Part shown: positions 1-44,180 of the stretch, piece by piece | How positions within the stretch are numbered: position 1 is the stretch's first letter | How the letters are laid out: the number at the start of each line of letters is the position of its first letter | Source of the DNA: Thermodesulfovibrionales bacterium | GTDB lineage: Bacteria > Nitrospirota > Thermodesulfovibrionia > Thermodesulfovibrionales > UBA9159 | Length of the DNA stretch: 44,180 nucleotides | Assembly: GCA_046290845.1 (NCBI GenBank) | Contig: JBKBUA010000005.1 | Span: 1-44,180, forward strand | Direction: 5' to 3' | Program-made: the position numbers and the translations under genes | The notes under the pieces: generated by a model | Seen by the model: only the letters and a program-made list of their open reading frames with translations | Databases searched by the model: none | What the model was told of the DNA's origin: nothing

Positions 1-1
1 C

Positions 2-151
2 CTTATAAGACTGACCCCACAGATTATAAGGGTCTACGAAACCCTCAGAAAGTGGGACATAGCAAGACTTGAAAGGATAAGATTAACAGAGCCTTTAATC
101 AGGGAACTTTTTAGCATACTCGATGCCCACATAAAGAAGGTCATTGGTTAA
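2..151 (+). CDS. 3' end of an unidentified ORF entering from upstream of the window (...ILDAHIKKVIG*)
   Basis: Frame is open from the window edge to TAA at 149-151 (49 codons). No diagnostic motif. Confidence 0.2.
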   Translation, partial: LIRLTPQIIRVYETLRKWDIARLERIRLTEPLIRELFSILDAHIKKVIG

Positions 152-389
152 TGGCTTATTCCTTTCTAAAACAACTGAAACCTTCGCTCTCTGTATTCCC
201 TGCGGTCAATTATGCCCTGTTTATAGAGGGTCTTCCATCTATTTGCTTCAATATTTATGCCGCTCGTGAATGAAAGGGATAGGAATATTGCACCAATAAG
301 GATTGGGAAAATTCACAGGGGTCGAAAATTCATAGGTCAGGTCTTGAAATATAACAAAACTGATAATGCAACCCTGATATTATGAAAAA

Positions 390-500
390 GGCTGCAACCT
401 CGTGGGGTTATAATGGGTCTCATAGGACCAGTCCCGCATAGGGCGGGATAAAGATGCTCATCCCCTTGGGATGGCATAAAACCTTTCAGGAGGTGCAGCC
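390..500 (+). ncRNA. Candidate structured RNA / multi-hairpin element of unknown class
   Basis: Closing helix GGCTGCA(A)CCTC 390-401 pairs with GAGGTGCAGCC 490-500 (11 bp, one bulge). It is extended by GGGGTT 404-409 / AACCTT 480-485, which includes two G-U pairs that only work on the + strand. Three hairpins sit inside: GGTC/GACC 416-429 (weak), CCCGC-ATAGG-GCGGG 433-447, and ATGC(T)CATCCC-CTT-GGGATGGCAT 454-477. No ORF longer than ~25 codons crosses it. Confidence 0.3.
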
Positions 501-518
501 TTGTATTAATTACCATAA

Positions 519-770
519 AAACTCATAGAATGTCAAGAGTTCAAGAGGGTTGACCCAAAAGAGATATGGGCAGAAAGCCATCCCGAATTTTATCCTGTCA
601 GAATCAATACATCTGATAGAGAGGATTGTTTAAGGGTGCCGGGATTTGGGCCAAAGACAGTAGGAATGATTCTGAAAATAAGGCGCGAAAAAAGAATCAC
701 CCGCCTTGAAGACTTAGGCAGTAAAGGCTGGAGACTCGAAAAGGCAAAACAGTATGTGATTTTTGAGTGA
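519..770 (+). pseudogene. C-terminal remnant (83 codons, no start codon) with a helix-hairpin-helix motif, resembling the C-terminus of the 'putative DNA modification/repair radical SAM protein' family
   Basis: The frame opens right after TAA 516-518 and ends at TGA 768-770. Translation: ...DPKEIWAESHPEFYPVRINTSDREDCLRVPGFGPKTVGMILKIRREKRITRLEDLG.... The LRVPGxGxKT motif is an HhH signature. No ATG/GTG/TTG lies near the 5' end, and no radical-SAM core is found upstream. Confidence 0.4.
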
Positions 771-1095
771 GCTGAAAATCAGGCTCCATATGCTGCCTAT
801 CGCTTTTCACGGGAAGACATGCTCAATCAGGCAAGGCAGTTGAGGACTGTACTGACAATGCTCACGAGCAAGGGCACCTTTAAAGGCAGGCCAGAAGCCA
901 CTTATATGAAATCCGAGATTCAGGGAGTCTGAAAAGTAAGCGGTAAGCCGATTAATTTTCATGGACATTTAATATGATCTAATCGGAACTGTAGAAGAAC
1001 CACATAAAATCATATAAAATTTAGTATAATTACATATCAATTGCATCGTGAGTTGTGAGCTTGTCGAACAGCCGAACCGACAAAGGAGGATTCCT

Positions 1096-1674
1096 ATGAA
1101 GATATCAATGGGTCCAAGACCGCTTTTATTTCCCACGCCTGTACTTGCCGTTGGCACCTATGACAGCGAGGGAAGACCAAATGTGATGATCGTTGCCTGG
1201 GGAGGTCTATGCTGCTCCCAACCCCCTTCTGTGGCGATCTCGGTGAGAAAACCAACCTATACCTATTCTAATCTGTTAGACAGAAAGGCCTTTACGATAA
1301 GTATCCCTTCAGAGGATTATATTAAGGAGGCCGACTACCTCGGCATGGTCTCGGGAAAGACAGAGGATAAATTCTCAAAGGCAGGTCTAACACCTGAAAG
1401 GGCAGAGCATGTGGATGCCCCTTATGTGAAGGAATTCCCACTGATACTTGAATGCAGGGTTACTCATGTTGTTGAGATAGGTTTACATACCCAGTTCATT
1501 GGCGAGATCATGGATGTTAAGATCGATGAGGACAAAACCAATGAGAAAAGGCTCCCTGTTATAGAGAAACTCAAGCCCTTTTCTTTTATCCCCGACATCA
1601 GGGCATACTATGGCATTAGCAGATTTATTAGTAATGCCTTTTCCATCGGTAAGGAGATAAAGGAGAGGCACTGA
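1096..1674 (+). CDS. Flavin reductase-like FMN-binding protein (flavoredoxin-like)
   Basis: AAGGAGG at 1083-1089 lies 6 nt before ATG 1096, so the track start at 1048 is probably too early. Split-barrel flavin reductase-like sequence (PVLAVGTYDSEGRPNVMIVAWGG..., ...FPLILECRV...). Confidence 0.8.
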   Translation: MKISMGPRPLLFPTPVLAVGTYDSEGRPNVMIVAWGGLCCSQPPSVAISVRKPTYTYSNLLDRKAFTISIPSEDYIKEADYLGMVSGKTEDKFSKAGLTPERAEHVDAPYVKEFPLILECRVTHVVEIGLHTQFIGEIMDVKIDEDKTNEKRLPVIEKLKPFSFIPDIRAYYGISRFISNAFSIGKEIKERH

Positions 1675-1683
1675 TTATAAGAG

Positions 1684-2562
1684 GTGAAAAATGTCTGGAT
1701 CTTTTATGCCCTTTTATCAGCATTCTTTCTCGCAACAAGTGATGCCCTCACAAAGAGGGCTGTAAAGAAAGAGAATGAGTATCTCGTTGCATGGTTCAGG
1801 CTTTTTTTCACACTGCCTGTTTTAATACCCCTTTTCTTCCTGATACCCGTACCTGCTCTGGATAAAAGCTTTTACTTCGCCTTCTTCTCGGCCATTCCCC
1901 TCGAGATCATAACTGTCTTTCTCTATGTGAAGGCTATTAAACTATCACCCCTCAATCTAACCCTTCCATTCCTGAGCCTCACCCCCCTTTTCCTGACCTT
2001 TGTCTCTTATATTATAGTTGGGGAAAGGGTCTCCTTCGAGGGTTTCGCTGGCATTGTCCTGATCGTGGCAGGTGGTTATACCCTCAATGCAGATAGATCT
2101 CTATCAGGTCTCTCAGGACCGATAAGGGCGATCCTGAAAGAAAAGGGTTCTTTATTAATGATTATCGTAGCCTTTATCTATAGCTTCACCTCATCACTCG
2201 GAAAGGTCGCTCTCGAGCATTCCTCACCTCTATTTTTTGGTATTAGCTATTTCTTCGTCCTCACAGTCCTTTCAGCACCCCTGAGCCTAGGGATGGGAAA
2301 AAGAAGCCTCGGTGATTTTGTCTCAAGAGGGGTTTACTGGAAGCTATTACCGCCAGGTCTCTTCTATGGGTTAATGGTCATATTTCATATGCTCGCCCTT
2401 GATCTCACAAAGGTTGCCTACATGATATCAGTAAAGAGACTTAGCCTCGTAATAGGGGTGATCTATGGATATGTCTTTTTCAAGGAGGAAAAATTCGGGC
2501 AGAGGCTGCTCGGAACCATCATCATGCTCGCAGGCTTTGTTATCCTCGTAAATGCAGATTGA
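1684..2562 (+). CDS. EamA/DMT-family permease (about 10 TM helices)
   Basis: Hydrophobic throughout with two EamA-like halves. GTG start directly after the stop of the preceding gene. Confidence 0.75.
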   Translation: MKNVWIFYALLSAFFLATSDALTKRAVKKENEYLVAWFRLFFTLPVLIPLFFLIPVPALDKSFYFAFFSAIPLEIITVFLYVKAIKLSPLNLTLPFLSLTPLFLTFVSYIIVGERVSFEGFAGIVLIVAGGYTLNADRSLSGLSGPIRAILKEKGSLLMIIVAFIYSFTSSLGKVALEHSSPLFFGISYFFVLTVLSAPLSLGMGKRSLGDFVSRGVYWKLLPPGLFYGLMVIFHMLALDLTKVAYMISVKRLSLVIGVIYGYVFFKEEKFGQRLLGTIIMLAGFVILVNAD

Positions 2563-2567
2563 GAATT

Positions 2568-3893
2568 TCATTCCCCTCCCTCAACCCTTATAAAATGAGT
2601 GGGTTCTGTAACAACAGGTAGCTTATCAATCTCCTTAATTGCCTTCAAAACATCCCTTTCCACCGCAAGGTGAGTAAGTACCACAAGCGGGACGGCTCCT
2701 CCTATCCTTCTTCCCTTCTGAATCACCGAGGCGATGCTTATGTTATTGTCACCGAGGATGCCTGAAATCCTTGATAATACCCCTGGCTTGTCTATGGCGG
2801 AGAACCTGAAATAATACATACTCTCTATGTCCTCGATCTTTCTTATCCTGAGTGCAGAGGGTCTCAGGAAATGATACCGTTCCTCATCGTGAGCCTGTCG
2901 AACCGAACCTGTCTCCATCTTGTTTATTTCCTTACCTATGTCCACTACATCAGCCACAACCGCACTTCCTGTAGGCATATCACCGGCTCCTCTACCATAA
3001 TATAAGGTTGAGCCAACAGCATCTCCCTCAACATAAATAGCATTATATACGCCATCAACCTTTGAGATCATATAATTATGGGGTATCATCGTTGGGTGAA
3101 CCCTCATCTCTACCTCATCATCAACTGCCTTTGTTATGGCTAAAAGCTTAATCTTATAGCCCAACTCCTTTGCAAAATCTATATCCTCAGGGGTTATCCT
3201 CGTTATACCTTCCTTATAAACATCATTGTATGAAAGGGGTATACCATATGCAAGGGATGAAAGAATAGTCAGTTTATGGGCCGAATCTATCCCTTCAATA
3301 TCAAAGGTTGGATCTGCCTCAGCATAACCGAGTTCCTGTGCCTCCTTAAGGGCAACGGAGAAATCCTTACCCTCCTCTGTCATCTTTGTAAGTATATAAT
3401 TGGATGTGCCATTAATAATCCCATAGATATTTATTATCCTGTTTGCAACAAGTCCTTCACGCATGACCTTAATGATAGGGATGCCACCAGCAACAGAGGC
3501 CTCAAAACCTAGTGAAACTCCGTTCTTCTCAGCCTCTGCGAATATCTCATTACCCTCTGTAGCGAGAAGGGCCTTGTTTGCCGTAACAACATGCTTTTTG
3601 TTTCTTATCGCTCTGAGAATAAACTCCTTAGCAGGATGAATACCACCTATGAGCTCAATAACTATATCGATCTCTTCATCATTAATGATATCATCAGCCT
3701 CTGTTGTGAGGACACCATCTGGAACCTTAATACCCCTATCCCTCTCGATGTCGAGGTCTGCTATCCTTTTTAGCCTTACATCGAGACCTGTCTTTTCATA
3801 AATGATGTCCCTGTTATTGAGCAATATCTTTACAGTGCCTGTCCCTACCGTTCCAAATCCTATAATCCCAACTGATAGAGATTCTTTCTTCAC
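2568..3893 (-). CDS. hom: Homoserine dehydrogenase with C-terminal ACT domain
   Basis: N-terminal Rossmann motif GIIGFGTVGTG, catalytic-domain motifs (...VVTANKAL..., GIINGTSNYILT, AEADPTFDIEG) and an ACT-like tail (YYFRFSAIDKPGVLSRISGILG). Confidence 0.93.
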   Translation of the reverse strand: MKKESLSVGIIGFGTVGTGTVKILLNNRDIIYEKTGLDVRLKRIADLDIERDRGIKVPDGVLTTEADDIINDEEIDIVIELIGGIHPAKEFILRAIRNKKHVVTANKALLATEGNEIFAEAEKNGVSLGFEASVAGGIPIIKVMREGLVANRIINIYGIINGTSNYILTKMTEEGKDFSVALKEAQELGYAEADPTFDIEGIDSAHKLTILSSLAYGIPLSYNDVYKEGITRITPEDIDFAKELGYKIKLLAITKAVDDEVEMRVHPTMIPHNYMISKVDGVYNAIYVEGDAVGSTLYYGRGAGDMPTGSAVVADVVDIGKEINKMETGSVRQAHDEERYHFLRPSALRIRKIEDIESMYYFRFSAIDKPGVLSRISGILGDNNISIASVIQKGRRIGGAVPLVVLTHLAVERDVLKAIKEIDKLPVVTEPTHFIRVEGGE

Positions 3894-4037
3894 CTTCTCA
3901 CCTCACGGATAATTTCTCAGATATTATGCTCTAAAAAAGCCTTTCACTTCAATACGGAAGGAATAAAGATATTATTTTTGAGGCAATTCGGCAGTTGAAA
4001 TGTTTGGCTAATCATTTTATAATTTTCAAGGGGTTAT

Positions 4038-4607
4038 ATGGAAGACACGAAATACTGTCTATGCTGTGGAGAGAATGTTCCCTACAATTATGTAGAGAGG
4101 TTTGAGAGGAGGGAACTCACCTGTGTGTACTGCGGCTTCACCCTCGATGTCCAGAAACTGTGGGAGCCCTCCGAAGCCTCTGATGGTTATGTCCTCGTTG
4201 CAGAGGACTCAAGGTATGTGAGGAATATAATTACTGATGCCCTTAAGGCGAGCAAGGTCTATACGAATGTTATGGCCTTTGAAAATGGCCTTGAGCTGAT
4301 AACAGCCTTCTCGAGGCTTATTACTGACAAAACTCCTGTAAACATACTTATCATAGACCTGAATATGCCTGTCATGGACGGTATAACAGCAGCCCGAACC
4401 ATAAGGGCGATCGAGACACAGAACAAGATACCTGCTGCACCAATTGTATTTTTTTCAGCCACAAAGGCTGATGAATCACTGAAGGCACAGATGGAACTCC
4501 TGAGTCCTGCGAGCTATGTGAATAAGGGCAATGACCCTGACCCTGACCAACTTGCAAAAAGGGTCGAACAACTCGTTGGCTATCTCATAGAGAAATACAG
4601 GAAGTGA
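4038..4607 (+). CDS. Stand-alone response regulator (receiver domain) with N-terminal CxxC...CxxC zinc-ribbon
   Basis: CLCCG...CVYCG in the first 33 residues. Receiver motifs follow: VLVAEDS, IIDLNMPVMDG, FFSATK. Confidence 0.8.
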   Translation: MEDTKYCLCCGENVPYNYVERFERRELTCVYCGFTLDVQKLWEPSEASDGYVLVAEDSRYVRNIITDALKASKVYTNVMAFENGLELITAFSRLITDKTPVNILIIDLNMPVMDGITAARTIRAIETQNKIPAAPIVFFSATKADESLKAQMELLSPASYVNKGNDPDPDQLAKRVEQLVGYLIEKYRK

Positions 4608-4626
4608 TCATTTTCGACGAGACCGC

Positions 4627-5334
4627 CTATTTTCTCTTCTGTCCCCGTGGCCATGGTGATTTATCCTTCACTTCAACCACCCTTATAAGGTAACCAAAAG
4701 GGTAGTCAGGTTGATAGATATGAAATCTGTCGAATTCAAAGAGTCTTCTTGCTGCAAGGAGGTATCTATAATAAATATTATCCTTTTTGAGTATCTCGAC
4801 CCTTCCATTCACCTGAAAACTGATATACTGAACAGCAACAGGACTATGGTGATTAACCGTTTGCATTTCCTCGGGCTCAACAGATACACCCATGTACAAA
4901 AGGCTTGCCATGGAATTATCTCTCATATTCTTAAAAGCCGTCCCTTCAAATATCTCGAGACCTCCGAGAAGTTCAGGATCAAAATTTTCAATATCAGAGT
5001 AAAGCCTTTCCATTACCCCTGTCCTTTTTGGAAGGCTTTCAATCCAGGGCATCGTCCTCGCATCAGCAATGGTTGCCTCAAAGAGATCTATGTAATCCAT
5101 GAGGATTTCTTTTTTTGGAATCAGACCTATCCCTTTAACAGTCAGATTCACAGGGAACTCCTCACCATCCCTCCATGTTGCCATCACAGGTAGATGGGCA
5201 GAAAAATAACGCATGGGGCTGCCAGCCTTCATCCCCTCGAGGAATCTAACCCTCGATGTCGCAAGCCACTGGAGGAAATAAGACGGTATGCCCTTAGAAA
5301 TAGGACCAACCCGAGTTAGATCTTCTTTTTTCAT
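4627..5334 (-). CDS. Conserved-looking cytoplasmic protein of unknown function, last gene of the NXR-like operon
   Basis: 235-aa ORF with no signal peptide or TM helix. Its start lies 2 nt after the gamma-subunit stop. No motif I can assign. Confidence 0.55.
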   Translation of the reverse strand: MKKEDLTRVGPISKGIPSYFLQWLATSRVRFLEGMKAGSPMRYFSAHLPVMATWRDGEEFPVNLTVKGIGLIPKKEILMDYIDLFEATIADARTMPWIESLPKRTGVMERLYSDIENFDPELLGGLEIFEGTAFKNMRDNSMASLLYMGVSVEPEEMQTVNHHSPVAVQYISFQVNGRVEILKKDNIYYRYLLAARRLFEFDRFHIYQPDYPFGYLIRVVEVKDKSPWPRGQKRK

Positions 5335-5335
5335 C

Positions 5336-6259
5336 TCATCCCCTCTTTTTCCTGATCAGGAAGATTATCCCTGCCAAGATGGCGGCAGTCACTACAAAGG
5401 CTATTACAGGATAAATATAGGTAGTCTTTTTCTCCTCTGTCTCAAGCCCTACATAATACCAGGTTGATACCACCTTTCTGCCTCCTCTATCGCCATTAGA
5501 GCCATCCCATACAGCAAAGGCAACAGGCGTTACCCCGCCTTCCTTGAAAAGTGCCTCAAATCTCTCAGAAGATGATAGGGGTCTTTTGAAGGAGACTATC
5601 CATTTATTACCATCCCTGAGCCCCTTTCCCGTAACATTCTGATTATCAGCCTTCTCCATATCGGTGGCGCTACCAAATCCCTGGGCAATTATGTTCTCTA
5701 CGGGATTTGTCCTCGGTCTTGAGACAGGATTACCGACCTCAATACCACCCGCAAAATCATCCACCATGGCATAGAGTTTTCTTTGCTCCTCAGGCTTCTG
5801 CCATGTTGCCTTCCAGAACCATATATTAACGGTATTTTCCTTATCACCCATGGCAAAATGAGGCTTTTCCTTTGCAGTCTGCGAGGGGAATTCGAGGGCA
5901 ACGGCATCAGAAAATTTATCAATGTCAACAGTTGAATCCTCTGAAGGGTCTTCCCATTCAATAAGAAAGGCTATGTCCTTTGTGTTGTGCATTGCCCTGA
6001 CCTTCAATTCCTTTATCTTTGACTCATATATCCTCGGCTTTGCCATCACCTGTGGCACGAGAGGGACATTAATGGCTGTAGCCCTTCCCCATGCCCCATC
6101 CTTTGGGTCTGATGGCAAGTCACCGCTTACTTTTTTTGCCATGATGATAAGTCCCTGAGAATAAACATAATCAGTAAGAAGCAGAACACAGAGCAGAGAG
6201 AACAGAGCACATAATTTATTAACTTGAATCTTGAATCCTGAATCTTGAATCCTTCTCAT
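5336..6259 (-). CDS. Type II DMSO-reductase-family gamma subunit (EB_dh haem-b domain; NxrC/NarI-II-like) with signal peptide and C-terminal TM anchor
   Basis: AGGAGG 5 nt upstream of ATG 6259. Signal-like N-terminus. EB_dh pattern (VRAMHNTKDIAFLIEWEDPSED...FSDAVALEFP...HFAMGDK...NIWFWKA). C-terminal helix VIAFVVTAAILAGIIFLIRKKRG. Confidence 0.85.
   Translation of the reverse strand: MRRIQDSGFKIQVNKLCALFSLLCVLLLTDYVYSQGLIIMAKKVSGDLPSDPKDGAWGRATAINVPLVPQVMAKPRIYESKIKELKVRAMHNTKDIAFLIEWEDPSEDSTVDIDKFSDAVALEFPSQTAKEKPHFAMGDKENTVNIWFWKATWQKPEEQRKLYAMVDDFAGGIEVGNPVSRPRTNPVENIIAQGFGSATDMEKADNQNVTGKGLRDGNKWIVSFKRPLSSSERFEALFKEGGVTPVAFAVWDGSNGDRGGRKVVSTWYYVGLETEEKKTTYIYPVIAFVVTAAILAGIIFLIRKKRG
6224..6251 (-). 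repeat. Tandem heptanucleotide repeat (GATTCAA/GATTCAG)x4 inside codons 3-12 of the gamma-subunit gene
   Basis: + strand reads TTGAATC TTGAATC CTGAATC TTGAATC (6224-6251) and encodes RIQDSGFKIQ. The same repeat recurs at 11537-11571. Confidence 0.9.
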
Positions 6260-6267
6260 ACCGCCTC

Positions 6268-7401
6268 CTATGTTATGTTATGACGATAGACCTCGAGCCT
6301 TTCGTCATAATAAGGTCTTATGAAAACTGGTTCCTTTATCGGCACCTTAATTATCTCCTTACCCTTCATGTCATAACCTGTAACTATCCCCTTTGAGACA
6401 TGAAATTTCGTTACCCAGAACTCGGTGGAGCCGAAGATTGTCAAGGCTCCAAGAAGTGCCTCATCATTATGGGCATTTCTGTATGTCCTGATAGCGTCCT
6501 CGACACCAGGGCCAAACATCTGTTTGAGATATGGAACAGGAACATGTATAGGTGGTATATAATAGACATTTGGCTCGAGACCGAACTGGGGGAATAGGGG
6601 TAAAGCTATCTTCTTTATATGGACCAGATAATCTACGGGGTTTGAAGGGTCTGCCTTATCAGGTGTATGTATCCAGCCGTTGAGTCTTATCCTGCCAATG
6701 CATGTCCTTATGCACTGCGTCTGTTCACCCTGCTCAATTAGAGGATAACAACCAATGCATTTTTCAGCGATCTTTGTGTTTCTATTAAAGAAGACCTTTT
6801 TATAAGGACAGGCCCTTACACATTCCCTGTATCCACGGCACCTTGACTGGTCAACAAGCACTATACCATCTTCAGGTCTCTTATATATCGCCTTTCTCGG
6901 ACAGGCAGCAAGACAGGCAGGATAAGTACAGTGATTGCATATCCTTGGTAAGTAGAAGTGCCACACCCTGTGGGGAAGGGTAATATAATCACCATTCTTC
7001 ACCTCTCCATAGGGTTCATCCTCACCAACATTTGGGTAGGAATAGTCATCCTCCTCTGGTAGAAAACCCTGAGTCACGGTACCTCTCGGTGCTGTCTCAA
7101 ATATGGTCTTGCCTGTGTATTTTCTTCCTTCCCATCTCTGAGGTCCTAAGAGTTCGAGGAGTTTCACATCCCAGGCGAGGGGATAAAATCCATAAGGCTT
7201 TGACTCCACATTATTCCAGAACATGAACTCCTGCCCCTTACCTGTTGTCCATGTCTGTTTACATGCCATTGTGCAGGTCTGACAGGCAATGCATTTGTTA
7301 ATATCAAAGATAGCACTAAACTGCCTTTCAGGCCTGACCTCCTCATAGGGATAATACATATCCCTTCCAAGCTGCCAGTTCTTTACCTTAATCTTTGCCA
7401 T
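6268..7401 (-). CDS. Type II DMSO-reductase-family Fe-S beta subunit (NxrB/NarH-like)
   Basis: N-terminus [15 protein letters not shown]...[17 protein letters not shown]...[16 protein letters not shown], plus further Cys clusters ([32 protein letters not shown]). As far as I recall it is closest to Nitrospira/anammox NxrB. Confidence 0.9.
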
Positions 7402-7410
7402 AAATCCTCC

Positions 7411-10400
7411 TTAACTAATATATCCTCCATTCAAATATCGCTTCATTGCCTCATTCTCATATCCTGCCCTATAGCCTAAGGCTGCAGGTCTCCATAGACC
7501 TTTACCACCAATTGCGCCGTCCTCTGCCTTTGTCACCTTTACAAAGGCCTCTCTCGGTGCACCAACAGGACAGTGAACATCAGGAAGAAAACCCTTACCT
7601 ATTTGCTGCCCGAAGACCTCTTTTCTTACGAGGGAGTCTGTCATCAATGTTGGACCGAGCCATGTCCTCGTGCAGGATTGATGACCTCCATATCTGAATA
7701 TGGACTGGTAATTAGTCTCAGGGTTTCTTGCGAGACCATCAGGGTTTGTCTCGTGACCCTTAACAGAGCCATGGGTTGCCTGATACATGTTATGCCACAT
7801 TATCAAAACACCCCTCGGTATTGCACTGTAGTATCTGACTCTACACATCATCCTCGCCACCTTATAATCAGCAGGTTTCTTCTGCCATCCATGGAACGGT
7901 CTGTCCTCGGGGTCTGCATCTATCCAGACATAATCACCATCATTAATGCCCAGTTCCTTTGCATCGTGAGGGTTCATATTTACATAGGCCTCACCAACCC
8001 AGGGCTTTCTCTTATCCTTTCTGTAAATGTCTCCAAATGGTCCGTACCAGACTGTTATCACATCAAGGTCAATCGGTGTTGAGTGGGCACCATGACGATA
8101 CTTTGGAGTGATGAATAAGAATTTATAGCCCTTTTCTTTCATGAGGGGATGTCTCGTCTTTTTCAGTTCATCCCAGTGCTTAACGATATTCCTTACCTGC
8201 CTCACCTCTGTACTCAATTCTTCTTTCCTTAAACCAAAGTCCTCGGGCTGGATCGGTTTTAAAAGGGATATGGGTCTTGAAACAATCACATTCGGCTCAT
8301 AGAATGTTGCATCAATAGGCTCACGATAAACTGGAAGGTTTTCTCCATGTTCTATGAATTCTGGTTCTTCCCTGTAAAACTCAAGCCTTCCTGATTTTGT
8401 GTACCAGGGCTTGTCCTCATTAGTCTGCTCCCATCCAGTAACCTTTGGATAGGTTCTGAGATTTTTAAGAGATGGAATTCCCTTAAGTGCCTTTTCGTGA
8501 ATCTCCTTGAAGGAATAACCCTTCAAGGATGTGCTTGTCTTTGTAATCCTCTCAAGATAAACATCTACTTTATTCTCGTAGACAAATCTCCAGTAATCCT
8601 CAAATCTCCTGTCACCTGTGAGTTTTGTAAGTTTCCTCGCCACACCTGCCAGCGTATCAATATCTCCAACTGTGTCAAAGATCCTCTTTATCGGTGTCCT
8701 CGGATAGACCTGATTAAAGGGGTTTGTCACAGATCCGCAGAGGTCAGGATGCTTGAACTCAGCCCAGGAGTCCACTGCAAAGACAACATCAGAATACTCA
8801 CAGGACATGGTCCACCACCACTCTGCCATAATAACCGCCTCTACCTTTGGAAGGGCATTAACAACAACCTCATAGCTTCCCTTACAATTACCGATAAGAG
8901 AATTACTGTTTGCAAACCAGACAAGCTTTGATGGTGTTGGTATATGGGTCTTACCTGTGAATAGTCTATTGCCTATTCTAAGGGGCTTACTGTCATGGGC
9001 AAAGTAATGGGCAGACTCAAACTTCAGATAGGGCTTAACCCTTGCAAGTTTTGATGGGTCAAGCTCAATATCAAAGGGATTTTCAATTATATACTGTGGG
9101 AGACCATTATAAAGGGCGACCCTGTAATTTCCAGCATAACTTCCGGGAGAGCCACCGATATGACCGATATTGTTTGTTAATGCTGCAATAAGGAATATGC
9201 CTCTGTCCTTTAGGCTTGCATTGAAGAACTGATTCGGGCCCATTCCAACTGCAAAGAATGTGGCCTTCTTATTCTTTGCTATCTCATGGGCAAGGTTCCT
9301 TACAGCCTCCTGAGGTGCCCATGTTATCTCAGAGACTATCTCAGGAGTGAATTGAGATATATACTCCCAGAGGATGTCATAAACAGGCCTGACCTCGATG
9401 TCCTTTCCATCCACCGTCTTTACATTAAACTTCCCCGTGAATGCTGGCTCAACATTCAGAGACTTGAAGTATTTTCCCACCTGATCACGATTAACAGCCA
9501 CGGTCTTTTGAGCCTTGCTATCCCAAACAACAAAGTCTCCCCATTCAAGCCTCATATTTTCGGGTAAATACTGCTTTTCGTGCTTGAACGGTGGTGGTGC
9601 GGTCTTACCCTTTTCGATAACGGATATGTAATTCTTAAGATGAGAGGGTTTGTAATCCTTAATAATGTCAGAGGCCCTGAGAAGTTGCATCGTGTCTGTC
9701 CTGACAAGGAGCGGAAGGTCTGTGAAGGACTTAACAAAATCCTCATCATAAAGTTTTTCCTTCATAAGGATATGGGCAATTCCGAGCATTAAGGCATGAT
9801 CTGTTCCAGGTCTGATGATAATAACCTCATCTGATTTGTTCGCTGTTGACTGATATTCAATCGTTATATTAATTACCTTTGACCCTCTCTGCCTTGCCTC
9901 AGTGAGCCAGTGACCATCAGGCATCTTTGTAGAGATCCAGTTCATACCCCAGAGGGTTATGAGCTTTGATTTCTCAGCCATTGAGAGGTCGCAGTCTACG
10001 GTCTGCTGACCTGTGACCATTGGATGCCCTGGTGGAAGGTCTGTATGCCAGGAGTAATTATCAAGGTGTCTTGAACCGATTGCCTTATCAGGACCCGTAT
10101 TCCTTATGTGATTATCAAGAAGTGCCATCATATTGGCCATCCTTACAAATCCCATAAGCCTTGTTGCACCCAATAAAGGCATACCTCCTCTGAATTTCAG
10201 AACCTGTGTACCTGCCTTTTGCATCGCCTCAATCGATGCAGGGTCATAACCCTGTTTACTTAAATACTCTGCTCCTTTTTCACCAGTATAGGTCTCTGCA
10301 ATATTCTTTATCGCCTTTGCAACGAGTTCATAGGCCTCTTCATGGGAGACCTTTAACCACTTATCCTTTCCCCTCTGAAAGTATTTATCAGGTGCCCTTC

Positions 10401-10860
10401 CTGTCTCTGGGTCACGGGGGAATCCTGCCTTGATCCAGTCATACCATCCCTTCCTCACCATGGTTGCCTTCACACGCCTGTCACCATAAAATCTCCTCGG
10501 AAGGACCAGTGCCTTCTGACAGCATCTCGGTTCCCATCTGTGAGTAGCCTTATTACCATAGGCATCCACTGCCTCACCAAAGGCGTAGGTAGGCCCTACC
10601 CTGACAATCACACCATTTCTCACATAGGCCCTTAAAAGGCAGTTATGGGTATCATTTGGCGCGCAGGTAAAGGTAAAGATGTTGTCATACCTGAATTTGT
10701 CCCTGTAGAGTTTCTCCCAGTCCCTGTTTGGGTATTCTCCGAGGGGATTATCAATGCTGACAGGTTGAAGAAAGGCAAGCCTTGGTGAACTTGCAGCAAG
10801 CCCAGCAACACCTGCCAGTGCCACCTTAAGAAACTCTCTTCTGCTAAAACCTTTCATCAC
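7411..10860 (-). CDS. Periplasmic (TAT-exported) molybdopterin alpha subunit of a type II DMSO-reductase-family enzyme (NxrA / periplasmic NarG-like), 1149 aa
   Basis: Twin-arginine signal MMKGFSRREFLKVALAG. N-terminal Fe-S motif C-APN-D-THN-C. The size and the beta/gamma partners are typical of Nitrospira/anammox-type NXR. Confidence 0.88.
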   Translation of the reverse strand: MMKGFSRREFLKVALAGVAGLAASSPRLAFLQPVSIDNPLGEYPNRDWEKLYRDKFRYDNIFTFTCAPNDTHNCLLRAYVRNGVIVRVGPTYAFGEAVDAYGNKATHRWEPRCCQKALVLPRRFYGDRRVKATMVRKGWYDWIKAGFPRDPETGRAPDKYFQRGKDKWLKVSHEEAYELVAKAIKNIAETYTGEKGAEYLSKQGYDPASIEAMQKAGTQVLKFRGGMPLLGATRLMGFVRMANMMALLDNHIRNTGPDKAIGSRHLDNYSWHTDLPPGHPMVTGQQTVDCDLSMAEKSKLITLWGMNWISTKMPDGHWLTEARQRGSKVINITIEYQSTANKSDEVIIIRPGTDHALMLGIAHILMKEKLYDEDFVKSFTDLPLLVRTDTMQLLRASDIIKDYKPSHLKNYISVIEKGKTAPPPFKHEKQYLPENMRLEWGDFVVWDSKAQKTVAVNRDQVGKYFKSLNVEPAFTGKFNVKTVDGKDIEVRPVYDILWEYISQFTPEIVSEITWAPQEAVRNLAHEIAKNKKATFFAVGMGPNQFFNASLKDRGIFLIAALTNNIGHIGGSPGSYAGNYRVALYNGLPQYIIENPFDIELDPSKLARVKPYLKFESAHYFAHDSKPLRIGNRLFTGKTHIPTPSKLVWFANSNSLIGNCKGSYEVVVNALPKVEAVIMAEWWWTMSCEYSDVVFAVDSWAEFKHPDLCGSVTNPFNQVYPRTPIKRIFDTVGDIDTLAGVARKLTKLTGDRRFEDYWRFVYENKVDVYLERITKTSTSLKGYSFKEIHEKALKGIPSLKNLRTYPKVTGWEQTNEDKPWYTKSGRLEFYREEPEFIEHGENLPVYREPIDATFYEPNVIVSRPISLLKPIQPEDFGLRKEELSTEVRQVRNIVKHWDELKKTRHPLMKEKGYKFLFITPKYRHGAHSTPIDLDVITVWYGPFGDIYRKDKRKPWVGEAYVNMNPHDAKELGINDGDYVWIDADPEDRPFHGWQKKPADYKVARMMCRVRYYSAIPRGVLIMWHNMYQATHGSVKGHETNPDGLARNPETNYQSIFRYGGHQSCTRTWLGPTLMTDSLVRKEVFGQQIGKGFLPDVHCPVGAPREAFVKVTKAEDGAIGGKGLWRPAALGYRAGYENEAMKRYLNGGYIS

Positions 10861-11581
10861 TTCCCTCCTTTAAACACAATTCTTTATCGTTTTCATTCGG
10901 CCTGTTAAAGTAAAAGATCCTATCAATCTTGACTGAGTAAAGATCACATTCCATCTCTATCCATTCCTTCAACAATCTGCTAAGGGTGCTATAAAATGGT
11001 ATATCCTTTGTCATCTGTAGTAGAGCCTCTGTCCATCGCCCGATATGAGATGAAAGAAACTTCCTTTCTGCATTAGTGGTAACATCAAGTTTTTCCTGAT
11101 CCCCTTCCTGTAATGCCATGGCCTCTTTCAATGAGAGGATACGCATAAATTCAAGCTCGAGAGATAGATGATCAGGCCTTTCGCCATCAAAATCAAAACC
11201 AAAGGCCCTGTAAAAACCAGCTATATCTGCCATCTCTTCATAGGAATTAAAGGGATGAAGGTAGTTCCCCTCATAAAGAAGATTCTTCTCAGGAGAAACT
11301 ATAAAACAATATTCTTCTAAGAGGTCATTTATCTCCATCCTCATGGTTTCGTCTATCAGGGTATAAAGGGACTGTAGAATACCATCCTTTAATTCAGGAT
11401 GAAATCTAAGTGACTTTGTCATATGCTCAAAGAATTCCCCATTTTTTATGAAGTCAAGGAACTCAGTCCCTGGTTCTCCATAGCAATGGGATAATAGCTC
11501 ATATACTGTGCTTCTGCTAAAAGCCACTTCAGCATTTTGAATCTTGAATCTTGAATTTTGAATCCTGATTTCTTTACTCAT
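10844..11581 (-). CDS. TorD/NarJ-family molybdoenzyme maturation chaperone
   Basis: ATG 11581 overlaps the upstream stop (ATGA at 11578-11581), so the longer track start at 11638 is rejected. TorD-like motifs (...RPDHLSLELEFMRIL...). Confidence 0.8.
   Translation of the reverse strand: MSKEIRIQNSRFKIQNAEVAFSRSTVYELLSHCYGEPGTEFLDFIKNGEFFEHMTKSLRFHPELKDGILQSLYTLIDETMRMEINDLLEEYCFIVSPEKNLLYEGNYLHPFNSYEEMADIAGFYRAFGFDFDGERPDHLSLELEFMRILSLKEAMALQEGDQEKLDVTTNAERKFLSSHIGRWTEALLQMTKDIPFYSTLSRLLKEWIEMECDLYSVKIDRIFYFNRPNENDKELCLKEGSDERF
11537..11571 (-). repeat. Tandem heptanucleotide repeat (GATTCAA-type, 4-5 units) inside codons 4-15 of the chaperone gene
   Basis: + strand reads TTGAATC TTGAATC TTGAATT TTGAATC CTGATTT (11537-11571) and encodes IRIQNSRFKIQN. 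Same unit as 6224-6251. Confidence 0.9.
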
Positions 11582-12303
11582 TCCCATGTCCTCGGTTTCA
11601 CACCTGCCCTGTGATAGGCATACATTATTACCTTCCATATCTCATCCTCCTCGAGCTCATCACCCCATCCTGGCATTGCTGAACGGAACTGTTTATCATG
11701 AATACCTCCATCCCTCACCCTCCAGTAGACATAACCCAAAGGTAGCTGGGCAAGGGTACCAGGTTCCTTGAAATTCGTTGGTGATGCTGGGTATCTTATC
11801 GCACTCGCAAGAGGACCTTTTCCATCGGCATTCTCGCCATGACAGACAGCACAATTGTCATTGTATATCTGTTTTCCTTCTTCAATAAGCTTAGGGTCCC
11901 ATTTATCAGGATTCGCTGCCCATTCAGGAACCTTTAGTGTCACTACCCACTCAGGAGGAGTCACATGGGGCTGGAATAATTCAGCAGGGGGTGAATAAGT
12001 AACCCTTTCTTTTGAATAGACATTGTAGGCAACAAAGATGGGGATAATCACCAGGACTGCCTTTCTGAATATATCCCATATCGCTGGTAATTTAGACCTC
12101 AAAGAGATAAAATCAAGGAATTCCTCTATCCTCTCATCCTCAAGTGTTATATAGATAATAACACCGGCAATCACAAACATCATAAAGAAGTTCGTAAGAT
12201 TTGCTGGCAGAGGCGGTTGAATAACAAATCTCATAAGGATATAGGCACCTATAATTACTGCCAGTGCCACAATCCCTGACGGTATCTTTTTACCATTACT
12301 CAT
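11578..12303 (-). CDS. Membrane-anchored (about 3 TM) monohaem cytochrome c, module A
   Basis: Three N-terminal hydrophobic helices. CAVCHG haem motif with a distal SAMPGW Met. Ends ...KPRTWE, like its paralogue at 22397-23200. Confidence 0.85.
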   Translation of the reverse strand: MSNGKKIPSGIVALAVIIGAYILMRFVIQPPLPANLTNFFMMFVIAGVIIYITLEDERIEEFLDFISLRSKLPAIWDIFRKAVLVIIPIFVAYNVYSKERVTYSPPAELFQPHVTPPEWVVTLKVPEWAANPDKWDPKLIEEGKQIYNDNCAVCHGENADGKGPLASAIRYPASPTNFKEPGTLAQLPLGYVYWRVRDGGIHDKQFRSAMPGWGDELEEDEIWKVIMYAYHRAGVKPRTWE

Positions 12304-12353
12304 CTTATTCCTCCCTTCTATGCTACTTTTTACGGATTACGATTCTCGGTCTT

Positions 12354-12770
12354 TTATGGCGCCTTAATATCACCTATCCTCACCTTTGGTCTTCCCCCAA
12401 GACTCTGGAGATAAGCAATTACTGCTGTTATCTCAGCATCATTCAGATTCGCCGGTGGTTTATTCGCAGGCGGCATCACAGCAGTCCCGTTATAAAGAAA
12501 AGCTGCCATAGTCTCTGCATCCCTCTCAGCACCAATCCTTGAAAGGTCAGGACCGCGGAGTTTTTCACCTGTTACACTGTGACACACCCCGCAGCCTGCC
12601 TTCTTGAATATCCCCTTACCTTCCTCAGCGAGTTGGCGTGGGGTCATGTCAGGTGTAAGGATCTTCTTCTTTGGGGCTTCCCATGCTGACTGCGGGATAG
12701 AGTTACCAAACCAGGCATAAAAGCCTGTGATGACAATAGCCACTATTATAAGTTTTGTTCCTCCTTTCAT
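12354..12770 (-). CDS. Single-TM-anchored monohaem cytochrome c, module A
   Basis: N-terminal helix LIIVAIVITGFYAWF, CGVCHS motif, AVMPP distal Met. Overlaps the CydA-like gene stop by 4 nt. Confidence 0.85.
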   Translation of the reverse strand: MKGGTKLIIVAIVITGFYAWFGNSIPQSAWEAPKKKILTPDMTPRQLAEEGKGIFKKAGCGVCHSVTGEKLRGPDLSRIGAERDAETMAAFLYNGTAVMPPANKPPANLNDAEITAVIAYLQSLGGRPKVRIGDIKAP

Positions 12771-14455
12771 TCTTCACCTCCCTTTGCGCCTGTAAACCTG
12801 AAAACAAAACCTATAAGGATAAGGAAAAGAAGTGTTATCCCTGATATAACGAGTGTTGCCTGCCCCATTGGTGGAAGACCTGCATACTTTGATGTATCCT
12901 CAAGAACTCCGTATATATGCCAGTTAAGCCTTGCTGCAGCACGACCATATCCGAGGAGTGCCATTGCCCACACATTTGAGACAGCAGCAATAATCAATGC
13001 ATACTGTGACCTCGGCGGCATATCTCCCCATCTTATCTCACCCATCTTCTGCGCACCTTTAAGAAGAAGACCATCGAAGAGGTACAGGAATCCTATGGCG
13101 GGAACCATAAACAGGAATGTGTAAATAGATAGCTTAATCCTCGTTGCAGATGGAACCCTATAACTGTAATAAAGGACTATCAAATTAACAGCTATGATAA
13201 GGAGTATGACAAGCCATTCAAGGTATATGAAACCCTTCCTTCCTTCAGGAATAATCTTTCCCGCCCTCCTGTTAAGGATAAAGGTCAGGATAACAGCAAG
13301 GATCGCTATATTCACTGCTGCAATCTTTGGTGCCATTATTCCTAAGGTCCCATAGATCCAGTGTGTGCCTCCAGCAATGTCCTCAAGTGATGCAACCCAT
13401 GCCCTCGGAACTGCCCATACAGCAAAGGTTATGATCAAGCCCCAACTGAGATAGGGGACATATTTCTTGTAAGCCTCTCCCCCTGGTATCCTCCTTAATC
13501 CTATCCAGAGGTAATAACATACACTGAGCCATATAACTGCTATCACTATTGCCTGAAGAAGCCATATCTTTGAAAGAGCTCCACCCATGAAGGTTATTCC
13601 CATCTGGGCATTGAACCTGTATATCTCCATGCCAAAGTAATAGCCTGCAAAGGGAAGGAGTATCATGGTGACAACACCAATGAATGTGCCTGTATAACCC
13701 ATCCAGTCATAGTGTGCCTTTTCCTCAGGGGTCTCTGCTGAAAGGAACTTATAGGCAGCATAGGCAGCACAGATAAAACCACCGAATGTAACATTTGCTA
13801 TGAACCTGTGGATATTTATTGGTATAAAGGTAAGATTGAAGATGGCATCCTTAAGGCTTATGATCTTGCCTGCTGCATCAACACCTTGAGGGCTCAGATG
13901 GAATGAGCCCCATACATTGCCAACCATCATTACGAGGGTTCCGAGTATATTGAGAACCAGTCCGAGAGCTATATGCTGTGACTTCTTTTCTCCCTTGAGC
14001 TTATCCCAGGTTGTCCAATAGAAGTAAACAGCCGTCGTCTCTGCAATGATCAGTAGAGCAAACCAGATATAGGTGGTCTTGAAGTTATTGGTCATGTAAT
14101 TCATGAACTTCGGGAACAGGGCATAACTTGTAAGAGTAAACAATCCCCCCAGTATTGCTGTTATTGAATATGAAAGGGGAAGAAGCCTTGCAAAGTCCTT
14201 TGCAAGCCTGTCAAGCCTCTCATCCTTTTTGATATGGCCCGCAATCTCAATTATCAGGACAAAGACAGGCACAGCAAGGATGAAGGCAGCAAATAAAAGC
14301 ATGGTCTGTGCAAGAATCCAGACAACATTCCTTGCCCCTATCAGAGGGAATTCTCCATAATCAAAGCCTGCTTTCGCACCGAGATAAATTCCAATAACGG
14401 CAATGATTATGCCTGTAAAAAGTGAAAGCTGCTTCTTAATCAGTCCTCCCATCAT
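12767..14455 (-). CDS. CydA-like 'cytochrome bd-like' polytopic membrane protein (no CydB partner), module A
   Basis: Matches CydA landmarks: conserved Glu (IIAETT), His in NIHRFIANV, C-terminal GRAAARLNWHIYGVL. Extra helices sit in the middle. Met52 occupies the position of the N-terminal CydA His. Confidence 0.8.
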   Translation of the reverse strand: MMGGLIKKQLSLFTGIIIAVIGIYLGAKAGFDYGEFPLIGARNVVWILAQTMLLFAAFILAVPVFVLIIEIAGHIKKDERLDRLAKDFARLLPLSYSITAILGGLFTLTSYALFPKFMNYMTNNFKTTYIWFALLIIAETTAVYFYWTTWDKLKGEKKSQHIALGLVLNILGTLVMMVGNVWGSFHLSPQGVDAAGKIISLKDAIFNLTFIPINIHRFIANVTFGGFICAAYAAYKFLSAETPEEKAHYDWMGYTGTFIGVVTMILLPFAGYYFGMEIYRFNAQMGITFMGGALSKIWLLQAIVIAVIWLSVCYYLWIGLRRIPGGEAYKKYVPYLSWGLIITFAVWAVPRAWVASLEDIAGGTHWIYGTLGIMAPKIAAVNIAILAVILTFILNRRAGKIIPEGRKGFIYLEWLVILLIIAVNLIVLYYSYRVPSATRIKLSIYTFLFMVPAIGFLYLFDGLLLKGAQKMGEIRWGDMPPRSQYALIIAAVSNVWAMALLGYGRAAARLNWHIYGVLEDTSKYAGLPPMGQATLVISGITLLFLILIGFVFRFTGAKGGEE

Positions 14456-15704
14456 CTCCTCCTATCTCCATGATTTTTTTATAGCCATGAGAATATCCCA
14501 CCTTTTTGAGTTCGTCTATGAACCCAGAGGTAATAGTATCTATCCCTTTTTTTCTGGCCTTTGATTCAATCATCCTTACAATCATATTCCGCATAAAGGT
14601 AGGGACATTCTTGATTCTTTCCTTTGCCCTTTCATCCCACTTGAGATCAGAAGTCTCCTTCATCTCGACAGTAACCTTTCCTTTTCCTTCAGGGACATAG
14701 CCGCAGAGACTGTCCTCATCCATCATGTCACCACTGTTAACTAAGGCCCTTGCCCTGCAGCCACCACATATCTCTGTATACTCACAGATACCGCACCTCC
14801 CCTTGTAATTCCCTTCTCTCAACAACCTGAGATAAGAAGCCCCTTCCCATATATCCGAGAGAGAGGATTCTCTAATATTTCCTGCAATAACAGGCATATA
14901 GGGGCATGGAGTCACATAACCCTCGGGGTCTATCCTCATGTAAGACCTTCCAGCAAGGCATCCCCTCGTGCCGGCAGGGATTGAATATCCATCCTCATAA
15001 AGAACTCTATAAATATGAGGGGCGCACCTTGCCCTCACCATAAGCCTTTTTTCCTTGAATGTCCTGCTTGCTACATGGCGAAGGGCTGACTCATAATTAT
15101 CTGTTGATATGTCTGTCTTCATTGCCCTTCCTGTGCATATGAGGAAAAAGAAATTAATAGCCTTCACACCAAGACCAACTCCGAATTCAATAAAGCGGTC
15201 TATCTCCTGATAGTTTCTATCTGTCAGTGTCACATCGAGTTGCGTCTCTATCTCCGCCTCTCTTGCATATCTCAGGCCACTCACAGATAGTTCCCAGGCA
15301 CCATCAAAACCCCTGAATCTATCATGCTCCTCTGGATTAACAGAATCTATGCTGACCCCAACTCCCCTGAGACCAGCCTCCTTAAGGAGACTCACAACTT
15401 CCTTTGTAAGGAGTATCCCATTCGTTCCGAGGACAGGGATAAACCCTCCAGATGAAGCATATTCTATAATCTCATAGATATCCCTTCTAAGCAGCGGCTC
15501 ACCACCACTCAGAACGAGCATCAATCTATCATTGATATAGGAAAGTTCATCAATGACGTGCCTTGCCTCTTCCGTTGTAAGTTCTGAATTATTCTGCTCA
15601 AGCCTCGCAGTGGAATCGATATAACAGTGAGGACATAGGAGATTGCATCTCTTTGTCACATTCCATGAGACTATGTAGGGCTTGTAATCACTCATAACTG
15701 CCAC
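14436..15704 (-). CDS. Radical SAM / SPASM-domain protein (NirJ/AhbC-D-like) with C-terminal PCP_red-like domain
   Basis: CNLLCPHCY (CxxxCxxC). SPASM Cys cluster CGICEYTEICGGCRARA. Tail KWDERAKERIKNVPTFMRNMIVRMIESKARKKGIDTIT resembles the protochlorophyllide-reductase B C-terminal domain. Confidence 0.8.
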   Translation of the reverse strand: MAVMSDYKPYIVSWNVTKRCNLLCPHCYIDSTARLEQNNSELTTEEARHVIDELSYINDRLMLVLSGGEPLLRRDIYEIIEYASSGGFIPVLGTNGILLTKEVVSLLKEAGLRGVGVSIDSVNPEEHDRFRGFDGAWELSVSGLRYAREAEIETQLDVTLTDRNYQEIDRFIEFGVGLGVKAINFFFLICTGRAMKTDISTDNYESALRHVASRTFKEKRLMVRARCAPHIYRVLYEDGYSIPAGTRGCLAGRSYMRIDPEGYVTPCPYMPVIAGNIRESSLSDIWEGASYLRLLREGNYKGRCGICEYTEICGGCRARALVNSGDMMDEDSLCGYVPEGKGKVTVEMKETSDLKWDERAKERIKNVPTFMRNMIVRMIESKARKKGIDTITSGFIDELKKVGYSHGYKKIMEIGGDDGRTD

Positions 15705-16771
15705 CCTTGGAACCTTTCTGACCGAGCTATAAAGACGCTACAGGGAGCAAACCTCAAGACATTTTCTGTAACAGAGCCAATGTCAATCCCTTCAACATAA
15801 TGCCTCCCTGTCCTGCCGAGGAATATCAGGTCAGCCTCAACCTCAGAGGCATAATCACAGATCCTCTTGTATATGTGACCTTCCAGGACTTTTTTTACTA
15901 TGGGATAACCATCTCCAACTAACCCAAAGCCTTGTGTCTTTATCTGTTGCTCTACTGCTCTACTGCCTTGCTCCGAAAAGACCTCTCTTTCAGCCTTTTC
16001 GAGTATTAAACTACCAACCCGAGCAAGTCCCTTATCAATAAACGCATCATGGATTTTTTCCTGTTCTTTAGAGTTAAAGGAGAACCCCTCCCTGTTGATT
16101 ACAGATTCCTTGAGCCTTCCAAAGAGGTCTTTATGAAGGGCTGAATCAAAGACATAGATGAGATGGAGTTCTGCATTGAATCTCTCTGCAAAGAAACGGG
16201 CTGCCCTAAGTGAAGCTATGGCAGAGGAACTACCATCGAGACAGACAACATAGCGAGGATTGTCAAAGCTTATCCTCTCTTTAACGATAAGAAAGTTTGT
16301 ATCAACAAGCCTCAAGACCCTGAGACAGACACTGCCGATAAAGCCATTACCATTACTGTTAAAACCATGGGAACCCATTATAACGAGGTCACCTTGCTCT
16401 TCCTCTATAATCTCCTTTATTGCCCTGAAGTTCTTTCCTTCCCTCACATTCTCTCTGAAATCAACCGATGTGACGGCAAACCTCTCCCTTAGAGGCCTCA
16501 AATAGGAAAGTGATATCTTCTCCATGCCGATATTTATGAGTTTGTTATGCACATCCCTCTGCCTCTCAAGTATCTCCTCCTTCTGATACTTTTCAGGAAG
16601 GGTTGGCTCCATTATCCTGAAGGCACCTTCATGCATTGAGGCATTATAGCCATGAATTCCTACAACCTCTGAACCAAAGGCCCTGGCAATACTAATAGAA
16701 ATTTCTGTTGCAATTACTGATGGGTCACTGTTGTCATAACAAAGGATAATCTTTTTAATCGCCTCGTCCAT
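15692..16771 (-). CDS. Tandem universal stress protein (two USP domains)
   Basis: Two repeats of the USP fold pattern (...DLVIMGSHGF...GSV... and ...DLIFLGRTGRH...GSVTENVLR). Confidence 0.8.
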   Translation of the reverse strand: MDEAIKKIILCYDNSDPSVIATEISISIARAFGSEVVGIHGYNASMHEGAFRIMEPTLPEKYQKEEILERQRDVHNKLINIGMEKISLSYLRPLRERFAVTSVDFRENVREGKNFRAIKEIIEEEQGDLVIMGSHGFNSNGNGFIGSVCLRVLRLVDTNFLIVKERISFDNPRYVVCLDGSSSAIASLRAARFFAERFNAELHLIYVFDSALHKDLFGRLKESVINREGFSFNSKEQEKIHDAFIDKGLARVGSLILEKAEREVFSEQGSRAVEQQIKTQGFGLVGDGYPIVKKVLEGHIYKRICDYASEVEADLIFLGRTGRHYVEGIDIGSVTENVLRFAPCSVFIARSERFQGWQL

Positions 16772-16845
16772 CCCTCCTCCTTTAACCCCATTTTAATTTG
16801 ATAAGATTATGCAGGTCAGTAACTTTAGTCACAGGGCAATAGGAA

Positions 16846-16881
16846 TTTACAAAATTTACAAATCTTTACAAAAAATTTACA
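16846..16881. promoter_or_regulatory. Four helically phased direct repeats TTTACA(AA) in the 105-nt gap upstream of the USP gene
   Basis: TTTACA at 16846, 16855, 16865 and 16876 (spacing 9/10/11 nt). This is one of the few non-coding gaps within the 32-kb gene array. Confidence 0.4.
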
Positions 16882-17890
16882 CAACGTGCTCTATTGCAAC
16901 GGTAAAAGTGATTGATACATTAAGACCAATTCCGAGAAGATAAAGCCTTTTCATATAGTCATTTATGATTACAGAATGGAGCTTATCGTGTCTGAAGAAT
17001 TGAATAACCACTGCCCAGAGTGGTGACAGGGTTCCGATGATAAAAAAGGCCGTAAAGGGAATACTGACTGGGGCATACTGCCAGAGACAGTAAAGACAGT
17101 GATGATCGGGTAACCCCGTTACTCTTGGGGCTATAACCTCAAAGGTAGCAATGAGTGTCACTGCTCCATTAATCAGTCCCATAAGACCGGCACCTGTGAC
17201 TAAAACAAGAGGATAACTGCCTTTGTATCGATAATAAACAAGGATAGATATCATCAGGGAAAGAAAAAAGAGATTTGATAGATAATAGAGTGGCATGATG
17301 AACCCTTGATATTCCTTACCGATAAAGACAGAAGAGAGCGTGGCTGTGAACCTCTTTTCCGGGAGATCGAATACAGTAGTGCAACAGGCAACAGAGGTCT
17401 TTATATCAAAGCCTGAGAAGTAAAGAATGTCAATGAGACTGTCAAGAAGGGATAGAAGACTCGCACCTGAGAGAAGAAGAAATCCTTTTCTCTGAAGCAA
17501 GGCCCTTTCTGTCCTTTCATCTATCTTGTTGACGATCAGCCAGGCTCCTAGGGAGAAAAACACAAAGGGCTTGATTATCTGTATTAACACAGAAAATCCC
17601 GATTGAACCTGAGTCACTCCGAATATACACATAGCACCCTGGACATAAGGGATATAACTCTGAAGGGTAACATAGAGAAAGGGCCAGATCAGGAGCTTTA
17701 TAATAAAGACCGTTATGGCAATAACCAGAAGAAGGTGTGATCTCTCCTCAACAAGGACTCTTCCCTCTACATTAAATACAGTCAAGGTCTTTCTGTAAAG
17801 AGAAAGAGACGAAAAAAGAAGGATAAAGGAGAGCAAACCGGTTATAAAAGATATAAAGAGCATGAGGATAGTGAAGGAATTCAGTATCAT
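16877..17890 (-). CDS. Polytopic (about 8 TM) membrane protein of unknown function with Cys motifs
   Basis: Hydrophobic throughout. Contains GAMCIFG, VACCTTVFD and DHHCLYCLW. Overlaps the ABC ATPase stop by 4 nt. Confidence 0.6.
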   Translation of the reverse strand: MILNSFTILMLFISFITGLLSFILLFSSLSLYRKTLTVFNVEGRVLVEERSHLLLVIAITVFIIKLLIWPFLYVTLQSYIPYVQGAMCIFGVTQVQSGFSVLIQIIKPFVFFSLGAWLIVNKIDERTERALLQRKGFLLLSGASLLSLLDSLIDILYFSGFDIKTSVACCTTVFDLPEKRFTATLSSVFIGKEYQGFIMPLYYLSNLFFLSLMISILVYYRYKGSYPLVLVTGAGLMGLINGAVTLIATFEVIAPRVTGLPDHHCLYCLWQYAPVSIPFTAFFIIGTLSPLWAVVIQFFRHDKLHSVIINDYMKRLYLLGIGLNVSITFTVAIEHVV

Positions 17891-18549
17891 TGCATCAATA
17901 GCCCTCTCTTCAAGGTATAAAAAGTGTCAGCATAATCCGCAATATTTTCATCATGGGTGGACAAGATGATTGTCTTTCCCTTTAACTTCAGTTCCCTTAG
18001 AATCTGGATAATCAGTTCTGCTGTCTCAGAATCTATGTTGGATGTAGGCTCATCCAGAAAGAGGATTTCAGGATCATTAATAAGAGCCCTTGCGATTGCA
18101 ACCCTCTGCTGTTCTCCGCCACTCATCTCTTCGGCTCCGTGTTCAATCCTGTGGGAAAGACCAACCACTTCGAGCAATTCAATAGACCTCTTCCTCCTCT
18201 CACTCTCACTGATGCCAAGGGGAATAAGAGGCGCTGCAACATTCTGCCAGGCACTCAACCTTGCAATAAGATTGAATTGCTGGAAGACAAAACCCATTCT
18301 TCTTCGTATTAAGGTAAGGCTGTTTTCAGAAAGGTCTGTGATGTCCTTTCCATCGATATAAACCCTCCCACGGCTTGGTCTGTCTATGGCGCCAATTATG
18401 CTTAAAAGGGATGTCTTTCCTGAGCCCGATGGTCCCTGCAATACTGTTATCGAACCCTTCCTTATAGAGAGGGTAATATCCCTGAGTGCCACTACCTCAT
18501 AGGGCCTTCCCTCATGATAGACCTTCCATATCCCTTCGCAGCGAATCAT
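17887..18549 (-). CDS. ABC transporter ATP-binding protein (MacB/LolD-type)
   Basis: Walker A GPSGSGKTS, signature MSGGEQQR, Walker B ILFLDEPTS. ATG 18549 forms an ATGA overlap with the permease stop, so the 85-aa N-terminal extension in the track is rejected. Confidence 0.88.
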   Translation of the reverse strand: MIRCEGIWKVYHEGRPYEVVALRDITLSIRKGSITVLQGPSGSGKTSLLSIIGAIDRPSRGRVYIDGKDITDLSENSLTLIRRRMGFVFQQFNLIARLSAWQNVAAPLIPLGISESERRKRSIELLEVVGLSHRIEHGAEEMSGGEQQRVAIARALINDPEILFLDEPTSNIDSETAELIIQILRELKLKGKTIILSTHDENIADYADTFYTLKRGLLMQ

Positions 18550-19715
18550 CTCATCGCCTCCACAGGTGGAACCACAGAGGTCCTCCAGGTAGTGTATATA
18601 CTTCCCGTTGCAGTAATAACAATTGAGATCAAAAAAGTGATAATCAAAGGCATGGGTAAAAATAAAGATGGAACGGGAAAGTCTGGAAAGATGCCTGCGC
18701 CAGGGATAAAGATCTGTGCGATAAAAGGTGCATTGAGGACCTTTATCCAGAAAAAGGAGATTATAAATGTCATCGGTACACTTAAGAGTGAAAGGATCAA
18801 GCACTCAAAAAAGACCATCTCCATCACATCGACCGTCCTCCAGCCGAGGGCCTTCAATATCCCTACCTCCCTCTTCCTCTCTGTAAGACCGAGCCCTGAG
18901 GAGACTAAAAGGGCTGGTATCCCTATGGCAAAGGCAATGGTATATAGGATGAGAAAGATACCTCCTTTTGTACTGAAGCCCCTGTCGAGATAAGTCATAA
19001 CGAGATCCTTTGTCTGTATCCTGAAATAGGAATTCATCCTCTGGAGTTCCTCACTTACCTTACCAGTAAGGCCTGGTCTCACATAAATTGCCATATCTGT
19101 TATAAATCCGTCCATTTCGTAGAGGCCGATCATCTCATTTAGGTTCATCAGTATGAGATTTGATGTCCATAAACCTGAGCTTGAATCAAATATCCCTGAT
19201 ATACGAAACTCTCTCTTCACCACATAGGGCACATGGTCAACGATTCCGATTATCCTCACACCGAGACTTAGGCTGTCTCCGATATCCAGTTTCATCTCCC
19301 TGGCAAGCCTCCTGCCTATGACTACCTCACCTTCCTTAGGAAGTCCTCCTTTAACAAAAGTCACCTTCCCTGTAAGACCTTCAATAGGAATTCCGAGGAG
19401 AACGGTAAGTTTCCCACCTACATAGATCCTGCTGATTGCCCTTGGCATGACCCTTATAACACCTTCTATATTCCTTACGGGTTCCGCCATATCGATGGGA
19501 ATAACACCATTTCTTCCATACATGTCCATTGTTAAATATACATCTGCTCCGTCTTGTGCAGATATGAAGGATTCCTTTTTTACACCCTCAAGAACCGCCA
19601 TTGCTGAGAGGAATGGAAGAAGTATCGCTATGAGGCACAGGATAATCACCATGCTCCTTACTGGATAACGGGTAATATTGTGCAGTGCTGTATAGAATAG
19701 GTTAAGATGTCTCAA
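18546..19715 (-). CDS. ABC transporter permease, FtsX/MacB-like with large periplasmic domain
   Basis: One N-terminal TM helix, a ~220-aa extracytoplasmic domain, then three C-terminal TM helices (FtsX pattern, ...EVGILKALGW...). Confidence 0.8.
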   Translation of the reverse strand: MRHLNLFYTALHNITRYPVRSMVIILCLIAILLPFLSAMAVLEGVKKESFISAQDGADVYLTMDMYGRNGVIPIDMAEPVRNIEGVIRVMPRAISRIYVGGKLTVLLGIPIEGLTGKVTFVKGGLPKEGEVVIGRRLAREMKLDIGDSLSLGVRIIGIVDHVPYVVKREFRISGIFDSSSGLWTSNLILMNLNEMIGLYEMDGFITDMAIYVRPGLTGKVSEELQRMNSYFRIQTKDLVMTYLDRGFSTKGGIFLILYTIAFAIGIPALLVSSGLGLTERKREVGILKALGWRTVDVMEMVFFECLILSLLSVPMTFIISFFWIKVLNAPFIAQIFIPGAGIFPDFPVPSLFLPMPLIITFLISIVITATGSIYTTWRTSVVPPVEAMR

Positions 19716-19717
19716 TT

Positions 19718-20410
19718 TTATTTGTGATCTATCTCCCTTTTTGCTTCTTCAAGGGCAGCCTTAAAGTCTGTAACCTTACCGCCGAACCTCCTGGAAAACT
19801 TCTCAGCTTCATCAGGAGAAGAAAAAGCTATTATGCTTACAGGGCTCATCGTGCCTGGTACTGAAGAGCCTATAACATAGAACGCCTTCCCTGCATCAAG
19901 CATCCTTTCAGGTCTGAGATATTCAGCAACCTTTACTTTTTTAGGTTCCTCCCCGAGCTTATAATAAGCCATTACCGCTAAGCAGTGTATTGAACAGGTA
20001 TAGAATCTTCCTTTTGATGTCTCAAACTCATATCTTGTACCTGCCCATTTGTTCAAGTCCATCCTGCAATTATCACACCCTTTATGTTCTGCCCTTCTAT
20101 TTATGGAACTTAAATCTAACAAAGGGGATTCCTTCATATCAGCAACGGAAAATCCCCTTTCAGGAGAGTAACTATAACCTCCTGGTATCGGCCATAGAGA
20201 TGTCTCATCAACAAAATCTATCCTTGGGTCATAATTCAGGAAACCCCACTCAGGACTTATAACTCCGCCGAGACCAAAACCACCCAAGTAATTTTGAAGT
20301 TCTCTTGCCCTCGAATCCTCTTTTTCAAAGATATACATATCAAGACCTATCATGACCAATGGGGCCATGAGGAGAAAGGGAATAATGAAGATTAACCTGC
20401 TCCTCTCCAT
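19718..20410 (-). CDS. NosL-like domain protein with N-terminal TM anchor and extra N-domain
   Basis: The C-terminal half has the NosL pattern: CDNCRM...FYTCSIHC...YVIGSSVPGTMSP..IAFSSPDEAEKFSRRFGGKV. Confidence 0.65.
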   Translation of the reverse strand: MERSRLIFIIPFLLMAPLVMIGLDMYIFEKEDSRARELQNYLGGFGLGGVISPEWGFLNYDPRIDFVDETSLWPIPGGYSYSPERGFSVADMKESPLLDLSSINRRAEHKGCDNCRMDLNKWAGTRYEFETSKGRFYTCSIHCLAVMAYYKLGEEPKKVKVAEYLRPERMLDAGKAFYVIGSSVPGTMSPVSIIAFSSPDEAEKFSRRFGGKVTDFKAALEEAKREIDHK

Positions 20411-20413
20411 AAA

Positions 20414-20962
20414 TTACCGCGGTTTCAGGATATCAGGGGTTATCTCTTCAAACTTGATGATCCGTCCACCATGTTTTTTAATATAATCCTCAGCATCGCT
20501 CCTTTTTGAAAAGGGAACGAGGGCCTCACCCATTGGTCCCATTATATCTCCACCATAGACATAAAAGGCCTCCTTCGCATCAACCCAGTTTCCAACAGGA
20601 TGATCCCACTGGGCCTTCCCCATATCATTCACATATATAGCAACAATATTCCTTGGCCTGTCAGGCTGGTGATAAAAGAGTAACATATCGAGGGTGCTGC
20701 AGAATGTATCAATCTCACCATTTCGGTAATGGATCTGTGCCTTTGAGCCAGGAAAGTCCACTATGATCATGCCGCAGACTCTGCAAGAATGTTGCCTTGT
20801 AAACTCTATGGGAGGAGGTTTTTCTACCGTCTTCTTGCAGGAGGTAAGGATAAAGGAAAAAACAAGAAGAAAGATCAATAGAACACACGTATAGGACGGT
20901 ACAGATTGGCATGACCAACCATACCGTCCTATGATCTGATGCTCCTGTAACAGAAAGATCAC
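20414..20962 (-). CDS. nosL: NosL-family copper chaperone lipoprotein
   Basis: Lipobox-like FILTSC. CRVCGM motif. ...YVYGGDIMGPMGEALVPFSKRSDAEDYIKKHGGRI matches the NosL family pattern. Confidence 0.8.
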   Translation of the reverse strand: MIFLLQEHQIIGRYGWSCQSVPSYTCVLLIFLLVFSFILTSCKKTVEKPPPIEFTRQHSCRVCGMIIVDFPGSKAQIHYRNGEIDTFCSTLDMLLFYHQPDRPRNIVAIYVNDMGKAQWDHPVGNWVDAKEAFYVYGGDIMGPMGEALVPFSKRSDAEDYIKKHGGRIIKFEEITPDILKPR

Positions 20963-20967
20963 AGTTC

Positions 20968-22383
20968 CTATCTCTTCTTGCTCATCCTCTTATGAAGTAC
21001 TATCCCAGCAGCAAGGAATAGAAAGGCAACAAAGGGTGGTAATACATAGACCTTAAGCGGTGTGGAAGGCTCTAAGATCATGTAATACCAGGCAGAGACC
21101 GTTGCCTTATTACCCTCCTCCTTAAATCTACCATCATAGACCTGAACAGCGAAGGGCAAAAACTTCCCGGGCTCAAACTTTGTATCCTTGTCATCCTGAG
21201 TATTGAGCGGCCTTCTGAAAAGAACCCTGTACCGACCATCTTTGTAAGACCCCTCTGCCCTAATGTCCTGCCTCTCCTGCTGGGTAAGAGTGCCTGGTCC
21301 TGTTGCGTTGAATTCAGTGCCCTTACTATCAGCCATAGAAAATGACCAGAGGTAAACAGCAGCCTTTTTATCTCCCATAAAGAAATAGGGCTTATCCCCT
21401 ATCTTTAAGGGATACTGAATCCTTACCAAGTCAGGTGGTAGGCCATCGTCACCCTTATTTGGCTTTTTGTCTGTCCATTCAAGTAATATCCCAACCTCGG
21501 CATTGGTATAGAGCCCTCTCACCCTTACATTCGTGATTGTAGCCGTAAAGTTCCTCGGCTCAAACATTATCTGGCCTGCCATTGGGAGATCGAGATAATC
21601 AACCTTATCCCAGGTCTTGTCCTCAACAGAAGGGACAGTAGTAGCCTTCTTAACCATGAGAGAGACGCCGAGCTTTCTTTGAAGTTGTCTTGATTTTATA
21701 AAACAGGCAAGGGCCCATCTCTCATCATCAGAAAGCGTATCCTGATAGGATGTCATGGGTGTGCCTTTATTACCTGTCGTTATAGTAAGATAGATATCCT
21801 CAAGGCTGGAACCCTTCCTGAATTCCCAGGGATGGGTATGATCAGCAGGAAGTATGGGATTCCCCCAGTCATCCTTAAAGTTTTCCTGCCAGGATTTTTC
21901 CCCATCACCCCTTCCCTCCTTGCCATGGCATTCCCAGCACTTTGCTGTCTTCTCTTCGATCTCCTTGCCCTTCTTTATCATCTCATCAGAACAGGATGGA
22001 ACCTTTGTTATCTTCACAGGTTCAGGCTTTGATGTAAAGACATCAGGGGCAAATTTCTTCAGGTACTCAATGAGGGATTTCGCCTCTTCATCACTAAACC
22101 TCCTCCATGGAGGCATAGATGTCCCTGGATTACCATCCCTTATCATCCTCTTGAGGTCCTCATCTGAAGGGGGGTCTCCAGTTGGTGTTGATGTAAACTT
22201 GTATGTTCCAACTGTAAAGTCCCGTGGCTTTGGAAAGGTGAAATCCTTTGCGTATCCATCGCCCTTTCCCTCATAGCCATGGCACTGAGCACACCAGGCC
22301 TCATAAAGGACCTTTCCCTTTTCCTCTCCATAGGCATTAAGTGATACTGACAATAATAAAATCAATATGAATAACAATCTCAT
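20968..22383 (-). CDS. Fusion protein: dihaem cytochrome c (N) + EB_dh haem-b domain (NxrC-like) + C-terminal TM anchor
   Basis: AGGAGG 6 nt before ATG 22383. Signal peptide MRLLFILILLLSVSLNAYG. Haem motifs CAQCHG and CWECHG. EB_dh pattern follows (...VGILLEWTDKKPN...PYFFMGDKKAAVYLWSF...ATVSAWYYM...). Tail helix FVAFLFLAAGIVLHKR. Confidence 0.85.
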   Translation of the reverse strand: MRLLFILILLLSVSLNAYGEEKGKVLYEAWCAQCHGYEGKGDGYAKDFTFPKPRDFTVGTYKFTSTPTGDPPSDEDLKRMIRDGNPGTSMPPWRRFSDEEAKSLIEYLKKFAPDVFTSKPEPVKITKVPSCSDEMIKKGKEIEEKTAKCWECHGKEGRGDGEKSWQENFKDDWGNPILPADHTHPWEFRKGSSLEDIYLTITTGNKGTPMTSYQDTLSDDERWALACFIKSRQLQRKLGVSLMVKKATTVPSVEDKTWDKVDYLDLPMAGQIMFEPRNFTATITNVRVRGLYTNAEVGILLEWTDKKPNKGDDGLPPDLVRIQYPLKIGDKPYFFMGDKKAAVYLWSFSMADSKGTEFNATGPGTLTQQERQDIRAEGSYKDGRYRVLFRRPLNTQDDKDTKFEPGKFLPFAVQVYDGRFKEEGNKATVSAWYYMILEPSTPLKVYVLPPFVAFLFLAAGIVLHKRMSKKR

Positions 22384-22396
22384 CTTAACCTCCTGC

Positions 22397-23200
22397 TTAC
22401 CATGTTCTCGGTTTATTCCCCGTTGCCTCATAGATGAAGAGGATCACCTTCCATATCTCCTCTTCGGTAAGGATATCCTCAAAGGAAGGCATAGAGGAAT
22501 CCGAGGGATTTGATCCTGGCGGGAGACCTCTCCATCCCTTTGCAATGCGCCAGAATACAAATGACTCTGGAAGCTGTGCAATGGTATCTGTACCCCTGAA
22601 AGGTAATGGCAAGGGGTTAAAGGCCTGGGCAAAATGGCCTTTACCATCAAGGTCATCGCCATGACAGTAAAAACAGTTCTGGTAATAGACTTTCTTGCCC
22701 TCTTCAAGATACTTCTTGAGATTAGCCGTATCCTTCCTTAATGGGTTCTCAAGTCCGAGTATCTTTATAGGTTTGCCCCTAAATTCAATCTCAGCAGGAG
22801 GCTCAGGATGGACTATCCTTGCCGAGACGGGTGGTTCGTACCTGGGTTTTACCTTAAAATATGTAATCAGACCTGCAGCAACAGGGATAGCTACAAAGAC
22901 GATAACAATCCTCTGTATCTTCTTTTCCTCGTCAGCGAGTACAGATTTAACAGGTCTTAAAAAGGCCTGGAACGTCTCTTCCTCTATGGAGAAGAATATA
23001 AGAAAGGCAAATATAGCCATTGCCATATACATCACTATGACCTGACCGGGTAGGGGTGGCATGAAAAGGCCCAAGCTCTTAAGAAACCCGTAGATAGCTA
23101 TGAGTATCCCGATAAAGTTAAAAAAGGGAGACTTCCTGATAGCTGCAAGGACTGATATAGCAATGCCGATTAGAGTGACCAAAGGGTATATCCATACCAT
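22397..23200 (-). CDS. Membrane-anchored (about 3-4 TM) monohaem cytochrome c, module B
   Basis: Paralogue of 11578-12303: CFYCHG, SSMPSF, ends ...KPRTW. Confidence 0.85.
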   Translation of the reverse strand: MVWIYPLVTLIGIAISVLAAIRKSPFFNFIGILIAIYGFLKSLGLFMPPLPGQVIVMYMAMAIFAFLIFFSIEEETFQAFLRPVKSVLADEEKKIQRIVIVFVAIPVAAGLITYFKVKPRYEPPVSARIVHPEPPAEIEFRGKPIKILGLENPLRKDTANLKKYLEEGKKVYYQNCFYCHGDDLDGKGHFAQAFNPLPLPFRGTDTIAQLPESFVFWRIAKGWRGLPPGSNPSDSSMPSFEDILTEEEIWKVILFIYEATGNKPRTW

Positions 23201-23202
23201 AT

Positions 23203-23724
23203 CTATTTACCTCCCTTCTGAGCCTTATCAATCTGGGCCTTAAGGGCCTCAACCGATGCAGGATAACTCACAGTGACCTTACCACCCTTACTCTGGAGAA
23301 AGGCCGTTAATGCTATAAGCTCACCCTCATTAAGAGATGTTGGTGGCTTATGAACAGGTGGCATAATGTTATCAAATCCTTTTTCTACATAGGCACCAGG
23401 ATTAACAAGGGCCTCAAAGGCATGATCTTCTGGCTTCATATTCCTTTTCTTTGCCTCCTCTTCCATAAGCTTTCCGATAGTATCAATTGAAGGTGCCCTC
23501 ATGCCTGGTTCTGCCTTCATGGGATGGCAGACCATGCACTGCCCCTTTCCGAAGAGTATCTGCTCACCTATCTGGATCAACTCCTCAGTAGTAACCCCTT
23601 CCTGGATCTTCAGTTCCTTGGGTGGATGTGATTCTGATTGAGGAAGAAAATACAGCCCAATATAGGCAAAAAAGAGATTTATCCCTAAAACAACGAGACC
23701 TAATTTGATAGCTCCCGATCTCAT
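23203..23724 (-). CDS. Single-TM-anchored monohaem cytochrome c, module B
   Basis: Paralogue of 12354-12770: CMVCHP, NIMPP. 4-nt overlap with the CydA-like gene. Confidence 0.85.
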   Translation of the reverse strand: MRSGAIKLGLVVLGINLFFAYIGLYFLPQSESHPPKELKIQEGVTTEELIQIGEQILFGKGQCMVCHPMKAEPGMRAPSIDTIGKLMEEEAKKRNMKPEDHAFEALVNPGAYVEKGFDNIMPPVHKPPTSLNEGELIALTAFLQSKGGKVTVSYPASVEALKAQIDKAQKGGK

Positions 23725-25469
23725 CCTTCCTGCCTCCTTTCCTCAGCTACCTTTTCGAGTTTCATTATGCTCCAGAAGACAAAGGCAATAAGTGCAAAGA
23801 ATAGTAAGGTGATTATAGTAACTATTACTGCTGCTATACCATGGGCAGGGAGATAGGCATCAGGGCTCGTATCCTTAAGTATTCCATAGACATGCCAGTA
23901 TTGTCTGCCACCTGACCTCATATAACCCATCATTCCCATAAGCCATGTAAAAGTCACTGTAATCCCGATAAGGGCATACTGGGATCTTTCGGGCATCTTT
24001 CCCCAACGGGGTTCTCCTATCACCTTCGCTCCTTTATACATCTTGTTATCCAGGATGAAAAGGCCGATTATTGAAAGGAAGAATACACCGAATTGAATAG
24101 GAGAAAGCACCTTCACCCTCACCGCAGCAGGAACCATGTAACTGTAAACACCGATGATGAGAACGATAATGGTGGAAAATATTATTATACCTGCCCTTAT
24201 CGCCCTTCCAGTCTTTACCCAGGGAACAACAGGGTCCTTGTTGCTCATCCTGAAGATGGCATAACTCAGGAATGTGGCAAGATAAGAGATTATCACAGCC
24301 GTATTCTTTGCAGCCATGACACCGAGGTTGCCCAAGGCAGGGTGATACGCCCCGATCCTCCTTGCCTCCTCAAGGCTCAAGGCAACACTGTGGGGAGTTA
24401 GCCACACAAGGTAACCAAAGAGGACGGTTATAAAGAGGAACTTCACATACTTGAAGTACCTCTCACCGCCCGGCATCTTATTCAGGGATATCCATAGGTA
24501 ATAGTTGATAAAGAAGAGTATTGCTCCAATGAGGATAGCCTGCATGACCCAGAGCCATGCAAAGAATCCACCCATAAGCTGTATACCCATCTGTTCATTG
24601 AAGGCATAGATCTCTATACCGAGGAGATAGCCTATACCAGGAAGGATAAGAGAAAAACCTATTGCTATCATTGCTGATGTATAACCCATCCAGTCATAAT
24701 AGGCCTTTTCTTCTTCGTTTCTGGCGGTTATAAACCTGTAGGCAGCATAGGCAGCAGCAATTCCAGCGCCAAAAACGACATTTGCAACGAGCCTGTGAAG
24801 TGAAAGCGGTATCCACATGTAGGTCTTTATTGCTTGCCATCTATTGAGGAGTTCACCCTCAGGACTCACACCTCCAGGGGTGGTCATATACCCGACCCAT
24901 GCACTCGTTATTAGCAGTAGAATCGCACCCATCACATTCAGCAAGACCCCGATACCCACATGGGTTCCCTTTTTCTCCTTCATCCTCTGCCAGGAATAGA
25001 AGTAGTAGTAACAAACAAAGACCTCACCATACATGAAGAGTATGTAGAACCACCATGTTGGTCCGAGGATCTTCAGTAAATGGGCAATAAATTTGGGATA
25101 TAGCAGAGGTAGGCTCACCATAAGGATAGCGCCCATTATGGCAGTTAGTGTATAGGCTAATGTGAAGAGTTTTGTAAAGTCATAGGCGATCCTGTCGAGC
25201 CTCTCATCCTGCCTTTTCCATCCCAAAAATTCCATTGCAACCGCAAAGATAGGAACGCCCAGAACAAAGGCAGCAAAATTAAGATGTATCTGGGCGATTA
25301 TCCATACCCACACCCTGCTTCCAAGTAGAGGGAAAAATCTATACCCCTCAGGGCTTGGTGAGGGTAAAATACTCTTTAAGAAAAAAAGACCAGCAAATCC
25401 TGCACCCAGTATCAGGGTTAATTTAATAAAACCCTTAACAATCCCCTTTTTTACACTTCCTTCCGCCAC
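23721..25469 (-). CDS. CydA-like 'cytochrome bd-like' polytopic membrane protein (no CydB partner), module B
   Basis: Alignable end to end with 12767-14455 (shared DERLDR, HR[FL][IV]ANV, AAYAAY, EEKA[HY]YDWMGYT, RSQYALI, WH[IV]YG[VI]L). Retains the N-terminal His (AQIHLNF). Confidence 0.8.
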   Translation of the reverse strand: MAEGSVKKGIVKGFIKLTLILGAGFAGLFFLKSILPSPSPEGYRFFPLLGSRVWVWIIAQIHLNFAAFVLGVPIFAVAMEFLGWKRQDERLDRIAYDFTKLFTLAYTLTAIMGAILMVSLPLLYPKFIAHLLKILGPTWWFYILFMYGEVFVCYYYFYSWQRMKEKKGTHVGIGVLLNVMGAILLLITSAWVGYMTTPGGVSPEGELLNRWQAIKTYMWIPLSLHRLVANVVFGAGIAAAYAAYRFITARNEEEKAYYDWMGYTSAMIAIGFSLILPGIGYLLGIEIYAFNEQMGIQLMGGFFAWLWVMQAILIGAILFFINYYLWISLNKMPGGERYFKYVKFLFITVLFGYLVWLTPHSVALSLEEARRIGAYHPALGNLGVMAAKNTAVIISYLATFLSYAIFRMSNKDPVVPWVKTGRAIRAGIIIFSTIIVLIIGVYSYMVPAAVRVKVLSPIQFGVFFLSIIGLFILDNKMYKGAKVIGEPRWGKMPERSQYALIGITVTFTWLMGMMGYMRSGGRQYWHVYGILKDTSPDAYLPAHGIAAVIVTIITLLFFALIAFVFWSIMKLEKVAEERRQEG

Positions 25470-25519
25470 TTGTTACCTCCAACCACGGGTTATTTCAGGG
25501 CCGCAGAGCGGCCCTTTTC

Positions 25520-26236
25520 TTATTTCTTGCTCATGGTCACATTCAGGTCTGAGGCCTTCCCTGCCGAGACCTCCACATCCTTTTTTTCTTCCTTCAGGCC
25601 TTCATGCCAGAACCTTACAGTATATTTACCAGGAGGAAGGTCTTTAATCTCAAAGTTTCCATTATCATCTGTAATTGCTACATAGGGATGTTCCGAGACA
25701 TAGACATAGGCCCTCATCCATGCATGGGCATCACATTTAACATCGTGGAGACCTGTGGTCTTCACAGGCTTTGTTATAACCTGATCCTTCTTTGGAAGGG
25801 CAAGGTTATAAACCGTCCTCCTCTTGTCACCAAGCATAACCGCCAGGCTCGTATTGTGAAGGATCGGATCACTGTTCTTGAGGATATAATTTGATCCCTT
25901 GTAGGCAATGCTTACGAGGGGCTCAAAGTAGCATTTCTGGTTATCAATCGTTGTATCCTTCTTAGGCGCGGCCTTACCCTTTTGAACATTCTCTACTATC
26001 ACAAGCACATTCTTGATACCCATATCGCCTGATATAAGATACATATTAGAAGGCTGGCTACTACCACAGAATTCCACATCCTTCTCGATCTTGAGAACTG
26101 GAGATTCATATTTTCCCGCAACCTTCACCTTACCTTTAATACTGCCACCATTCTTGACATCAACAACCTCATAGGCAAATGAGGCAGTAACGATGGCCAG
26201 CAATAGAAACATCACGATTACTGTTATCCTTTTCAT
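25520..26236 (-). CDS. Exported cupredoxin-like domain + carboxypeptidase-regulatory-like (Ig-like) domain protein with a complete type-1 copper-like ligand pattern
   Basis: Signal peptide. DPILHNT ... KCDAHAWM gives His...Cys-x2-His-x2-Met, the amicyanin-type spacing. C-terminal DDNGNFEIKDLPPGKYTVRFWHEG. Confidence 0.6.
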   Translation of the reverse strand: MKRITVIVMFLLLAIVTASFAYEVVDVKNGGSIKGKVKVAGKYESPVLKIEKDVEFCGSSQPSNMYLISGDMGIKNVLVIVENVQKGKAAPKKDTTIDNQKCYFEPLVSIAYKGSNYILKNSDPILHNTSLAVMLGDKRRTVYNLALPKKDQVITKPVKTTGLHDVKCDAHAWMRAYVYVSEHPYVAITDDNGNFEIKDLPPGKYTVRFWHEGLKEEKKDVEVSAGKASDLNVTMSKK

Positions 26237-26300
26237 CTCTAACCTCCTCTTTAAGATTTAATCTTTCTATTGGATTCAAGTCTAAGCGACCAAGTCACTA

Positions 26301-26801
26301 TCACCCCCTTTCCCCCATTATCTCCTTTATAAGTCTGTGAAGTTCAGGCTCATGGATATAATGTCCCACAACCCTCCTAACAAGCCTTTTAGAGTCCACA
26401 AAGACCAGTACAGGGACATAATTGATCCTGTATCTCTTTAGCAGGTCATCCCTGTTGCCTGCAAACATGGGAAATGTGAAACCCATCTCCTTTTTGTATG
26501 CCCTTACGAGTCTGCTATCCCTTGCCATTATGTTAATACCTATTATCCTCAGCTTATCCTTACCAAACTTAGCCTCTGCCCTTTTAAGATGGGCTATTAT
26601 CTGGGTGCAGTAATGACAGGCATTATGGGTAAAATAGATGATCGTTGGTCTGTCAATTAGAGTACCGAAATCTACATTCCTGTTGTCCTCATCAGGAAGA
26701 ACAAAGGTTGGTACAGGAGAACCGACAAGGTCTTCTCCGGCAGAATAAAGATTATAAGGCAGACTTAATGTCAAGATGATTACAAGGACCAAACTTTTCA
26801 T
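26301..26801 (-). CDS. Exported TlpA/redoxin-like thiol:disulfide oxidoreductase
   Basis: Signal peptide. Thioredoxin-fold active site FTHNACHYC (CxxC). cis-Pro region NYVPVLVFVD. Confidence 0.8.
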   Translation of the reverse strand: MKSLVLVIILTLSLPYNLYSAGEDLVGSPVPTFVLPDEDNRNVDFGTLIDRPTIIYFTHNACHYCTQIIAHLKRAEAKFGKDKLRIIGINIMARDSRLVRAYKKEMGFTFPMFAGNRDDLLKRYRINYVPVLVFVDSKRLVRRVVGHYIHEPELHRLIKEIMGERG

Positions 26802-27838
26802 CCTATCTTCATCCTCATGACCTCATATCTCAGTCTATTTCTGTAGTTATGACCGTAAACCACCGGCACACCGTCAGCCTCGATGTATGTATAGGCAAAG
26901 GTATTAATGATATCCTCCTGTTTTGGAACAAGGTCGATACCCCGGCCTGAGGAGAACTTTATCCTGTCAGGTGGTATCCTACCGAAATAAAAATCCCTCA
27001 TCTCTGGCCTCCTCTTTGCCTCTGAGATATCAACGGGTACCCATTTCCTATCACTGTAAAAACTTACCCAACTGTGGGCATTTATACAGTCAGCCTCTAT
27101 CTCTCCCTTTTTCTTCATCTCAGATGGATAGGGCAGAAGTATCCCTTGTTCCCATCTCACAGGTATTCCCTTATACATCATCATGCTCCTGAAGAGGGCA
27201 TGGAATTCATCACACCTTCCTGCCCTCTCCTCAAAGGCAATGGAACTCACTCCCCTTCCGCAGACCTCATGGACATAATTAAGCCTATCTATAATTGCAT
27301 CAAAGACCTTCCTTCCGATCCTAACAGTATCCCTCTCATTCCCTATCACCCTCTCAGCAAAGTCCATGATATTTTTATCCCACTTCTCCCATTCAGAGGG
27401 TTTAAGAGATCCTTCATCGGGCTCGCCACCATGAATACCCTCTATCCTTCTATCTAAATGGAAGGAAAGGATAATCCTTTCACCTGCCTTAAGTCTTCCT
27501 GTCTCGAGATAAAAGATCTTATTATTCCTGTCCTCCGTAATCCTGCCAGATATCTTTGATTTAATATCCACTCCTTTAATCTCCTGAGCATGGTCACTTC
27601 TTGGAACTGGCATCCATATCCTTACAAGCCCCGCCTTTGGAGGCCTTAATATCTCGGTGGTGTAAGTGATCTTCAGTGAAACAGACCTTACATTCCTGTC
27701 CTCTATGGTCTTTGCAGAGGTCAAGACAGGATATATCCCCTCGCCTAAGAGGAAGAAGGTTCCAAACAGAAAGGCCCTCCTGCTAAGGCTACAGGTAATC
27801 ACCTGATTACCTGTTCTCCTCTCATTTCTTTTCCTCAT
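26798..27838 (-). CDS. TAT-exported transglutaminase-like (Cys-His-Asp) superfamily protein
   Basis: Probable start MRKRNERR at 27838. Twin-arginine motif LSRRAFLFG. Core motifs GRCDEFHALF...GIPVRWEQG, NAHSWVSFY, WVPVDISE. Confidence 0.75.
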   Translation of the reverse strand: MRKRNERRTGNQVITCSLSRRAFLFGTFFLLGEGIYPVLTSAKTIEDRNVRSVSLKITYTTEILRPPKAGLVRIWMPVPRSDHAQEIKGVDIKSKISGRITEDRNNKIFYLETGRLKAGERIILSFHLDRRIEGIHGGEPDEGSLKPSEWEKWDKNIMDFAERVIGNERDTVRIGRKVFDAIIDRLNYVHEVCGRGVSSIAFEERAGRCDEFHALFRSMMMYKGIPVRWEQGILLPYPSEMKKKGEIEADCINAHSWVSFYSDRKWVPVDISEAKRRPEMRDFYFGRIPPDRIKFSSGRGIDLVPKQEDIINTFAYTYIEADGVPVVYGHNYRNRLRYEVMRMKIG

Positions 27839-28259
27839 CAGGCAAGACATCTCCTGTAACAACCAATGTAGTCATCTGTCTATTTCTATCGTTTGTCCAG
27901 ACCTCAACATACTTAGAAATATGTCCCACCTTAACAGCAGGGACAGAGGTATCCACTATCACTGTAATCTTACCCTTCTCATTAGGACCTATCTCTGCCG
28001 AACTGGCAGTAGCAGTCGTACAGGCCCTTCAGGCAGGTATGAGTTTATCGATCCTGAGTACCCCGCCTCCCTCATTGATGAACTCAAAGTCATGGACTAT
28101 CCTCTCCCCTTTCTTTACAGAGCCAAAGTCAAACCTCGTCTCATAGAACCTGATCGAAGGTTCCTCAGCCCTGACGGTGCCTGACAAAACCAGAAGATAC
28201 AAAGAAAGAATCAAAAAAATCCTAAGGGGATAGGTTGATCTCCACATCTTTCCTCTCAC
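27822..28259 (-). CDS. DUF1573-like exported protein interrupted by one in-frame TGA (28031-28029): candidate selenoprotein (UxxC) or pseudogene
   Basis: The track ORF 28029-28259 stops at ...LRIDKLIPA-TGA. The same frame continues for 68 more codons (RACTTATASSAEIGPNEKGKITVIVDTS...VVTGDVLPDEEKK*) to TGA 27824-27822. Both halves together resemble one DUF1573 domain, and the TGA sits at the family's Cys motif. Confidence 0.55.
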
Positions 28260-28983
28260 CTTTCTTAAGAGAGATCTTTACTTTTTTGAAACCAAAGCCC
28301 TCGTGCCATACCATAAGGGTATATTCTCCTGGTAAGATTCCCTCCAGATTAAAGGAACCTGTCTCATCCGTCACAGCCCCGTAGGGATGATCAAAGACAA
28401 AGACATAACCTCTGAGCCAGCTATGGGCATTGGATTTTATCCTCACATAACCTCGATCAGCAGAATAGGAGTGGTACTCTTTAATGGGTTTTTCTACCTT
28501 CATCCCTTTCTTAGGAAGGGCAATATTATAAATAGTAGCCCCGTCTTCTAATGGCCTTTGAGATAGGGTCTTGTGGTATTCCAGGCCCAGTTTGAGCTGG
28601 AGCGTGTGGAGTATGGGATCCTCATTTCTAAAGATGAATCTTCCTCCCACGAAGCCCACATTCACAAGAGGCTCCACCTCGCAATTCTTTATTGTTATCC
28701 ACACATCCTTAGGGGTTAAAGCTCTACCCTTTTTAACACCATCAAGCCAGACAACTGCATTCTTTACAACACCCTTTGAGATAAGGTATTTCCTGGCAGC
28801 CCTTTCACTTCCGCAGACCTCTGTATCTCGATCAATCTTTATGAGCTCATCAGCAGGGACTGAACCAGTGAACCTCACATAGCCGTTAATTGTTGCTCCA
28901 TCCGTCACAGAAACTACCTCATAGCCCATTACAGGAAGGGCAGTAACGAGGATTGTAACAGTAGCAATCAAAAGAACTCTCAT
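28222..28983 (-). CDS. Paralogue of 25520-26236 (cupredoxin-like + Ig-like domains) lacking the Cys and Met copper ligands
   Basis: Same architecture (DPILHTL ... KSNAHSWL ... DETGSFNLEGILPGEYTLMVWHEG). Ser replaces Cys and Leu replaces Met. ATGA overlap with nosY. Confidence 0.6.
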   Translation of the reverse strand: MRVLLIATVTILVTALPVMGYEVVSVTDGATINGYVRFTGSVPADELIKIDRDTEVCGSERAARKYLISKGVVKNAVVWLDGVKKGRALTPKDVWITIKNCEVEPLVNVGFVGGRFIFRNEDPILHTLQLKLGLEYHKTLSQRPLEDGATIYNIALPKKGMKVEKPIKEYHSYSADRGYVRIKSNAHSWLRGYVFVFDHPYGAVTDETGSFNLEGILPGEYTLMVWHEGFGFKKVKISLKKGERKDVEINLSP

Positions 28984-29825
28984 GTCAAGTACCTCCTTTT
29001 AAATAGATAATGGCTTGCGGCTAAGGGCACTATAATCCATAACAGGGATATCAAGAGGAGAATCGAAGTCTTAAAGAAAGCAGGGAATTCAACAGATGCA
29101 AGACCTATAAATACCTTAAACTCACCTATAGAAAGAAAGTTCATTACCCTGTAAATATCAACAGGGTTCAGTAACAGAAGGGTGGTAAAGATAGCACTGC
29201 TCAATTCACCCTTTGTAAGGATGAGAAGACCAAGCAGAGCGAGGTCATAAAGCACCGAAAGTGAAAGCCATATAAAGATCATAAAGGCAATGACCTTCGA
29301 CCTCTCCTCAAAGAGGACAGAAATAAGGAATGAGAGGCTCAGGAAGATAAGGCCAAGGATAATAGAATTAAACATAAAGAATATATAACTCTTTGAGGCA
29401 GCAAAACCAGCCTTTAATATGAGTATAAGACCGGCAAGGCCAAGACCTCCGAGGGTTGAGATGGTCAGGCTTATTAAGAGGCCTGAGAACTTCCCTGCTA
29501 TGAATTCTGAGAAAGAGATGGGTGCTGAGAGGAAAAGGTCAAGAGTACCCCTTTCCCTCTCATCTATTATTATTCCACCTCCCAGAGTAAGAGCGAGTAT
29601 AGGGATGAAATAGGTAACGAGGCTCGTGAGGCTTGCCACTGTTGCCTCGATCCTCCTGAATCCTGCTATACCCGATGGTGCTGAACCGAAGTAGGCAATA
29701 AGGATAGTAAATACCGAAAAGGCAGTTGCTATTACTATTACCCACCTCGTCCTTAACCTGTCTGTGAGTTCCTTTCTTGCTATTGCACCTATAGCATCAA
29801 TGGAGACCAAAGAACACCTCCTCAA
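28980..29825 (-). CDS. nosY: NosY, ABC-2-type permease of the NosDFY system
   Basis: Six-TM ABC-2 permease directly downstream of nosF within the nos cluster. Confidence 0.85.
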   Translation of the reverse strand: MRRCSLVSIDAIGAIARKELTDRLRTRWVIVIATAFSVFTILIAYFGSAPSGIAGFRRIEATVASLTSLVTYFIPILALTLGGGIIIDERERGTLDLFLSAPISFSEFIAGKFSGLLISLTISTLGGLGLAGLILILKAGFAASKSYIFFMFNSIILGLIFLSLSFLISVLFEERSKVIAFMIFIWLSLSVLYDLALLGLLILTKGELSSAIFTTLLLLNPVDIYRVMNFLSIGEFKVFIGLASVEFPAFFKTSILLLISLLWIIVPLAASHYLFKRRYLT

Positions 29826-30696
29826 GACTCGGCTCTATTACTGTAAGGTCAACAAAGCTATCCCTTTTTTCCATGAGCGATGAAAGAACCCTCATCTTTT
29901 CATTCCTCGGGATAGTGGCATAAATATAACCATCCCTTTTCGTTATATCCTTTACCCCTTCCCCTCTCAAAACATCTTCAACCGAGCCATTCATCGAGAC
30001 AGCAGGAAGTATCGAGAGTTTAAGGGGAAGGTTCAGTCCTGTATAAAGTTCTGTCAGACTCCCGATGGCCTTTAACGAGCCATTCTTCAATATAGCCACC
30101 CTATCAACCCTTGCCTCGATCTCTGCAAGGACATGAGATGAAAGGAGAACCGTCAGTCCCTTTCTCTGCCTAACAGCCAGGAGGGTTTCGTAGAAATCCT
30201 TTGTTCCGACAGGATCAAGGCCTGATGTTGGCTCATCGAGGATCAGTATATCAGGGTCATTAACAAGGGCCTGGGCAAGATTCAGCCGCTGCCTCATACC
30301 CTTTGAATAGGTACCCACCCTTCTTGAAAGAAAATCCTCTGAGACAATACCTTTGAGTAAGTCAGGCAGCCCATTAAGTTTTACTCCCTTTATCCTCGCA
30401 AAGAGGTTAAGTACCTCCATTCCTGTAAGATTGTCATAAAAAGAGATCCTCTCGGGCATGTATCCTATCTTTCTTTTAAAGGAGAGCCAGTCCTTTTCAC
30501 CTAAATCTTTTCCATATAAAAGCACCTCCCCAGAGGATGGTCTTAGTATGCCTGTCAGTATCCTGAGGAGTGTGGACTTGCCAGAGCCATTAGGACCCAC
30601 AAGACCGAGCATCTCCCCCTCCTTTATGGTAAAGGATACGGAGTCAAGGGCCTTTATATCCCCATAATTCTTTGTTATCTCTCTAAATTCAATCAT
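29797..30696 (-). CDS. nosF: NosF, ABC ATPase of the NosDFY system
   Basis: Walker A GPNGSGKST, signature YSKGMRQRL, Walker B ILILDEPTSGLD. Lies between the nosD domain gene and nosY. Confidence 0.9.
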   Translation of the reverse strand: MIEFREITKNYGDIKALDSVSFTIKEGEMLGLVGPNGSGKSTLLRILTGILRPSSGEVLLYGKDLGEKDWLSFKRKIGYMPERISFYDNLTGMEVLNLFARIKGVKLNGLPDLLKGIVSEDFLSRRVGTYSKGMRQRLNLAQALVNDPDILILDEPTSGLDPVGTKDFYETLLAVRQRKGLTVLLSSHVLAEIEARVDRVAILKNGSLKAIGSLTELYTGLNLPLKLSILPAVSMNGSVEDVLRGEGVKDITKRDGYIYATIPRNEKMRVLSSLMEKRDSFVDLTVIEPSLEEVFFGLH

Positions 30697-30697
30697 A

Positions 30698-32920
30698 TCA
30701 ATGCATCGGAAGCTTATCTATATCGCCATAATACCTTACAGGACTGTAAGGGAATCTCTCCTTCATCTCCTTCCATTGAGCGTGAAAGGGAAACATTGAT
30801 GGTCTTCTGTCAACAACCCTCGGCACCTTAAGAAAGGGAAACTGCTTCTCTATGACCCACAATACCTGTAGTGCAGGGCTTGAATAAAGTATCTTTGCCA
30901 TGGGATATCTCCAGAGTATATGATCCACTACTGTGTTTGATTCATAGGCTATGTCACCGATACCGTCCTCTGTCATGTCCCAGCCCAGGTAATCACTCCA
31001 GTAATTGTTATCCCATTGCTGATCCCTGCTTGCCACGAACTTAACCTGAATCTCGTTATTAATAAAAGAATTCTTTGTGACCTCGTTCTCCTCAGACCCT
31101 CCCCAGCTATGGAGGCCAAGATTATTGTTCATGATAAGGTTGCCAGTTAGTTTATTAAGTATAGAGTTATAGAGAAATATGCCCTTTGTGTTGCCTATCA
31201 CTATGTTGTCCTTTATCTCACCCCTTACAGTCTGGATAAGGAGAAGCCCGTGAGTCTTATTTCCAACAGAGATGTTATTGTTCATCTCCGACTGCTTTGT
31301 ATACATTATAGCAAGCCCAACGAGATTCTCCTGTGCATGGTTGTTGTTAAAGACTCCCCTGTCAACCCACATGGTATGAAGGGCATATCTGGAATTCCTA
31401 ATCTCATTGTTTATTATTTTTCCATCGTGAGAGACCTCCACATACATACCATCCCTGCAGTAATTCAATCTGTTTCCTGATACCGTTGCCTCCTGGGCAT
31501 CGGTTAGATAAATGCAATTGCCCCTGTAATTGAGGTCCAGTTCCTTCCTGCCATCAACAACGTTACCTTCGATCCTTATGCCCCTGTTACTTACTGCCCA
31601 TATACCGAACATGATATCCTTCAGATGGTTGTTTCTCACAGTAACACTATCAGCACCCTTTCCTACATAGATCCCTGTACTCTGTGTACCTGGAACATCC
31701 CTTCCATGGATAAGGGTGAATCCCTCTACAGTAACATCCTTTTTTAATACAGTAATGATGTTACCCCTTTCGACCTTTATAACAGGATTGTTTATTCCCT
31801 TGAGATAGATACTTTTATTAATAGTTATCTCCTCACTGTATTCGCCACCCCTGACCTCAATAGTATCGCCATCTTTAGCAACCCTGATAGCTTCAGATAT
31901 GCTCTTATAACCCTCAGGCCCAACATAAAGGGTCTTCCCATAAAGGATAGATGGGATTAAAAGCACCAAAAGAACAAGGCCTGCTGCATGAGCCTTCAAA
32001 GGCATCTCTTTTCCCTTCTTCTTCTGTCTTATAAGGACAGGGCAAAGTTCCTGATCACAGTAATTTAACTGACAGTCAAGGCACTCAAGACATTCCTTCA
32101 TATCTATAGTGCCATCCGCTATAGCCTGAGGTCTGCAGGTCCTTCCGCATATCTTACAGGTTCCGCAGAAGTCATACCTTGCTATCCTTAAAATCGGAAT
32201 CCTTCTGATAAAAGAAGGTATCGCCAGGGCAGCACCCAGTGGGCAGAGATAGCGGCAGAAGGCCCTGTATATTAAGACTGAGCCGATGGTTATCACCATA
32301 AAATAGGCAACAAAAAACCAATCCCTCTTTAATTTAAGGACAAAGGTCCTGAAGGGCTCTATCTCGGTGAGATACTCAGAGAGCATAAAGCTGTAAAAAG
32401 ATACGGCTGCAATGATTAAAAAAAAGATATATTTCAGATAGACCATCCTTGTGTTGACCTTCCCGGAGATCCTGATCCTGAGCCCTGGAAAGAACCTGTC
32501 ATAGACCTTGTTAAGGAGTTCTAAAAAGGCACCATAAGGACAGAGCCATCCACAGAAAACACCCCTTCCCCAGAAAACAATAGTTATGGCAATAAAGATA
32601 AAGGAGATAAATATGAAGGGCTCTAAGAGAAAGAGGCCGAGGGGAAACTGCATCTCTTTAAGGGAATTGAGGATAATCACTATATTGGTGGTTGTTGGCT
32701 GTGCCTTCAGGAATAATCCCACATAGACAAATGATATAACAAGAAAAGTATTTCTCAATATCTTAACGGCCTTTCTATTCTTCGAAAGCCTCCCCCTGAA
32801 GACCATGATAAGGAGAATTGAGATAAGAAAGAGAGAAAATATGATAATACTGGAGACATTCATTTCCCAGACCTGTCTCCAGAGAGAGAATTCCGAGATC
32901 TCTGTCATAACTTCTTCCAT
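30698..32920 (-). CDS. Fusion: NosR C-terminal half (TM helices with CxxxCP motifs + 2x[4Fe-4S]-type Cys clusters) joined via one TM helix to a full NosD beta-helix domain
   Basis: Probable ATG at 32920, 1 nt after the stop of the preceding gene. CGWLCPYGA and CRYLCPLGA. CGTCKICGRTCRPQA and CLECLDCQLNYC. Helix AAGLVLLVLLIPSILYG. NosD repeats follow (...RGNCIYL...CRDGMYVE...SRYALHTMW...VGLAIMY...NYWSDYLGWDMTEDGIGD...SSPALQVL). Confidence 0.85.
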   Translation of the reverse strand: MEEVMTEISEFSLWRQVWEMNVSSIIIFSLFLISILLIMVFRGRLSKNRKAVKILRNTFLVISFVYVGLFLKAQPTTTNIVIILNSLKEMQFPLGLFLLEPFIFISFIFIAITIVFWGRGVFCGWLCPYGAFLELLNKVYDRFFPGLRIRISGKVNTRMVYLKYIFFLIIAAVSFYSFMLSEYLTEIEPFRTFVLKLKRDWFFVAYFMVITIGSVLIYRAFCRYLCPLGAALAIPSFIRRIPILRIARYDFCGTCKICGRTCRPQAIADGTIDMKECLECLDCQLNYCDQELCPVLIRQKKKGKEMPLKAHAAGLVLLVLLIPSILYGKTLYVGPEGYKSISEAIRVAKDGDTIEVRGGEYSEEITINKSIYLKGINNPVIKVERGNIITVLKKDVTVEGFTLIHGRDVPGTQSTGIYVGKGADSVTVRNNHLKDIMFGIWAVSNRGIRIEGNVVDGRKELDLNYRGNCIYLTDAQEATVSGNRLNYCRDGMYVEVSHDGKIINNEIRNSRYALHTMWVDRGVFNNNHAQENLVGLAIMYTKQSEMNNNISVGNKTHGLLLIQTVRGEIKDNIVIGNTKGIFLYNSILNKLTGNLIMNNNLGLHSWGGSEENEVTKNSFINNEIQVKFVASRDQQWDNNYWSDYLGWDMTEDGIGDIAYESNTVVDHILWRYPMAKILYSSPALQVLWVIEKQFPFLKVPRVVDRRPSMFPFHAQWKEMKERFPYSPVRYYGDIDKLPMH

Positions 32921-32921
32921 C

Positions 32922-34007
32922 TTATTCCATAAACCTCTCAGGTAATCTATAGTCTGTGGTAAAAGATTTGAATTCCTTTTTTGCAACGGTCGGTCTGTAA
33001 GGTAGCAGGAGATTAAAGGTAAAGGGCCCCGTTGGATCGAAATCCATATCCCTCACGATAAAGATTCCTCCTTCTTTTATCACAGGTGCACCAGGTGACT
33101 TTAGCTCTGTAAGGATGCGGTAATCCCTATCCCTGAAGACATAGACCTTACTCTCCTGCTCAAGGTTAAATCTGTCAAAGACACCGCCCCTTGCGAAGCC
33201 TGAACCTTTGAAGGAACCCGTACCAGTCGCTACAACGAATATAGCGGTCTCTCCATTTTTTAATGAACTCATGATATCCCTGTAAAGTGCCTCGCCAAGG
33301 ACATTCCTTCCGATAGAAGGCGGATTAAGGATGCCAAAGTAGAGGTCAATATAAGCCTCAGCACCTTTAATACCCAGTTCCTTCGGATAGACCTTGAGAT
33401 TTTTCACCCCTCCTGCCTTCTGGAGGTCCTCCCAGGTAAGACTTTGGTACTTCTGGCTTATCCTCCTCTCCGCCTTTTTTGCAACCTTAATCAATCCAGT
33501 CTCAGAAGCCACCTTTCTTGCACTTCCAAGGATAATGACATTCTGCACAACTGCTGTAACCGTGGCGCCTGTTATTGCATCCATTGATATCTCTTTGCCA
33601 ACAGAAAGGGGCTTGAGTATGCTCTTTCCTTGATACTGTTTAAGAAACTTCTGATAATTCTCCTCCTTCAGCCCTATAAGGACTATGGGTTCTGAATGGA
33701 ATAAGAGTTTGACACCCGTTATATTTCCATTTATATCAATACCGATTAAGGTCTCCATATGCTTGCCCGAATAACCAACAAGTTTTTCTGTCCAGTCCTT
33801 AGATATAAAGACATATCCTAGGAGGGTCCTTCCCCTGTAACCTTCCCAGTAGCCCTTTTTCTGAACAAATCTATCTGCCTGAAGGACATCTTCGAGTTTA
33901 TAGGGATATCTATGCTCAAAAAACTTCCACTGATCCCCATAGGCATTAAGGGGAAGCAAAATAAAAAAAAGCATTATCACACCTTTCTTCAAGATACACA
34001 CCTCCAT
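32922..34007 (-). CDS. NosR N-terminal half as a separate exported protein (FMN-binding periplasmic domain)
   Basis: Signal peptide. FMN_bind motif SMDAITGATVTAVV. NosR-like segment PPSIGRNVLGEA...GSFKGSGFARGGVFDRF. Ends with TAA 32924-32922. Confidence 0.8.
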   Translation of the reverse strand: MEVCILKKGVIMLFFILLPLNAYGDQWKFFEHRYPYKLEDVLQADRFVQKKGYWEGYRGRTLLGYVFISKDWTEKLVGYSGKHMETLIGIDINGNITGVKLLFHSEPIVLIGLKEENYQKFLKQYQGKSILKPLSVGKEISMDAITGATVTAVVQNVIILGSARKVASETGLIKVAKKAERRISQKYQSLTWEDLQKAGGVKNLKVYPKELGIKGAEAYIDLYFGILNPPSIGRNVLGEALYRDIMSSLKNGETAIFVVATGTGSFKGSGFARGGVFDRFNLEQESKVYVFRDRDYRILTELKSPGAPVIKEGGIFIVRDMDFDPTGPFTFNLLLPYRPTVAKKEFKSFTTDYRLPERFME

Positions 34008-34010
34008 AAT

Positions 34011-34073
34011 AACAGGCTATAGGCCTTAGCGAAGACGACATATTGTCCAGTGCCTGAAAGCCTATAGCCTGTT
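34011..34073 (-). repeat. Perfect 14-bp inverted repeat (stem-loop) in the nosZ to nosR-N intercistronic gap
   Basis: AACAGGCTATAGGC (34011-34024) and GCCTATAGCCTGTT (34060-34073) are separated by 35 nt. No U-tract follows. Confidence 0.7.
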
Positions 34074-34084
34074 CATCAGCCCTT

Positions 34085-43305: not shown

Positions 43306-43411
43306 CTTTAGTTCTCCGTCTTTAGATATAATCGTGAAGTCAAAGTGAGGATGAGGATTGAGGGATGAAAAGGTACGAATCTTCCCTCATCCTGCACCCT
43401 GCACCTCAAGT

Positions 43412-43681
43412 CTACTTCAGACCAATATCAGCAGCAGCCTTTTTAAGAAGGTCTTCATTGCCCTGAACAGCCTTCATCATAGGATTTGTTGTAGCTTTTG
43501 CAGCCTTGATCAGATCATCAGTAGTCTTAAATTTTTTAAGCAAGGTCTCCTTTGAGGCCGCAGGCTTGTTCCCGGGCTTGTGGCACATTGCACATTTCTC
43601 ATCAAAGGTGCCAGCAGATCCTGCAACTGCAAAGGAAAGAACAACAACCATCACAGAAAGGATCGACAAAATCCCTTTCAT
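43412..43681 (-). CDS. Small exported monohaem cytochrome c (89 aa)
   Basis: AAAGGAGGTGAGAAAAA precedes the ATG. Signal peptide. CAMCH motif. Confidence 0.8.
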   Translation of the reverse strand: MKGILSILSVMVVVLSFAVAGSAGTFDEKCAMCHKPGNKPAASKETLLKKFKTTDDLIKAAKATTNPMMKAVQGNEDLLKKAAADIGLK

Positions 43682-43793
43682 TTTTTCTCACCTCCTTTCA
43701 TGGATATCGCCACACCCCCTTAATATATACAGAGGTCGCGAGAGCAAGATTTTTTACTCTATCATATAGATTGATTTTTTCCTGTAACTAAAG

Positions 43794-44180
43794 TTACAGT
43801 GATAAGGACTCTCTCTCAACCTTTTCCATTGCCCTAACTATATCTATCCTCGATACTATTCCTCTCAATCTTCCTTCTCTATCGACAATGATTATTCTCT
43901 TTATTTTCCTCTCGGTAATTGTCTGGACCAATTCATTTAAAGGGGTATCCTCAAAGGCGGTTATGGCAGGAGAGGTCATGATATCAGAGGCCTTCTCACC
44001 TGCCTTCCCTCCCATCCTCTCCTCTGGAAGGATTATCCCTCCAAGCCTCTCAAGGAGATGTGGCTCCTTGTGAATCTCCCTAAAAATGATGTCCGATTCT
44101 GAAACAACGCCTATTACACGATTCTCTTTATCCACCACGGGCATACCACTTATGCGGTTCTTTATCAGTACCCTCGCAAT
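43794..44180 (-). CDS. CBS-domain pair protein, 5'-truncated by the window edge
   Basis: The frame stays open to the window end (...IARVLIKNRISGMPVVDKENRVIGVVSESDI...IKRIIIVDREGRLRGIVSRIDIV). Confidence 0.75.
   Translation of the reverse strand: MARVLIKNRISGMPVVDKENRVIGVVSESDIIFREIHKEPHLLERLGGIILPEERMGGKAGEKASDIMTSPAITAFEDTPLNELVQTITERKIKRIIIVDREGRLRGIVSRIDIVRAMEKVERESLSL

What the first reader, a model, noticed from the sequence alone, without database searches (positions are those of the whole stretch)
11578..25469. Duplicated three-gene module: CydB-less CydA-like protein + 1-TM cytochrome c + 3-TM cytochrome c, each placed upstream of an EB_dh haem-b protein
Seen: module A (12767-14455, 12354-12770, 11578-12303) and module B (23721-25469, 23203-23724, 22397-23200) have identical order and 4-nt overlaps. 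Their sequences are clearly paralogous. The CydA-like pair shares DERLDR, HR[FL][IV]ANV, AAYAAY, EEKA[HY]YDWMGYT, RSQYALI and WH[IV]YG. The cytochrome pairs share CxxCH contexts and the KPRTW C-terminus. Neither module has a cydB. Module A is followed by chaperone + NXR-like alpha/beta/gamma (gamma = EB_dh). Module B is followed by a dihaem-c::EB_dh fusion and lies downstream of the nos genes. Established: canonical bd oxidases need CydA + CydB. To my knowledge, CydB-less 'bd-like' genes have been noticed beside nxr genes in Nitrospira, Nitrospina and anammox genomes, with no demonstrated function. Inference: the triad is a modular quinol::periplasmic-haem wire. It would act as a quinol dehydrogenase or quinone reductase rather than an O2 reductase, with one copy dedicated to the molybdoenzyme and one to NosZ.
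Basis: partly seen in the sequence, partly recalled or inferred. Interest (0 to 1): 0.75.

Follow-up and report, generated by a model that had tools for sequence, protein, structure and literature searches.

The report
Two bd-like cytochrome electron-transfer cassettes
This uncultured Thermodesulfovibrionales bacterium has two old copies of a known but never purified "cytochrome bd-like" membrane haem cassette, one inside its nitrous-oxide reductase genes and one, with an altered haem ligand, fused into its nitrate/nitrite enzyme operon, which bears on whether this family reduces oxygen or only relays electrons.

Summary
Both three-gene modules sit at the stated coordinates, and the pairs are clear paralogues (43/32/33 % identity, E 8e-133 to 3e-20).

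The module is not new. The CydA-like proteins carry the signature of the OR-N2 "bd-like" subfamily (Murali et al. 2021), whose operons were already described as holding several cytochromes c plus an EbdC (EB_dh) homologue. The quinone-coupling idea for the NXR-linked copy was published in 2013.

What I add:
- The EB_dh protein is the fourth core gene of the cassette (60/60 species loci with enough downstream sequence).
- Copy A belongs to a separate clade that is always fused into an NXR operon. In that clade the His19-equivalent haem ligand, reported as universally conserved, is Met in every member, and the adjacent Tyr is usually Phe.
- Copy B lies inside the nos cluster in 6 of 12 related species.
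- In other phyla the cassette directly adjoins aa3 oxidase genes, ActAB-like genes or an L-NosZ-like gene.
- The two copies are ancient paralogues, not a recent duplication.

Most likely the cassette links the membrane to periplasmic terminal enzymes. For copy B an oxygen-reductase role is not excluded.

The parts
23721..25469 (-). CydA-like B: 582 aa, about 14 TM, OR-N2-type bd-like haem protein with His62/Tyr142/Glu149/His170/His225/Met385
   Evidence: Pfam PF01654, 55.5 bits. AF2 model pLDDT 88, pTM 0.88, about 14 TM helices by my count. Foldseek top 10 hits are all CydA chains, probability 1.0. Residue mapping onto 5doq_A.
23203..23724 (-). c1_B: 1-TM mono-haem cytochrome c; 4-nt overlap with cydA_B
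22397..23200 (-). c2_B: 3-4-TM mono-haem cytochrome c with KPRTW C-terminus
20968..22431 (-). Dihaem-c::EB_dh fusion with C-terminal TM anchor; fourth core gene of cassette B
   Evidence: Pfam. The dihaem domain matches Kuenenia 6h5l_B at 9e-54 and the EB_dh part matches NxrC 7b04_C. The Met/Lys haem-b ligand positions are conserved. Present in 59/60 species loci.
12767..14455 (-). CydA-like A: 562 aa, NXR-dedicated clade with Met52 in place of the His19-equivalent and Phe132 in place of Tyr
   Evidence: Pfam PF01654, 38.3 bits. Met in 48/48 A-clade proteins against His in 69/69 others. Same split.
12354..12770 (-). c1_A: 1-TM mono-haem cytochrome c; 4-nt overlap with cydA_A
11578..12303 (-). 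c2_A: 3-TM mono-haem cytochrome c with KPRTWE C-terminus
10844..11638 (-). NarJ/TorD-like chaperone
   Evidence: PF02613.
7411..10860 (-). NxrA-type molybdopterin alpha subunit with a Tat-like RREFLK N-terminus, so periplasmic
   Evidence: 7b04_B, E 3e-288, full length. TIGR03479.
6268..7401 (-). NxrB-type Fe-S beta subunit
   Evidence: TIGR03478, 272 bits.
5336..6259 (-). EB_dh haem-b gamma subunit with C-terminal TM anchor. It occupies the position of the cassette's fourth gene, without the dihaem domain.
   Evidence: PF09459. Matches 7b04_C and 2ivf_C with the Met/Lys positions conserved. 27 % identical to the EB_dh half of the B fusion, E 4e-28.
4627..5334 (-). p235: recurrent cassette accessory protein of unknown family with a split-barrel-like C-terminal half
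   Evidence: No Pfam or NCBIfam match. 336 homologues, all annotated hypothetical. AF2 pLDDT 80.5. Weak Foldseek hits to haem-bound PaiB, HupZ and NohD. Found at cassettes in 16/80 loci.
14436..15704 (-). NirJ2/AhbD-like radical SAM/SPASM protein with a PCP_red tail; cassette accessory
   Evidence: TIGR04055 323 bits and TIGR04545 303 bits, both below cut-off. Next to cassettes in 36/80 species loci.
15692..16771 (-). Usp-domain protein; cassette accessory
   Evidence: Weak NCBIfam Usp hits. PF00582 on the orthologue in L001. 38/80 loci.
25520..26236 (-). Probable type-1-copper cupredoxin fused to a CarboxypepD_reg domain, directly upstream of cydA_B
   Evidence: Pfam detects only the C-terminal domain. 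His127...Cys168-x2-His171-x2-Met174 is conserved in 71 homologues. A non-significant amicyanin match covers exactly that stretch.
28222..28983 (-). Second cupredoxin-like/CarboxypepD_reg protein
35911..36756 (-). Free-standing dihaem cytochrome c at the head of the nos cluster; paralogue of the cassette's dihaem domain
   Evidence: Pfam. 40 % identical to the dihaem domain of the B fusion, E 8e-46.
34085..35896 (-). NosZ, Tat-dependent clade I
   Evidence: TIGR04244, 827 bits against a cut-off of 625.
28980..34007 (-). nos accessory genes: FMN_bind (NosR N-terminal part), NosR C-terminal part fused to NosD, NosF, NosY
   Evidence: Same order in L004-L009 and L014.
19718..20962 (-). NosL and a NosL-like protein immediately after cassette B
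   Evidence: PF05573.

Best explanation
The window holds two anciently diverged copies of one four-gene membrane cassette.

Each cassette encodes:
- a roughly 14-TM CydA-like haem-b protein of the OR-N2 "bd-like" subfamily;
- a 1-TM mono-haem cytochrome c;
- a 3-TM mono-haem cytochrome c;
- a C-terminally anchored EB_dh haem-b protein.

I propose that each cassette is the membrane-bound electron-transfer module of a periplasmic terminal reductase.

Cassette A has NarJ-NxrA-NxrB inserted in front of its EB_dh gene, so its EB_dh protein doubles as NxrC. The proposed electron path is: quinol pool, CydA_A b-haems, c1/c2, EB_dh haem b, NxrB Fe-S chain, NxrA Mo (nitrate to nitrite, or the reverse).

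Cassette B lies inside the nos cluster. The proposed path is: CydA_B, c1/c2, dihaem-c::EB_dh, then the free dihaem cytochrome c and/or the cupredoxin-like proteins, then NosZ CuA (N2O to N2).

Shown here: gene content, paralogy, CydA fold, residue signature, conserved synteny, and the His-to-Met swap in clade A.

Inferred, not shown: subunit association, direction of electron flow, and above all the exchange of electrons with quinol/quinone.
For: Identity:
- Pfam PF01654 matches both proteins.
- The AF2 model of B (pLDDT 88) has about 14 TM helices, and the top 10 Foldseek hits are all CydA chains.
- B's residues match the OR-N2 row of Murali Table S6: His19 = H62, E99 replaced by Y142, E107 = E149, H126 = H170, H186 = H225, E445 replaced by S519.

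Cassette unit:
- 59 of 60 species loci with at least 4.5 kb downstream have c1 plus dihaem-c::EB_dh. The single exception has a plain EB_dh plus NxrAB.

Dedication of A:
- Every A-type locus retrieved is an NXR operon of the same order.
- CydA_A, c1, c2 and the gamma anchor are the only membrane proteins in that operon.

Loss of oxidase-type residues in A:
- Met replaces the His19-equivalent in 48/48 A-clade proteins and all 13 metagenome A loci.
- His is present in every full-length non-A sequence examined: 69 proteins, 83 locus-encoded proteins and 81 metagenome sequences, sets which partly overlap.
- Tyr142 is Phe in all A-type sequences except one intermediate with the signature 'MY'.

Link of B to Nos:
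- Identical nos-embedded order in the window, in Ca. Magnetomonas plexicatena and in 4 further species.
- nosZDFY lies 5 kb upstream in a Fibrobacteres MAG.
- Two metagenome contigs read CydA-c1-c2-EB_dh::cyt c followed by an L-NosZ-like protein.

General pattern:
- In 44 loci from other phyla the cassette lies near aa3 oxidase genes (COX2/1/3, UbiA) or an ActA/ActB-like pair. These are mostly co-directional, and in 18 loci within 300 nt.
- All of these partners are periplasm-facing enzymes fed by cytochrome c or cupredoxin. From my own knowledge, ACIII genes lie next to caa3 oxidase genes in the same way.

Carriers:
- The EB_dh Met/Lys ligand positions are conserved.
- A free dihaem c paralogue sits at the head of the nos cluster.
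- The cupredoxin-like proteins carry a conserved H...C-x2-H-x2-M motif.

Prior hypothesis in the same direction: Lucker et al. 2013.
Against: - No quinol site is recognisable. Homology to CydA ends after TM5/6, and the Q-loop with K252/E257 is replaced by extra helices (Lucker 2013).
- B and all non-A relatives keep His62 and Tyr142.
- All clades, including A, keep Glu149 and His170, the equivalents of the bd-oxidase proton-channel residues. That fits proton-coupled catalysis better than a passive wire.
- The literature treats this family as the likely terminal oxidase of Nitrospira and Nitrospinota, which often lack other oxidases.
- Six of 12 B-type loci have no nos genes. One of them (L012) is a free-standing operon behind a two-component regulator.
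- A haem-tailoring-like rSAM gene and a haem-binding-fold accessory gene hint at a special, possibly catalytic, haem.
- Gene adjacency to aa3 oxidases can also be read as two oxidases encoded side by side.
- I could not check whether the genome has a bc1 complex or ACIII elsewhere.
Confidence: 0.5

Rival explanations
1. Cassette B, and the widespread relatives, is what the literature assumes for OR-N enzymes: a cytochrome c (or cupredoxin):O2 oxidoreductase. Electrons enter through the dihaem-c/EB_dh and c1/c2 subunits and reduce O2 at the His62 haem. In the nos cluster it would scavenge O2 to protect the O2-sensitive NosZ, or allow microaerobic respiration. Cassette A would be a derived, catalytically dead copy kept as a membrane dock for NXR.
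For: - His62, Tyr142, Glu149 and His170 are invariant in every full-length non-A sequence. They map onto the haem ligand and proton-channel positions of CydA.
- The subunit layout (catalytic membrane protein, 1-TM mono-haem c with a short FixO-type match, further anchored haem c) resembles cbb3 oxidases.
- Nitrospirales and Nitrospinota papers argue by elimination that this family is the terminal oxidase.
- Cassettes sit in aerobic-respiration gene neighbourhoods.
- Half of the B-type loci stand alone.
- The loss of His and Tyr only in A fits the loss of a catalytic site.
Against: - It requires a separate explanation for each context: nos-embedded, upstream of an L-NosZ-like gene, and operonic with aa3 oxidases (two oxidases in one operon).
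- E99 and E445 of canonical bd oxidases are absent (Tyr and Ser).
- There is no CydB.
- Relatives occur in anammox bacteria, which are strict anaerobes.
- No member of the family has ever been assayed.
Confidence: 0.33
2. The cassettes do not touch the quinone pool or O2 at all. They are membrane scaffolds and cytochrome c relays that hold NXR or NosZ at the membrane. They take electrons from a separate quinol:cytochrome c oxidoreductase (bc1 or ACIII) encoded elsewhere in the genome.
For: - No quinol site is detectable.
- There are abundant c-type and b-type periplasmic haems.
- Both EB_dh proteins carry their own TM anchor.
Against: - A 14-TM protein with about 70 invariant positions, including buried Glu149, His170 and His225/Met385, across more than 12 phyla is far more than an anchor needs.
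- The c1, c2 and EB_dh subunits already have their own anchors.
- In Acidobacteriota the ActA/ActB-like genes precede the cassette with no NrfD-type quinol subunit in sight. That leaves CydA-like as the only candidate membrane partner.
Confidence: 0.12
3. Cassette B is a nitric-oxide reductase that supplies N2O to the adjacent NosZ.
For: - It is located inside a denitrification gene cluster.
- bd-type haem sites bind NO (my own knowledge).
- Some Nitrospirota lack recognised nor genes.
Against: - No sequence feature points to NO chemistry.
- The same cassette sits next to aa3 oxidases and NXR in other lineages.
- One A-type locus has a canonical NorC/NorB pair next to it.
Confidence: 0.05

Closest known systems
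OR-N2 subfamily of the cytochrome bd superfamily (Murali, Gennis & Hemp 2021). The Nitrospira defluvii NIDE0901 'bd-like oxidase' is assigned to OR-N2 in PMC12342949.
   Same: - CydA fold with about 14 TM helices and no Q-loop.
- Residue pattern H19 / E99->Y / E107 / H126 / H186 / E445->S.
- Operon with several cytochromes c and an EbdC homologue.
- No CydB.
   Different: - Copy A breaks the rule stated by those authors that all paralogues keep His19; it has Met, plus Phe for the Tyr.
- The nos-embedded, aa3-adjacent and ActAB-adjacent contexts and the accessory set (rSAM, Usp, p235, cupredoxin-like) are not described in the searchable literature.
- I could not place the reference sequences in a tree, so the OR-N2 assignment rests on signature and context.
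The bd-like protein of the NXR gene clusters of Nitrospina, Nitrospira and Kuenenia (Lucker et al. 2013; de Almeida et al. 2011)
   Same: - It is encoded with periplasmic NxrABC, a TorD-like chaperone, mono- and dihaem cytochromes c and cupredoxin-like proteins.
- It has 14 TM helices and lacks quinol-site residues.
- It was proposed to act like an alternative complex III.
   Different: - Here the host belongs to a lineage generally regarded as anaerobic (Thermodesulfovibrionales), where NXR is probably a nitrate reductase.
- The gene order is fixed as cassette-NarJ-NxrAB-EB_dh.
- The protein belongs to a separate clade with Met at the His19 position.
- Other NXR-linked cassettes found here (L046, L128, L133) keep His.
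Canonical cytochrome bd quinol oxidase CydAB(X) (E. coli 6RKO, Geobacillus 5DOQ)
   Same: - TM1-5 are homologous.
- The b558 His ligand, the E107 equivalent and the H126 equivalent are kept.
   Different: - No CydB and no Q-loop with K252/E257.
- E99 and E445 are replaced.
- There is one extra N-terminal helix and further extra helices after TM6.
- There are dedicated cytochrome c and EB_dh subunits.
Alternative complex III (ActABCDEF; 6BTM)
   Same: - Same proposed role: a quinol:cytochrome c link encoded next to aa3/caa3 oxidase genes.
- In Acidobacteriota an ActA-like pentahaem protein and an ActB-like protein directly precede the cassette.
   Different: - No NrfD-type ActC/ActF subunit.
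- The membrane core is a haem protein with a CydA fold. ActC is only a marginal Foldseek hit (rank 17).
NosGH/NosC1C2 of Wolinella-type clade II nos clusters
   Same: A dedicated membrane electron-input module with cytochromes c encoded inside a nos cluster (my own knowledge).
   Different: - It is an unrelated protein family (NapGH-like Fe-S proteins).
- Here NosZ is Tat-dependent clade I, with NosR also present.

Membership tests
OR-N2 bd-like subfamily (Murali et al. 2021) | CydA homology and fold | tested here: met
   PF01654 above cut-off for A and B. The AF2 model of B matches CydA chains with probability 1.0.
OR-N2 bd-like subfamily (Murali et al. 2021) | About 14 transmembrane helices | tested here: met
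   The AF2/DSSP helices for B give about 14 TM by my count. A aligns end to end with B but was not modelled.
OR-N2 bd-like subfamily (Murali et al. 2021) | Signature E99->Tyr, E107 kept, H126 kept, H186 kept, E445->Ser/Ala | tested here: met
   B has Y142, E149, H170, H225, S519. A has F132 at the E99 position; the other positions are the same, with Ala at the E445 position.
OR-N2 bd-like subfamily (Murali et al. 2021) | His19-equivalent haem ligand conserved | tested here: inconclusive
   Met for B (H62). Not met for A or any member of its clade, which have Met. A is therefore a derived relative rather than a typical member.
OR-N2 bd-like subfamily (Murali et al. 2021) | Operon with several cytochromes c and an EbdC (EB_dh) homologue | tested here: met
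   Described in Murali's supplement.
OR-N2 bd-like subfamily (Murali et al. 2021) | Placement inside the OR-N2 clade in a tree with the reference sequences | not tested
   The reference sequences (TKS59798.1, WP_062484563.1) could not be fetched with these tools.
OR-N2 bd-like subfamily (Murali et al. 2021) | Oxygen reductase activity | not testable with these tools
   The papers read here report no biochemical assay of an OR-N1/OR-N2 enzyme.
Canonical cytochrome bd oxidase (CydAB) | CydB partner subunit | tested here: not met
   No CydB-like gene in the window or next to any of about 160 related loci. The rest of the genome was not seen.
Canonical cytochrome bd oxidase (CydAB) | Quinol site (Q-loop, K252, E257) | tested here: not met
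   Profile alignment to 5doq_A, 9r2g_A and 6rko_A stops at about residues 242-283. The model shows extra helices there. Lucker 2013 reports the same.
Canonical cytochrome bd oxidase (CydAB) | E99 and E445 at the dihaem site | tested here: not met
   Tyr or Phe at the E99 position and Ser or Ala at the E445 position.
Alternative complex III | NrfD-type quinol-binding subunits ActC/ActF | tested here: not met
   None in the window. None seen between or around the ActAB-like genes and the cassette in L024, L039, L060 or L077.
Periplasmic NXR (Nitrospira/anammox type) | NxrA/B/C homology with a Tat-exported alpha subunit and an EB_dh gamma subunit | tested here: met
   7b04_B at 962 bits over the full length. 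TIGR03478 and TIGR03477. 7b04_C. RREFLK motif at the alpha N-terminus. The direction of catalysis is not testable.
Clade I NosZ system | Tat-dependent NosZ with NosR, D, F, Y, L | tested here: met
   TIGR04244 at 827 bits, above the 625 cut-off. Pfam hits for NosD, NosL and FMN_bind.

The most novel reading that the evidence does not exclude
The OR-N2 bd-like cassette is not an oxygen reductase. It would be a previously unrecognised type of quinol:periplasmic-acceptor oxidoreductase, a haem-only functional analogue of complex III. It would have been recruited repeatedly as the membrane module of different terminal enzymes: NXR at least twice, clade I NosZ, an L-NosZ-like enzyme, aa3 oxidases and ActAB-like modules. 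The Met-for-His clade would be a natural retuned variant locked to NXR. A milder form of this reading is that the ancestral cassette is an oxidase and clade A is an oxidase-to-wire conversion.
Probability: 0.35. Interest if true: 0.8.

Novelty: new variant of a known kind. Interest (0 to 1): 0.55.

Why it matters
Bd-like OR-N proteins are assumed to be the terminal oxidases of major nitrite oxidisers, but none has been assayed.

If the cassette is instead a quinol-coupled relay, three things follow:
- The respiratory chains drawn for Nitrospira, Nitrospina, anammox bacteria and many soil phyla would need revising.
- The electron supply to N2O reductase in Nitrospirota would be explained.
- A new complex-III-like enzyme class would exist.

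Even without that, two results are useful now:
- The Met-for-His clade is a natural mutant series for testing what the His19 haem does.
- The nos-embedded cassette is a marker for N2O-reducing Thermodesulfovibrionia in aquifers and sediments.

Tried and rejected
- **His360->Arg as a third A-specific change.** It looked specific in the 100-protein alignment. I rejected it because 35 widespread-clade loci also have Arg there.
- **L054 (NC10) as a NosZ-linked cassette.** Rejected: the weak hit is a PQQ-type beta-propeller without a cupredoxin domain.
- **L112 and L118.** Their downstream gene matches the L-NosZ model over its full length but at 413 bits, below the 700 cut-off. I call it only "L-NosZ-like".
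- **Recent in-genome duplication.** Rejected. A, B and the widespread clade are about equally distant (43-51 % identity), and a neighbour-joining tree puts A with the widespread clade.
- **The 337-aa membrane protein at 16877-17890 as a hidden CydB.** It has no family match and sits with an FtsX/ABC pair, so I did not pursue it.
- **Promoter and terminator scans.** They gave nothing above shuffled expectation, so operon boundaries remain undefined.
- **Residue distances.** Model coordinates are not returned by the tools, so distances between conserved His/Met/Glu residues could not be measured.
- **Representative-library search.** It gave family size only: 769 clusters at E <= 1e-3.
- **Literature searches for a nos-linked or aa3-linked bd-like protein.** They found nothing. 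This covers only the open-access library.

Full report
**1. What is in the window**

All genes between 36756 and 4627 are on the - strand. In transcription order they are:
- a dihaem cytochrome c;
- Tat-dependent clade I NosZ (TIGR04244, 827 bits);
- an FMN_bind protein (the N-terminal part of NosR);
- a fusion of the NosR C-terminal part with NosD;
- NosF and NosY;
- a CarboxypepD_reg protein, a transglutaminase-like protein, a thioredoxin-like protein and a second CarboxypepD_reg protein;
- **CydA-like B, c1_B, c2_B and a dihaem-c::EB_dh fusion**;
- NosL and a NosL-like protein;
- an FtsX/ABC pair and a membrane protein;
- a Usp-domain protein and a radical-SAM/SPASM protein;
- **CydA-like A, c1_A and c2_A**;
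- a NarJ-like chaperone, NxrA-, NxrB- and EB_dh (NxrC)-type subunits, and a 235-aa protein that I call p235.

The flanks encode regulators and housekeeping genes. There is no CydB, bc1 or haem-copper oxidase in the window. An identical protein in the public collection names the source as a Thermodesulfovibrionales MAG on a 44,180-bp contig.

**2.

- The ORF coordinates are exact.
- The three pairs are paralogous far beyond chance: 43 % identity with E 8e-133, 32 % with E 3e-20, and 33 % with E 4e-36.
- The quoted motifs, the KPRTW C-termini and the 4-nt cydA/c1 overlaps are all present.
- c1 has one TM and one CxxCH. c2 has three TM (three to four in B) and one CxxCH.
- Both EB_dh proteins have a C-terminal TM anchor.
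- Both EB_dh proteins keep the Met and Lys that ligate haem b in EbdC. The alignments are; the identity of the ligands is from my own knowledge of Kloer et al. 2006.

**3. It is a known family**

- The AF2 model of B is confident (pLDDT 88, pTM 0.88). I count about 14 TM helices.
- The top 10 Foldseek hits are all CydA chains.
- Sequence and profile alignments to Geobacillus, Mycobacterium and E. coli CydA cover only TM1-5/6.
- Those alignments map H62 to His19, Y142 to E99, E149 to E107, H170 to H126 and H225 to H186. The GRQPW-like loop has Ser at the E445 position.
- This is the OR-N2 row of Table S6 in Murali, Gennis & Hemp 2021. The OR-N1 row differs by having Gly at the E107 position.
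- Their supplement states that OR-N2 operons "typically" hold multiple cytochromes c and a homologue of EbdC.
- Lucker et al. 2013 had already described a 14-TM, Q-loop-less bd-like protein in the NXR clusters of Nitrospina, Nitrospira and Kuenenia. It sits with mono- and dihaem cytochromes c and cupredoxin-like proteins. They suggested it might act like an alternative complex III.
- Later papers treat OR-N enzymes as putative cytochrome c-oxidising terminal oxidases that have not been confirmed experimentally.

**4. The cassette has four core genes and recurrent accessories**

A scan of one genome per species found 566 relatives. I examined 80 loci from more than 12 phyla.
- Of 60 loci with at least 4.5 kb downstream, 59 have c1 and the dihaem-c::EB_dh gene. 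c2 was detected in 67 of the 80 loci.
- The one exception, an archaeal MAG (L046), has a plain EB_dh followed by NxrA-NxrB-NarJ.
- Frequent accessories are the radical-SAM protein (36/80), the Usp protein (38/80), the CarboxypepD_reg protein (41/80) and p235 (16/80).
- The window's A operon is therefore the cassette with NarJ-NxrA-NxrB inserted before its EB_dh gene. Usp/rSAM lie in front and p235 behind.
- Tandem double cassettes are common in metagenome contigs, so two copies in one genome is itself ordinary.

**5. Copy A belongs to a separate, NXR-locked clade with an altered haem ligand**

- Proteins 64-100 % identical to A come from Thermodesulfovibrionia, Ca. Magnetoovum and a few MAGs labelled Thermodesulfobacteriota or Syntrophomonadaceae. 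After them identity drops to 54 % or less.
- All 16 further A-type loci retrieved (about 14 distinct contigs) have the order (Usp, rSAM)-CydA-c1-c2-NarJ-NxrA, continuing through NxrB, EB_dh and p235 where the contig allows.
- In this clade the His19-equivalent is Met in 48/48 proteins and in all 13 metagenome loci.
- It is His in every full-length non-A sequence examined: 69 proteins, 83 locus-encoded proteins and 81 metagenome sequences, sets that partly overlap.
- The Tyr at the E99 position is Phe in clade A, except in one divergent member with the signature 'MY'. This suggests the His-to-Met change came first.
- NXR-linked cassettes from other lineages (L046, L128, L133, L153) keep His and Tyr. 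The swap is therefore a property of the clade, not of NXR linkage in general.
- Murali et al. state that all paralogues keep His19. Mutating His19 in E. coli abolishes haems b595 and d (my own knowledge of Fang, Lin & Gennis 1989).
- A still keeps E149, H170 and H225/M385, along with about 70 positions that are invariant across the 100-sequence alignment.
- A neighbour-joining tree gives three clades (A, widespread, B), with A next to the widespread clade. The two copies are old paralogues, possibly brought together by gene transfer.

**6. Copy B and the nos genes**

- B-type proteins (69-92 % identity) are common in Thermodesulfovibrionia and magnetotactic Nitrospirota.
- The order nosZ, nosR parts, D, F, Y, cupredoxin-like, transglutaminase-like, thioredoxin-like, cupredoxin-like, cassette, (nosL) recurs in the window, in Ca. 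Magnetomonas plexicatena and in four further species.
- Six other B-type loci lack nos genes. One of them (L012) is a free-standing operon behind a CHASE kinase and a LytTR regulator.
- Outside this lineage, a Fibrobacteres MAG has nosZDFY 5 kb upstream of a cassette.
- Two metagenome contigs read cassette, then an L-NosZ-like protein (lactonase-type propeller plus cupredoxin; 413 bits against a 700 cut-off), then a cytochrome c.

**7. Other partners**

In 44 loci from other phyla the cassette lies near one of two gene sets, mostly on the same strand:
- COX2/COX1/COX3 and a UbiA-family prenyltransferase (probably haem O synthase), with gaps as small as 0-45 nt;
- in Acidobacteriota, an ActA-like pentahaem c, an ActB-like protein and a mono-haem c, with no NrfD-type gene in view.

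All the partners (NXR, NosZ, the L-NosZ-like protein, aa3 oxidase and ActAB) are periplasm-facing and depend on cytochrome c or cupredoxin.

**8. Mechanism**

The only membrane proteins in the A operon are CydA_A, c1, c2 and the gamma-subunit anchor. The most economical single explanation for all the contexts is that the cassette links the membrane, most plausibly the quinone pool, to periplasmic carriers and enzymes. This is the role that ACIII or bc1 plays elsewhere.

For A this is reinforced by the loss of the His and Tyr. For B it competes with the oxidase reading, for these reasons:
- His62 and Tyr142 are invariant outside clade A, and Glu149 and His170 are invariant everywhere.
- Half of the B loci stand alone.
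- Nitrospira physiology argues for an oxidase somewhere in this family.
- The haem-tailoring-like accessories hint at a special haem.

No quinol site can be shown. An invariant Glu286 just after TM6 is only a candidate.

My probabilities are: relay model 0.5, B as an oxidase with A as a derived dock 0.33, pure scaffold 0.12, NO reductase 0.05.

**9. Verdict**

- The new elements are: the Met clade, the nos-embedded arrangement, the four-gene definition of the cassette with its accessories, and the aa3 and ActAB adjacencies.
- I found none of these in the searchable literature, which covers open-access papers only.

Noticed in passing
window 25520-26236 and 28222-28983 (- strand): The two 'CarboxypepD_reg' proteins carry a His...Cys-x2-His-x2-Met motif. 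It is conserved in 71 homologues from cassette loci (0.99/0.89/1.00/0.90), and a non-significant PDB match to amicyanin covers exactly that stretch. They are probably type-1-copper cupredoxins that Pfam does not recognise, and so candidate electron shuttles to NosZ or aa3 oxidase.
   Followed up: partly
window 14436-15704 (- strand): The radical-SAM/SPASM protein with a PCP_red tail scores best against NirJ2 (323 bits) and the haem b synthase AhbD (303 bits), both below cut-off. It accompanies the cassette in 36/80 species loci across phyla. This suggests a cassette-specific haem modification.
   Followed up: partly
window 4627-5334 (- strand): p235 belongs to a family of 336 'hypothetical' proteins with no Pfam domain. 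The AF2 model (pLDDT 80.5) has a C-terminal split-barrel-like half. Its weak Foldseek hits (E about 2e-3) are to haem-bound PaiB, HupZ, NohD and FMN-binding proteins. It may be a haem- or flavin-handling accessory.
   Followed up: partly
window 30698-34007 (- strand): NosR is split. An FMN_bind protein is encoded separately, and the Fer4_5 membrane part is fused to NosD in one 762-aa ORF. The same fusion is seen in L005/L006, but the genes are separate in Ca. Magnetomonas plexicatena.
   Followed up: no
window 25497-25515: A GC-rich hairpin (8 pairs, 7 of them G-C: AGGGCCGCAGAGCGGCCCT) lies in the 50-nt gap between the cupredoxin-like gene and cydA_B. The T-run is on the non-coding strand, so it is not an obvious terminator for this operon.
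   Followed up: no
L024, L038, L039, L042, L051, L060, L063, L077 (Acidobacteriota and relatives), about 5.3-9.8 kb in each locus: An ActA-like pentahaem c (215 aa), an ActB-like protein of 1040-1130 aa and a mono-haem c directly precede the cassette. No NrfD-type ActC/ActF gene is visible. This may be a hybrid in which CydA-like replaces the ACIII quinol subunits.
   Followed up: partly
L112 5140-6681 and L118 12679-14220: A 513-aa protein with a lactonase-type propeller and a cupredoxin domain matches the clade III L-NosZ model over its full length but below cut-off (413 vs 700 bits). It lies immediately after a cassette whose EB_dh gene has a C-terminal cytochrome c domain.
   Followed up: partly
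L116, L121, L123, L138, L147, L149, L150, L152, L154, L156, L161, L164, L168: Whole cassettes occur as tandem pairs (CydA-c1-c2-EB_dh twice) followed by Usp and rSAM. These may be the OR-N1/OR-N2 pairs mentioned by Murali et al..
   Followed up: no
L088 2895-4994: In one A-type locus (MAG labelled Syntrophomonadaceae) c1 is fused to the C-terminus of CydA (699 aa). This protein has Met at the His19 position but still has the Tyr, making it an intermediate state.
   Followed up: partly
L087 4788-6835: A NorC/NorB-like pair (cytochrome c plus a 456-aa COX1-family protein) lies just upstream of the Usp-rSAM-cassette A-NXR operon in a Thermodesulfobacteriota MAG. Denitrification genes therefore cluster around cassette A there too.
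   Followed up: no
window 35911-36756 and 20968-22431: The free dihaem cytochrome c in front of nosZ is 40 % identical to the dihaem domain of the cassette's EB_dh fusion. That domain matches chain B of PDB entry 6H5L from Kuenenia, deposited as a 'conserved hypothetical cytochrome protein', at E 9e-54.
   Followed up: partly
window 36991-41376: A histidine kinase is transcribed divergently from the nos cluster. Beyond it lie a sigma-54-dependent response regulator and a GAF histidine kinase. These are candidate regulators of the 32-kb co-directional gene array.
   Followed up: no

Follow-up and report, generated by a model that had tools for sequence, protein, structure and literature searches.

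Gene order and protein architecture

The gene under study (hereafter the target) is encoded on the minus strand of a 44,180-nt window, meaning the whole stretch of DNA analysed, from a Thermodesulfovibrionales MAG. Its open reading frame (20968-22383, 471 aa plus stop) is the fourth of a four-gene unit that also encodes a cytochrome bd-like membrane protein and two cytochromes c (Table 1). Sequencing runs listed as covering positions 19700-25500 were hot-spring DNA runs, with no RNA run among them. The TAA codon of the gene immediately upstream occupies positions 22399-22397, and 13 nt separate that stop from the target start codon. The ATG at 22383 was favoured over a start at 22431 because of the AGGAGG motif 5 nt before it.

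Table 1. Coordinates of the target, its features and related genes in the window.
Feature	Position	Strand	Basis or remark
Cytochrome bd-like (OR-N type) membrane protein, gene 1 of the four-gene unit	23721..25469	-	PF01654; synteny
Single-TM monohaem cytochrome c, gene 2 of the four-gene unit	23203..23724	-	
Multi-TM cytochrome c, gene 3 of the four-gene unit	22397..23200	-	
Shine-Dalgarno AGGAGG	22389..22394	-	5 nt before ATG at 22383
alt_NxrC-type subunit, whole gene (signal peptide, dihaem cytochrome c, EB_dh fold, C-terminal TM)	20968..22383	-	
Sec-type signal peptide, aa 1-19, MRLLFILILLLSVSLNAYG	22327..22383	-	Hydropathy; AF2 helix 2-19
Dihaem cytochrome c domain, aa 20-235, kustc0457-like	21679..22326	-	PDB search, Foldseek
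Haem c motif CAQCH, aa 31-35	22279..22293	-	
Haem c motif CWECH, aa 149-153	21925..21939	-	
EB_dh / DOMON-like beta-sandwich, aa 236-441	21061..21678	-	PF09459; Foldseek
Met336	21376..21378	-	Equivalent of haem b ligand Met155 (Kuenenia NxrC) / Met108 (EbdC)
Ala427	21103..21105	-	Occupies column of haem b ligand Lys (K305 of NxrC, K201 of EbdC)
C-terminal TM helix, about aa 443-465, then basic tail KRMSKKR	20989..21057	-	Hydropathy 445-463; AF2 helix 443-470
True gamma subunit of the NXR-like enzyme (EB_dh, Met + Lys ligands, own C-terminal TM)	5336..6259	-	Comparator
NXR-like alpha/beta	6268..10860		
Free dihaem cytochrome c adjoining nosZ	35911..36756	-	Paralogue of target N-terminal half

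Pfam matches, hydropathy and an AlphaFold2 model (pLDDT 93, pTM 0.88) bear out the architecture proposed in an earlier sequence-only reading, namely a signal peptide, two haem c motifs, an EB_dh domain and a C-terminal TM helix. Both kinds of domain were matched in the target: two cytochrome c domains (PF13442 and PF00034, E 6e-22), and EB_dh (PF09459, 59.6 bits versus a cut-off of 33.3). By hydropathy, the N-terminal hydrophobic segment (aa 1-19) terminates in AYG, and a C-terminal hydrophobic segment was present in 118 of the 121 orthologues. Both CxxCH motifs were invariant in 241 homologues (121 + 120 sequences), as were the distal Met90 and Met210 of the dihaem domain. Mean column conservation among orthologues was 0.72 for the EB_dh domain versus 0.73-0.77 for the haem c domains, and no His, Met, Lys or Cys of the EB_dh domain was conserved at ≥95% among orthologues. 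The dihaem part and the free dihaem cytochrome are 43% identical across residues 16-229 (E 7e-44), confirming the paralogy claimed previously, and the EB_dh part shares 27% identity (E 1e-27) with the gamma subunit encoded in the window.

Relationship to known proteins

Proteins comprising a signal peptide, dihaem cytochrome c, EB_dh domain and one TM helix, encoded alongside a bd-like oxidase and a pair of cytochromes c, have been published as alt_NxrC (Mundinger 2019, PMC6606698; Luecker 2013, PMC3578206), and are known from Nitrospira, Nitrospina and anammox clusters. The target, previously read as an orphan whose EB_dh domain had been recruited at this locus, is a further member of this known, biochemically uncharacterised family. 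Likened by published description, it has the same domains and the same gene order as alt_NxrC_2 of Nitrospira moscoviensis (NITMOv2_3640) and alt_NxrC of Nitrospina gracilis. Unlike the nitrifier proteins, it derives from a hot-spring MAG and its module sits within a nos cluster. Proteins of the same layout from genomes of family f29, the largest of the phylum (presumably Nitrospiraceae), were 30-32% identical to the target over residues 21-471 and fell in the same clade (support 99). They differ from it in length (596-632 aa versus 471 aa) and in their ligand columns (F/M or W/M versus M/A).

NxrC and EbdC are haem b gamma subunits of type II DMSO reductase-family enzymes. Foldseek matched the target to the beta-sandwich of NxrC from Kuenenia stuttgartiensis (7B04 chain C, E 1e-16, target-normalised TM-score 0.63) and to that of EbdC from ethylbenzene dehydrogenase (2IVF chain C, E 2e-15, target-normalised TM-score 0.82). 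The framework residues W303, D318, G337, G418, S430 and W432 are common to all three proteins, as is the Met ligand position. However, the target has Ala in place of the Lys ligand, a fused dihaem c domain and no co-encoded alpha/beta. Its N-terminal 215 residues resemble Kustc0457 (6H5L chain B, E 9e-54, 43% identity in the structural alignment), with a target-normalised TM-score of 0.90 for the dihaem domain, an rmsd of 1.7 Å, and both CxxCH motifs and both distal Met shared. Whereas Kustc0457 is a partner in the Kuenenia HAO-like Kustc0457/Kustc0458 complex, the corresponding domain of the target is joined to EB_dh and a TM anchor, and the surroundings of the target contain no HAO-like partner. 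Kustd1711, a dihaem cytochrome of the Kuenenia nxr cluster (7ZS0 and others), was rejected as a homologue: it has an Hfq-like 'nose' domain and no EB_dh, and was absent from the PDB matches. Candidates for the Kuenenia counterpart of the target are kustd1709 and kustd1699.

The CydA-like protein upstream resembles the OR-N family of the cytochrome bd superfamily in its many TM segments and its operon with cytochromes c. Over its N-terminal region it can be aligned to CydA of 5DOQ (chain A), and the His and Glu at the haem/proton site of that region are retained; no CydB lies beside the gene. The OR-N classification concerns the CydA-like subunit (Murali, Gennis and Hemp 2021, bioRxiv 10.1101/2021.01.16.426971), and NxrC, ethylbenzene dehydrogenase and DOMON were all looked for and not found in the main text of that preprint. 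The role proposed for OR-N proteins is that of a cytochrome c:O2 reductase (bioRxiv 10.1101/2021.01.16.426971; PMC10839748).

Loss of the canonical haem b ligands

Ligand columns were assigned from a 350-sequence alignment together with a gapless alignment to the window NxrC, using published haem b ligand positions as comparators (PMC8387239). Free gamma subunits carried Met in 108/109 and Lys in 108/109 sequences at these columns. Among the orthologues of the target, the Met column held Met in 84/121 (69%), and the Lys column held Gly (83), Ala (34) or Cys (4) but in no case Lys (n = 121). The Met/Lys pair was found in 0 of 79 module-linked homologues versus 25 of 26 unlinked fusions, and the pairs within the module-linked clade differed by lineage (H/H, M/M, F/R, Q/Q). 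H/H occurs in Alphaproteobacteria, F/R in Vicinamibacterales and M/G in the clade of the target, whereas Nitrospina has an M/K fusion. The target scored 88 bits against TIGR03477, for which the curated cut-off is 169.85. The haem b ligand residues of the EB_dh domain are conserved only in part among orthologues. Of the three-haem wire envisaged in the sequence-only reading, Met336 stands, but with the Lys ligand missing from the target and from all 121 orthologues such a wire is doubtful.

The F-x-MGDK pattern noted earlier does contain the Met ligand position (M336), but the Lys of EEGNKAT (K426) falls outside the ligand column. K426, a candidate Lys ligand from a phmmer local alignment, was ruled out: it lies one column before the ligand in both the gapless and the 350-sequence alignments, where true gamma subunits carry the Arg immediately ahead of the ligand Lys. 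In the target alone, K426 might conceivably ligate through a register shift of one residue, because the ligand Lys column sits in a loop (aa 421-427 of the model); such ligation is nevertheless unlikely, given that K and R alternate at this column among orthologues (85/34). It is also conceivable, since Met336 is kept in the target and the Met in 69% of orthologues, that the target binds a haem b that is Met-ligated and either five-coordinate or trans-ligated.

Distribution of the module

Locus context was scored by tblastn with the window proteins, which picks up only neighbours related to those. On this basis, the order bd-like protein, cytochrome c, TM cytochrome c, homologue was recovered at 79 of 105 homologue loci overall, supporting the functional link to the upstream triad ('module B') suggested previously. 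These 79 loci span at least eight phyla (Nitrospirota, Gemmatimonadota, Acidobacteriota, Myxococcota, Calditrichota, Bacteroidota, Nitrospinota and Alphaproteobacteria). The four-gene order was present in 20/20 loci of the phylum sample, and the three upstream genes preceded the homologue in every tier-1 orthologue locus with a long enough contig. In a tree of the EB_dh domain, the module-linked proteins formed one side of a branch (SH-aLRT 99), with the target inside a 24-row Nitrospirota clade (support 100).

Candidate roles of the target

The target had been cast as a membrane-tethered wire in which two haems c and one haem b would pass electrons from the bd-like triad to NosZ, constituting a dedicated new route to N2O. 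The gene neighbourhood fits this idea: in Thermodesulfovibrionia, the four-gene unit is nested between nosDFY (plus accessory genes) and nosL in the window and at least 10 related loci (L035, L042-L044, L046, L047, L059, L062 and L064, with L045 and L063 on the nosY side only), which suggests a more specific tie to N2O reduction than the description 'general module' implies. The free dihaem cytochrome beside nosZ, which accompanied NosZ in every genome checked, would be a plausible electron-exchange partner for its paralogue in the target, and Met336 is kept. Nevertheless, the Lys ligand is gone, and the genomic association is loose. NosZ was detected in 8/17 genomes with a close orthologue of the target, and the other nine (three of them 94-98% complete) had no match. 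Conversely, no match to the bd-like protein was found at E 1e-10 in five NosZ-bearing relatives that are 96-100% complete; in four of these five (G178, G214, G187 and G350) the target was matched across the dihaem part only, and in G318 across residues 11-269. In some phyla, moreover, no nos genes occur within 8 kb of the module. Published analyses found OR-N proteins to be without a quinol-binding site (PMC3578206; bioRxiv 10.1101/2021.01.16.426971), and the triad would therefore be a poor source of quinol electrons, while the two Rieske proteins and four NrfD-type proteins encoded in the genome offer possible other routes. The module is thus not tied to NosZ, their co-occurrence is not obligate, and we consider a dedicated wire to NosZ unlikely.

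According to the original alt_NxrC idea (PMC3578206; PMC6606698), the EB_dh domain would instead dock on an NXR-like beta subunit, anchor the enzyme and relay electrons to the c haems. The EB_dh fold is that of the beta-docking subunit in NXR and EBDH (7b04_C, 2ivf_C), and NarJ-NxrABC in module A of the window stands where module B has the target. The absence of an alpha/beta partner remarked on previously holds for the adjacent genes, but the window does encode an NXR-like alpha/beta/gamma set at a distance of 10 kb. That enzyme, however, already comes with a TM-anchored gamma subunit in which the Met/Lys ligands are present, and without the Lys ligand a relay from FS4 through haem b would be broken in the target. 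NxrA-like matches were found in only 6 of the 17 genomes with a close orthologue, and the module does not obligately co-occur with NXR. Fusions that do lie beside NxrAB (Planctomycetota loci L094, L098, L105 and L119) belong to the other clade, in which Met/Lys are kept. A role as an alternative gamma subunit therefore seems quite improbable for the target.

We favour, with a probability of roughly 0.6, the reading that the target is a fourth, periplasm-facing subunit of an OR-N-type bd-like membrane complex. Judging from gene order, this putative complex would consist of the bd-like protein, the one-TM cytochrome c, the multi-TM cytochrome c and the target. As the assembly is putative, the target might conceivably be a free-standing tethered cytochrome placed beside the bd-like genes by operon accident; conservation of the gene order in at least eight phyla, among proteins 30-60% identical, and the short intergenic gap make such an accident very improbable. 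As a subunit of the bd-like complex, the target would be exported by Sec and then held at the membrane via its C-terminal helix. Its two His/Met c haems would most likely pass electrons between the haems of the membrane module and soluble carriers of the periplasm, for which the paralogous kustc0457-like dihaem cytochrome and a co-conserved cupredoxin-like protein are candidates; the direction of electron flow is likewise a matter of inference. The EB_dh domain is less likely to supply a third wire haem than to act in docking, as a structural element or as a non-canonical haem site, because the clade has lost canonical Met/Lys haem b ligation while conserving the fold. The module would then be a general respiratory unit, co-located with nos genes in the lineage of the target and not specific to NosZ.

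Implications

In nitrite oxidisers, the bd-like (OR-N) module ranks with the gene sets of highest transcription and has been proposed as their terminal oxidase; to our knowledge, no subunit of it has been characterised so far. The range of alt_NxrC extends beyond nitrite oxidisers and anammox bacteria, accompanying the module in at least eight phyla. With Met/Lys absent throughout the module-linked clade, the label 'alternative NXR gamma subunit' is weakened, and the predicted haem b to haem c ratio is therefore other than 1:2. For annotation, a new electron route to NosZ is a tempting over-reading of the locus, corrected here, while hot-spring Thermodesulfovibrionia, with the module inside the nos operon, provide a natural case for asking what the complex does.

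Tentatively, the Met/Lys site of module-linked alt_NxrC may have been lost at the base of the clade and then re-tuned lineage by lineage, to bis-His, bis-Met or Met/His ligation in some and, in others including that of the target, to non-ligating pairs such as Phe/Arg, Gln/Gln and Met/Gly, a scenario that we regard as possible, although on balance doubtful. If true, EB_dh would no longer be a gamma subunit of the NXR type; its part in a widespread, uncharacterised respiratory complex would be that of an adaptor or of a site with variable potential. In Thermodesulfovibrionia, where the complex has become part of the nos operon, it would then support N2O respiration through electron supply or O2 scavenging around NosZ.

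Architecture and family of the fusion protein

The start of the fusion gene was placed at 22383 rather than at the upstream ATG (22431), because AGGAGG lies 5 nt ahead of the former and the gene before it ends with its stop codon at 22399-22397, in agreement with the sequence-only reading. The architecture proposed there (dihaem cytochrome c, EB_dh domain, C-terminal transmembrane [TM] helix) was borne out throughout. In Pfam, cytochrome c was matched twice and EB_dh scored 59.6 bits (PF09459; cut-off 33.3), and the NCBIfam gamma-subunit model TIGR03477 scored 88 bits on residues 244-435, well below its cut-off of 169.85. Searches of solved structures matched residues 21-231 to the Kuenenia dihaem cytochrome Kustc0457 (6h5l_B, E 9e-54) and the C-terminal part to NxrC (7b04_C, E 1e-8). 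A confident AlphaFold2 model (pLDDT 93, pTM 0.88, 55 input homologues) opened with a helix at the N terminus, continued with the dihaem domain, itself helical, and ended in a beta-sandwich (241-437) and a last helix (443-470). Foldseek matched this model to 6h5l_B (target-normalised TM-score 0.90), 7b04_C and 2ivf_C (0.82), with CBM9 and DOMON-type domains ranked after these. Hydropathy indicated a single signal-like segment and a single C-terminal TM helix, followed by KRMSKKR.

Features of the window and related loci
Feature	Position	Strand	Remark
Fusion gene	20968-22383	-	471 residues
Module A triad	12767-14455, 12354-12770, 11578-12303		then NarJ, NXR-like alpha, beta, tail-anchored true gamma
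Module B triad	23721-25469, 23203-23724, 22397-23200	-	bd-like, cyt c, TM-cyt c; upstream of fusion gene
Gamma subunit	5336-6259	-	NXR-like enzyme
Free dihaem cytochrome	35911-36756	-	kustc0457-like
Tandem-Usp, radical-SAM/SPASM with PCP_red-like tail, cupredoxin-like/CarboxypepD_reg genes	14436-16771, 25520-26236
Free dihaem relatives beside nosZ (examples, other genomes)	G264:C23:14947-15648, G328:C116:18307-19017, G187:C5:279-1007, G350:C1:39987-40679

Within the source metagenome-assembled genome (MAG; 87% complete, 2.27 Mb), the only relatives of the fusion protein were both in the window, namely the gamma subunit and the free dihaem cytochrome, whose 43% identity confirms the proposed paralogy of the dihaem half. 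The gamma subunit likewise ends in a TM helix (aa 284-302) and basic tail, resembling those of the fusion; the NXR-like enzyme would be tail-anchored by this subunit, with no "alternative" anchor needed.

A word-indexed search yielded 955 homologues, the best 120 of which all shared the three-domain architecture (455-507 aa), and an exhaustive search counted 663 representatives at E ≤1e-30. Mundinger et al. listed "alt_nxrC_2" as "1 SP, 1 TMH, diheme cyt. c", clustered with a bd-like oxidase and two cytochromes c in an arrangement that Nitrospina and anammox bacteria conserve as well (PMC6606698), and Luecker et al. described alt_NxrC copies with haem-c sites and a DMSO-reductase-like haem-b domain (PMC3578206). 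The protein is therefore not the orphan it was taken for, but a new member of a described, uncharacterised family, and the claim of novelty was wrong.

Haem-b ligand positions of the EB_dh domain

In Kuenenia NxrC, haem b is ligated by Met155 and Lys305, as in EBDH (PMC8387239). Aligning the window gamma subunit to 7b04_C and 2ivf_C placed the ligands in the motifs AMGD and GGRKVVS. In a gapless BLASTP alignment to that subunit, FMGD of the fusion (M336) fell on the ligand Met, and GNKATVS on GGRKVVS, such that K426 lay opposite Arg and Ala427 opposite the ligand Lys. Across a 350-sequence alignment, free gamma subunits had Met and Lys in 108/109 cases each. Among 121 orthologues (≥52% identity), the Met column held M 84, L 24, R 5 and I 5, and the Lys column G 83, A 34, C 4 and no K. 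Ligand conservation thus held in part for Met and failed for Lys. The preceding column was K in 85 and R in 34, an alternation that is not the behaviour expected of an iron ligand, and, across the EB_dh part of the orthologues, not one His, Met, Lys or Cys position reached 95% conservation. Judged from these alignments, the fusion is unlikely to bind a canonical six-coordinate haem b through Met and Lys, which makes the "three-haem wire" proposed earlier doubtful. A Met-only or trans-ligated haem b is possible, and since the Lys position is part of a loop, the register could conceivably be shifted in this one protein. Overall conservation of the EB_dh domain (0.72) was similar to that of the haem-c domains (0.73-0.77), so selection still acts on it.

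Sorting 105 homologue loci by context, Met/Lys (M/K; Met-column/Lys-column residues) occurred in 0/79 module-linked proteins (M/G 19, F/R 14, M/R 9, H/H 7, Q/Q 3, F/M 3, M/M 2 and others) and in 25/26 unlinked fusions, the M/K proteins comprising Nitrospina types and Planctomycetota/Brocadiia genes beside NxrAB; related genomes are not independent samples, though the pattern spans many phyla. A maximum-likelihood tree for EB_dh (106 rows, 216 columns, free gamma subunits as outgroup) separated the two kinds of fusion: one branch (SH-aLRT 99) set off all those without M/K, and another (91) those with it. H/H, M/M and M/H can ligate haem; F/R, Q/Q and M/G cannot. Because these changes are paired, the two positions seem still to face each other across a pocket with lineage-dependent contents.

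Several lineages showed further variation. Alphaproteobacterial module-linked proteins (L085, L087, L091, L093, L095) had H/H in frames of 757-848 aa with three CxxCH motifs, and a nested Rhodobacteraceae subclade had Q/Q (L088, L092, L107) or Q/N (L096), a coupled change at both positions. In Planctomycetota/Brocadiia (L094, L098, L105, L119), Met/Lys fusions directly adjoined NxrA-NxrB-NarJ, and bd-like genes were absent within 8 kb; it is these proteins, and not the module-linked clade, that resemble true gamma subunits fused to a cytochrome.

Genomic context and the link to NosZ

The window's own proteins served as tblastn queries for scoring neighbours. The bd-like protein, cytochrome c and TM-cytochrome c immediately preceded the homologue on the same strand at 20/20 loci within the phylum, and the four-gene unit was present at 79/105 homologue loci, spanning Nitrospirota, Gemmatimonadota, Acidobacteriota, Myxococcota, Calditrichota, Bacteroidota, Nitrospinota and Alphaproteobacteria. 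In genomes of the phylum's largest family (presumably Nitrospiraceae), the layout was that reported for Nitrospira, and the proteins were 596-632 aa long with 30-32% identity. Frequent companions were a universal-stress protein (Usp), a radical-SAM/SPASM enzyme and a cupredoxin-like protein, which accompany the unit in several phyla (L037-L041, L054-L061, L069, L072-L074, L076-L081) even without nearby nos or nxr, and may be functionally tied to it, in cofactor maturation or as electron carrier. Some contigs (L048, L052, L082, L086, L053, L138) carried two to three tandem units or extra partial fusion genes, and the copies differed in ligand pairs (e.g., M/R and M/H in L048).

The sequence-only reading had proposed a new electron route to NosZ. 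The fusion does recur beside nos genes, but only at Thermodesulfovibrionia-type loci, where the block between nosY and nosL runs cupredoxin-like, transglutaminase-like, TlpA-like, second cupredoxin-like, bd-like, cytochrome c, cytochrome c and fusion homologue. A full block of this type (nosFY/accessory/bd-like/alt_NxrC, 45-73% protein identity) in a MAG labelled Aquificaceae (L063, JALSHV010000014.1) reflects either mis-binning or recent transfer. Among 17 genomes with close orthologues (53-61% identity), NosZ was found in eight (on the orthologue's contig in seven) and unmatched in nine, including ones 98, 98 and 94% complete; an NXR-like alpha subunit was matched in only six. Conversely, of 18 genomes with NosZ of the window's type (401-genome sample), five, each 96-100% complete, had no bd-like match at E 1e-10; there, the match to the fusion was confined to the dihaem part (G178, G214, G187, G350) or spanned residues 11-269 (G318). 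NosZ of this type thus does not require the module, and the module is not confined to NosZ-bearing organisms, which argues against the proposed route. The free dihaem cytochrome is the likelier direct donor: by eye from search-table coordinates, its match directly adjoined NosZ in ten NosZ-bearing relatives. A similar gene directly adjoined NxrA in three genomes of family f7 (G086:C11, G134:C44, G253:C70), and the protein looks like this lineage's general periplasmic carrier. The MAG also encodes four COX1-family, two Rieske and four NrfD-type proteins, which offer electrons other routes.

Proposed role of the fusion protein

On the best-supported reading, the protein would belong to the OR-N module as a periplasmic subunit anchored by its tail; its two His/Met c haems would connect soluble carriers to membrane haems, and its EB_dh sandwich would act as a docking or structural element. 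Downstream of the module B triad it occupies the slot held after module A by NarJ-NxrA-NxrB-NxrC, and the EB_dh domain with its C-terminal helix may be the common element attaching to the triad. Comparing regions 10844-14455 and 20968-25469, the unit that feeds electrons into one and the same membrane triad looks exchanged. In more recent genome papers, OR-N is a putative, uncharacterised O2 reductase that would oxidise cytochrome c. The bd-like protein keeps an N-terminal His and Glu aligned to haem/proton-channel residues of Geobacillus CydA, and the quinol-binding Q-loop is reported absent in published work, which favours an oxidase-type role, taking up electrons, rather than one in passing them from quinol to NosZ. 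Three points could repay experiments: the module reaches far beyond nitrite oxidisers, it is nested in the nos operon of Thermodesulfovibrionia, and the proteins linked to it have lost the Met/Lys pair across their clade.

What the first reader, a model, noticed from the sequence alone, without database searches (positions are those of the whole stretch)
27822..28259. In-frame TGA at the conserved Cys motif of a DUF1573 protein, followed by a stem-loop: candidate selenocysteine (UxxC)
Seen: the ORF reads ...GGGVLRIDKLIPA-TGA-RACTTATASSAEIGPNEKGKITVIVDTS... with no frame change. It ends 68 codons later at a TGA that overlaps the start of the next gene, as do other junctions in this array. As I recall the family, DUF1573 domains carry ...S-C-G-C-T-T... 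exactly here, so the TGA falls in the redox-type Cys motif and yields U-R-A-C. One nt after the UGA the mRNA can fold: GGGCCU (28027-28022) pairs with AGGUCC (27990-27985). This encloses CUGCC-AGUUC-GGCAG (28009-27995), whose apical loop contains G-U about 26 nt from the UGA. The geometry is bacterial SECIS-like. TGA is used as a normal stop elsewhere in the window (ATGA junctions at 18546 and 28980), so this is not a recoded genome. The alternative is a recent nonsense mutation (pseudogene). A thiol/selenol protein between a cupredoxin-like protein and a TlpA-like redoxin would fit metallocentre assembly.
Basis: partly seen in the sequence, partly recalled or inferred. Interest (0 to 1): 0.7.

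Follow-up and report, generated by a model that had tools for sequence, protein, structure and literature searches.

The report
Selenocysteine protein in N2O-reductase gene cluster
The in-frame TGA is almost certainly a real selenocysteine codon, with its own conserved RNA hairpin, in a small exported DUF1573 protein that sits in the nitrous-oxide reductase gene cluster of Nitrospirota bacteria; that protein family is already known to include selenoproteins, but this subfamily and its link to copper-enzyme maturation are not described.

Summary
The minus-strand gene 28247-27822 has one in-frame TGA (28031-28029), and the read-through product matches Pfam DUF1573 end to end. The window is a contig of a Thermodesulfovibrionales MAG.

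Evidence for selenocysteine (Sec):
- I recovered 9 further copies of this domain from 8 other contigs, giving 10 copies that are 40-81% identical to each other. All 10 have TGA at the same column, followed by conserved in-frame coding.
- 9 of the 10 read U-x-x-C-T. Ordinary DUF1573 domains have C-G-C there, so the Sec aligns with the first Cys.
- A hairpin lies 24 nt downstream of the TGA: a 5-7 bp stem and a loop with invariant G-U. It fits the published bacterial SECIS model, pairs in every copy with compensatory changes, and suppresses synonymous variation.
- TGA is also the commonest ordinary stop in the window (20 of 39 genes).

What was not confirmed or not tested:
- The Sec machinery could not be checked in this genome.

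DUF1573 ("OS_HP2", motif UGC) has been a listed selenoprotein family since 2007, so the kind is known. This clade differs in its UxxC motif, in scoring below the NCBIfam cutoff, in its fixed place in nosZ clusters, and in fusions to SCO1/SenC. Together these suggest a selenol-based role in NosZ copper-centre maturation, which is inferred only.

The parts
27822..28247 (-). Complete selenoprotein gene: 141 codons including one Sec codon, running from ATG 28247 to stop TGA 27824-27822. DUF1573 (ASH/PapD-like Ig) domain.
   Evidence: Translation. Pfam PF07610 matched over 1-98/98, E 2.4e-16. NCBIfam NF041425 OS_HP2 (seleno)protein, 68.4 bits, below the cutoff of 100.
28167..28247 (-). Predicted N-terminal signal peptide, MWRSTYPLRIFLILSLYLLVLSGTVRA, then EEPS. 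This implies a periplasmic protein.
   Evidence: Read directly from the sequence; no signal-peptide predictor was available. The same hydrophobic leader occurs in L010 and L011.
28029..28031 (-). In-frame UGA read as selenocysteine.
   Evidence: It is the only long-ORF-splitting TGA in the window that lies inside a gene with conserved coding on both sides. TGA is conserved at this column in 10 of 10 domain copies and aligns with the first Cys of the C-G-C motif.
28020..28031 (-). U-R-A-C motif: Sec codon, AGG, GCC, TGT.
   Evidence: U-[RK]-[AR]-C-T occurs in 9 of 10 copies; the tenth reads U-R-R-A-T.
27993..28012 (-). SECIS upper stem-loop. Core CUGCC-AGUUC-GGCAG at 28009-27995, extended to 7 bp with a bulged A. 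Loop G at 28003 and U at 28002. There are 24 nt between the UGA and the loop.
   Evidence: Folding (-6.7 kcal/mol for the core, -8.7 extended). Core paired in 9 of 9 sequences, with 3 compensatory cells and 2 wobble cells. Identical codon among same-residue pairs: 0.81 here against 0.40-0.44 in the flanks. Unique in the window. Fits the bSECIS model quoted in PMC13188914.
27985..28027 (-). Outer stem specific to this window: GGGCCU 28027-28022 with AGGUCC 27990-27985. Probably not a conserved part of the element.
   Evidence: Present in the window's minimum-free-energy fold, but only 63% paired and without covariation across orthologues.
28222..28983 (-). Upstream neighbour: 253-aa exported protein with a C-terminal CarboxypepD_reg domain. 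In some orthologous loci it is fused to the Sec-DUF1573 domain.
   Evidence: Pfam. Fusions in L012, L016 and L017.
26798..27838 (-). Downstream neighbour: transglutaminase-like protein with a twin-arginine-type leader. Used as the anchor to find orthologous loci.
   Evidence: Pfam PF01841. 111 homologues, named ones all Nitrospirota. Same gene order in 9 loci.
26301..26801 (-). TlpA/ResA-like periplasmic thiol-disulfide oxidoreductase with a C-H-Y-C motif.
   Evidence: Pfam AhpC-TSA, Redoxin and Thioredoxin_8. Best NCBIfam hit is ResA.
28980..35896 (-). Core nos genes upstream: nosZ (34085-35896, TAT type), nosR N-terminal half (32922-34007), nosR C-terminal half fused to nosD (30698-32986), nosF (29797-30696), nosY (28980-29825).
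   Evidence: Pfam and NCBIfam: TIGR04244 at 827 bits, TIGR04247 at 371 bits.
19718..20962 (-). Two nosL genes closing the extended cluster.
   Evidence: Pfam PF05573, E 1.8e-46 and 8.2e-15.

Best explanation
**What it is.** The gene 28247-27822 (minus strand) encodes a small exported protein of the DUF1573 family, an ASH/PapD-like Ig fold. The UGA at 28031-28029 is translated as selenocysteine.

**How the UGA is decoded.**
- Shown: the mRNA folds, 24 nt downstream of the UGA, into a conserved 5-7 bp stem with an AGUUC loop (28012-27993) that fits the bacterial SECIS model.
- Inferred from the established bacterial mechanism: SelB-GTP carrying Sec-tRNA(Sec) binds this hairpin and delivers Sec to the UGA in the ribosomal A site, so translation continues for 68 more codons.

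**The active site.** The Sec forms a U-x-x-C pair in the tight turn between two beta-strands, at the place where ordinary DUF1573 domains have C-G-C.

**Likely function.**
- Shown: the protein is a fixed component of the nitrous-oxide reductase cluster of Thermodesulfovibrionales and other Nitrospirota. The gene order is nosZ, nosR, nosD, nosF, nosY, a CarboxypepD_reg protein, this gene, a transglutaminase-like gene, a TlpA-like gene, and further on nosL.
- Shown: in some relatives it is fused to a SCO1/SenC domain, and in others to the upstream CarboxypepD_reg protein.
- Inferred: in the periplasm it works with Sco and the TlpA-like reductase, either as a selenol/thiol redox relay or as a Cu(I)-binding carrier, in assembling the copper centres of NosZ.

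The confidence given (0.85) is for the selenocysteine-coding part; for the proposed role in NosZ maturation I would put it at about 0.5.
For: **1. The domain continues across the TGA.** PF07610 is matched over 1-98/98.

**2. The TGA is conserved.** It sits at the identical column in 10 of 10 domain copies, from the window plus L001, L010, L011, L012 (two copies; L013 is a second contig with the same sequence), L014, L015, L016 and L017.
- The copies are 40-81% identical to each other, median 50%.
- Downstream motifs such as VEVWTND are conserved in frame.
- Gene callers truncate every one of them at the TGA.

**3. There is a Sec/Cys pair.** The nearest Cys form, P0230, is 45% identical and has PSCGCT aligned to PAURACT. 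S-C-G-C-T is invariant in 41 Cys homologues.

**4. The hairpin fits the SECIS model.**
- The published model requires a 3-9 nt loop, a 4-16 bp stem, a G in the first two loop positions, 16-37 nt spacing and MFE <= -7.5 kcal/mol (PMC13188914).
- Here the loop is AGUUC, the spacing is 24 nt, the stem is 5-7 bp, and the energy is -8.7 to -11.2 kcal/mol for the hairpin alone in most copies (-7.4 in L015) and -20 for the 60-nt region.
- Only 1.7% of the 1850 TGA trinucleotides in the window have such a hairpin.

**5. The structure is maintained by selection.**
- The core stem pairs in 9 of 9 sequences. L014 has U-A changed to C-G; L015 and L012b have C-G changed to U-A; there are two G-U changes. 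L017, not in that alignment, repeats the L014 form.
- Sliding the pairing partner by 1-3 nt drops pairing from 79.5% to 32-48%.
- In L015 the peptide changes from ASASSAE to ASVGQTE while the hairpin is kept.
- Among sequence pairs with the same residue, the identical codon is used in 0.81 of cases in hairpin codons +7 to +12, against 0.40 upstream and 0.44 downstream. The two Ser codons, AGU and UCG, are identical in all such pairs.

**6. TGA is not reassigned.** It ends 20 of 39 genes in the window.

**7. The family is a recognised selenoprotein family.** DUF1573/OS_HP2 is listed with motif UGC (PMC9312934, PMC13188914, PMC1976440). NF041425 'OS_HP2 family (seleno)protein' is the best NCBIfam hit.

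**8. The lineage can use Sec.** Thermodesulfovibrio genomes carry complete selA, selB, selC and selD (PMC5389517).

**9. Evidence for the function.**
- The cluster is a nos cluster.
- SCO1/SenC-DUF1573(U) fusions occur in L001, L014 and L015.
- In more distant clusters, Sco alone occupies the same slot.
- A TlpA-like redoxin lies two genes downstream in all but one of the loci examined; in L016 one extra gene intervenes.
Against: - The Sec machinery (selA, selB, selC, selD) was not seen. Neither the 44-kb window nor the fetched loci contain it or a tRNA-Sec, and the rest of the genome could not be searched.
- There is no experimental evidence of Se incorporation.
- With only 9-10 sequences the covariation statistics are modest. 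The column-shuffle control is not decisive: 13 of 500 shuffles reach the observed percentage paired, and 88 of 500 reach the covariation score.
- The window's 5-bp core alone is only -6.7 kcal/mol and needs the bulged extension or the outer stem to pass the energy criterion.
- No orthologue with Cys in a C-x-x-C arrangement was found; the Cys homologues are C-x-C.
- The protein scores below NCBI's curated cutoff for OS_HP2 (68 against 100 bits).
- The proposed role in NosZ maturation rests only on gene neighbourhood and domain fusions.
- The fold search returned only generic ASH/PapD-like domains, with no metallochaperone match.
- One domain copy (L012b) has Sec but no partner Cys.
Confidence: 0.85

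Rival explanations
1. The UGA and hairpin recruit a SelB-type factor, but the residue inserted is cysteine. It would be delivered by a tRNA(Sec)-like 'selC*' tRNA(Cys), so the mature protein carries C-x-x-C rather than U-x-x-C, either always or when selenium is scarce.
For: selC* tRNA(Cys) genes were reported in Thermodesulfovibrio and in contigs attributed to Nitrospirae. A UCA-anticodon form was shown to translate an opal Sec codon as Cys in an E. coli test system (PMC5389517).
Against: The opal-anticodon selC* forms, with their dedicated CysRS* and SelB*, were described in Desulfobacterales and Syntrophobacterales, not in Nitrospirota. The same paper reports complete selA, selB, selC and selD in the selC-containing genomes. 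If Cys were the intended residue, a TGY codon would do the job without the cost of a SECIS, yet none of the 10 copies has TGY. No tRNA of any such kind lies in the held loci.
Confidence: 0.06
2. The UGA is a true stop. The product would be the 72-residue N-terminal fragment, and the downstream hairpin a regulatory or mRNA-stability element. Equivalently, occasional near-cognate read-through could make a minor long form without Sec.
For: All automatic gene calls stop at the TGA. TGA is the commonest stop in the window.
Against: The 68 codons after the TGA are conserved at the protein level, in frame, in all 10 copies. They have no start codon of their own and complete the DUF1573 profile. Half of a beta-sandwich domain would not fold; the model of the Cys homologue shows strands on both sides of the motif. 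The TGA sits exactly on the catalytic Cys column.
Confidence: 0.04
3. The TGA is a recent nonsense mutation (pseudogene) or a sequencing or assembly error.
For: None beyond the bare presence of an in-frame stop. The source is a metagenome-assembled genome.
Against: The same TGA is found in independent assemblies from NCBI, ENA, JGI and Logan, in sequences only 40-81% identical. Coding downstream is under purifying selection. A co-conserved hairpin is present.
Confidence: 0.01
4. UGA is reassigned genome-wide to a sense codon such as Trp or Gly.
For: None.
Against: 20 of 39 genes in the window end in TGA. Only one long-ORF-splitting TGA in the window lies inside a gene. The aligned residue in homologues is Cys.
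Confidence: 0.005

Closest known systems
OS_HP2 / DUF1573 selenoproteins. First predicted in the delta-proteobacterial symbionts of Olavius algarvensis (Zhang & Gladyshev 2007, PMC1976440); listed in the reviews PMC9312934 and PMC13188914; NCBIfam NF041425.
   Same: Same Pfam domain (PF07610). The Sec is at the same column, the first Cys of the S-C-G-C-T motif. It is a small protein. The bacterial SECIS lies immediately downstream. NF041425 is the best NCBIfam match and covers the full length of the profile.
   Different: The motif is U-x-x-C, with a one-residue insertion, rather than U-G-C. All six nos-linked copies scanned score 58-78 bits against the curated cutoff of 100. The hosts are Nitrospirota. 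The gene has a fixed position in nosZ clusters and is fused to SCO1/SenC or to a CarboxypepD_reg protein. None of this appears in the papers I could search.
Ordinary Cys-type DUF1573 domains. Examples: P0230, the Bacteroidota proteins, and PDB 2qsv from Porphyromonas gingivalis.
   Same: Same fold and the same position of the reactive motif, in the turn between two strands. P0230 is 45% identical. The model has pLDDT 87 and matches 2qsv at rmsd 1.4 A.
   Different: They carry C-G-C with no Sec and no SECIS. They often occur as many tandem repeats in giant proteins. The one genomic context examined was unrelated to copper or nos genes. Their function is unknown.
The Sco / TlpA system for CuA-centre assembly. 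SCO1/SenC copper chaperones are kept reduced by the periplasmic thioredoxin TlpA; this is established knowledge from Bradyrhizobium and Rhodobacter, recalled from memory.
   Same: It is encoded next to a TlpA-like redoxin, is physically fused to a SCO1/SenC domain in L001, L014 and L015, and occupies the slot that Sco alone holds in related clusters. NosZ has a CuA centre. The motif is of the dithiol type (here selenol/thiol) in an exported protein.
   Different: The fold is Ig-like, not thioredoxin-like. It contains Sec. Neither copper binding nor reductase activity has been shown. The window's own protein has no Sco domain, and no Sco gene lies in the window.
Metal-handling selenoproteins with UxxC or UxxU motifs. 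Examples listed in the reviews: heavy-metal ATPase N-terminal domains, CobW-like proteins and MerT/mercuric-reductase-like proteins.
   Same: Sec replaces the first Cys of a metal-binding type motif, and they were identified in anaerobic bacteria by the same Sec/Cys and SECIS logic.
   Different: They have unrelated folds, and none is associated with nos clusters.

Membership tests
Bacterial selenoprotein gene (SelB/SECIS-dependent UGA decoding) | In-frame UGA with conserved coding sequence continuing downstream in the same frame | tested here: met
   The Pfam profile is matched over 1-98/98 across the TGA. Downstream residues are conserved in 10 copies.
Bacterial selenoprotein gene (SelB/SECIS-dependent UGA decoding) | UGA conserved at the same column in homologues from different organisms | tested here: met
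   10 of 10 domain copies from 9 distinct sequences, 40-81% identical. In addition, 19-24 representative clusters at 50% identity end exactly before the motif.
Bacterial selenoprotein gene (SelB/SECIS-dependent UGA decoding) | Cys-containing homologues with Cys aligned to the UGA (Sec/Cys pair) | tested here: met
   P0230 (45% identical) has C-G-C there. S-C-G-C-T is invariant in 41 homologues. L002-L009 show the same. Caveat: the Cys forms are C-x-C, not C-x-x-C.
Bacterial selenoprotein gene (SelB/SECIS-dependent UGA decoding) | Downstream stem-loop meeting the bSECIS model: loop 3-9 nt, stem 4-16 bp, G in the first two loop positions, 16-37 nt from the UGA, MFE <= -7.5 kcal/mol (PMC13188914) | tested here: met
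   Loop AGUUC, spacing 24 nt, stem 5-7 bp. The energy is -8.7 kcal/mol for the window's extended hairpin and -20 for the 60-nt fold; in the orthologues the hairpin alone is -7.4 to -11.2.
Bacterial selenoprotein gene (SelB/SECIS-dependent UGA decoding) | The RNA structure is maintained by selection (covariation, synonymous constraint) | tested here: met
   The core stem pairs in 9 of 9 sequences, with 3 compensatory and 2 wobble cells. Slide controls give 32-48% pairing against 79.5%. The same-codon fraction is 0.81 against 0.40-0.44. The shuffle control alone is not significant with so few sequences.
Bacterial selenoprotein gene (SelB/SECIS-dependent UGA decoding) | selA, selB, selC and selD present in the same genome | not testable with these tools
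   Only the 44-kb contig is available. No sel gene or tRNA-Sec is in it or in the loci. Indirect evidence: Thermodesulfovibrio genomes have the full set (PMC5389517).
Bacterial selenoprotein gene (SelB/SECIS-dependent UGA decoding) | Selenium demonstrably incorporated (75Se labelling or mass spectrometry) | not testable with these tools
   Requires an experiment.
Pfam DUF1573 (PF07610) | Score at or above the Pfam gathering threshold over the whole domain | tested here: met
   60 bits against 26.1, profile 1-98/98. The model of the closest Cys homologue matches the DUF1573 structure 2qsv.
NCBIfam NF041425 OS_HP2 family (seleno)protein | Score at or above the curated cutoff of 100 bits | tested here: not met
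   The window scores 68.4 bits and six orthologues score 58.3-77.6 bits. It is nonetheless the top hit and covers the full length.
NCBIfam NF041425 OS_HP2 family (seleno)protein | U-G-C motif, as listed in the reviews | tested here: not met
   U-[RK]-[AR]-C in 9 copies and U-R-R-A in one.
SCO1/SenC copper chaperone | SCO1/SenC thioredoxin-like domain with a CxxxC motif | tested here: not met
   The window protein has no such domain. In L001, L014 and L015 a separate SCO1/SenC domain (C-S-A-R-C-P in L001) is fused N-terminally. This is a functional link, not membership.

The most novel reading that the evidence does not exclude
Maturation of nitrous-oxide reductase in Thermodesulfovibrionales and other Nitrospirota includes a step that depends on selenium. 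In this reading the Sec-DUF1573 protein is a periplasmic selenol-based Cu(I) carrier or reductase. It would work with, and in some species be fused to, Sco and the TlpA-like thioredoxin to load or repair the CuA and/or CuZ centres of NosZ. N2O reduction by these organisms would then depend on selenium supply. This would be the first selenoprotein assigned to copper-centre biogenesis.
Probability: 0.35. Interest if true: 0.7.

Novelty: new member of a known kind. Interest (0 to 1): 0.5.

Why it matters
- **Annotation.** Every automatic annotation I saw truncates this gene at the TGA. Some 19-24 representative clusters of related proteins in public sets end at the same point, so a widespread selenoprotein subfamily is being mis-called as 70-90-residue fragments.
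- **Function of DUF1573.** The subfamily gives a domain of unknown function its first coherent functional context. It is a fixed slot in nos clusters, beside a TlpA-like reductase, and it is repeatedly fused to a SCO1/SenC copper chaperone.
- **Possible biology.** If the inferred role holds, it adds a new accessory factor to the still incomplete picture of how the copper centres of N2O reductase are assembled. It would also tie N2O consumption in anoxic aquifers and sediments to selenium availability.
- **What is not new.** The decoding mechanism is textbook, and the family was already known to contain selenoproteins.

Tried and rejected
- **Word-indexed protein search.** The search with the read-through sequence gave no hit at E <= 1e-3.
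- The exhaustive search would not accept the read-through protein, whether given as letters or as a DNA reference. The same restriction applies to structure prediction. I therefore searched with the N-terminal 72 residues and modelled the closest Cys homologue instead.
- **PDB sequence search.** A profile built from two sequences found only spurious hits.
- **Rfam.** No hit at gathering thresholds. As far as I recall, Rfam has no general bacterial SECIS model.
Tested and not conserved.
- **Fold search of the DUF1573 model.** Only generic ASH/PapD-like, HYDIN and VesB Ig domains, plus the uncharacterised 2qsv. No metallochaperone-like match.
- **The 'cupredoxin-like' neighbour.** AlphaFold on the two paralogues gave pLDDT 35, which is unusable. 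Pfam at E <= 10 on their N-terminal parts gave nothing.
- **Look-ups that yielded nothing useful.**
  - The 253-aa neighbour is not on record under my start-codon choice.
  - The P0090 locus has no DNA available.
  - The contexts of L019 and L020 are uninformative.
- **tRNA scans.** None of the window or 9 loci contains a tRNA-Sec.
- **Literature searches.** I found no paper linking selenoproteins to nos clusters or to Magnetobacterium.
Full report
**1. What is in the sequence**

On the minus strand an ORF runs from GTG 28259 or ATG 28247 to a TGA stop at 27824-27822. It contains a single in-frame TGA at 28031-28029. It continues for 68 codons after the TGA.

With the TGA read through, the 141-residue product (counted from ATG 28247) matches Pfam DUF1573 (PF07610) over profile positions 1-98 of 98. 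The E-value is 2.4e-16 and the score 60 bits against a gathering score of 26.1. The TGA therefore lies inside one continuous domain. The N-terminus (MWRSTYPLRIFLILSLYLLVLSGTVRA, then EEPS) looks like a cleavable signal peptide; I read this by eye and had no predictor.

A scan of all six frames found no other TGA in the window that splits a real gene. TGA is the commonest ordinary stop, ending 20 of 39 genes, so the code is not reassigned.

**2. Where it sits**

The window is a 44,180-bp contig of a Thermodesulfovibrionales MAG; the neighbouring protein P0001 is 100% identical and its NCBI record names that organism. The gene lies in an extended nitrous-oxide reductase cluster on the minus strand. 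The order is:

- cytochrome c (35911-36756)
- TAT-type NosZ (34085-35896; TIGR04244, 827 bits)
- NosR N-terminal half (32922-34007)
- NosR C-terminal half fused to NosD (30698-32986)
- NosF
- NosY
- a 253-aa protein with a CarboxypepD_reg domain (28222-28983)
- the DUF1573 gene
- a transglutaminase-like protein with a twin-arginine-type leader (26798-27838)
- a TlpA/ResA-like redoxin (26301-26801)
- a 238-aa paralogue of the CarboxypepD_reg protein
- a cytochrome bd subunit I-like membrane protein and c-type cytochromes
- two NosL genes (19718-20962)

A transglutaminase-like gene intervenes, however, and I could not verify the cupredoxin label.

**3. Orthologues**

- A direct protein search found nothing.
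Its domain is about 60% identical and reads ...DLIPA-TGA-KACTSASASSAEIGPGEKGKITV, with TGA at the same column.
- I then used the adjacent transglutaminase-like protein as an anchor. It has 111 homologues, and essentially all the named ones are Nitrospirota, including Candidatus Magnetobacterium. I fetched the DNA around a spread of them.
- In L010, L011, L012 (with L013 as a duplicate contig), L014, L015, L016 and L017, the gene upstream of the anchor is a DUF1573 gene that the gene callers end at a TGA. Reading through gives P[AG]-U-[RK]-[AR]-C-T followed by conserved sequence up to VEVWTND... and a normal stop.
- L012 has two tandem DUF1573 domains in one ORF, each with its own in-frame TGA. 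The second reads U-R-R-A-T and has no partner Cys.

This gives ten domain copies that are 40-81% identical to each other, with a median of 50%. They come from NCBI, ENA and Logan assemblies. All ten have TGA and none has TGY. That excludes a sequencing error or a recent nonsense mutation.

**4. The Sec/Cys pair**

- More distant DUF1573 domains from metagenomes (L002-L009, 30-39% identical) have S-C-G-C-T or S-C-D-C-V at this point.
- An exhaustive search with the N-terminal 72 residues gave 379 hits at E <= 1e-3. Among the best 150 representative clusters, 19-24 end exactly one residue before the motif, with endings such as ...LIPA...LVPA...LVTS and ...VKAS. This is what TGA truncation would produce. 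Complete domains carry C-x-C, and CGC makes up 78 of the 96 cases. No C-x-x-C form was found at the site.
- The nearest full-length Cys form, P0230, is 45% identical over 110 residues. It aligns PSC-GCT to PAURACT with a one-residue gap.
- In 41 Cys homologues, S-C-G-C-T is invariant.

The UGA therefore corresponds to the first Cys of the family's only invariant motif. This clade has lengthened the motif to U-x-x-C.

**5. The RNA element**

In the window, the 60 nt after the UGA fold to -20 kcal/mol, with z = -1.74 against shuffles. On a single sequence this is weak evidence. The comparative evidence is much stronger.

- All copies have a hairpin at the same register: (C)UCUGCC-AGUUC-GGCAGAG, with 24 nt between the UGA and the loop.
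- The 5-bp core pairs in 9 of 9 aligned sequences. L014 changed U-A to C-G, L015 and L012b changed C-G to U-A, and two sequences have G-U. L017, which is not in the alignment, repeats the C-G form.
- Loop positions 2-3 are G-U in every copy.
- Sliding the 3' partner by 1-3 nt drops pairing from 79.5% to 32-48%.
- With so few sequences and so little variation, the column-shuffle control is not decisive (13 of 500 and 88 of 500).
- In L015 the encoded peptide changes from ASASSAE to ASVGQTE while the hairpin is preserved.
- For sequence pairs with the same residue, the identical codon is used in 81% of cases within hairpin codons +7 to +12, against 40% upstream and 44% downstream. The two serines are always AGU and UCG, out of six possible Ser codons.

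The element meets every criterion of the published bacterial SECIS model (PMC13188914):

- The model requires a loop of 3-9 nt, a stem of 4-16 bp, a G in the first two loop positions (commonly followed by G or U), a spacing of 16-37 nt, and MFE <= -7.5 kcal/mol.
- The window's core alone is -6.7 kcal/mol. With a bulged A it becomes a 7-bp stem at -8.7 kcal/mol.
- The hairpins of the orthologues alone are -7.4 to -11.2 kcal/mol.
- Only 32 of the 1850 TGA trinucleotides in the window (1.7%) are followed by such a hairpin.
- The 15-mer is unique in the window.

I treat it as incidental.

**6. What could not be tested**

- No sel gene and no tRNA-Sec lie in the window or in any fetched locus, and I had no way to search the rest of the genome.
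- The literature reports the complete selA, selB, selC and selD apparatus in Thermodesulfovibrio genomes. It also reports selC overlapping or embedded in selB in Nitrospirae (PMC5389517 and PMC13188914). The lineage can therefore use Sec, but this is indirect evidence.
- The same paper describes tRNA(Sec)-like tRNA(Cys) species (selC*) in this lineage. That leaves a small chance that Cys rather than Sec is inserted at this UGA.

**7. Fold and likely mechanism**

A model of P0230 (pLDDT 87) is a seven- or eight-stranded Ig-like sandwich. The S-C-G-C residues lie in the tight turn between strands 58-65 and 70-74. Foldseek finds ASH/PapD-like domains and the uncharacterised P. gingivalis DUF1573 structure 2qsv at rmsd 1.4 A, but nothing with a known chemistry.

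The functional evidence is therefore contextual.

- The gene has a fixed position in nos clusters.
- A TlpA-like periplasmic reductase lies two genes downstream in all but one of the loci examined; in L016 one extra gene intervenes.
- In L001, L014 and L015 the Sec-DUF1573 domain is the C-terminal half of a protein whose N-terminal half is a SCO1/SenC domain with the C-x-x-x-C-P signature.
- In L012, L016 and L017 it is instead fused to the upstream CarboxypepD_reg protein.
- In more distant clusters (L018 and the P0090 locus), a Sco protein alone occupies the slot.

Sco proteins and TlpA are the established machinery for reducing and metallating CuA sites; I recall this from work on Bradyrhizobium and Rhodobacter. 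NosZ has a CuA centre. My best reading is that the U-x-x-C turn is a selenol/thiol redox or Cu(I)-binding site acting with Sco and TlpA during NosZ maturation. This step is inferred, not shown.

**8. Comparison with what is known**

DUF1573 is already on the list of prokaryotic selenoprotein families. It was predicted as 'OS_HP2' in the Olavius symbiont metagenome in 2007 and is listed with motif U-G-C in the 2022 and 2026 reviews. NCBI has a model for it, NF041425.

- The window protein and six orthologues hit that model best and over its full length, but at 58-78 bits against a curated cutoff of 100.
- Their motif is U-x-x-C rather than U-G-C.
- They are therefore a separate clade of the same Sec-bearing domain family, not members of the curated subfamily.
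- I found no paper that connects a selenoprotein with nos clusters, and none that gives DUF1573 a function.

**9. Verdict**

This is a genuine, SECIS-equipped selenoprotein gene with confidence of about 0.85 to 0.9. The remaining doubt is mostly the untested Sec machinery and the Cys-insertion variant.

In kind it is a new member, a distinct clade, of a known selenoprotein family that uses the textbook decoding mechanism. Its interest lies in three things: the systematic mis-annotation of these genes, the first usable functional context for DUF1573, and the testable idea that copper-centre maturation of N2O reductase in Nitrospirota uses selenium.

Noticed in passing
L012:5499-5501 and L012:5835-5837 (also L013:134 and 470): One ORF combines a CarboxypepD_reg protein with two tandem DUF1573 domains and carries two in-frame TGAs. 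Each TGA has its own AGUUC-loop hairpin 24 nt downstream. The second domain reads U-R-R-A-T, so its Sec has no partner Cys. A lone selenol must therefore suffice for whatever that domain does.
   Followed up: partly
window 30698-34007 (minus strand); L001:3564-6911; L014 and L015: NosR is split. The FMN-binding N-terminal half is a separate gene, and the Fer4_5 membrane C-terminal half is fused to NosD in a 762-aa product. The same arrangement occurs in L001, L010-L012, L016 and L017. In L014 and L015 the three parts are separate genes, and in the P0090 locus all are fused (1114 aa).
   Followed up: partly
window 25520-26236 and 28222-28983 (minus strand): Two paralogous exported proteins, 38% identical, with a C-terminal CarboxypepD_reg domain and an N-terminal part that has no Pfam match. 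The 238-aa copy has His127 and a C-D-A-H-A-W-M stretch, a spacing reminiscent of type-1 copper ligands by eye. The 253-aa copy next to the selenoprotein gene has S-N-A-H-S-W-L there. The AlphaFold model was unusable (pLDDT 35).
   Followed up: partly
window 26798-27862 (minus strand): A transglutaminase-like (papain-fold) protein with an SRRAFL twin-arginine-type leader is conserved in these nos clusters: 111 homologues, and the named ones are all Nitrospirota. Its role in a nos cluster is unknown. Its start is ambiguous: NCBI uses ATG 27838, which overlaps the selenoprotein gene by 17 nt, while orthologues point to GTG 27802.
   Followed up: partly
window 20968-25469 and 11578-14455 (minus strand): Inside the nos cluster there is a module made of a cytochrome bd subunit I-like membrane protein (582 aa, weak Pfam match), a 173-aa protein with no family match, and c-type cytochromes including one with an EB_dh/DOMON haem domain. 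It is conserved in L010-L012, L016 and L017. A second bd-like protein plus cytochromes c lies at 11578-14455. This may be a quinol-to-NosZ electron route.
   Followed up: no
window 5336-11638 (minus strand): An NXR/NAR-type molybdopterin oxidoreductase set: a 1149-aa catalytic subunit, a 4Fe-4S subunit, an EB_dh-type haem subunit and a NarJ-like chaperone. It lies next to a radical-SAM/SPASM protein and a tandem-Usp protein.
   Followed up: no
protein representatives P0119, P0120, P0154, P0160, P0165, P0167, P0169, P0177, P0182, P0185, P0187, P0191, P0204, P0206, P0208, P0225, P0228, P0246, P0247 and others: Some 19-24 of the top 150 clusters (at 50% identity) hit by the N-terminal half end exactly one residue before the Cys motif. 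Those ending in ...PA resemble the nos-linked clade. Those ending in ...TS, ...AS or ...LS look like the classical S-U-G-C (OS_HP2) type. Sec-DUF1573 genes therefore seem widespread and are routinely mis-called as 60-100-residue fragments.
   Followed up: partly
window 17887-18804 and 18546-19715 (minus strand): The listed ORFs for an ABC ATPase and a MacB/FtsX-type permease overlap by about 260 nt. The ATPase probably starts further downstream than the first GTG. The same gene pair follows NosL in L015.
   Followed up: no

What the first reader, a model, noticed from the sequence alone, without database searches (positions are those of the whole stretch)
30698..34007. NosR is split after its FMN-binding domain and its membrane/Fe-S half is fused to NosD
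Seen: 32922-34007 encodes a signal peptide and the periplasmic FMN-binding part of NosR, ending at TAA. One nucleotide later ATG 32920 (ATGGAATAAGATGGAA) opens a 740-aa ORF. That ORF contains the rest of NosR: the SLWRQVWE-type first helix, two CxxxCP motifs, and two ferredoxin-type Cys clusters. Then comes an extra TM helix (AAGLVLLVLLIPSILYG), followed without a stop by a complete NosD beta-helix domain. Established: in characterised clade-I systems NosR is one polypeptide and NosD is a separate Sec-exported protein docking on NosFY. Inference: the fusion physically couples the putative electron-donating NosR module to the NosDFY assembly machine. This hints that NosR's Fe-S domain serves CuZ assembly or repair (sulfur/copper delivery) rather than, or as well as, catalytic electron supply.
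Basis: partly seen in the sequence, partly recalled or inferred. Interest (0 to 1): 0.7.

Follow-up and report, generated by a model that had tools for sequence, protein, structure and literature searches.

The report
Split NosR, with NosD fused on
In this Thermodesulfovibrionales nitrous-oxide-reductase cluster, NosR really is cut into a secreted flavoprotein and a membrane iron-sulfur protein fused to NosD, a layout conserved across a whole Nitrospirota clade; but the joint is NosD's own intact export signal with its cleavage site, so NosD is probably cut free again.

Summary
ORF 32922-34007 (-) is the N-terminal, FMN-binding half of NosR. ORF 30698-32920 (-) is the NosR membrane/Fe-S half followed in frame by a complete NosD.

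It is not an artefact. At least 58 protein clusters (48-100% identity; Thermodesulfovibrionales, Ca. Magnetobacterium, Ca. Magnetominusculus) carry the same NosR-C::NosD protein. At least 120 clusters carry the stand-alone ~357-aa NosR-N. Unsplit NosR::NosD fusions of about 1100 aa form a sister clade and a second, separate group. Close relatives with the same nosZ-nosR-nosD order keep the genes apart.

The "extra TM helix" is the NosD Sec signal peptide. All 73 fusions examined keep a basic n-region and a hydrophobic core. 71 of them keep small residues at -3 and -1 at the position where stand-alone NosD is cleaved; the other two do so one residue away.

Best reading: a read-through fusion of adjacent genes, with an internal signal peptide that exports NosD and is probably cut by signal peptidase I. 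Cleavage is inferred, not shown.

I found no description of this layout in the searchable literature. I rate it a new variant of a known system, of moderate interest.

The parts
32922..34007 (-). nosR-N: a stand-alone gene for the periplasmic half of NosR (361 aa; NCBI calls a start 5 codons further in, giving 356 aa)
   Evidence: It matches NF046105 positions 41-373 of 680 (E 1.3e-73), Pfam FMN_bind at aa 78-151, and RnfG weakly. At least 120 clusters of 332-389-aa homologues end at the same ..P[ED]RFxE position.
33936..34007 (-). Sec signal peptide of NosR-N (aa 1-24, ..LNAYG|DQW)
   Evidence: Read directly from the sequence. The same pattern of signal peptide followed by DQWKFFEHRY is present in the homologues printed.
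33561..33581 (-). ApbE-type flavinylation motif DAITGAT (aa 143-149; predicted FMN-bearing Thr149)
   Evidence: The motif D-x-[IVL]-[ST]-G-A-T is present in all 120 stand-alone NosR-N homologues examined. Covalent flavinylation of a NosR threonine by ApbE is reported in PMC7660919.
32918..32924 (-). Split junction: TAA stop of nosR-N, one spacer base, then ATG of nosR-C::nosD (reading frame shifted by +1)
   Evidence: Relatives have other geometries at this junction: a 14-nt spacer in L002 and a 4-nt ATGA overlap in L004. The split point aligns with the juxtamembrane segment ..LPxxFVE-EEVPFW.. of unsplit fusions.
30698..32920 (-). nosR-C::nosD fusion ORF (740 aa plus stop)
   Evidence: The sequence is identical in the Logan assembly. 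58 clusters with this architecture were found.
32261..32857 (-). NosR-C membrane core: five predicted TM helices (aa 22-220), with CGWLCP (aa 123-128) immediately after TM3 and CRYLCP (aa 222-227) just past its end
   Evidence: Hydropathy scan. Pfam Fer4_5 and NapH-family hits. K+R counts by loop fit the positive-inside rule. C123/C127/C222/C226 are invariant in 54 sequences.
32039..32167 (-). Cytoplasmic ferredoxin-type domain: CxxCxxCxxxC (C252-C262) and CxxCxxC..CP (C277-C293)
   Evidence: All eight Cys and P294 are invariant in alignment A1.
31937..32032 (-). Linker that is the internal NosD signal peptide (aa 297-328): n-region IRQKKKGKEMPLK, h-region AHAAGLVLLVLLIP, c-region SILYG, with the predicted signal-peptidase-I site between G328 and K329
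   Evidence: Alignment of 73 fusions. The register is the same as in the signal peptides of stand-alone NosD in L011, L009 and L013. AlphaFold pLDDT is below 50 over aa 301-327.
30701..31936 (-). Mature NosD beta-helix domain (aa 329-740)
   Evidence: TIGR04247 scores 371 bits and Pfam NosD gives E 1e-38. The sequence matches P. stutzeri NosD 7o0y_A at E 2.6e-62. The model has pLDDT 86-96 here and matches 7osf_A with target TM-score 0.85 and rmsd 2.5 A.
29797..30696 (-). nosF (ABC ATPase); it starts 1 nt after the nosD stop
   Evidence: Pfam ABC_tran. The position is conserved in all related loci.
28980..29825 (-). nosY (ABC-2 permease)
   Evidence: Pfam ABC2_membrane_2, E 2e-30. The position is conserved.
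34085..35896 (-). nosZ, Tat-dependent (clade I) N2O reductase
   Evidence: TIGR04244 scores 827 bits against a cut-off of 625, and there is a TAT signal.
35911..36756 (-). Dihaem cytochrome c upstream of nosZ, a candidate electron donor
   Evidence: Pfam Cytochrom_C and Cytochrome_CBB3, two stretches each. It is conserved upstream of nosZ in L002, L004, L006, L009 and L013.

Best explanation
This is a lineage-specific re-packaging of the ordinary NosR and NosD modules, not a new machine.

1. Ancestral state. In a clade whose gene order is cyt c-nosZ-nosR-nosD-nosF-nosY, nosR and nosD abut or overlap. An example is the ATGA overlap in L013.

2. Fusion. Loss of the nosR stop, or a 1-nt frameshift, joined the two genes. 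The basic C-tail of NosR and the complete Sec signal peptide of NosD became an internal signal sequence. This is topologically permitted because the Fe-S C-terminus of NosR lies in the cytoplasm. One further N-in/C-out hydrophobic segment then exports NosD to the periplasm.

3. Split. In the Thermodesulfovibrionia branch, nosR was later cut at the short hinge between its periplasmic domain and TM1. This gave a Sec-secreted soluble flavoprotein (NosR-N) and a NapH-like membrane polyferredoxin (NosR-C). NosR-N keeps the ApbE flavinylation motif. NosR-C has a short acidic N-tail.

4. Likely fate of the fusion. During biogenesis the internal signal peptide inserts, SecYEG/SecA translocates NosD, and signal peptidase I most likely cuts after G328. 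Free mature NosD then docks on NosFY as in Pseudomonas. NosR-C is left with one extra C-terminal helix. The plausible gain from fusion is coupled 1:1 synthesis and co-translational membrane targeting.

What is shown: the architecture, its conservation, the homology of the linker to the NosD signal peptide, and the conserved (-3,-1) motif.

What is inferred: the topology, the actual cleavage, the order of the evolutionary events, non-covalent docking of NosR-N on NosR-C, and the proposed gain from fusion.
For: Domain content: NF046105 is split at profile positions 373/383 between the two ORFs, and TIGR04247 is covered in full.

Conservation: 58 split-and-fused clusters and 16 full fusions were counted. 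The layout is the same in L002 (58% identity), L004/L005 (49%) and the Logan assembly L001. At least 120 clusters of NosR-N carry the DxxTGAT motif, a signal peptide and the same C-end. All Fe-S and CX3CP cysteines are invariant.

The linker is the NosD signal peptide:
- The alignment of 73 fusions shows an n/h/c organisation.
- Position -1 is A in 49, G in 19 and S in 4.
- Position -3 is A, V, T, L, I or S in 70.
- Position -2 is bulky and variable.
- Position +1 is never Pro.
- 71 of 73 obey the (-3,-1) rule in one register.
- That register is the one used by stand-alone NosD: SVHA|KTLIVG in L011, KVFG|GTLIV in L009, AVGA|ETLRVG in L013.

Ancestral-type arrangement: nosR and nosD overlap by ATGA in L013.

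Lability: a canonical layout (L009) and a three-gene layout with its own Shine-Dalgarno sequence (L011) are nested among the fusions, and fusions appear at two or more places in the NosR-C tree.

Topology: there are five TM helices plus the linker, and K+R residues are enriched in the predicted cytoplasmic loops. Counts are 5 in 11, 6 in 41 and 6 in 15, against 1 in 21 and 2 in 26 for the periplasmic ones. This fits the published NosR topology (PMC7660919).

Structure: the NosD part is confident and superposes on NosD of the solved NosDFY complex (TM 0.85). The linker has pLDDT below 50 and pTM is only 0.57, so there is no predicted fixed NosR-C/NosD interface. The first beta-strand begins at aa 330, two residues after the predicted site, so there is no tether spacer.
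Against: No experiment or proteomic datum shows cleavage, and no signal-peptide predictor such as SignalP or DeepTMHMM was available. The length of the uncharged run in the linker (median 20) does not separate it from true TM helices of the same protein (18-20) or from NosD signal peptides (18), so that test was uninformative.

Long persistence of the fusion in several clades could mean that linkage is selected rather than neutral.

The NJ tree has no support values. The unfused nosD state in L009 rests on one A8 homopolymer. The unfused genes in Ca. Magnetobacterium casense are a frameshifted copy, not a true reversal.

In the window's own subclade the site is L-Y-G|K, which is allowed but less canonical than A-x-A.
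Confidence: 0.6

Rival explanations
1. Tethered supercomplex. The linker stays uncleaved as a sixth TM helix, so NosD is held covalently next to the NosR-C polyferredoxin. NosR-C, NosD, NosF2 and NosY2 then form one membrane machine, and NosR's redox centres serve CuZ assembly or repair as well as, or instead of, catalytic electron supply.
For: The fusion is old and widespread and has arisen at least twice. The topology allows it. The hydrophobic stretch is long enough to span a membrane. NosR function is still unsettled, and NosF and NosL are listed as components of the NosR-containing denitrification complex described in P. aeruginosa (PMC5658584; PMC7660919).
Against: The signal-peptidase (-3,-1) motif is conserved in register across lineages down to 33% identity, although a pure anchor would not need it. 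No spacer lies between the site and the first NosD strand. AlphaFold finds no confident inter-domain packing. Close relatives work with separate genes. Published data indicate that NosR is not needed for assembly of the Cu centres (PMC7660919).
Confidence: 0.27
2. Assembly or sequencing artefact, or a decaying pseudogene: a single-base error created the nosR split or removed the nosR stop.
For: The two nosR pieces are in different frames, 1 nt apart. Some relatives do look frameshifted, for example Ca. Magnetobacterium casense.
Against: An independent assembly gives the identical sequence. There are 58 fusion clusters and at least 120 NosR-N clusters, with junction geometries that differ between lineages. 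All cofactor ligands and the flavinylation motif are invariant.
Confidence: 0.01
3. Recoding. A programmed +1 frameshift at the TAA-G-ATG junction rebuilds a full-length NosR::NosD protein of about 1100 aa. Alternatively, an internal start at Met306 makes pre-NosD separately.
For: The downstream frame stays open for 65 nt upstream of the ATG. Full-length fusions exist elsewhere. In this window Met306 follows a purine-rich tract, AAGAAGAAGGGAAAAGAG.
Against: The junction frame and spacing differ between relatives: a 1-nt gap, a 14-nt gap and a 4-nt overlap. No frameshift site is therefore conserved. Met306 is absent from the closest relatives P0002-P0004.
Confidence: 0.04

Closest known systems
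NosR of Pseudomonas stutzeri / Paracoccus denitrificans (NosR/NirI family; NF046105, PF27538)
   Same: It has the same modules in the same order: a signal peptide, a periplasmic FMN domain with the flavinylation Thr motif, a TM bundle with two CX3CP motifs, and a cytoplasmic 2x[4Fe-4S] domain. It also sits in a clade I, Tat-type nosZ cluster (PMC7660919).
   Different: Here it is encoded as two polypeptides cut at the hinge before TM1, and the second carries NosD. The gene order is nosZ-nosR-nosD rather than nosR-nosZ-nosD. Neither piece reaches the NF046105 cut-off (248 and 259 bits against 1000).
NosD of the NosDFY(L) complex, P. stutzeri (PDB 7o0y, 7osf; TIGR04247)
   Same: The beta-helix domain is full length, 31% identical, with target TM-score 0.85. 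It is followed by nosF and nosY. The predicted mature N-terminus is in the same register.
   Different: Its Sec signal peptide is internal, preceded by 296 residues of NosR-C, instead of being at the N-terminus.
NapH / NosH quinol-dehydrogenase polyferredoxins
   Same: Without the FMN domain, NosR-C has the NapH-type layout of TM helices, two CX3CP motifs and two cytoplasmic 4Fe-4S motifs (TIGR02163 and NF007013 hits).
   Different: It has an extra N-terminal TM helix inherited from NosR. The scores are far below the NapH cut-offs (47 against 213 bits). No NapG/NosG partner was found in the window.
RnfG / NqrC FMN-binding subunits
   Same: NosR-N is a separate FMN_bind protein carrying the same covalent-flavinylation motif.
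   Different: The match is weak (E 1e-4 to 7zc6_G). NosR-N has an extra conserved C-terminal region of about 200 aa and a cleavable signal peptide rather than an N-terminal anchor.
Bradyrhizobium japonicum FbcH, the cytochrome b-c1 polyprotein processed at an internal signal peptide (from my own knowledge; not retrievable in the paper library)
   Same: It is a polytopic membrane redox protein fused upstream of a periplasmic partner through an internal signal sequence that is cleaved after export. It serves as the functional model for what I propose here.
   Different: The protein families are unrelated, and cleavage has been shown experimentally only for FbcH.

Membership tests
NosR (NF046105 / PF27538; Wunsch & Zumft-type iron-sulfur flavoprotein) | Periplasmic FMN-binding domain with the ApbE flavinylation motif | tested here: met
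   FMN_bind at aa 78-151 and DAITGAT at aa 143-149 of the 361-aa ORF.
NosR (NF046105 / PF27538; Wunsch & Zumft-type iron-sulfur flavoprotein) | TM bundle with two CX3CP motifs and a C-terminal domain with two 4Fe-4S Cys motifs | tested here: met
   CGWLCP at 123, CRYLCP at 222, and C252-C262 plus C277-C293, all invariant in 54 sequences.
NosR (NF046105 / PF27538; Wunsch & Zumft-type iron-sulfur flavoprotein) | All domains on one polypeptide that scores above the curated equivalog cut-off (1000 bits) | tested here: not met
   There are two ORFs, scoring 248 and 259 bits. The profile is divided at positions 373/383.
NosD (TIGR04247 / PF05048) | Full-length match above the curated cut-off, with the NosD beta-helix fold | tested here: met
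   371 bits against a cut-off of 300, covering positions 1-376 of 377. 7o0y_A matches at E 2.6e-62. Foldseek gives target TM-score 0.85 to 7osf_A.
NosD (TIGR04247 / PF05048) | Encoded next to nosF and nosY in a nosZ cluster | tested here: met
   nosF is at 29797-30696, nosY at 28980-29825 and nosZ at 34085-35896.
NosD (TIGR04247 / PF05048) | Separate, Sec-exported soluble periplasmic protein | tested here: inconclusive
   It is not a separate gene. The signal peptide and cleavage motif are retained internally, but whether NosD is released could not be tested.
Cleavable Sec (signal peptidase I) signal peptide | Basic n-region, hydrophobic h-region, small uncharged residues at -3 and -1, and no Pro at +1 | tested here: met
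   In the window the sequence is RQKKKGKEMPLK / AHAAGLVLLVLLIP / SILYG|K. 71 of 73 fusions obey the rule in one register, and none has Pro at +1.
Cleavable Sec (signal peptidase I) signal peptide | Actual proteolytic processing in vivo | not testable with these tools
   This needs protein chemistry or proteomics.
Clade I (Tat-dependent) nos system | NosZ with a twin-arginine signal that scores above the TIGR04244 cut-off | tested here: met
   827 bits against a cut-off of 625; TAT_signal at aa 5-22.

The most novel reading that the evidence does not exclude
The internal signal peptide is not cleaved in vivo, or only partly. NosD then stays covalently anchored to the NosR-C polyferredoxin, giving a NosR-NosDFY supercomplex. 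In it, NosR's membrane and Fe-S module delivers reducing power for sulfide/copper insertion or for re-activation of CuZ. The detached soluble flavoprotein NosR-N would shuttle between that complex and NosZ. This would give the long-unassigned NosR a defined partner and a defined job.
Probability: 0.2. Interest if true: 0.75.

Novelty: new variant of a known kind. Interest (0 to 1): 0.42.

Why it matters
The role of NosR in N2O respiration is still unsettled. Published views include electron donor, keeper of the CuZ state, and regulator (PMC7660919).

This clade offers two natural experiments:
- The FMN domain works as a separate, secreted protein. Covalent linkage to the membrane part is therefore dispensable, and a soluble flavoprotein is available for biochemistry and structure work.
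- NosR and NosD are made as one chain. A simple test (is the chain cleaved?) would decide whether NosR and NosDFY are physically coupled.

There is also a practical point. Annotation pipelines name the 740-aa protein only "NosD" and the 361-aa protein "FMN-binding protein". Surveys that score nosR presence, and use it as a clade I marker, will therefore miss nosR in Thermodesulfovibrionia.

Tried and rejected
- Genome scan with the single protein. An alignment query would have reached further. Taxon names therefore come only from source names.
- Length of the uncharged run as a discriminator between signal peptide and TM anchor. The distributions overlap (18 to 20), so I dropped it.
- Ca. Magnetobacterium casense as an example of reversal to separate genes. 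On inspection it is a frameshifted copy whose "NosD" has no signal peptide, so I did not count it.
- Literature searches for a NosR-NosD fusion, for NosR in Thermodesulfovibrio, Nitrospirota or Magnetobacterium, and for a solved NosR structure. I found no description and no NosR structure in the PDB. Wunsch & Zumft 2005 (PMC1064061) and the FbcH papers are not held.
- ApbE in the window. None was found among the annotated ORFs, although it sits beside the cluster in L006 and L013.
- Artefact and programmed frameshift. Both were considered and rejected (see the rival explanations).


Full report
**1. What is in the window**

On the minus strand lies a nos cluster:
- a dihaem cytochrome c (35911-36756);
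- a Tat-type clade I nosZ (34085-35896; TIGR04244 827 bits against a cut-off of 625);
- a 361-aa ORF (32922-34007);
- a 740-aa ORF (30698-32920);
- nosF (29797-30696) and nosY (28980-29825).

Source names place the contig in a Thermodesulfovibrionales MAG.

The 361-aa protein covers positions 41-373 of the 680-position NosR model NF046105 and contains FMN_bind. The 740-aa protein covers positions 383-680 of the same model at aa 4-302. It then covers the whole NosD model TIGR04247 at aa 341-709.

The junction reads ...ERFME-TAA-G-ATG-GAA..., so the two nosR pieces are 1 nt apart and in different frames.

A hydropathy scan finds five TM helices in NosR-C and a sixth hydrophobic segment at aa 308-326. 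The motifs CGWLCP (123), CRYLCP (222) and two ferredoxin-type Cys clusters are present.

**2. It is real and conserved**

An independent Logan assembly of SRR31360864 encodes the identical 740-aa protein with the same neighbours.

A search of 5.8 billion proteins returned two groups of fusions:
- proteins of 721-804 aa with the same NosR-C::NosD architecture, from 100% down to 48% identity, named as Thermodesulfovibrionales, "Nitrospirae", Ca. Magnetominusculus and, through cluster members, Ca. Magnetobacterium;
- proteins of about 1060-1150 aa that also carry the FMN domain, that is, unsplit NosR::NosD, including one from Ca. Binatia.

My domain-based count gives 58 split-and-fused proteins and 16 full fusions among the 120 listed hits.

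Loci at 58% (L002) and 49% (L004/L005) identity show the same order: cyt c, nosZ, nosR-N (358-359 aa), nosR-C::nosD, nosF, nosY. L006 shows cyt c, nosZ, nosR::nosD (1088 aa), nosF, nosY.

A search with NosR-N found at least 120 clusters of stand-alone proteins of 332-389 aa. All of them carry the motif D-x-[IVL]-[ST]-G-A-T. Those I printed have an N-terminal signal peptide, and nearly all end at ..P[ED]RFxE.

In the alignment of 54 fusions, all twelve cofactor cysteines and many NosD residues are invariant.

The junction geometry differs between lineages: a 1-nt gap here, a 14-nt gap in L002, and an ATGA overlap in L004. A conserved recoding site or a recurrent read error is therefore excluded.

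At 50% clustering only three of 456 strong hits (E below 1e-30) are fusion representatives: P0050, P0133 and P0135. The layout is thus clade-restricted and uncommon among nos systems overall.

**3. Where the cut and the joint lie**

Aligned with the unsplit fusions, the split falls in the short hinge between the periplasmic domain and TM1. Unsplit proteins read ..DYxLPxxFVE-EEVPFWVxRWQ... Here the sequence is ..DYRLPERFME* followed by MEEVMTEISEFSLWRQVWE... Nothing is missing.

The joint between NosR-C and NosD is the informative part. In all 73 fusions aligned, the segment after the last Fe-S cysteine (..CPxLI) has four features:
- a K/R-rich stretch;
- a hydrophobic core;
- usually a Pro, Gly or Ser helix breaker;
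- a short c-region that ends immediately before the conserved NosD start [KR]-T-L-x-V-G.

At the aligned position, residue -1 is A (49), G (19) or S (4). Residue -3 is A, V, T, L, I or S (70). Residue -2 is variable and often bulky. Residue +1 is never Pro. In all, 71 of 73 obey the signal-peptidase-I (-3,-1) rule in one register, and the other two do so one residue away.

Stand-alone NosD proteins from close relatives use the same register..LPSVHA|KTLIVG (L011)..PKVFG|GTLIV (L009) and ..SAVGA|ETLRVG (L013).

In L013 the nosR stop overlaps the nosD start (ATGA). There NosR ends ..CPVLITGRGK just before the signal peptide MMIIVIAFLLF... This is the arrangement from which loss of a stop or a 1-nt frameshift would produce the fusion.

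**4. Topology**

K+R counts per loop alternate as the positive-inside rule predicts:

| Segment | K+R / length | Predicted side |
|---|---|---|
| N-tail | 1 / 21 (with 5 acidic residues) | out |
| TM1-2 loop | 5 / 11 | in |
| TM2-3 loop | 2 / 26 | out |
| TM3-4 loop | 6 / 41 | in |
| 15 aa before the linker | 6 / 15 | in |

This agrees with the published NosR topology, with the FMN domain periplasmic and the Fe-S domain cytoplasmic (PMC7660919). The linker must therefore cross from inside to outside and place NosD in the periplasm. This is an inference, because no topology predictor was available.

**5. Structure prediction**

AlphaFold2 run on the 54-sequence alignment gives mean pLDDT 77.7 and pTM 0.57. 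By region:
- the NosD domain scores 86-96;
- the TM bundle scores about 80;
- the cofactor-less Fe-S domain scores about 46-50;
- the linker (aa 301-327) scores below 50 and has only a seven-residue helix.

The first beta-strand starts at aa 330, two residues after the predicted cleavage site. Foldseek places the NosD part on P. stutzeri NosD in the NosDFY(L) complexes, with target TM-score 0.85 and rmsd 2.5 A.

No NosR structure is in the PDB.

There is thus no computational sign of a fixed NosR-C/NosD interface, and there is no spacer of the kind a permanent tether would be expected to have.

**6. Evolution**

A neighbour-joining tree of the NosR-C domain (no support values) shows three things:
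- The split-and-fused proteins form one clade, sister to a clade of full fusions (P0058-P0068). This suggests that fusion came before fission.
- A second set of full fusions (P0073-P0079; locus L012 with nosZ, nosR::nosD, nosF, nosY, nosL) is interspersed with ordinary NosR proteins. Fusion has therefore arisen at least twice.
- Within the split clade sit two exceptions. L009 has a canonical layout, with NosR of 679 aa and NosD of 459 aa. L011 has a three-gene layout in which nosD has its own AAGGAG Shine-Dalgarno sequence, start codon and signal peptide.

Two cautions apply. The unfused nosD in L009 depends on the length of an A8 run. The "separate" genes of Ca. Magnetobacterium casense are a frameshifted fusion.

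Overall, covalent linkage is gained and lost easily while the gene order stays fixed. That pattern is what one expects if the mature products are the same either way.

**7. Mechanism**

I commit to the following, at about 0.6 confidence for the whole chain.

NosR-N is exported by Sec, loses its signal peptide, is flavinylated by an ApbE encoded elsewhere in the genome, and docks non-covalently on NosR-C. No ApbE is in the window, but one is beside the cluster in L006 and L013.

NosR-C::NosD is inserted co-translationally. Its internal signal peptide starts export of the 412-residue NosD domain. Signal peptidase I cuts after G328, and free NosD joins NosFY.

The fusion then acts as a polyprotein that couples synthesis and targeting. 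The processed FbcH cytochrome b-c1 precursor of Bradyrhizobium japonicum is a precedent (from my own knowledge; the papers are not in the library).

The age and recurrence of the fusion and the unsettled role of NosR speak for it. The conserved cleavage motif, the missing spacer, the lack of a predicted interface, the unfused relatives, and published evidence that NosR is not needed to assemble the Cu centres speak against it (PMC7660919).

**8. Novelty and score**

The proteins are already in public databases. They are named only "NosD family maturation protein" and "FMN-binding protein".

Full-text searches found no paper describing a NosR-NosD fusion or a split NosR. One paper notes that Tat-type NosZ is prevalent in Thermodesulfovibrionia but does not mention nosR.

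This is a new variant of a known system. Interest is moderate, at 0.42. It offers a clean, cheap experiment on an open question and a naturally soluble NosR flavodomain. The most exciting reading is the less likely one.

Noticed in passing
window 23721-25469 (-) and 12767-14455 (-), with cytochrome c genes at 22397-23200, 20968-22431 and 11578-12303: Two CydA-like (Cyt_bd_oxida_I) membrane proteins lie next to c-type cytochromes, one of which carries an EB_dh/DOMON-like domain. The first set sits inside the extended nos cluster, and a CydA-like gene is also found downstream of the nos genes in L004/L005 and L009. It may be a quinol:cytochrome c module feeding NosZ, but this is unverified.
   Followed up: no
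window 28222-28983, 26798-27862, 26301-26801 and 25520-26236 (-): Two CarboxypepD_reg-like beta-sandwich proteins, a transglutaminase-core protein and an AhpC/TSA thioredoxin-like protein follow nosY. Subsets of the same set recur after nosY in L002, L004, L006, L009 and L013, sometimes with SCO1/SenC. They look like clade-specific nos accessory genes of unknown role.
   Followed up: partly
window 20414-20962 and 19718-20410 (-), then 18546-19715 and 17887-18804 (-): Two NosL paralogues (E 2e-46 and 8e-15) lie about 8 kb from nosY. They are followed by a MacB/FtsX-type permease and an ABC ATPase. L002 shows the same pairing of NosL, NosL and MacB.
   Followed up: no
window 5336-11638 (-): A molybdopterin oxidoreductase gene set: an 1149-aa catalytic subunit, a Fer4_11 subunit (377 aa), an EB_dh-type haem subunit (307 aa) and a NarJ-like chaperone (264 aa). 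The layout resembles periplasmic Nxr/Nar or ethylbenzene-dehydrogenase-type enzymes.
   Followed up: no
P0081 (1174 aa; also P0142, 1162 aa): One protein combines an N-terminal cytochrome c domain, a NapH-like TM/Fe-S module, a NosR-type periplasmic domain and a second TM/Fe-S module. It is a duplicated NosR-like protein fused to cytochrome c, from a 2.97-Mb contig.
   Followed up: no
P0246 (1149 aa), P0218 (681 aa), P0252 (700 aa), P0244 (680 aa), P0229 (623 aa): In these proteins the NosD-like domain starts 200-380 residues in, and they did not match the NosR-C part of the query. They may be other kinds of N-terminal fusions to NosD.
   Followed up: no
L009 around 10000-10040: The only close relative with a canonical unfused NosR/NosD pair separates the two frames at a GGAAAAAAAAGATG run (A8). 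A 1-nt length change there would recreate the fusion, so this state could be a homopolymer error.
   Followed up: partly
P0124 and P0126 (Ca. Magnetobacterium casense, MBV6340042.1 and MBV6340043.1): These are annotated as separate "4Fe-4S binding protein" (333 aa) and "NosD" (417 aa). The first ends in out-of-frame residues and the second lacks a signal peptide, so they are a frameshifted copy of the fused gene seen in other Magnetobacterium genomes.
   Followed up: yes
window 32003-32005 (Met306 of the fusion) and the purine-rich tract 32006-32023: An in-frame ATG preceded by AAGAAGAAGGGAAAAGAG would start a perfect stand-alone pre-NosD, MPLKAHAAGLVLLVLLIPSILYG|KTLYVG. The Met is not conserved in the nearest relatives.
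   Followed up: partly
window 14436-16771 (-): A radical SAM/SPASM protein with a PCP_red domain lies next to a tandem-Usp protein. The same pair lies upstream of the nos cluster in L004/L005.
   Followed up: no
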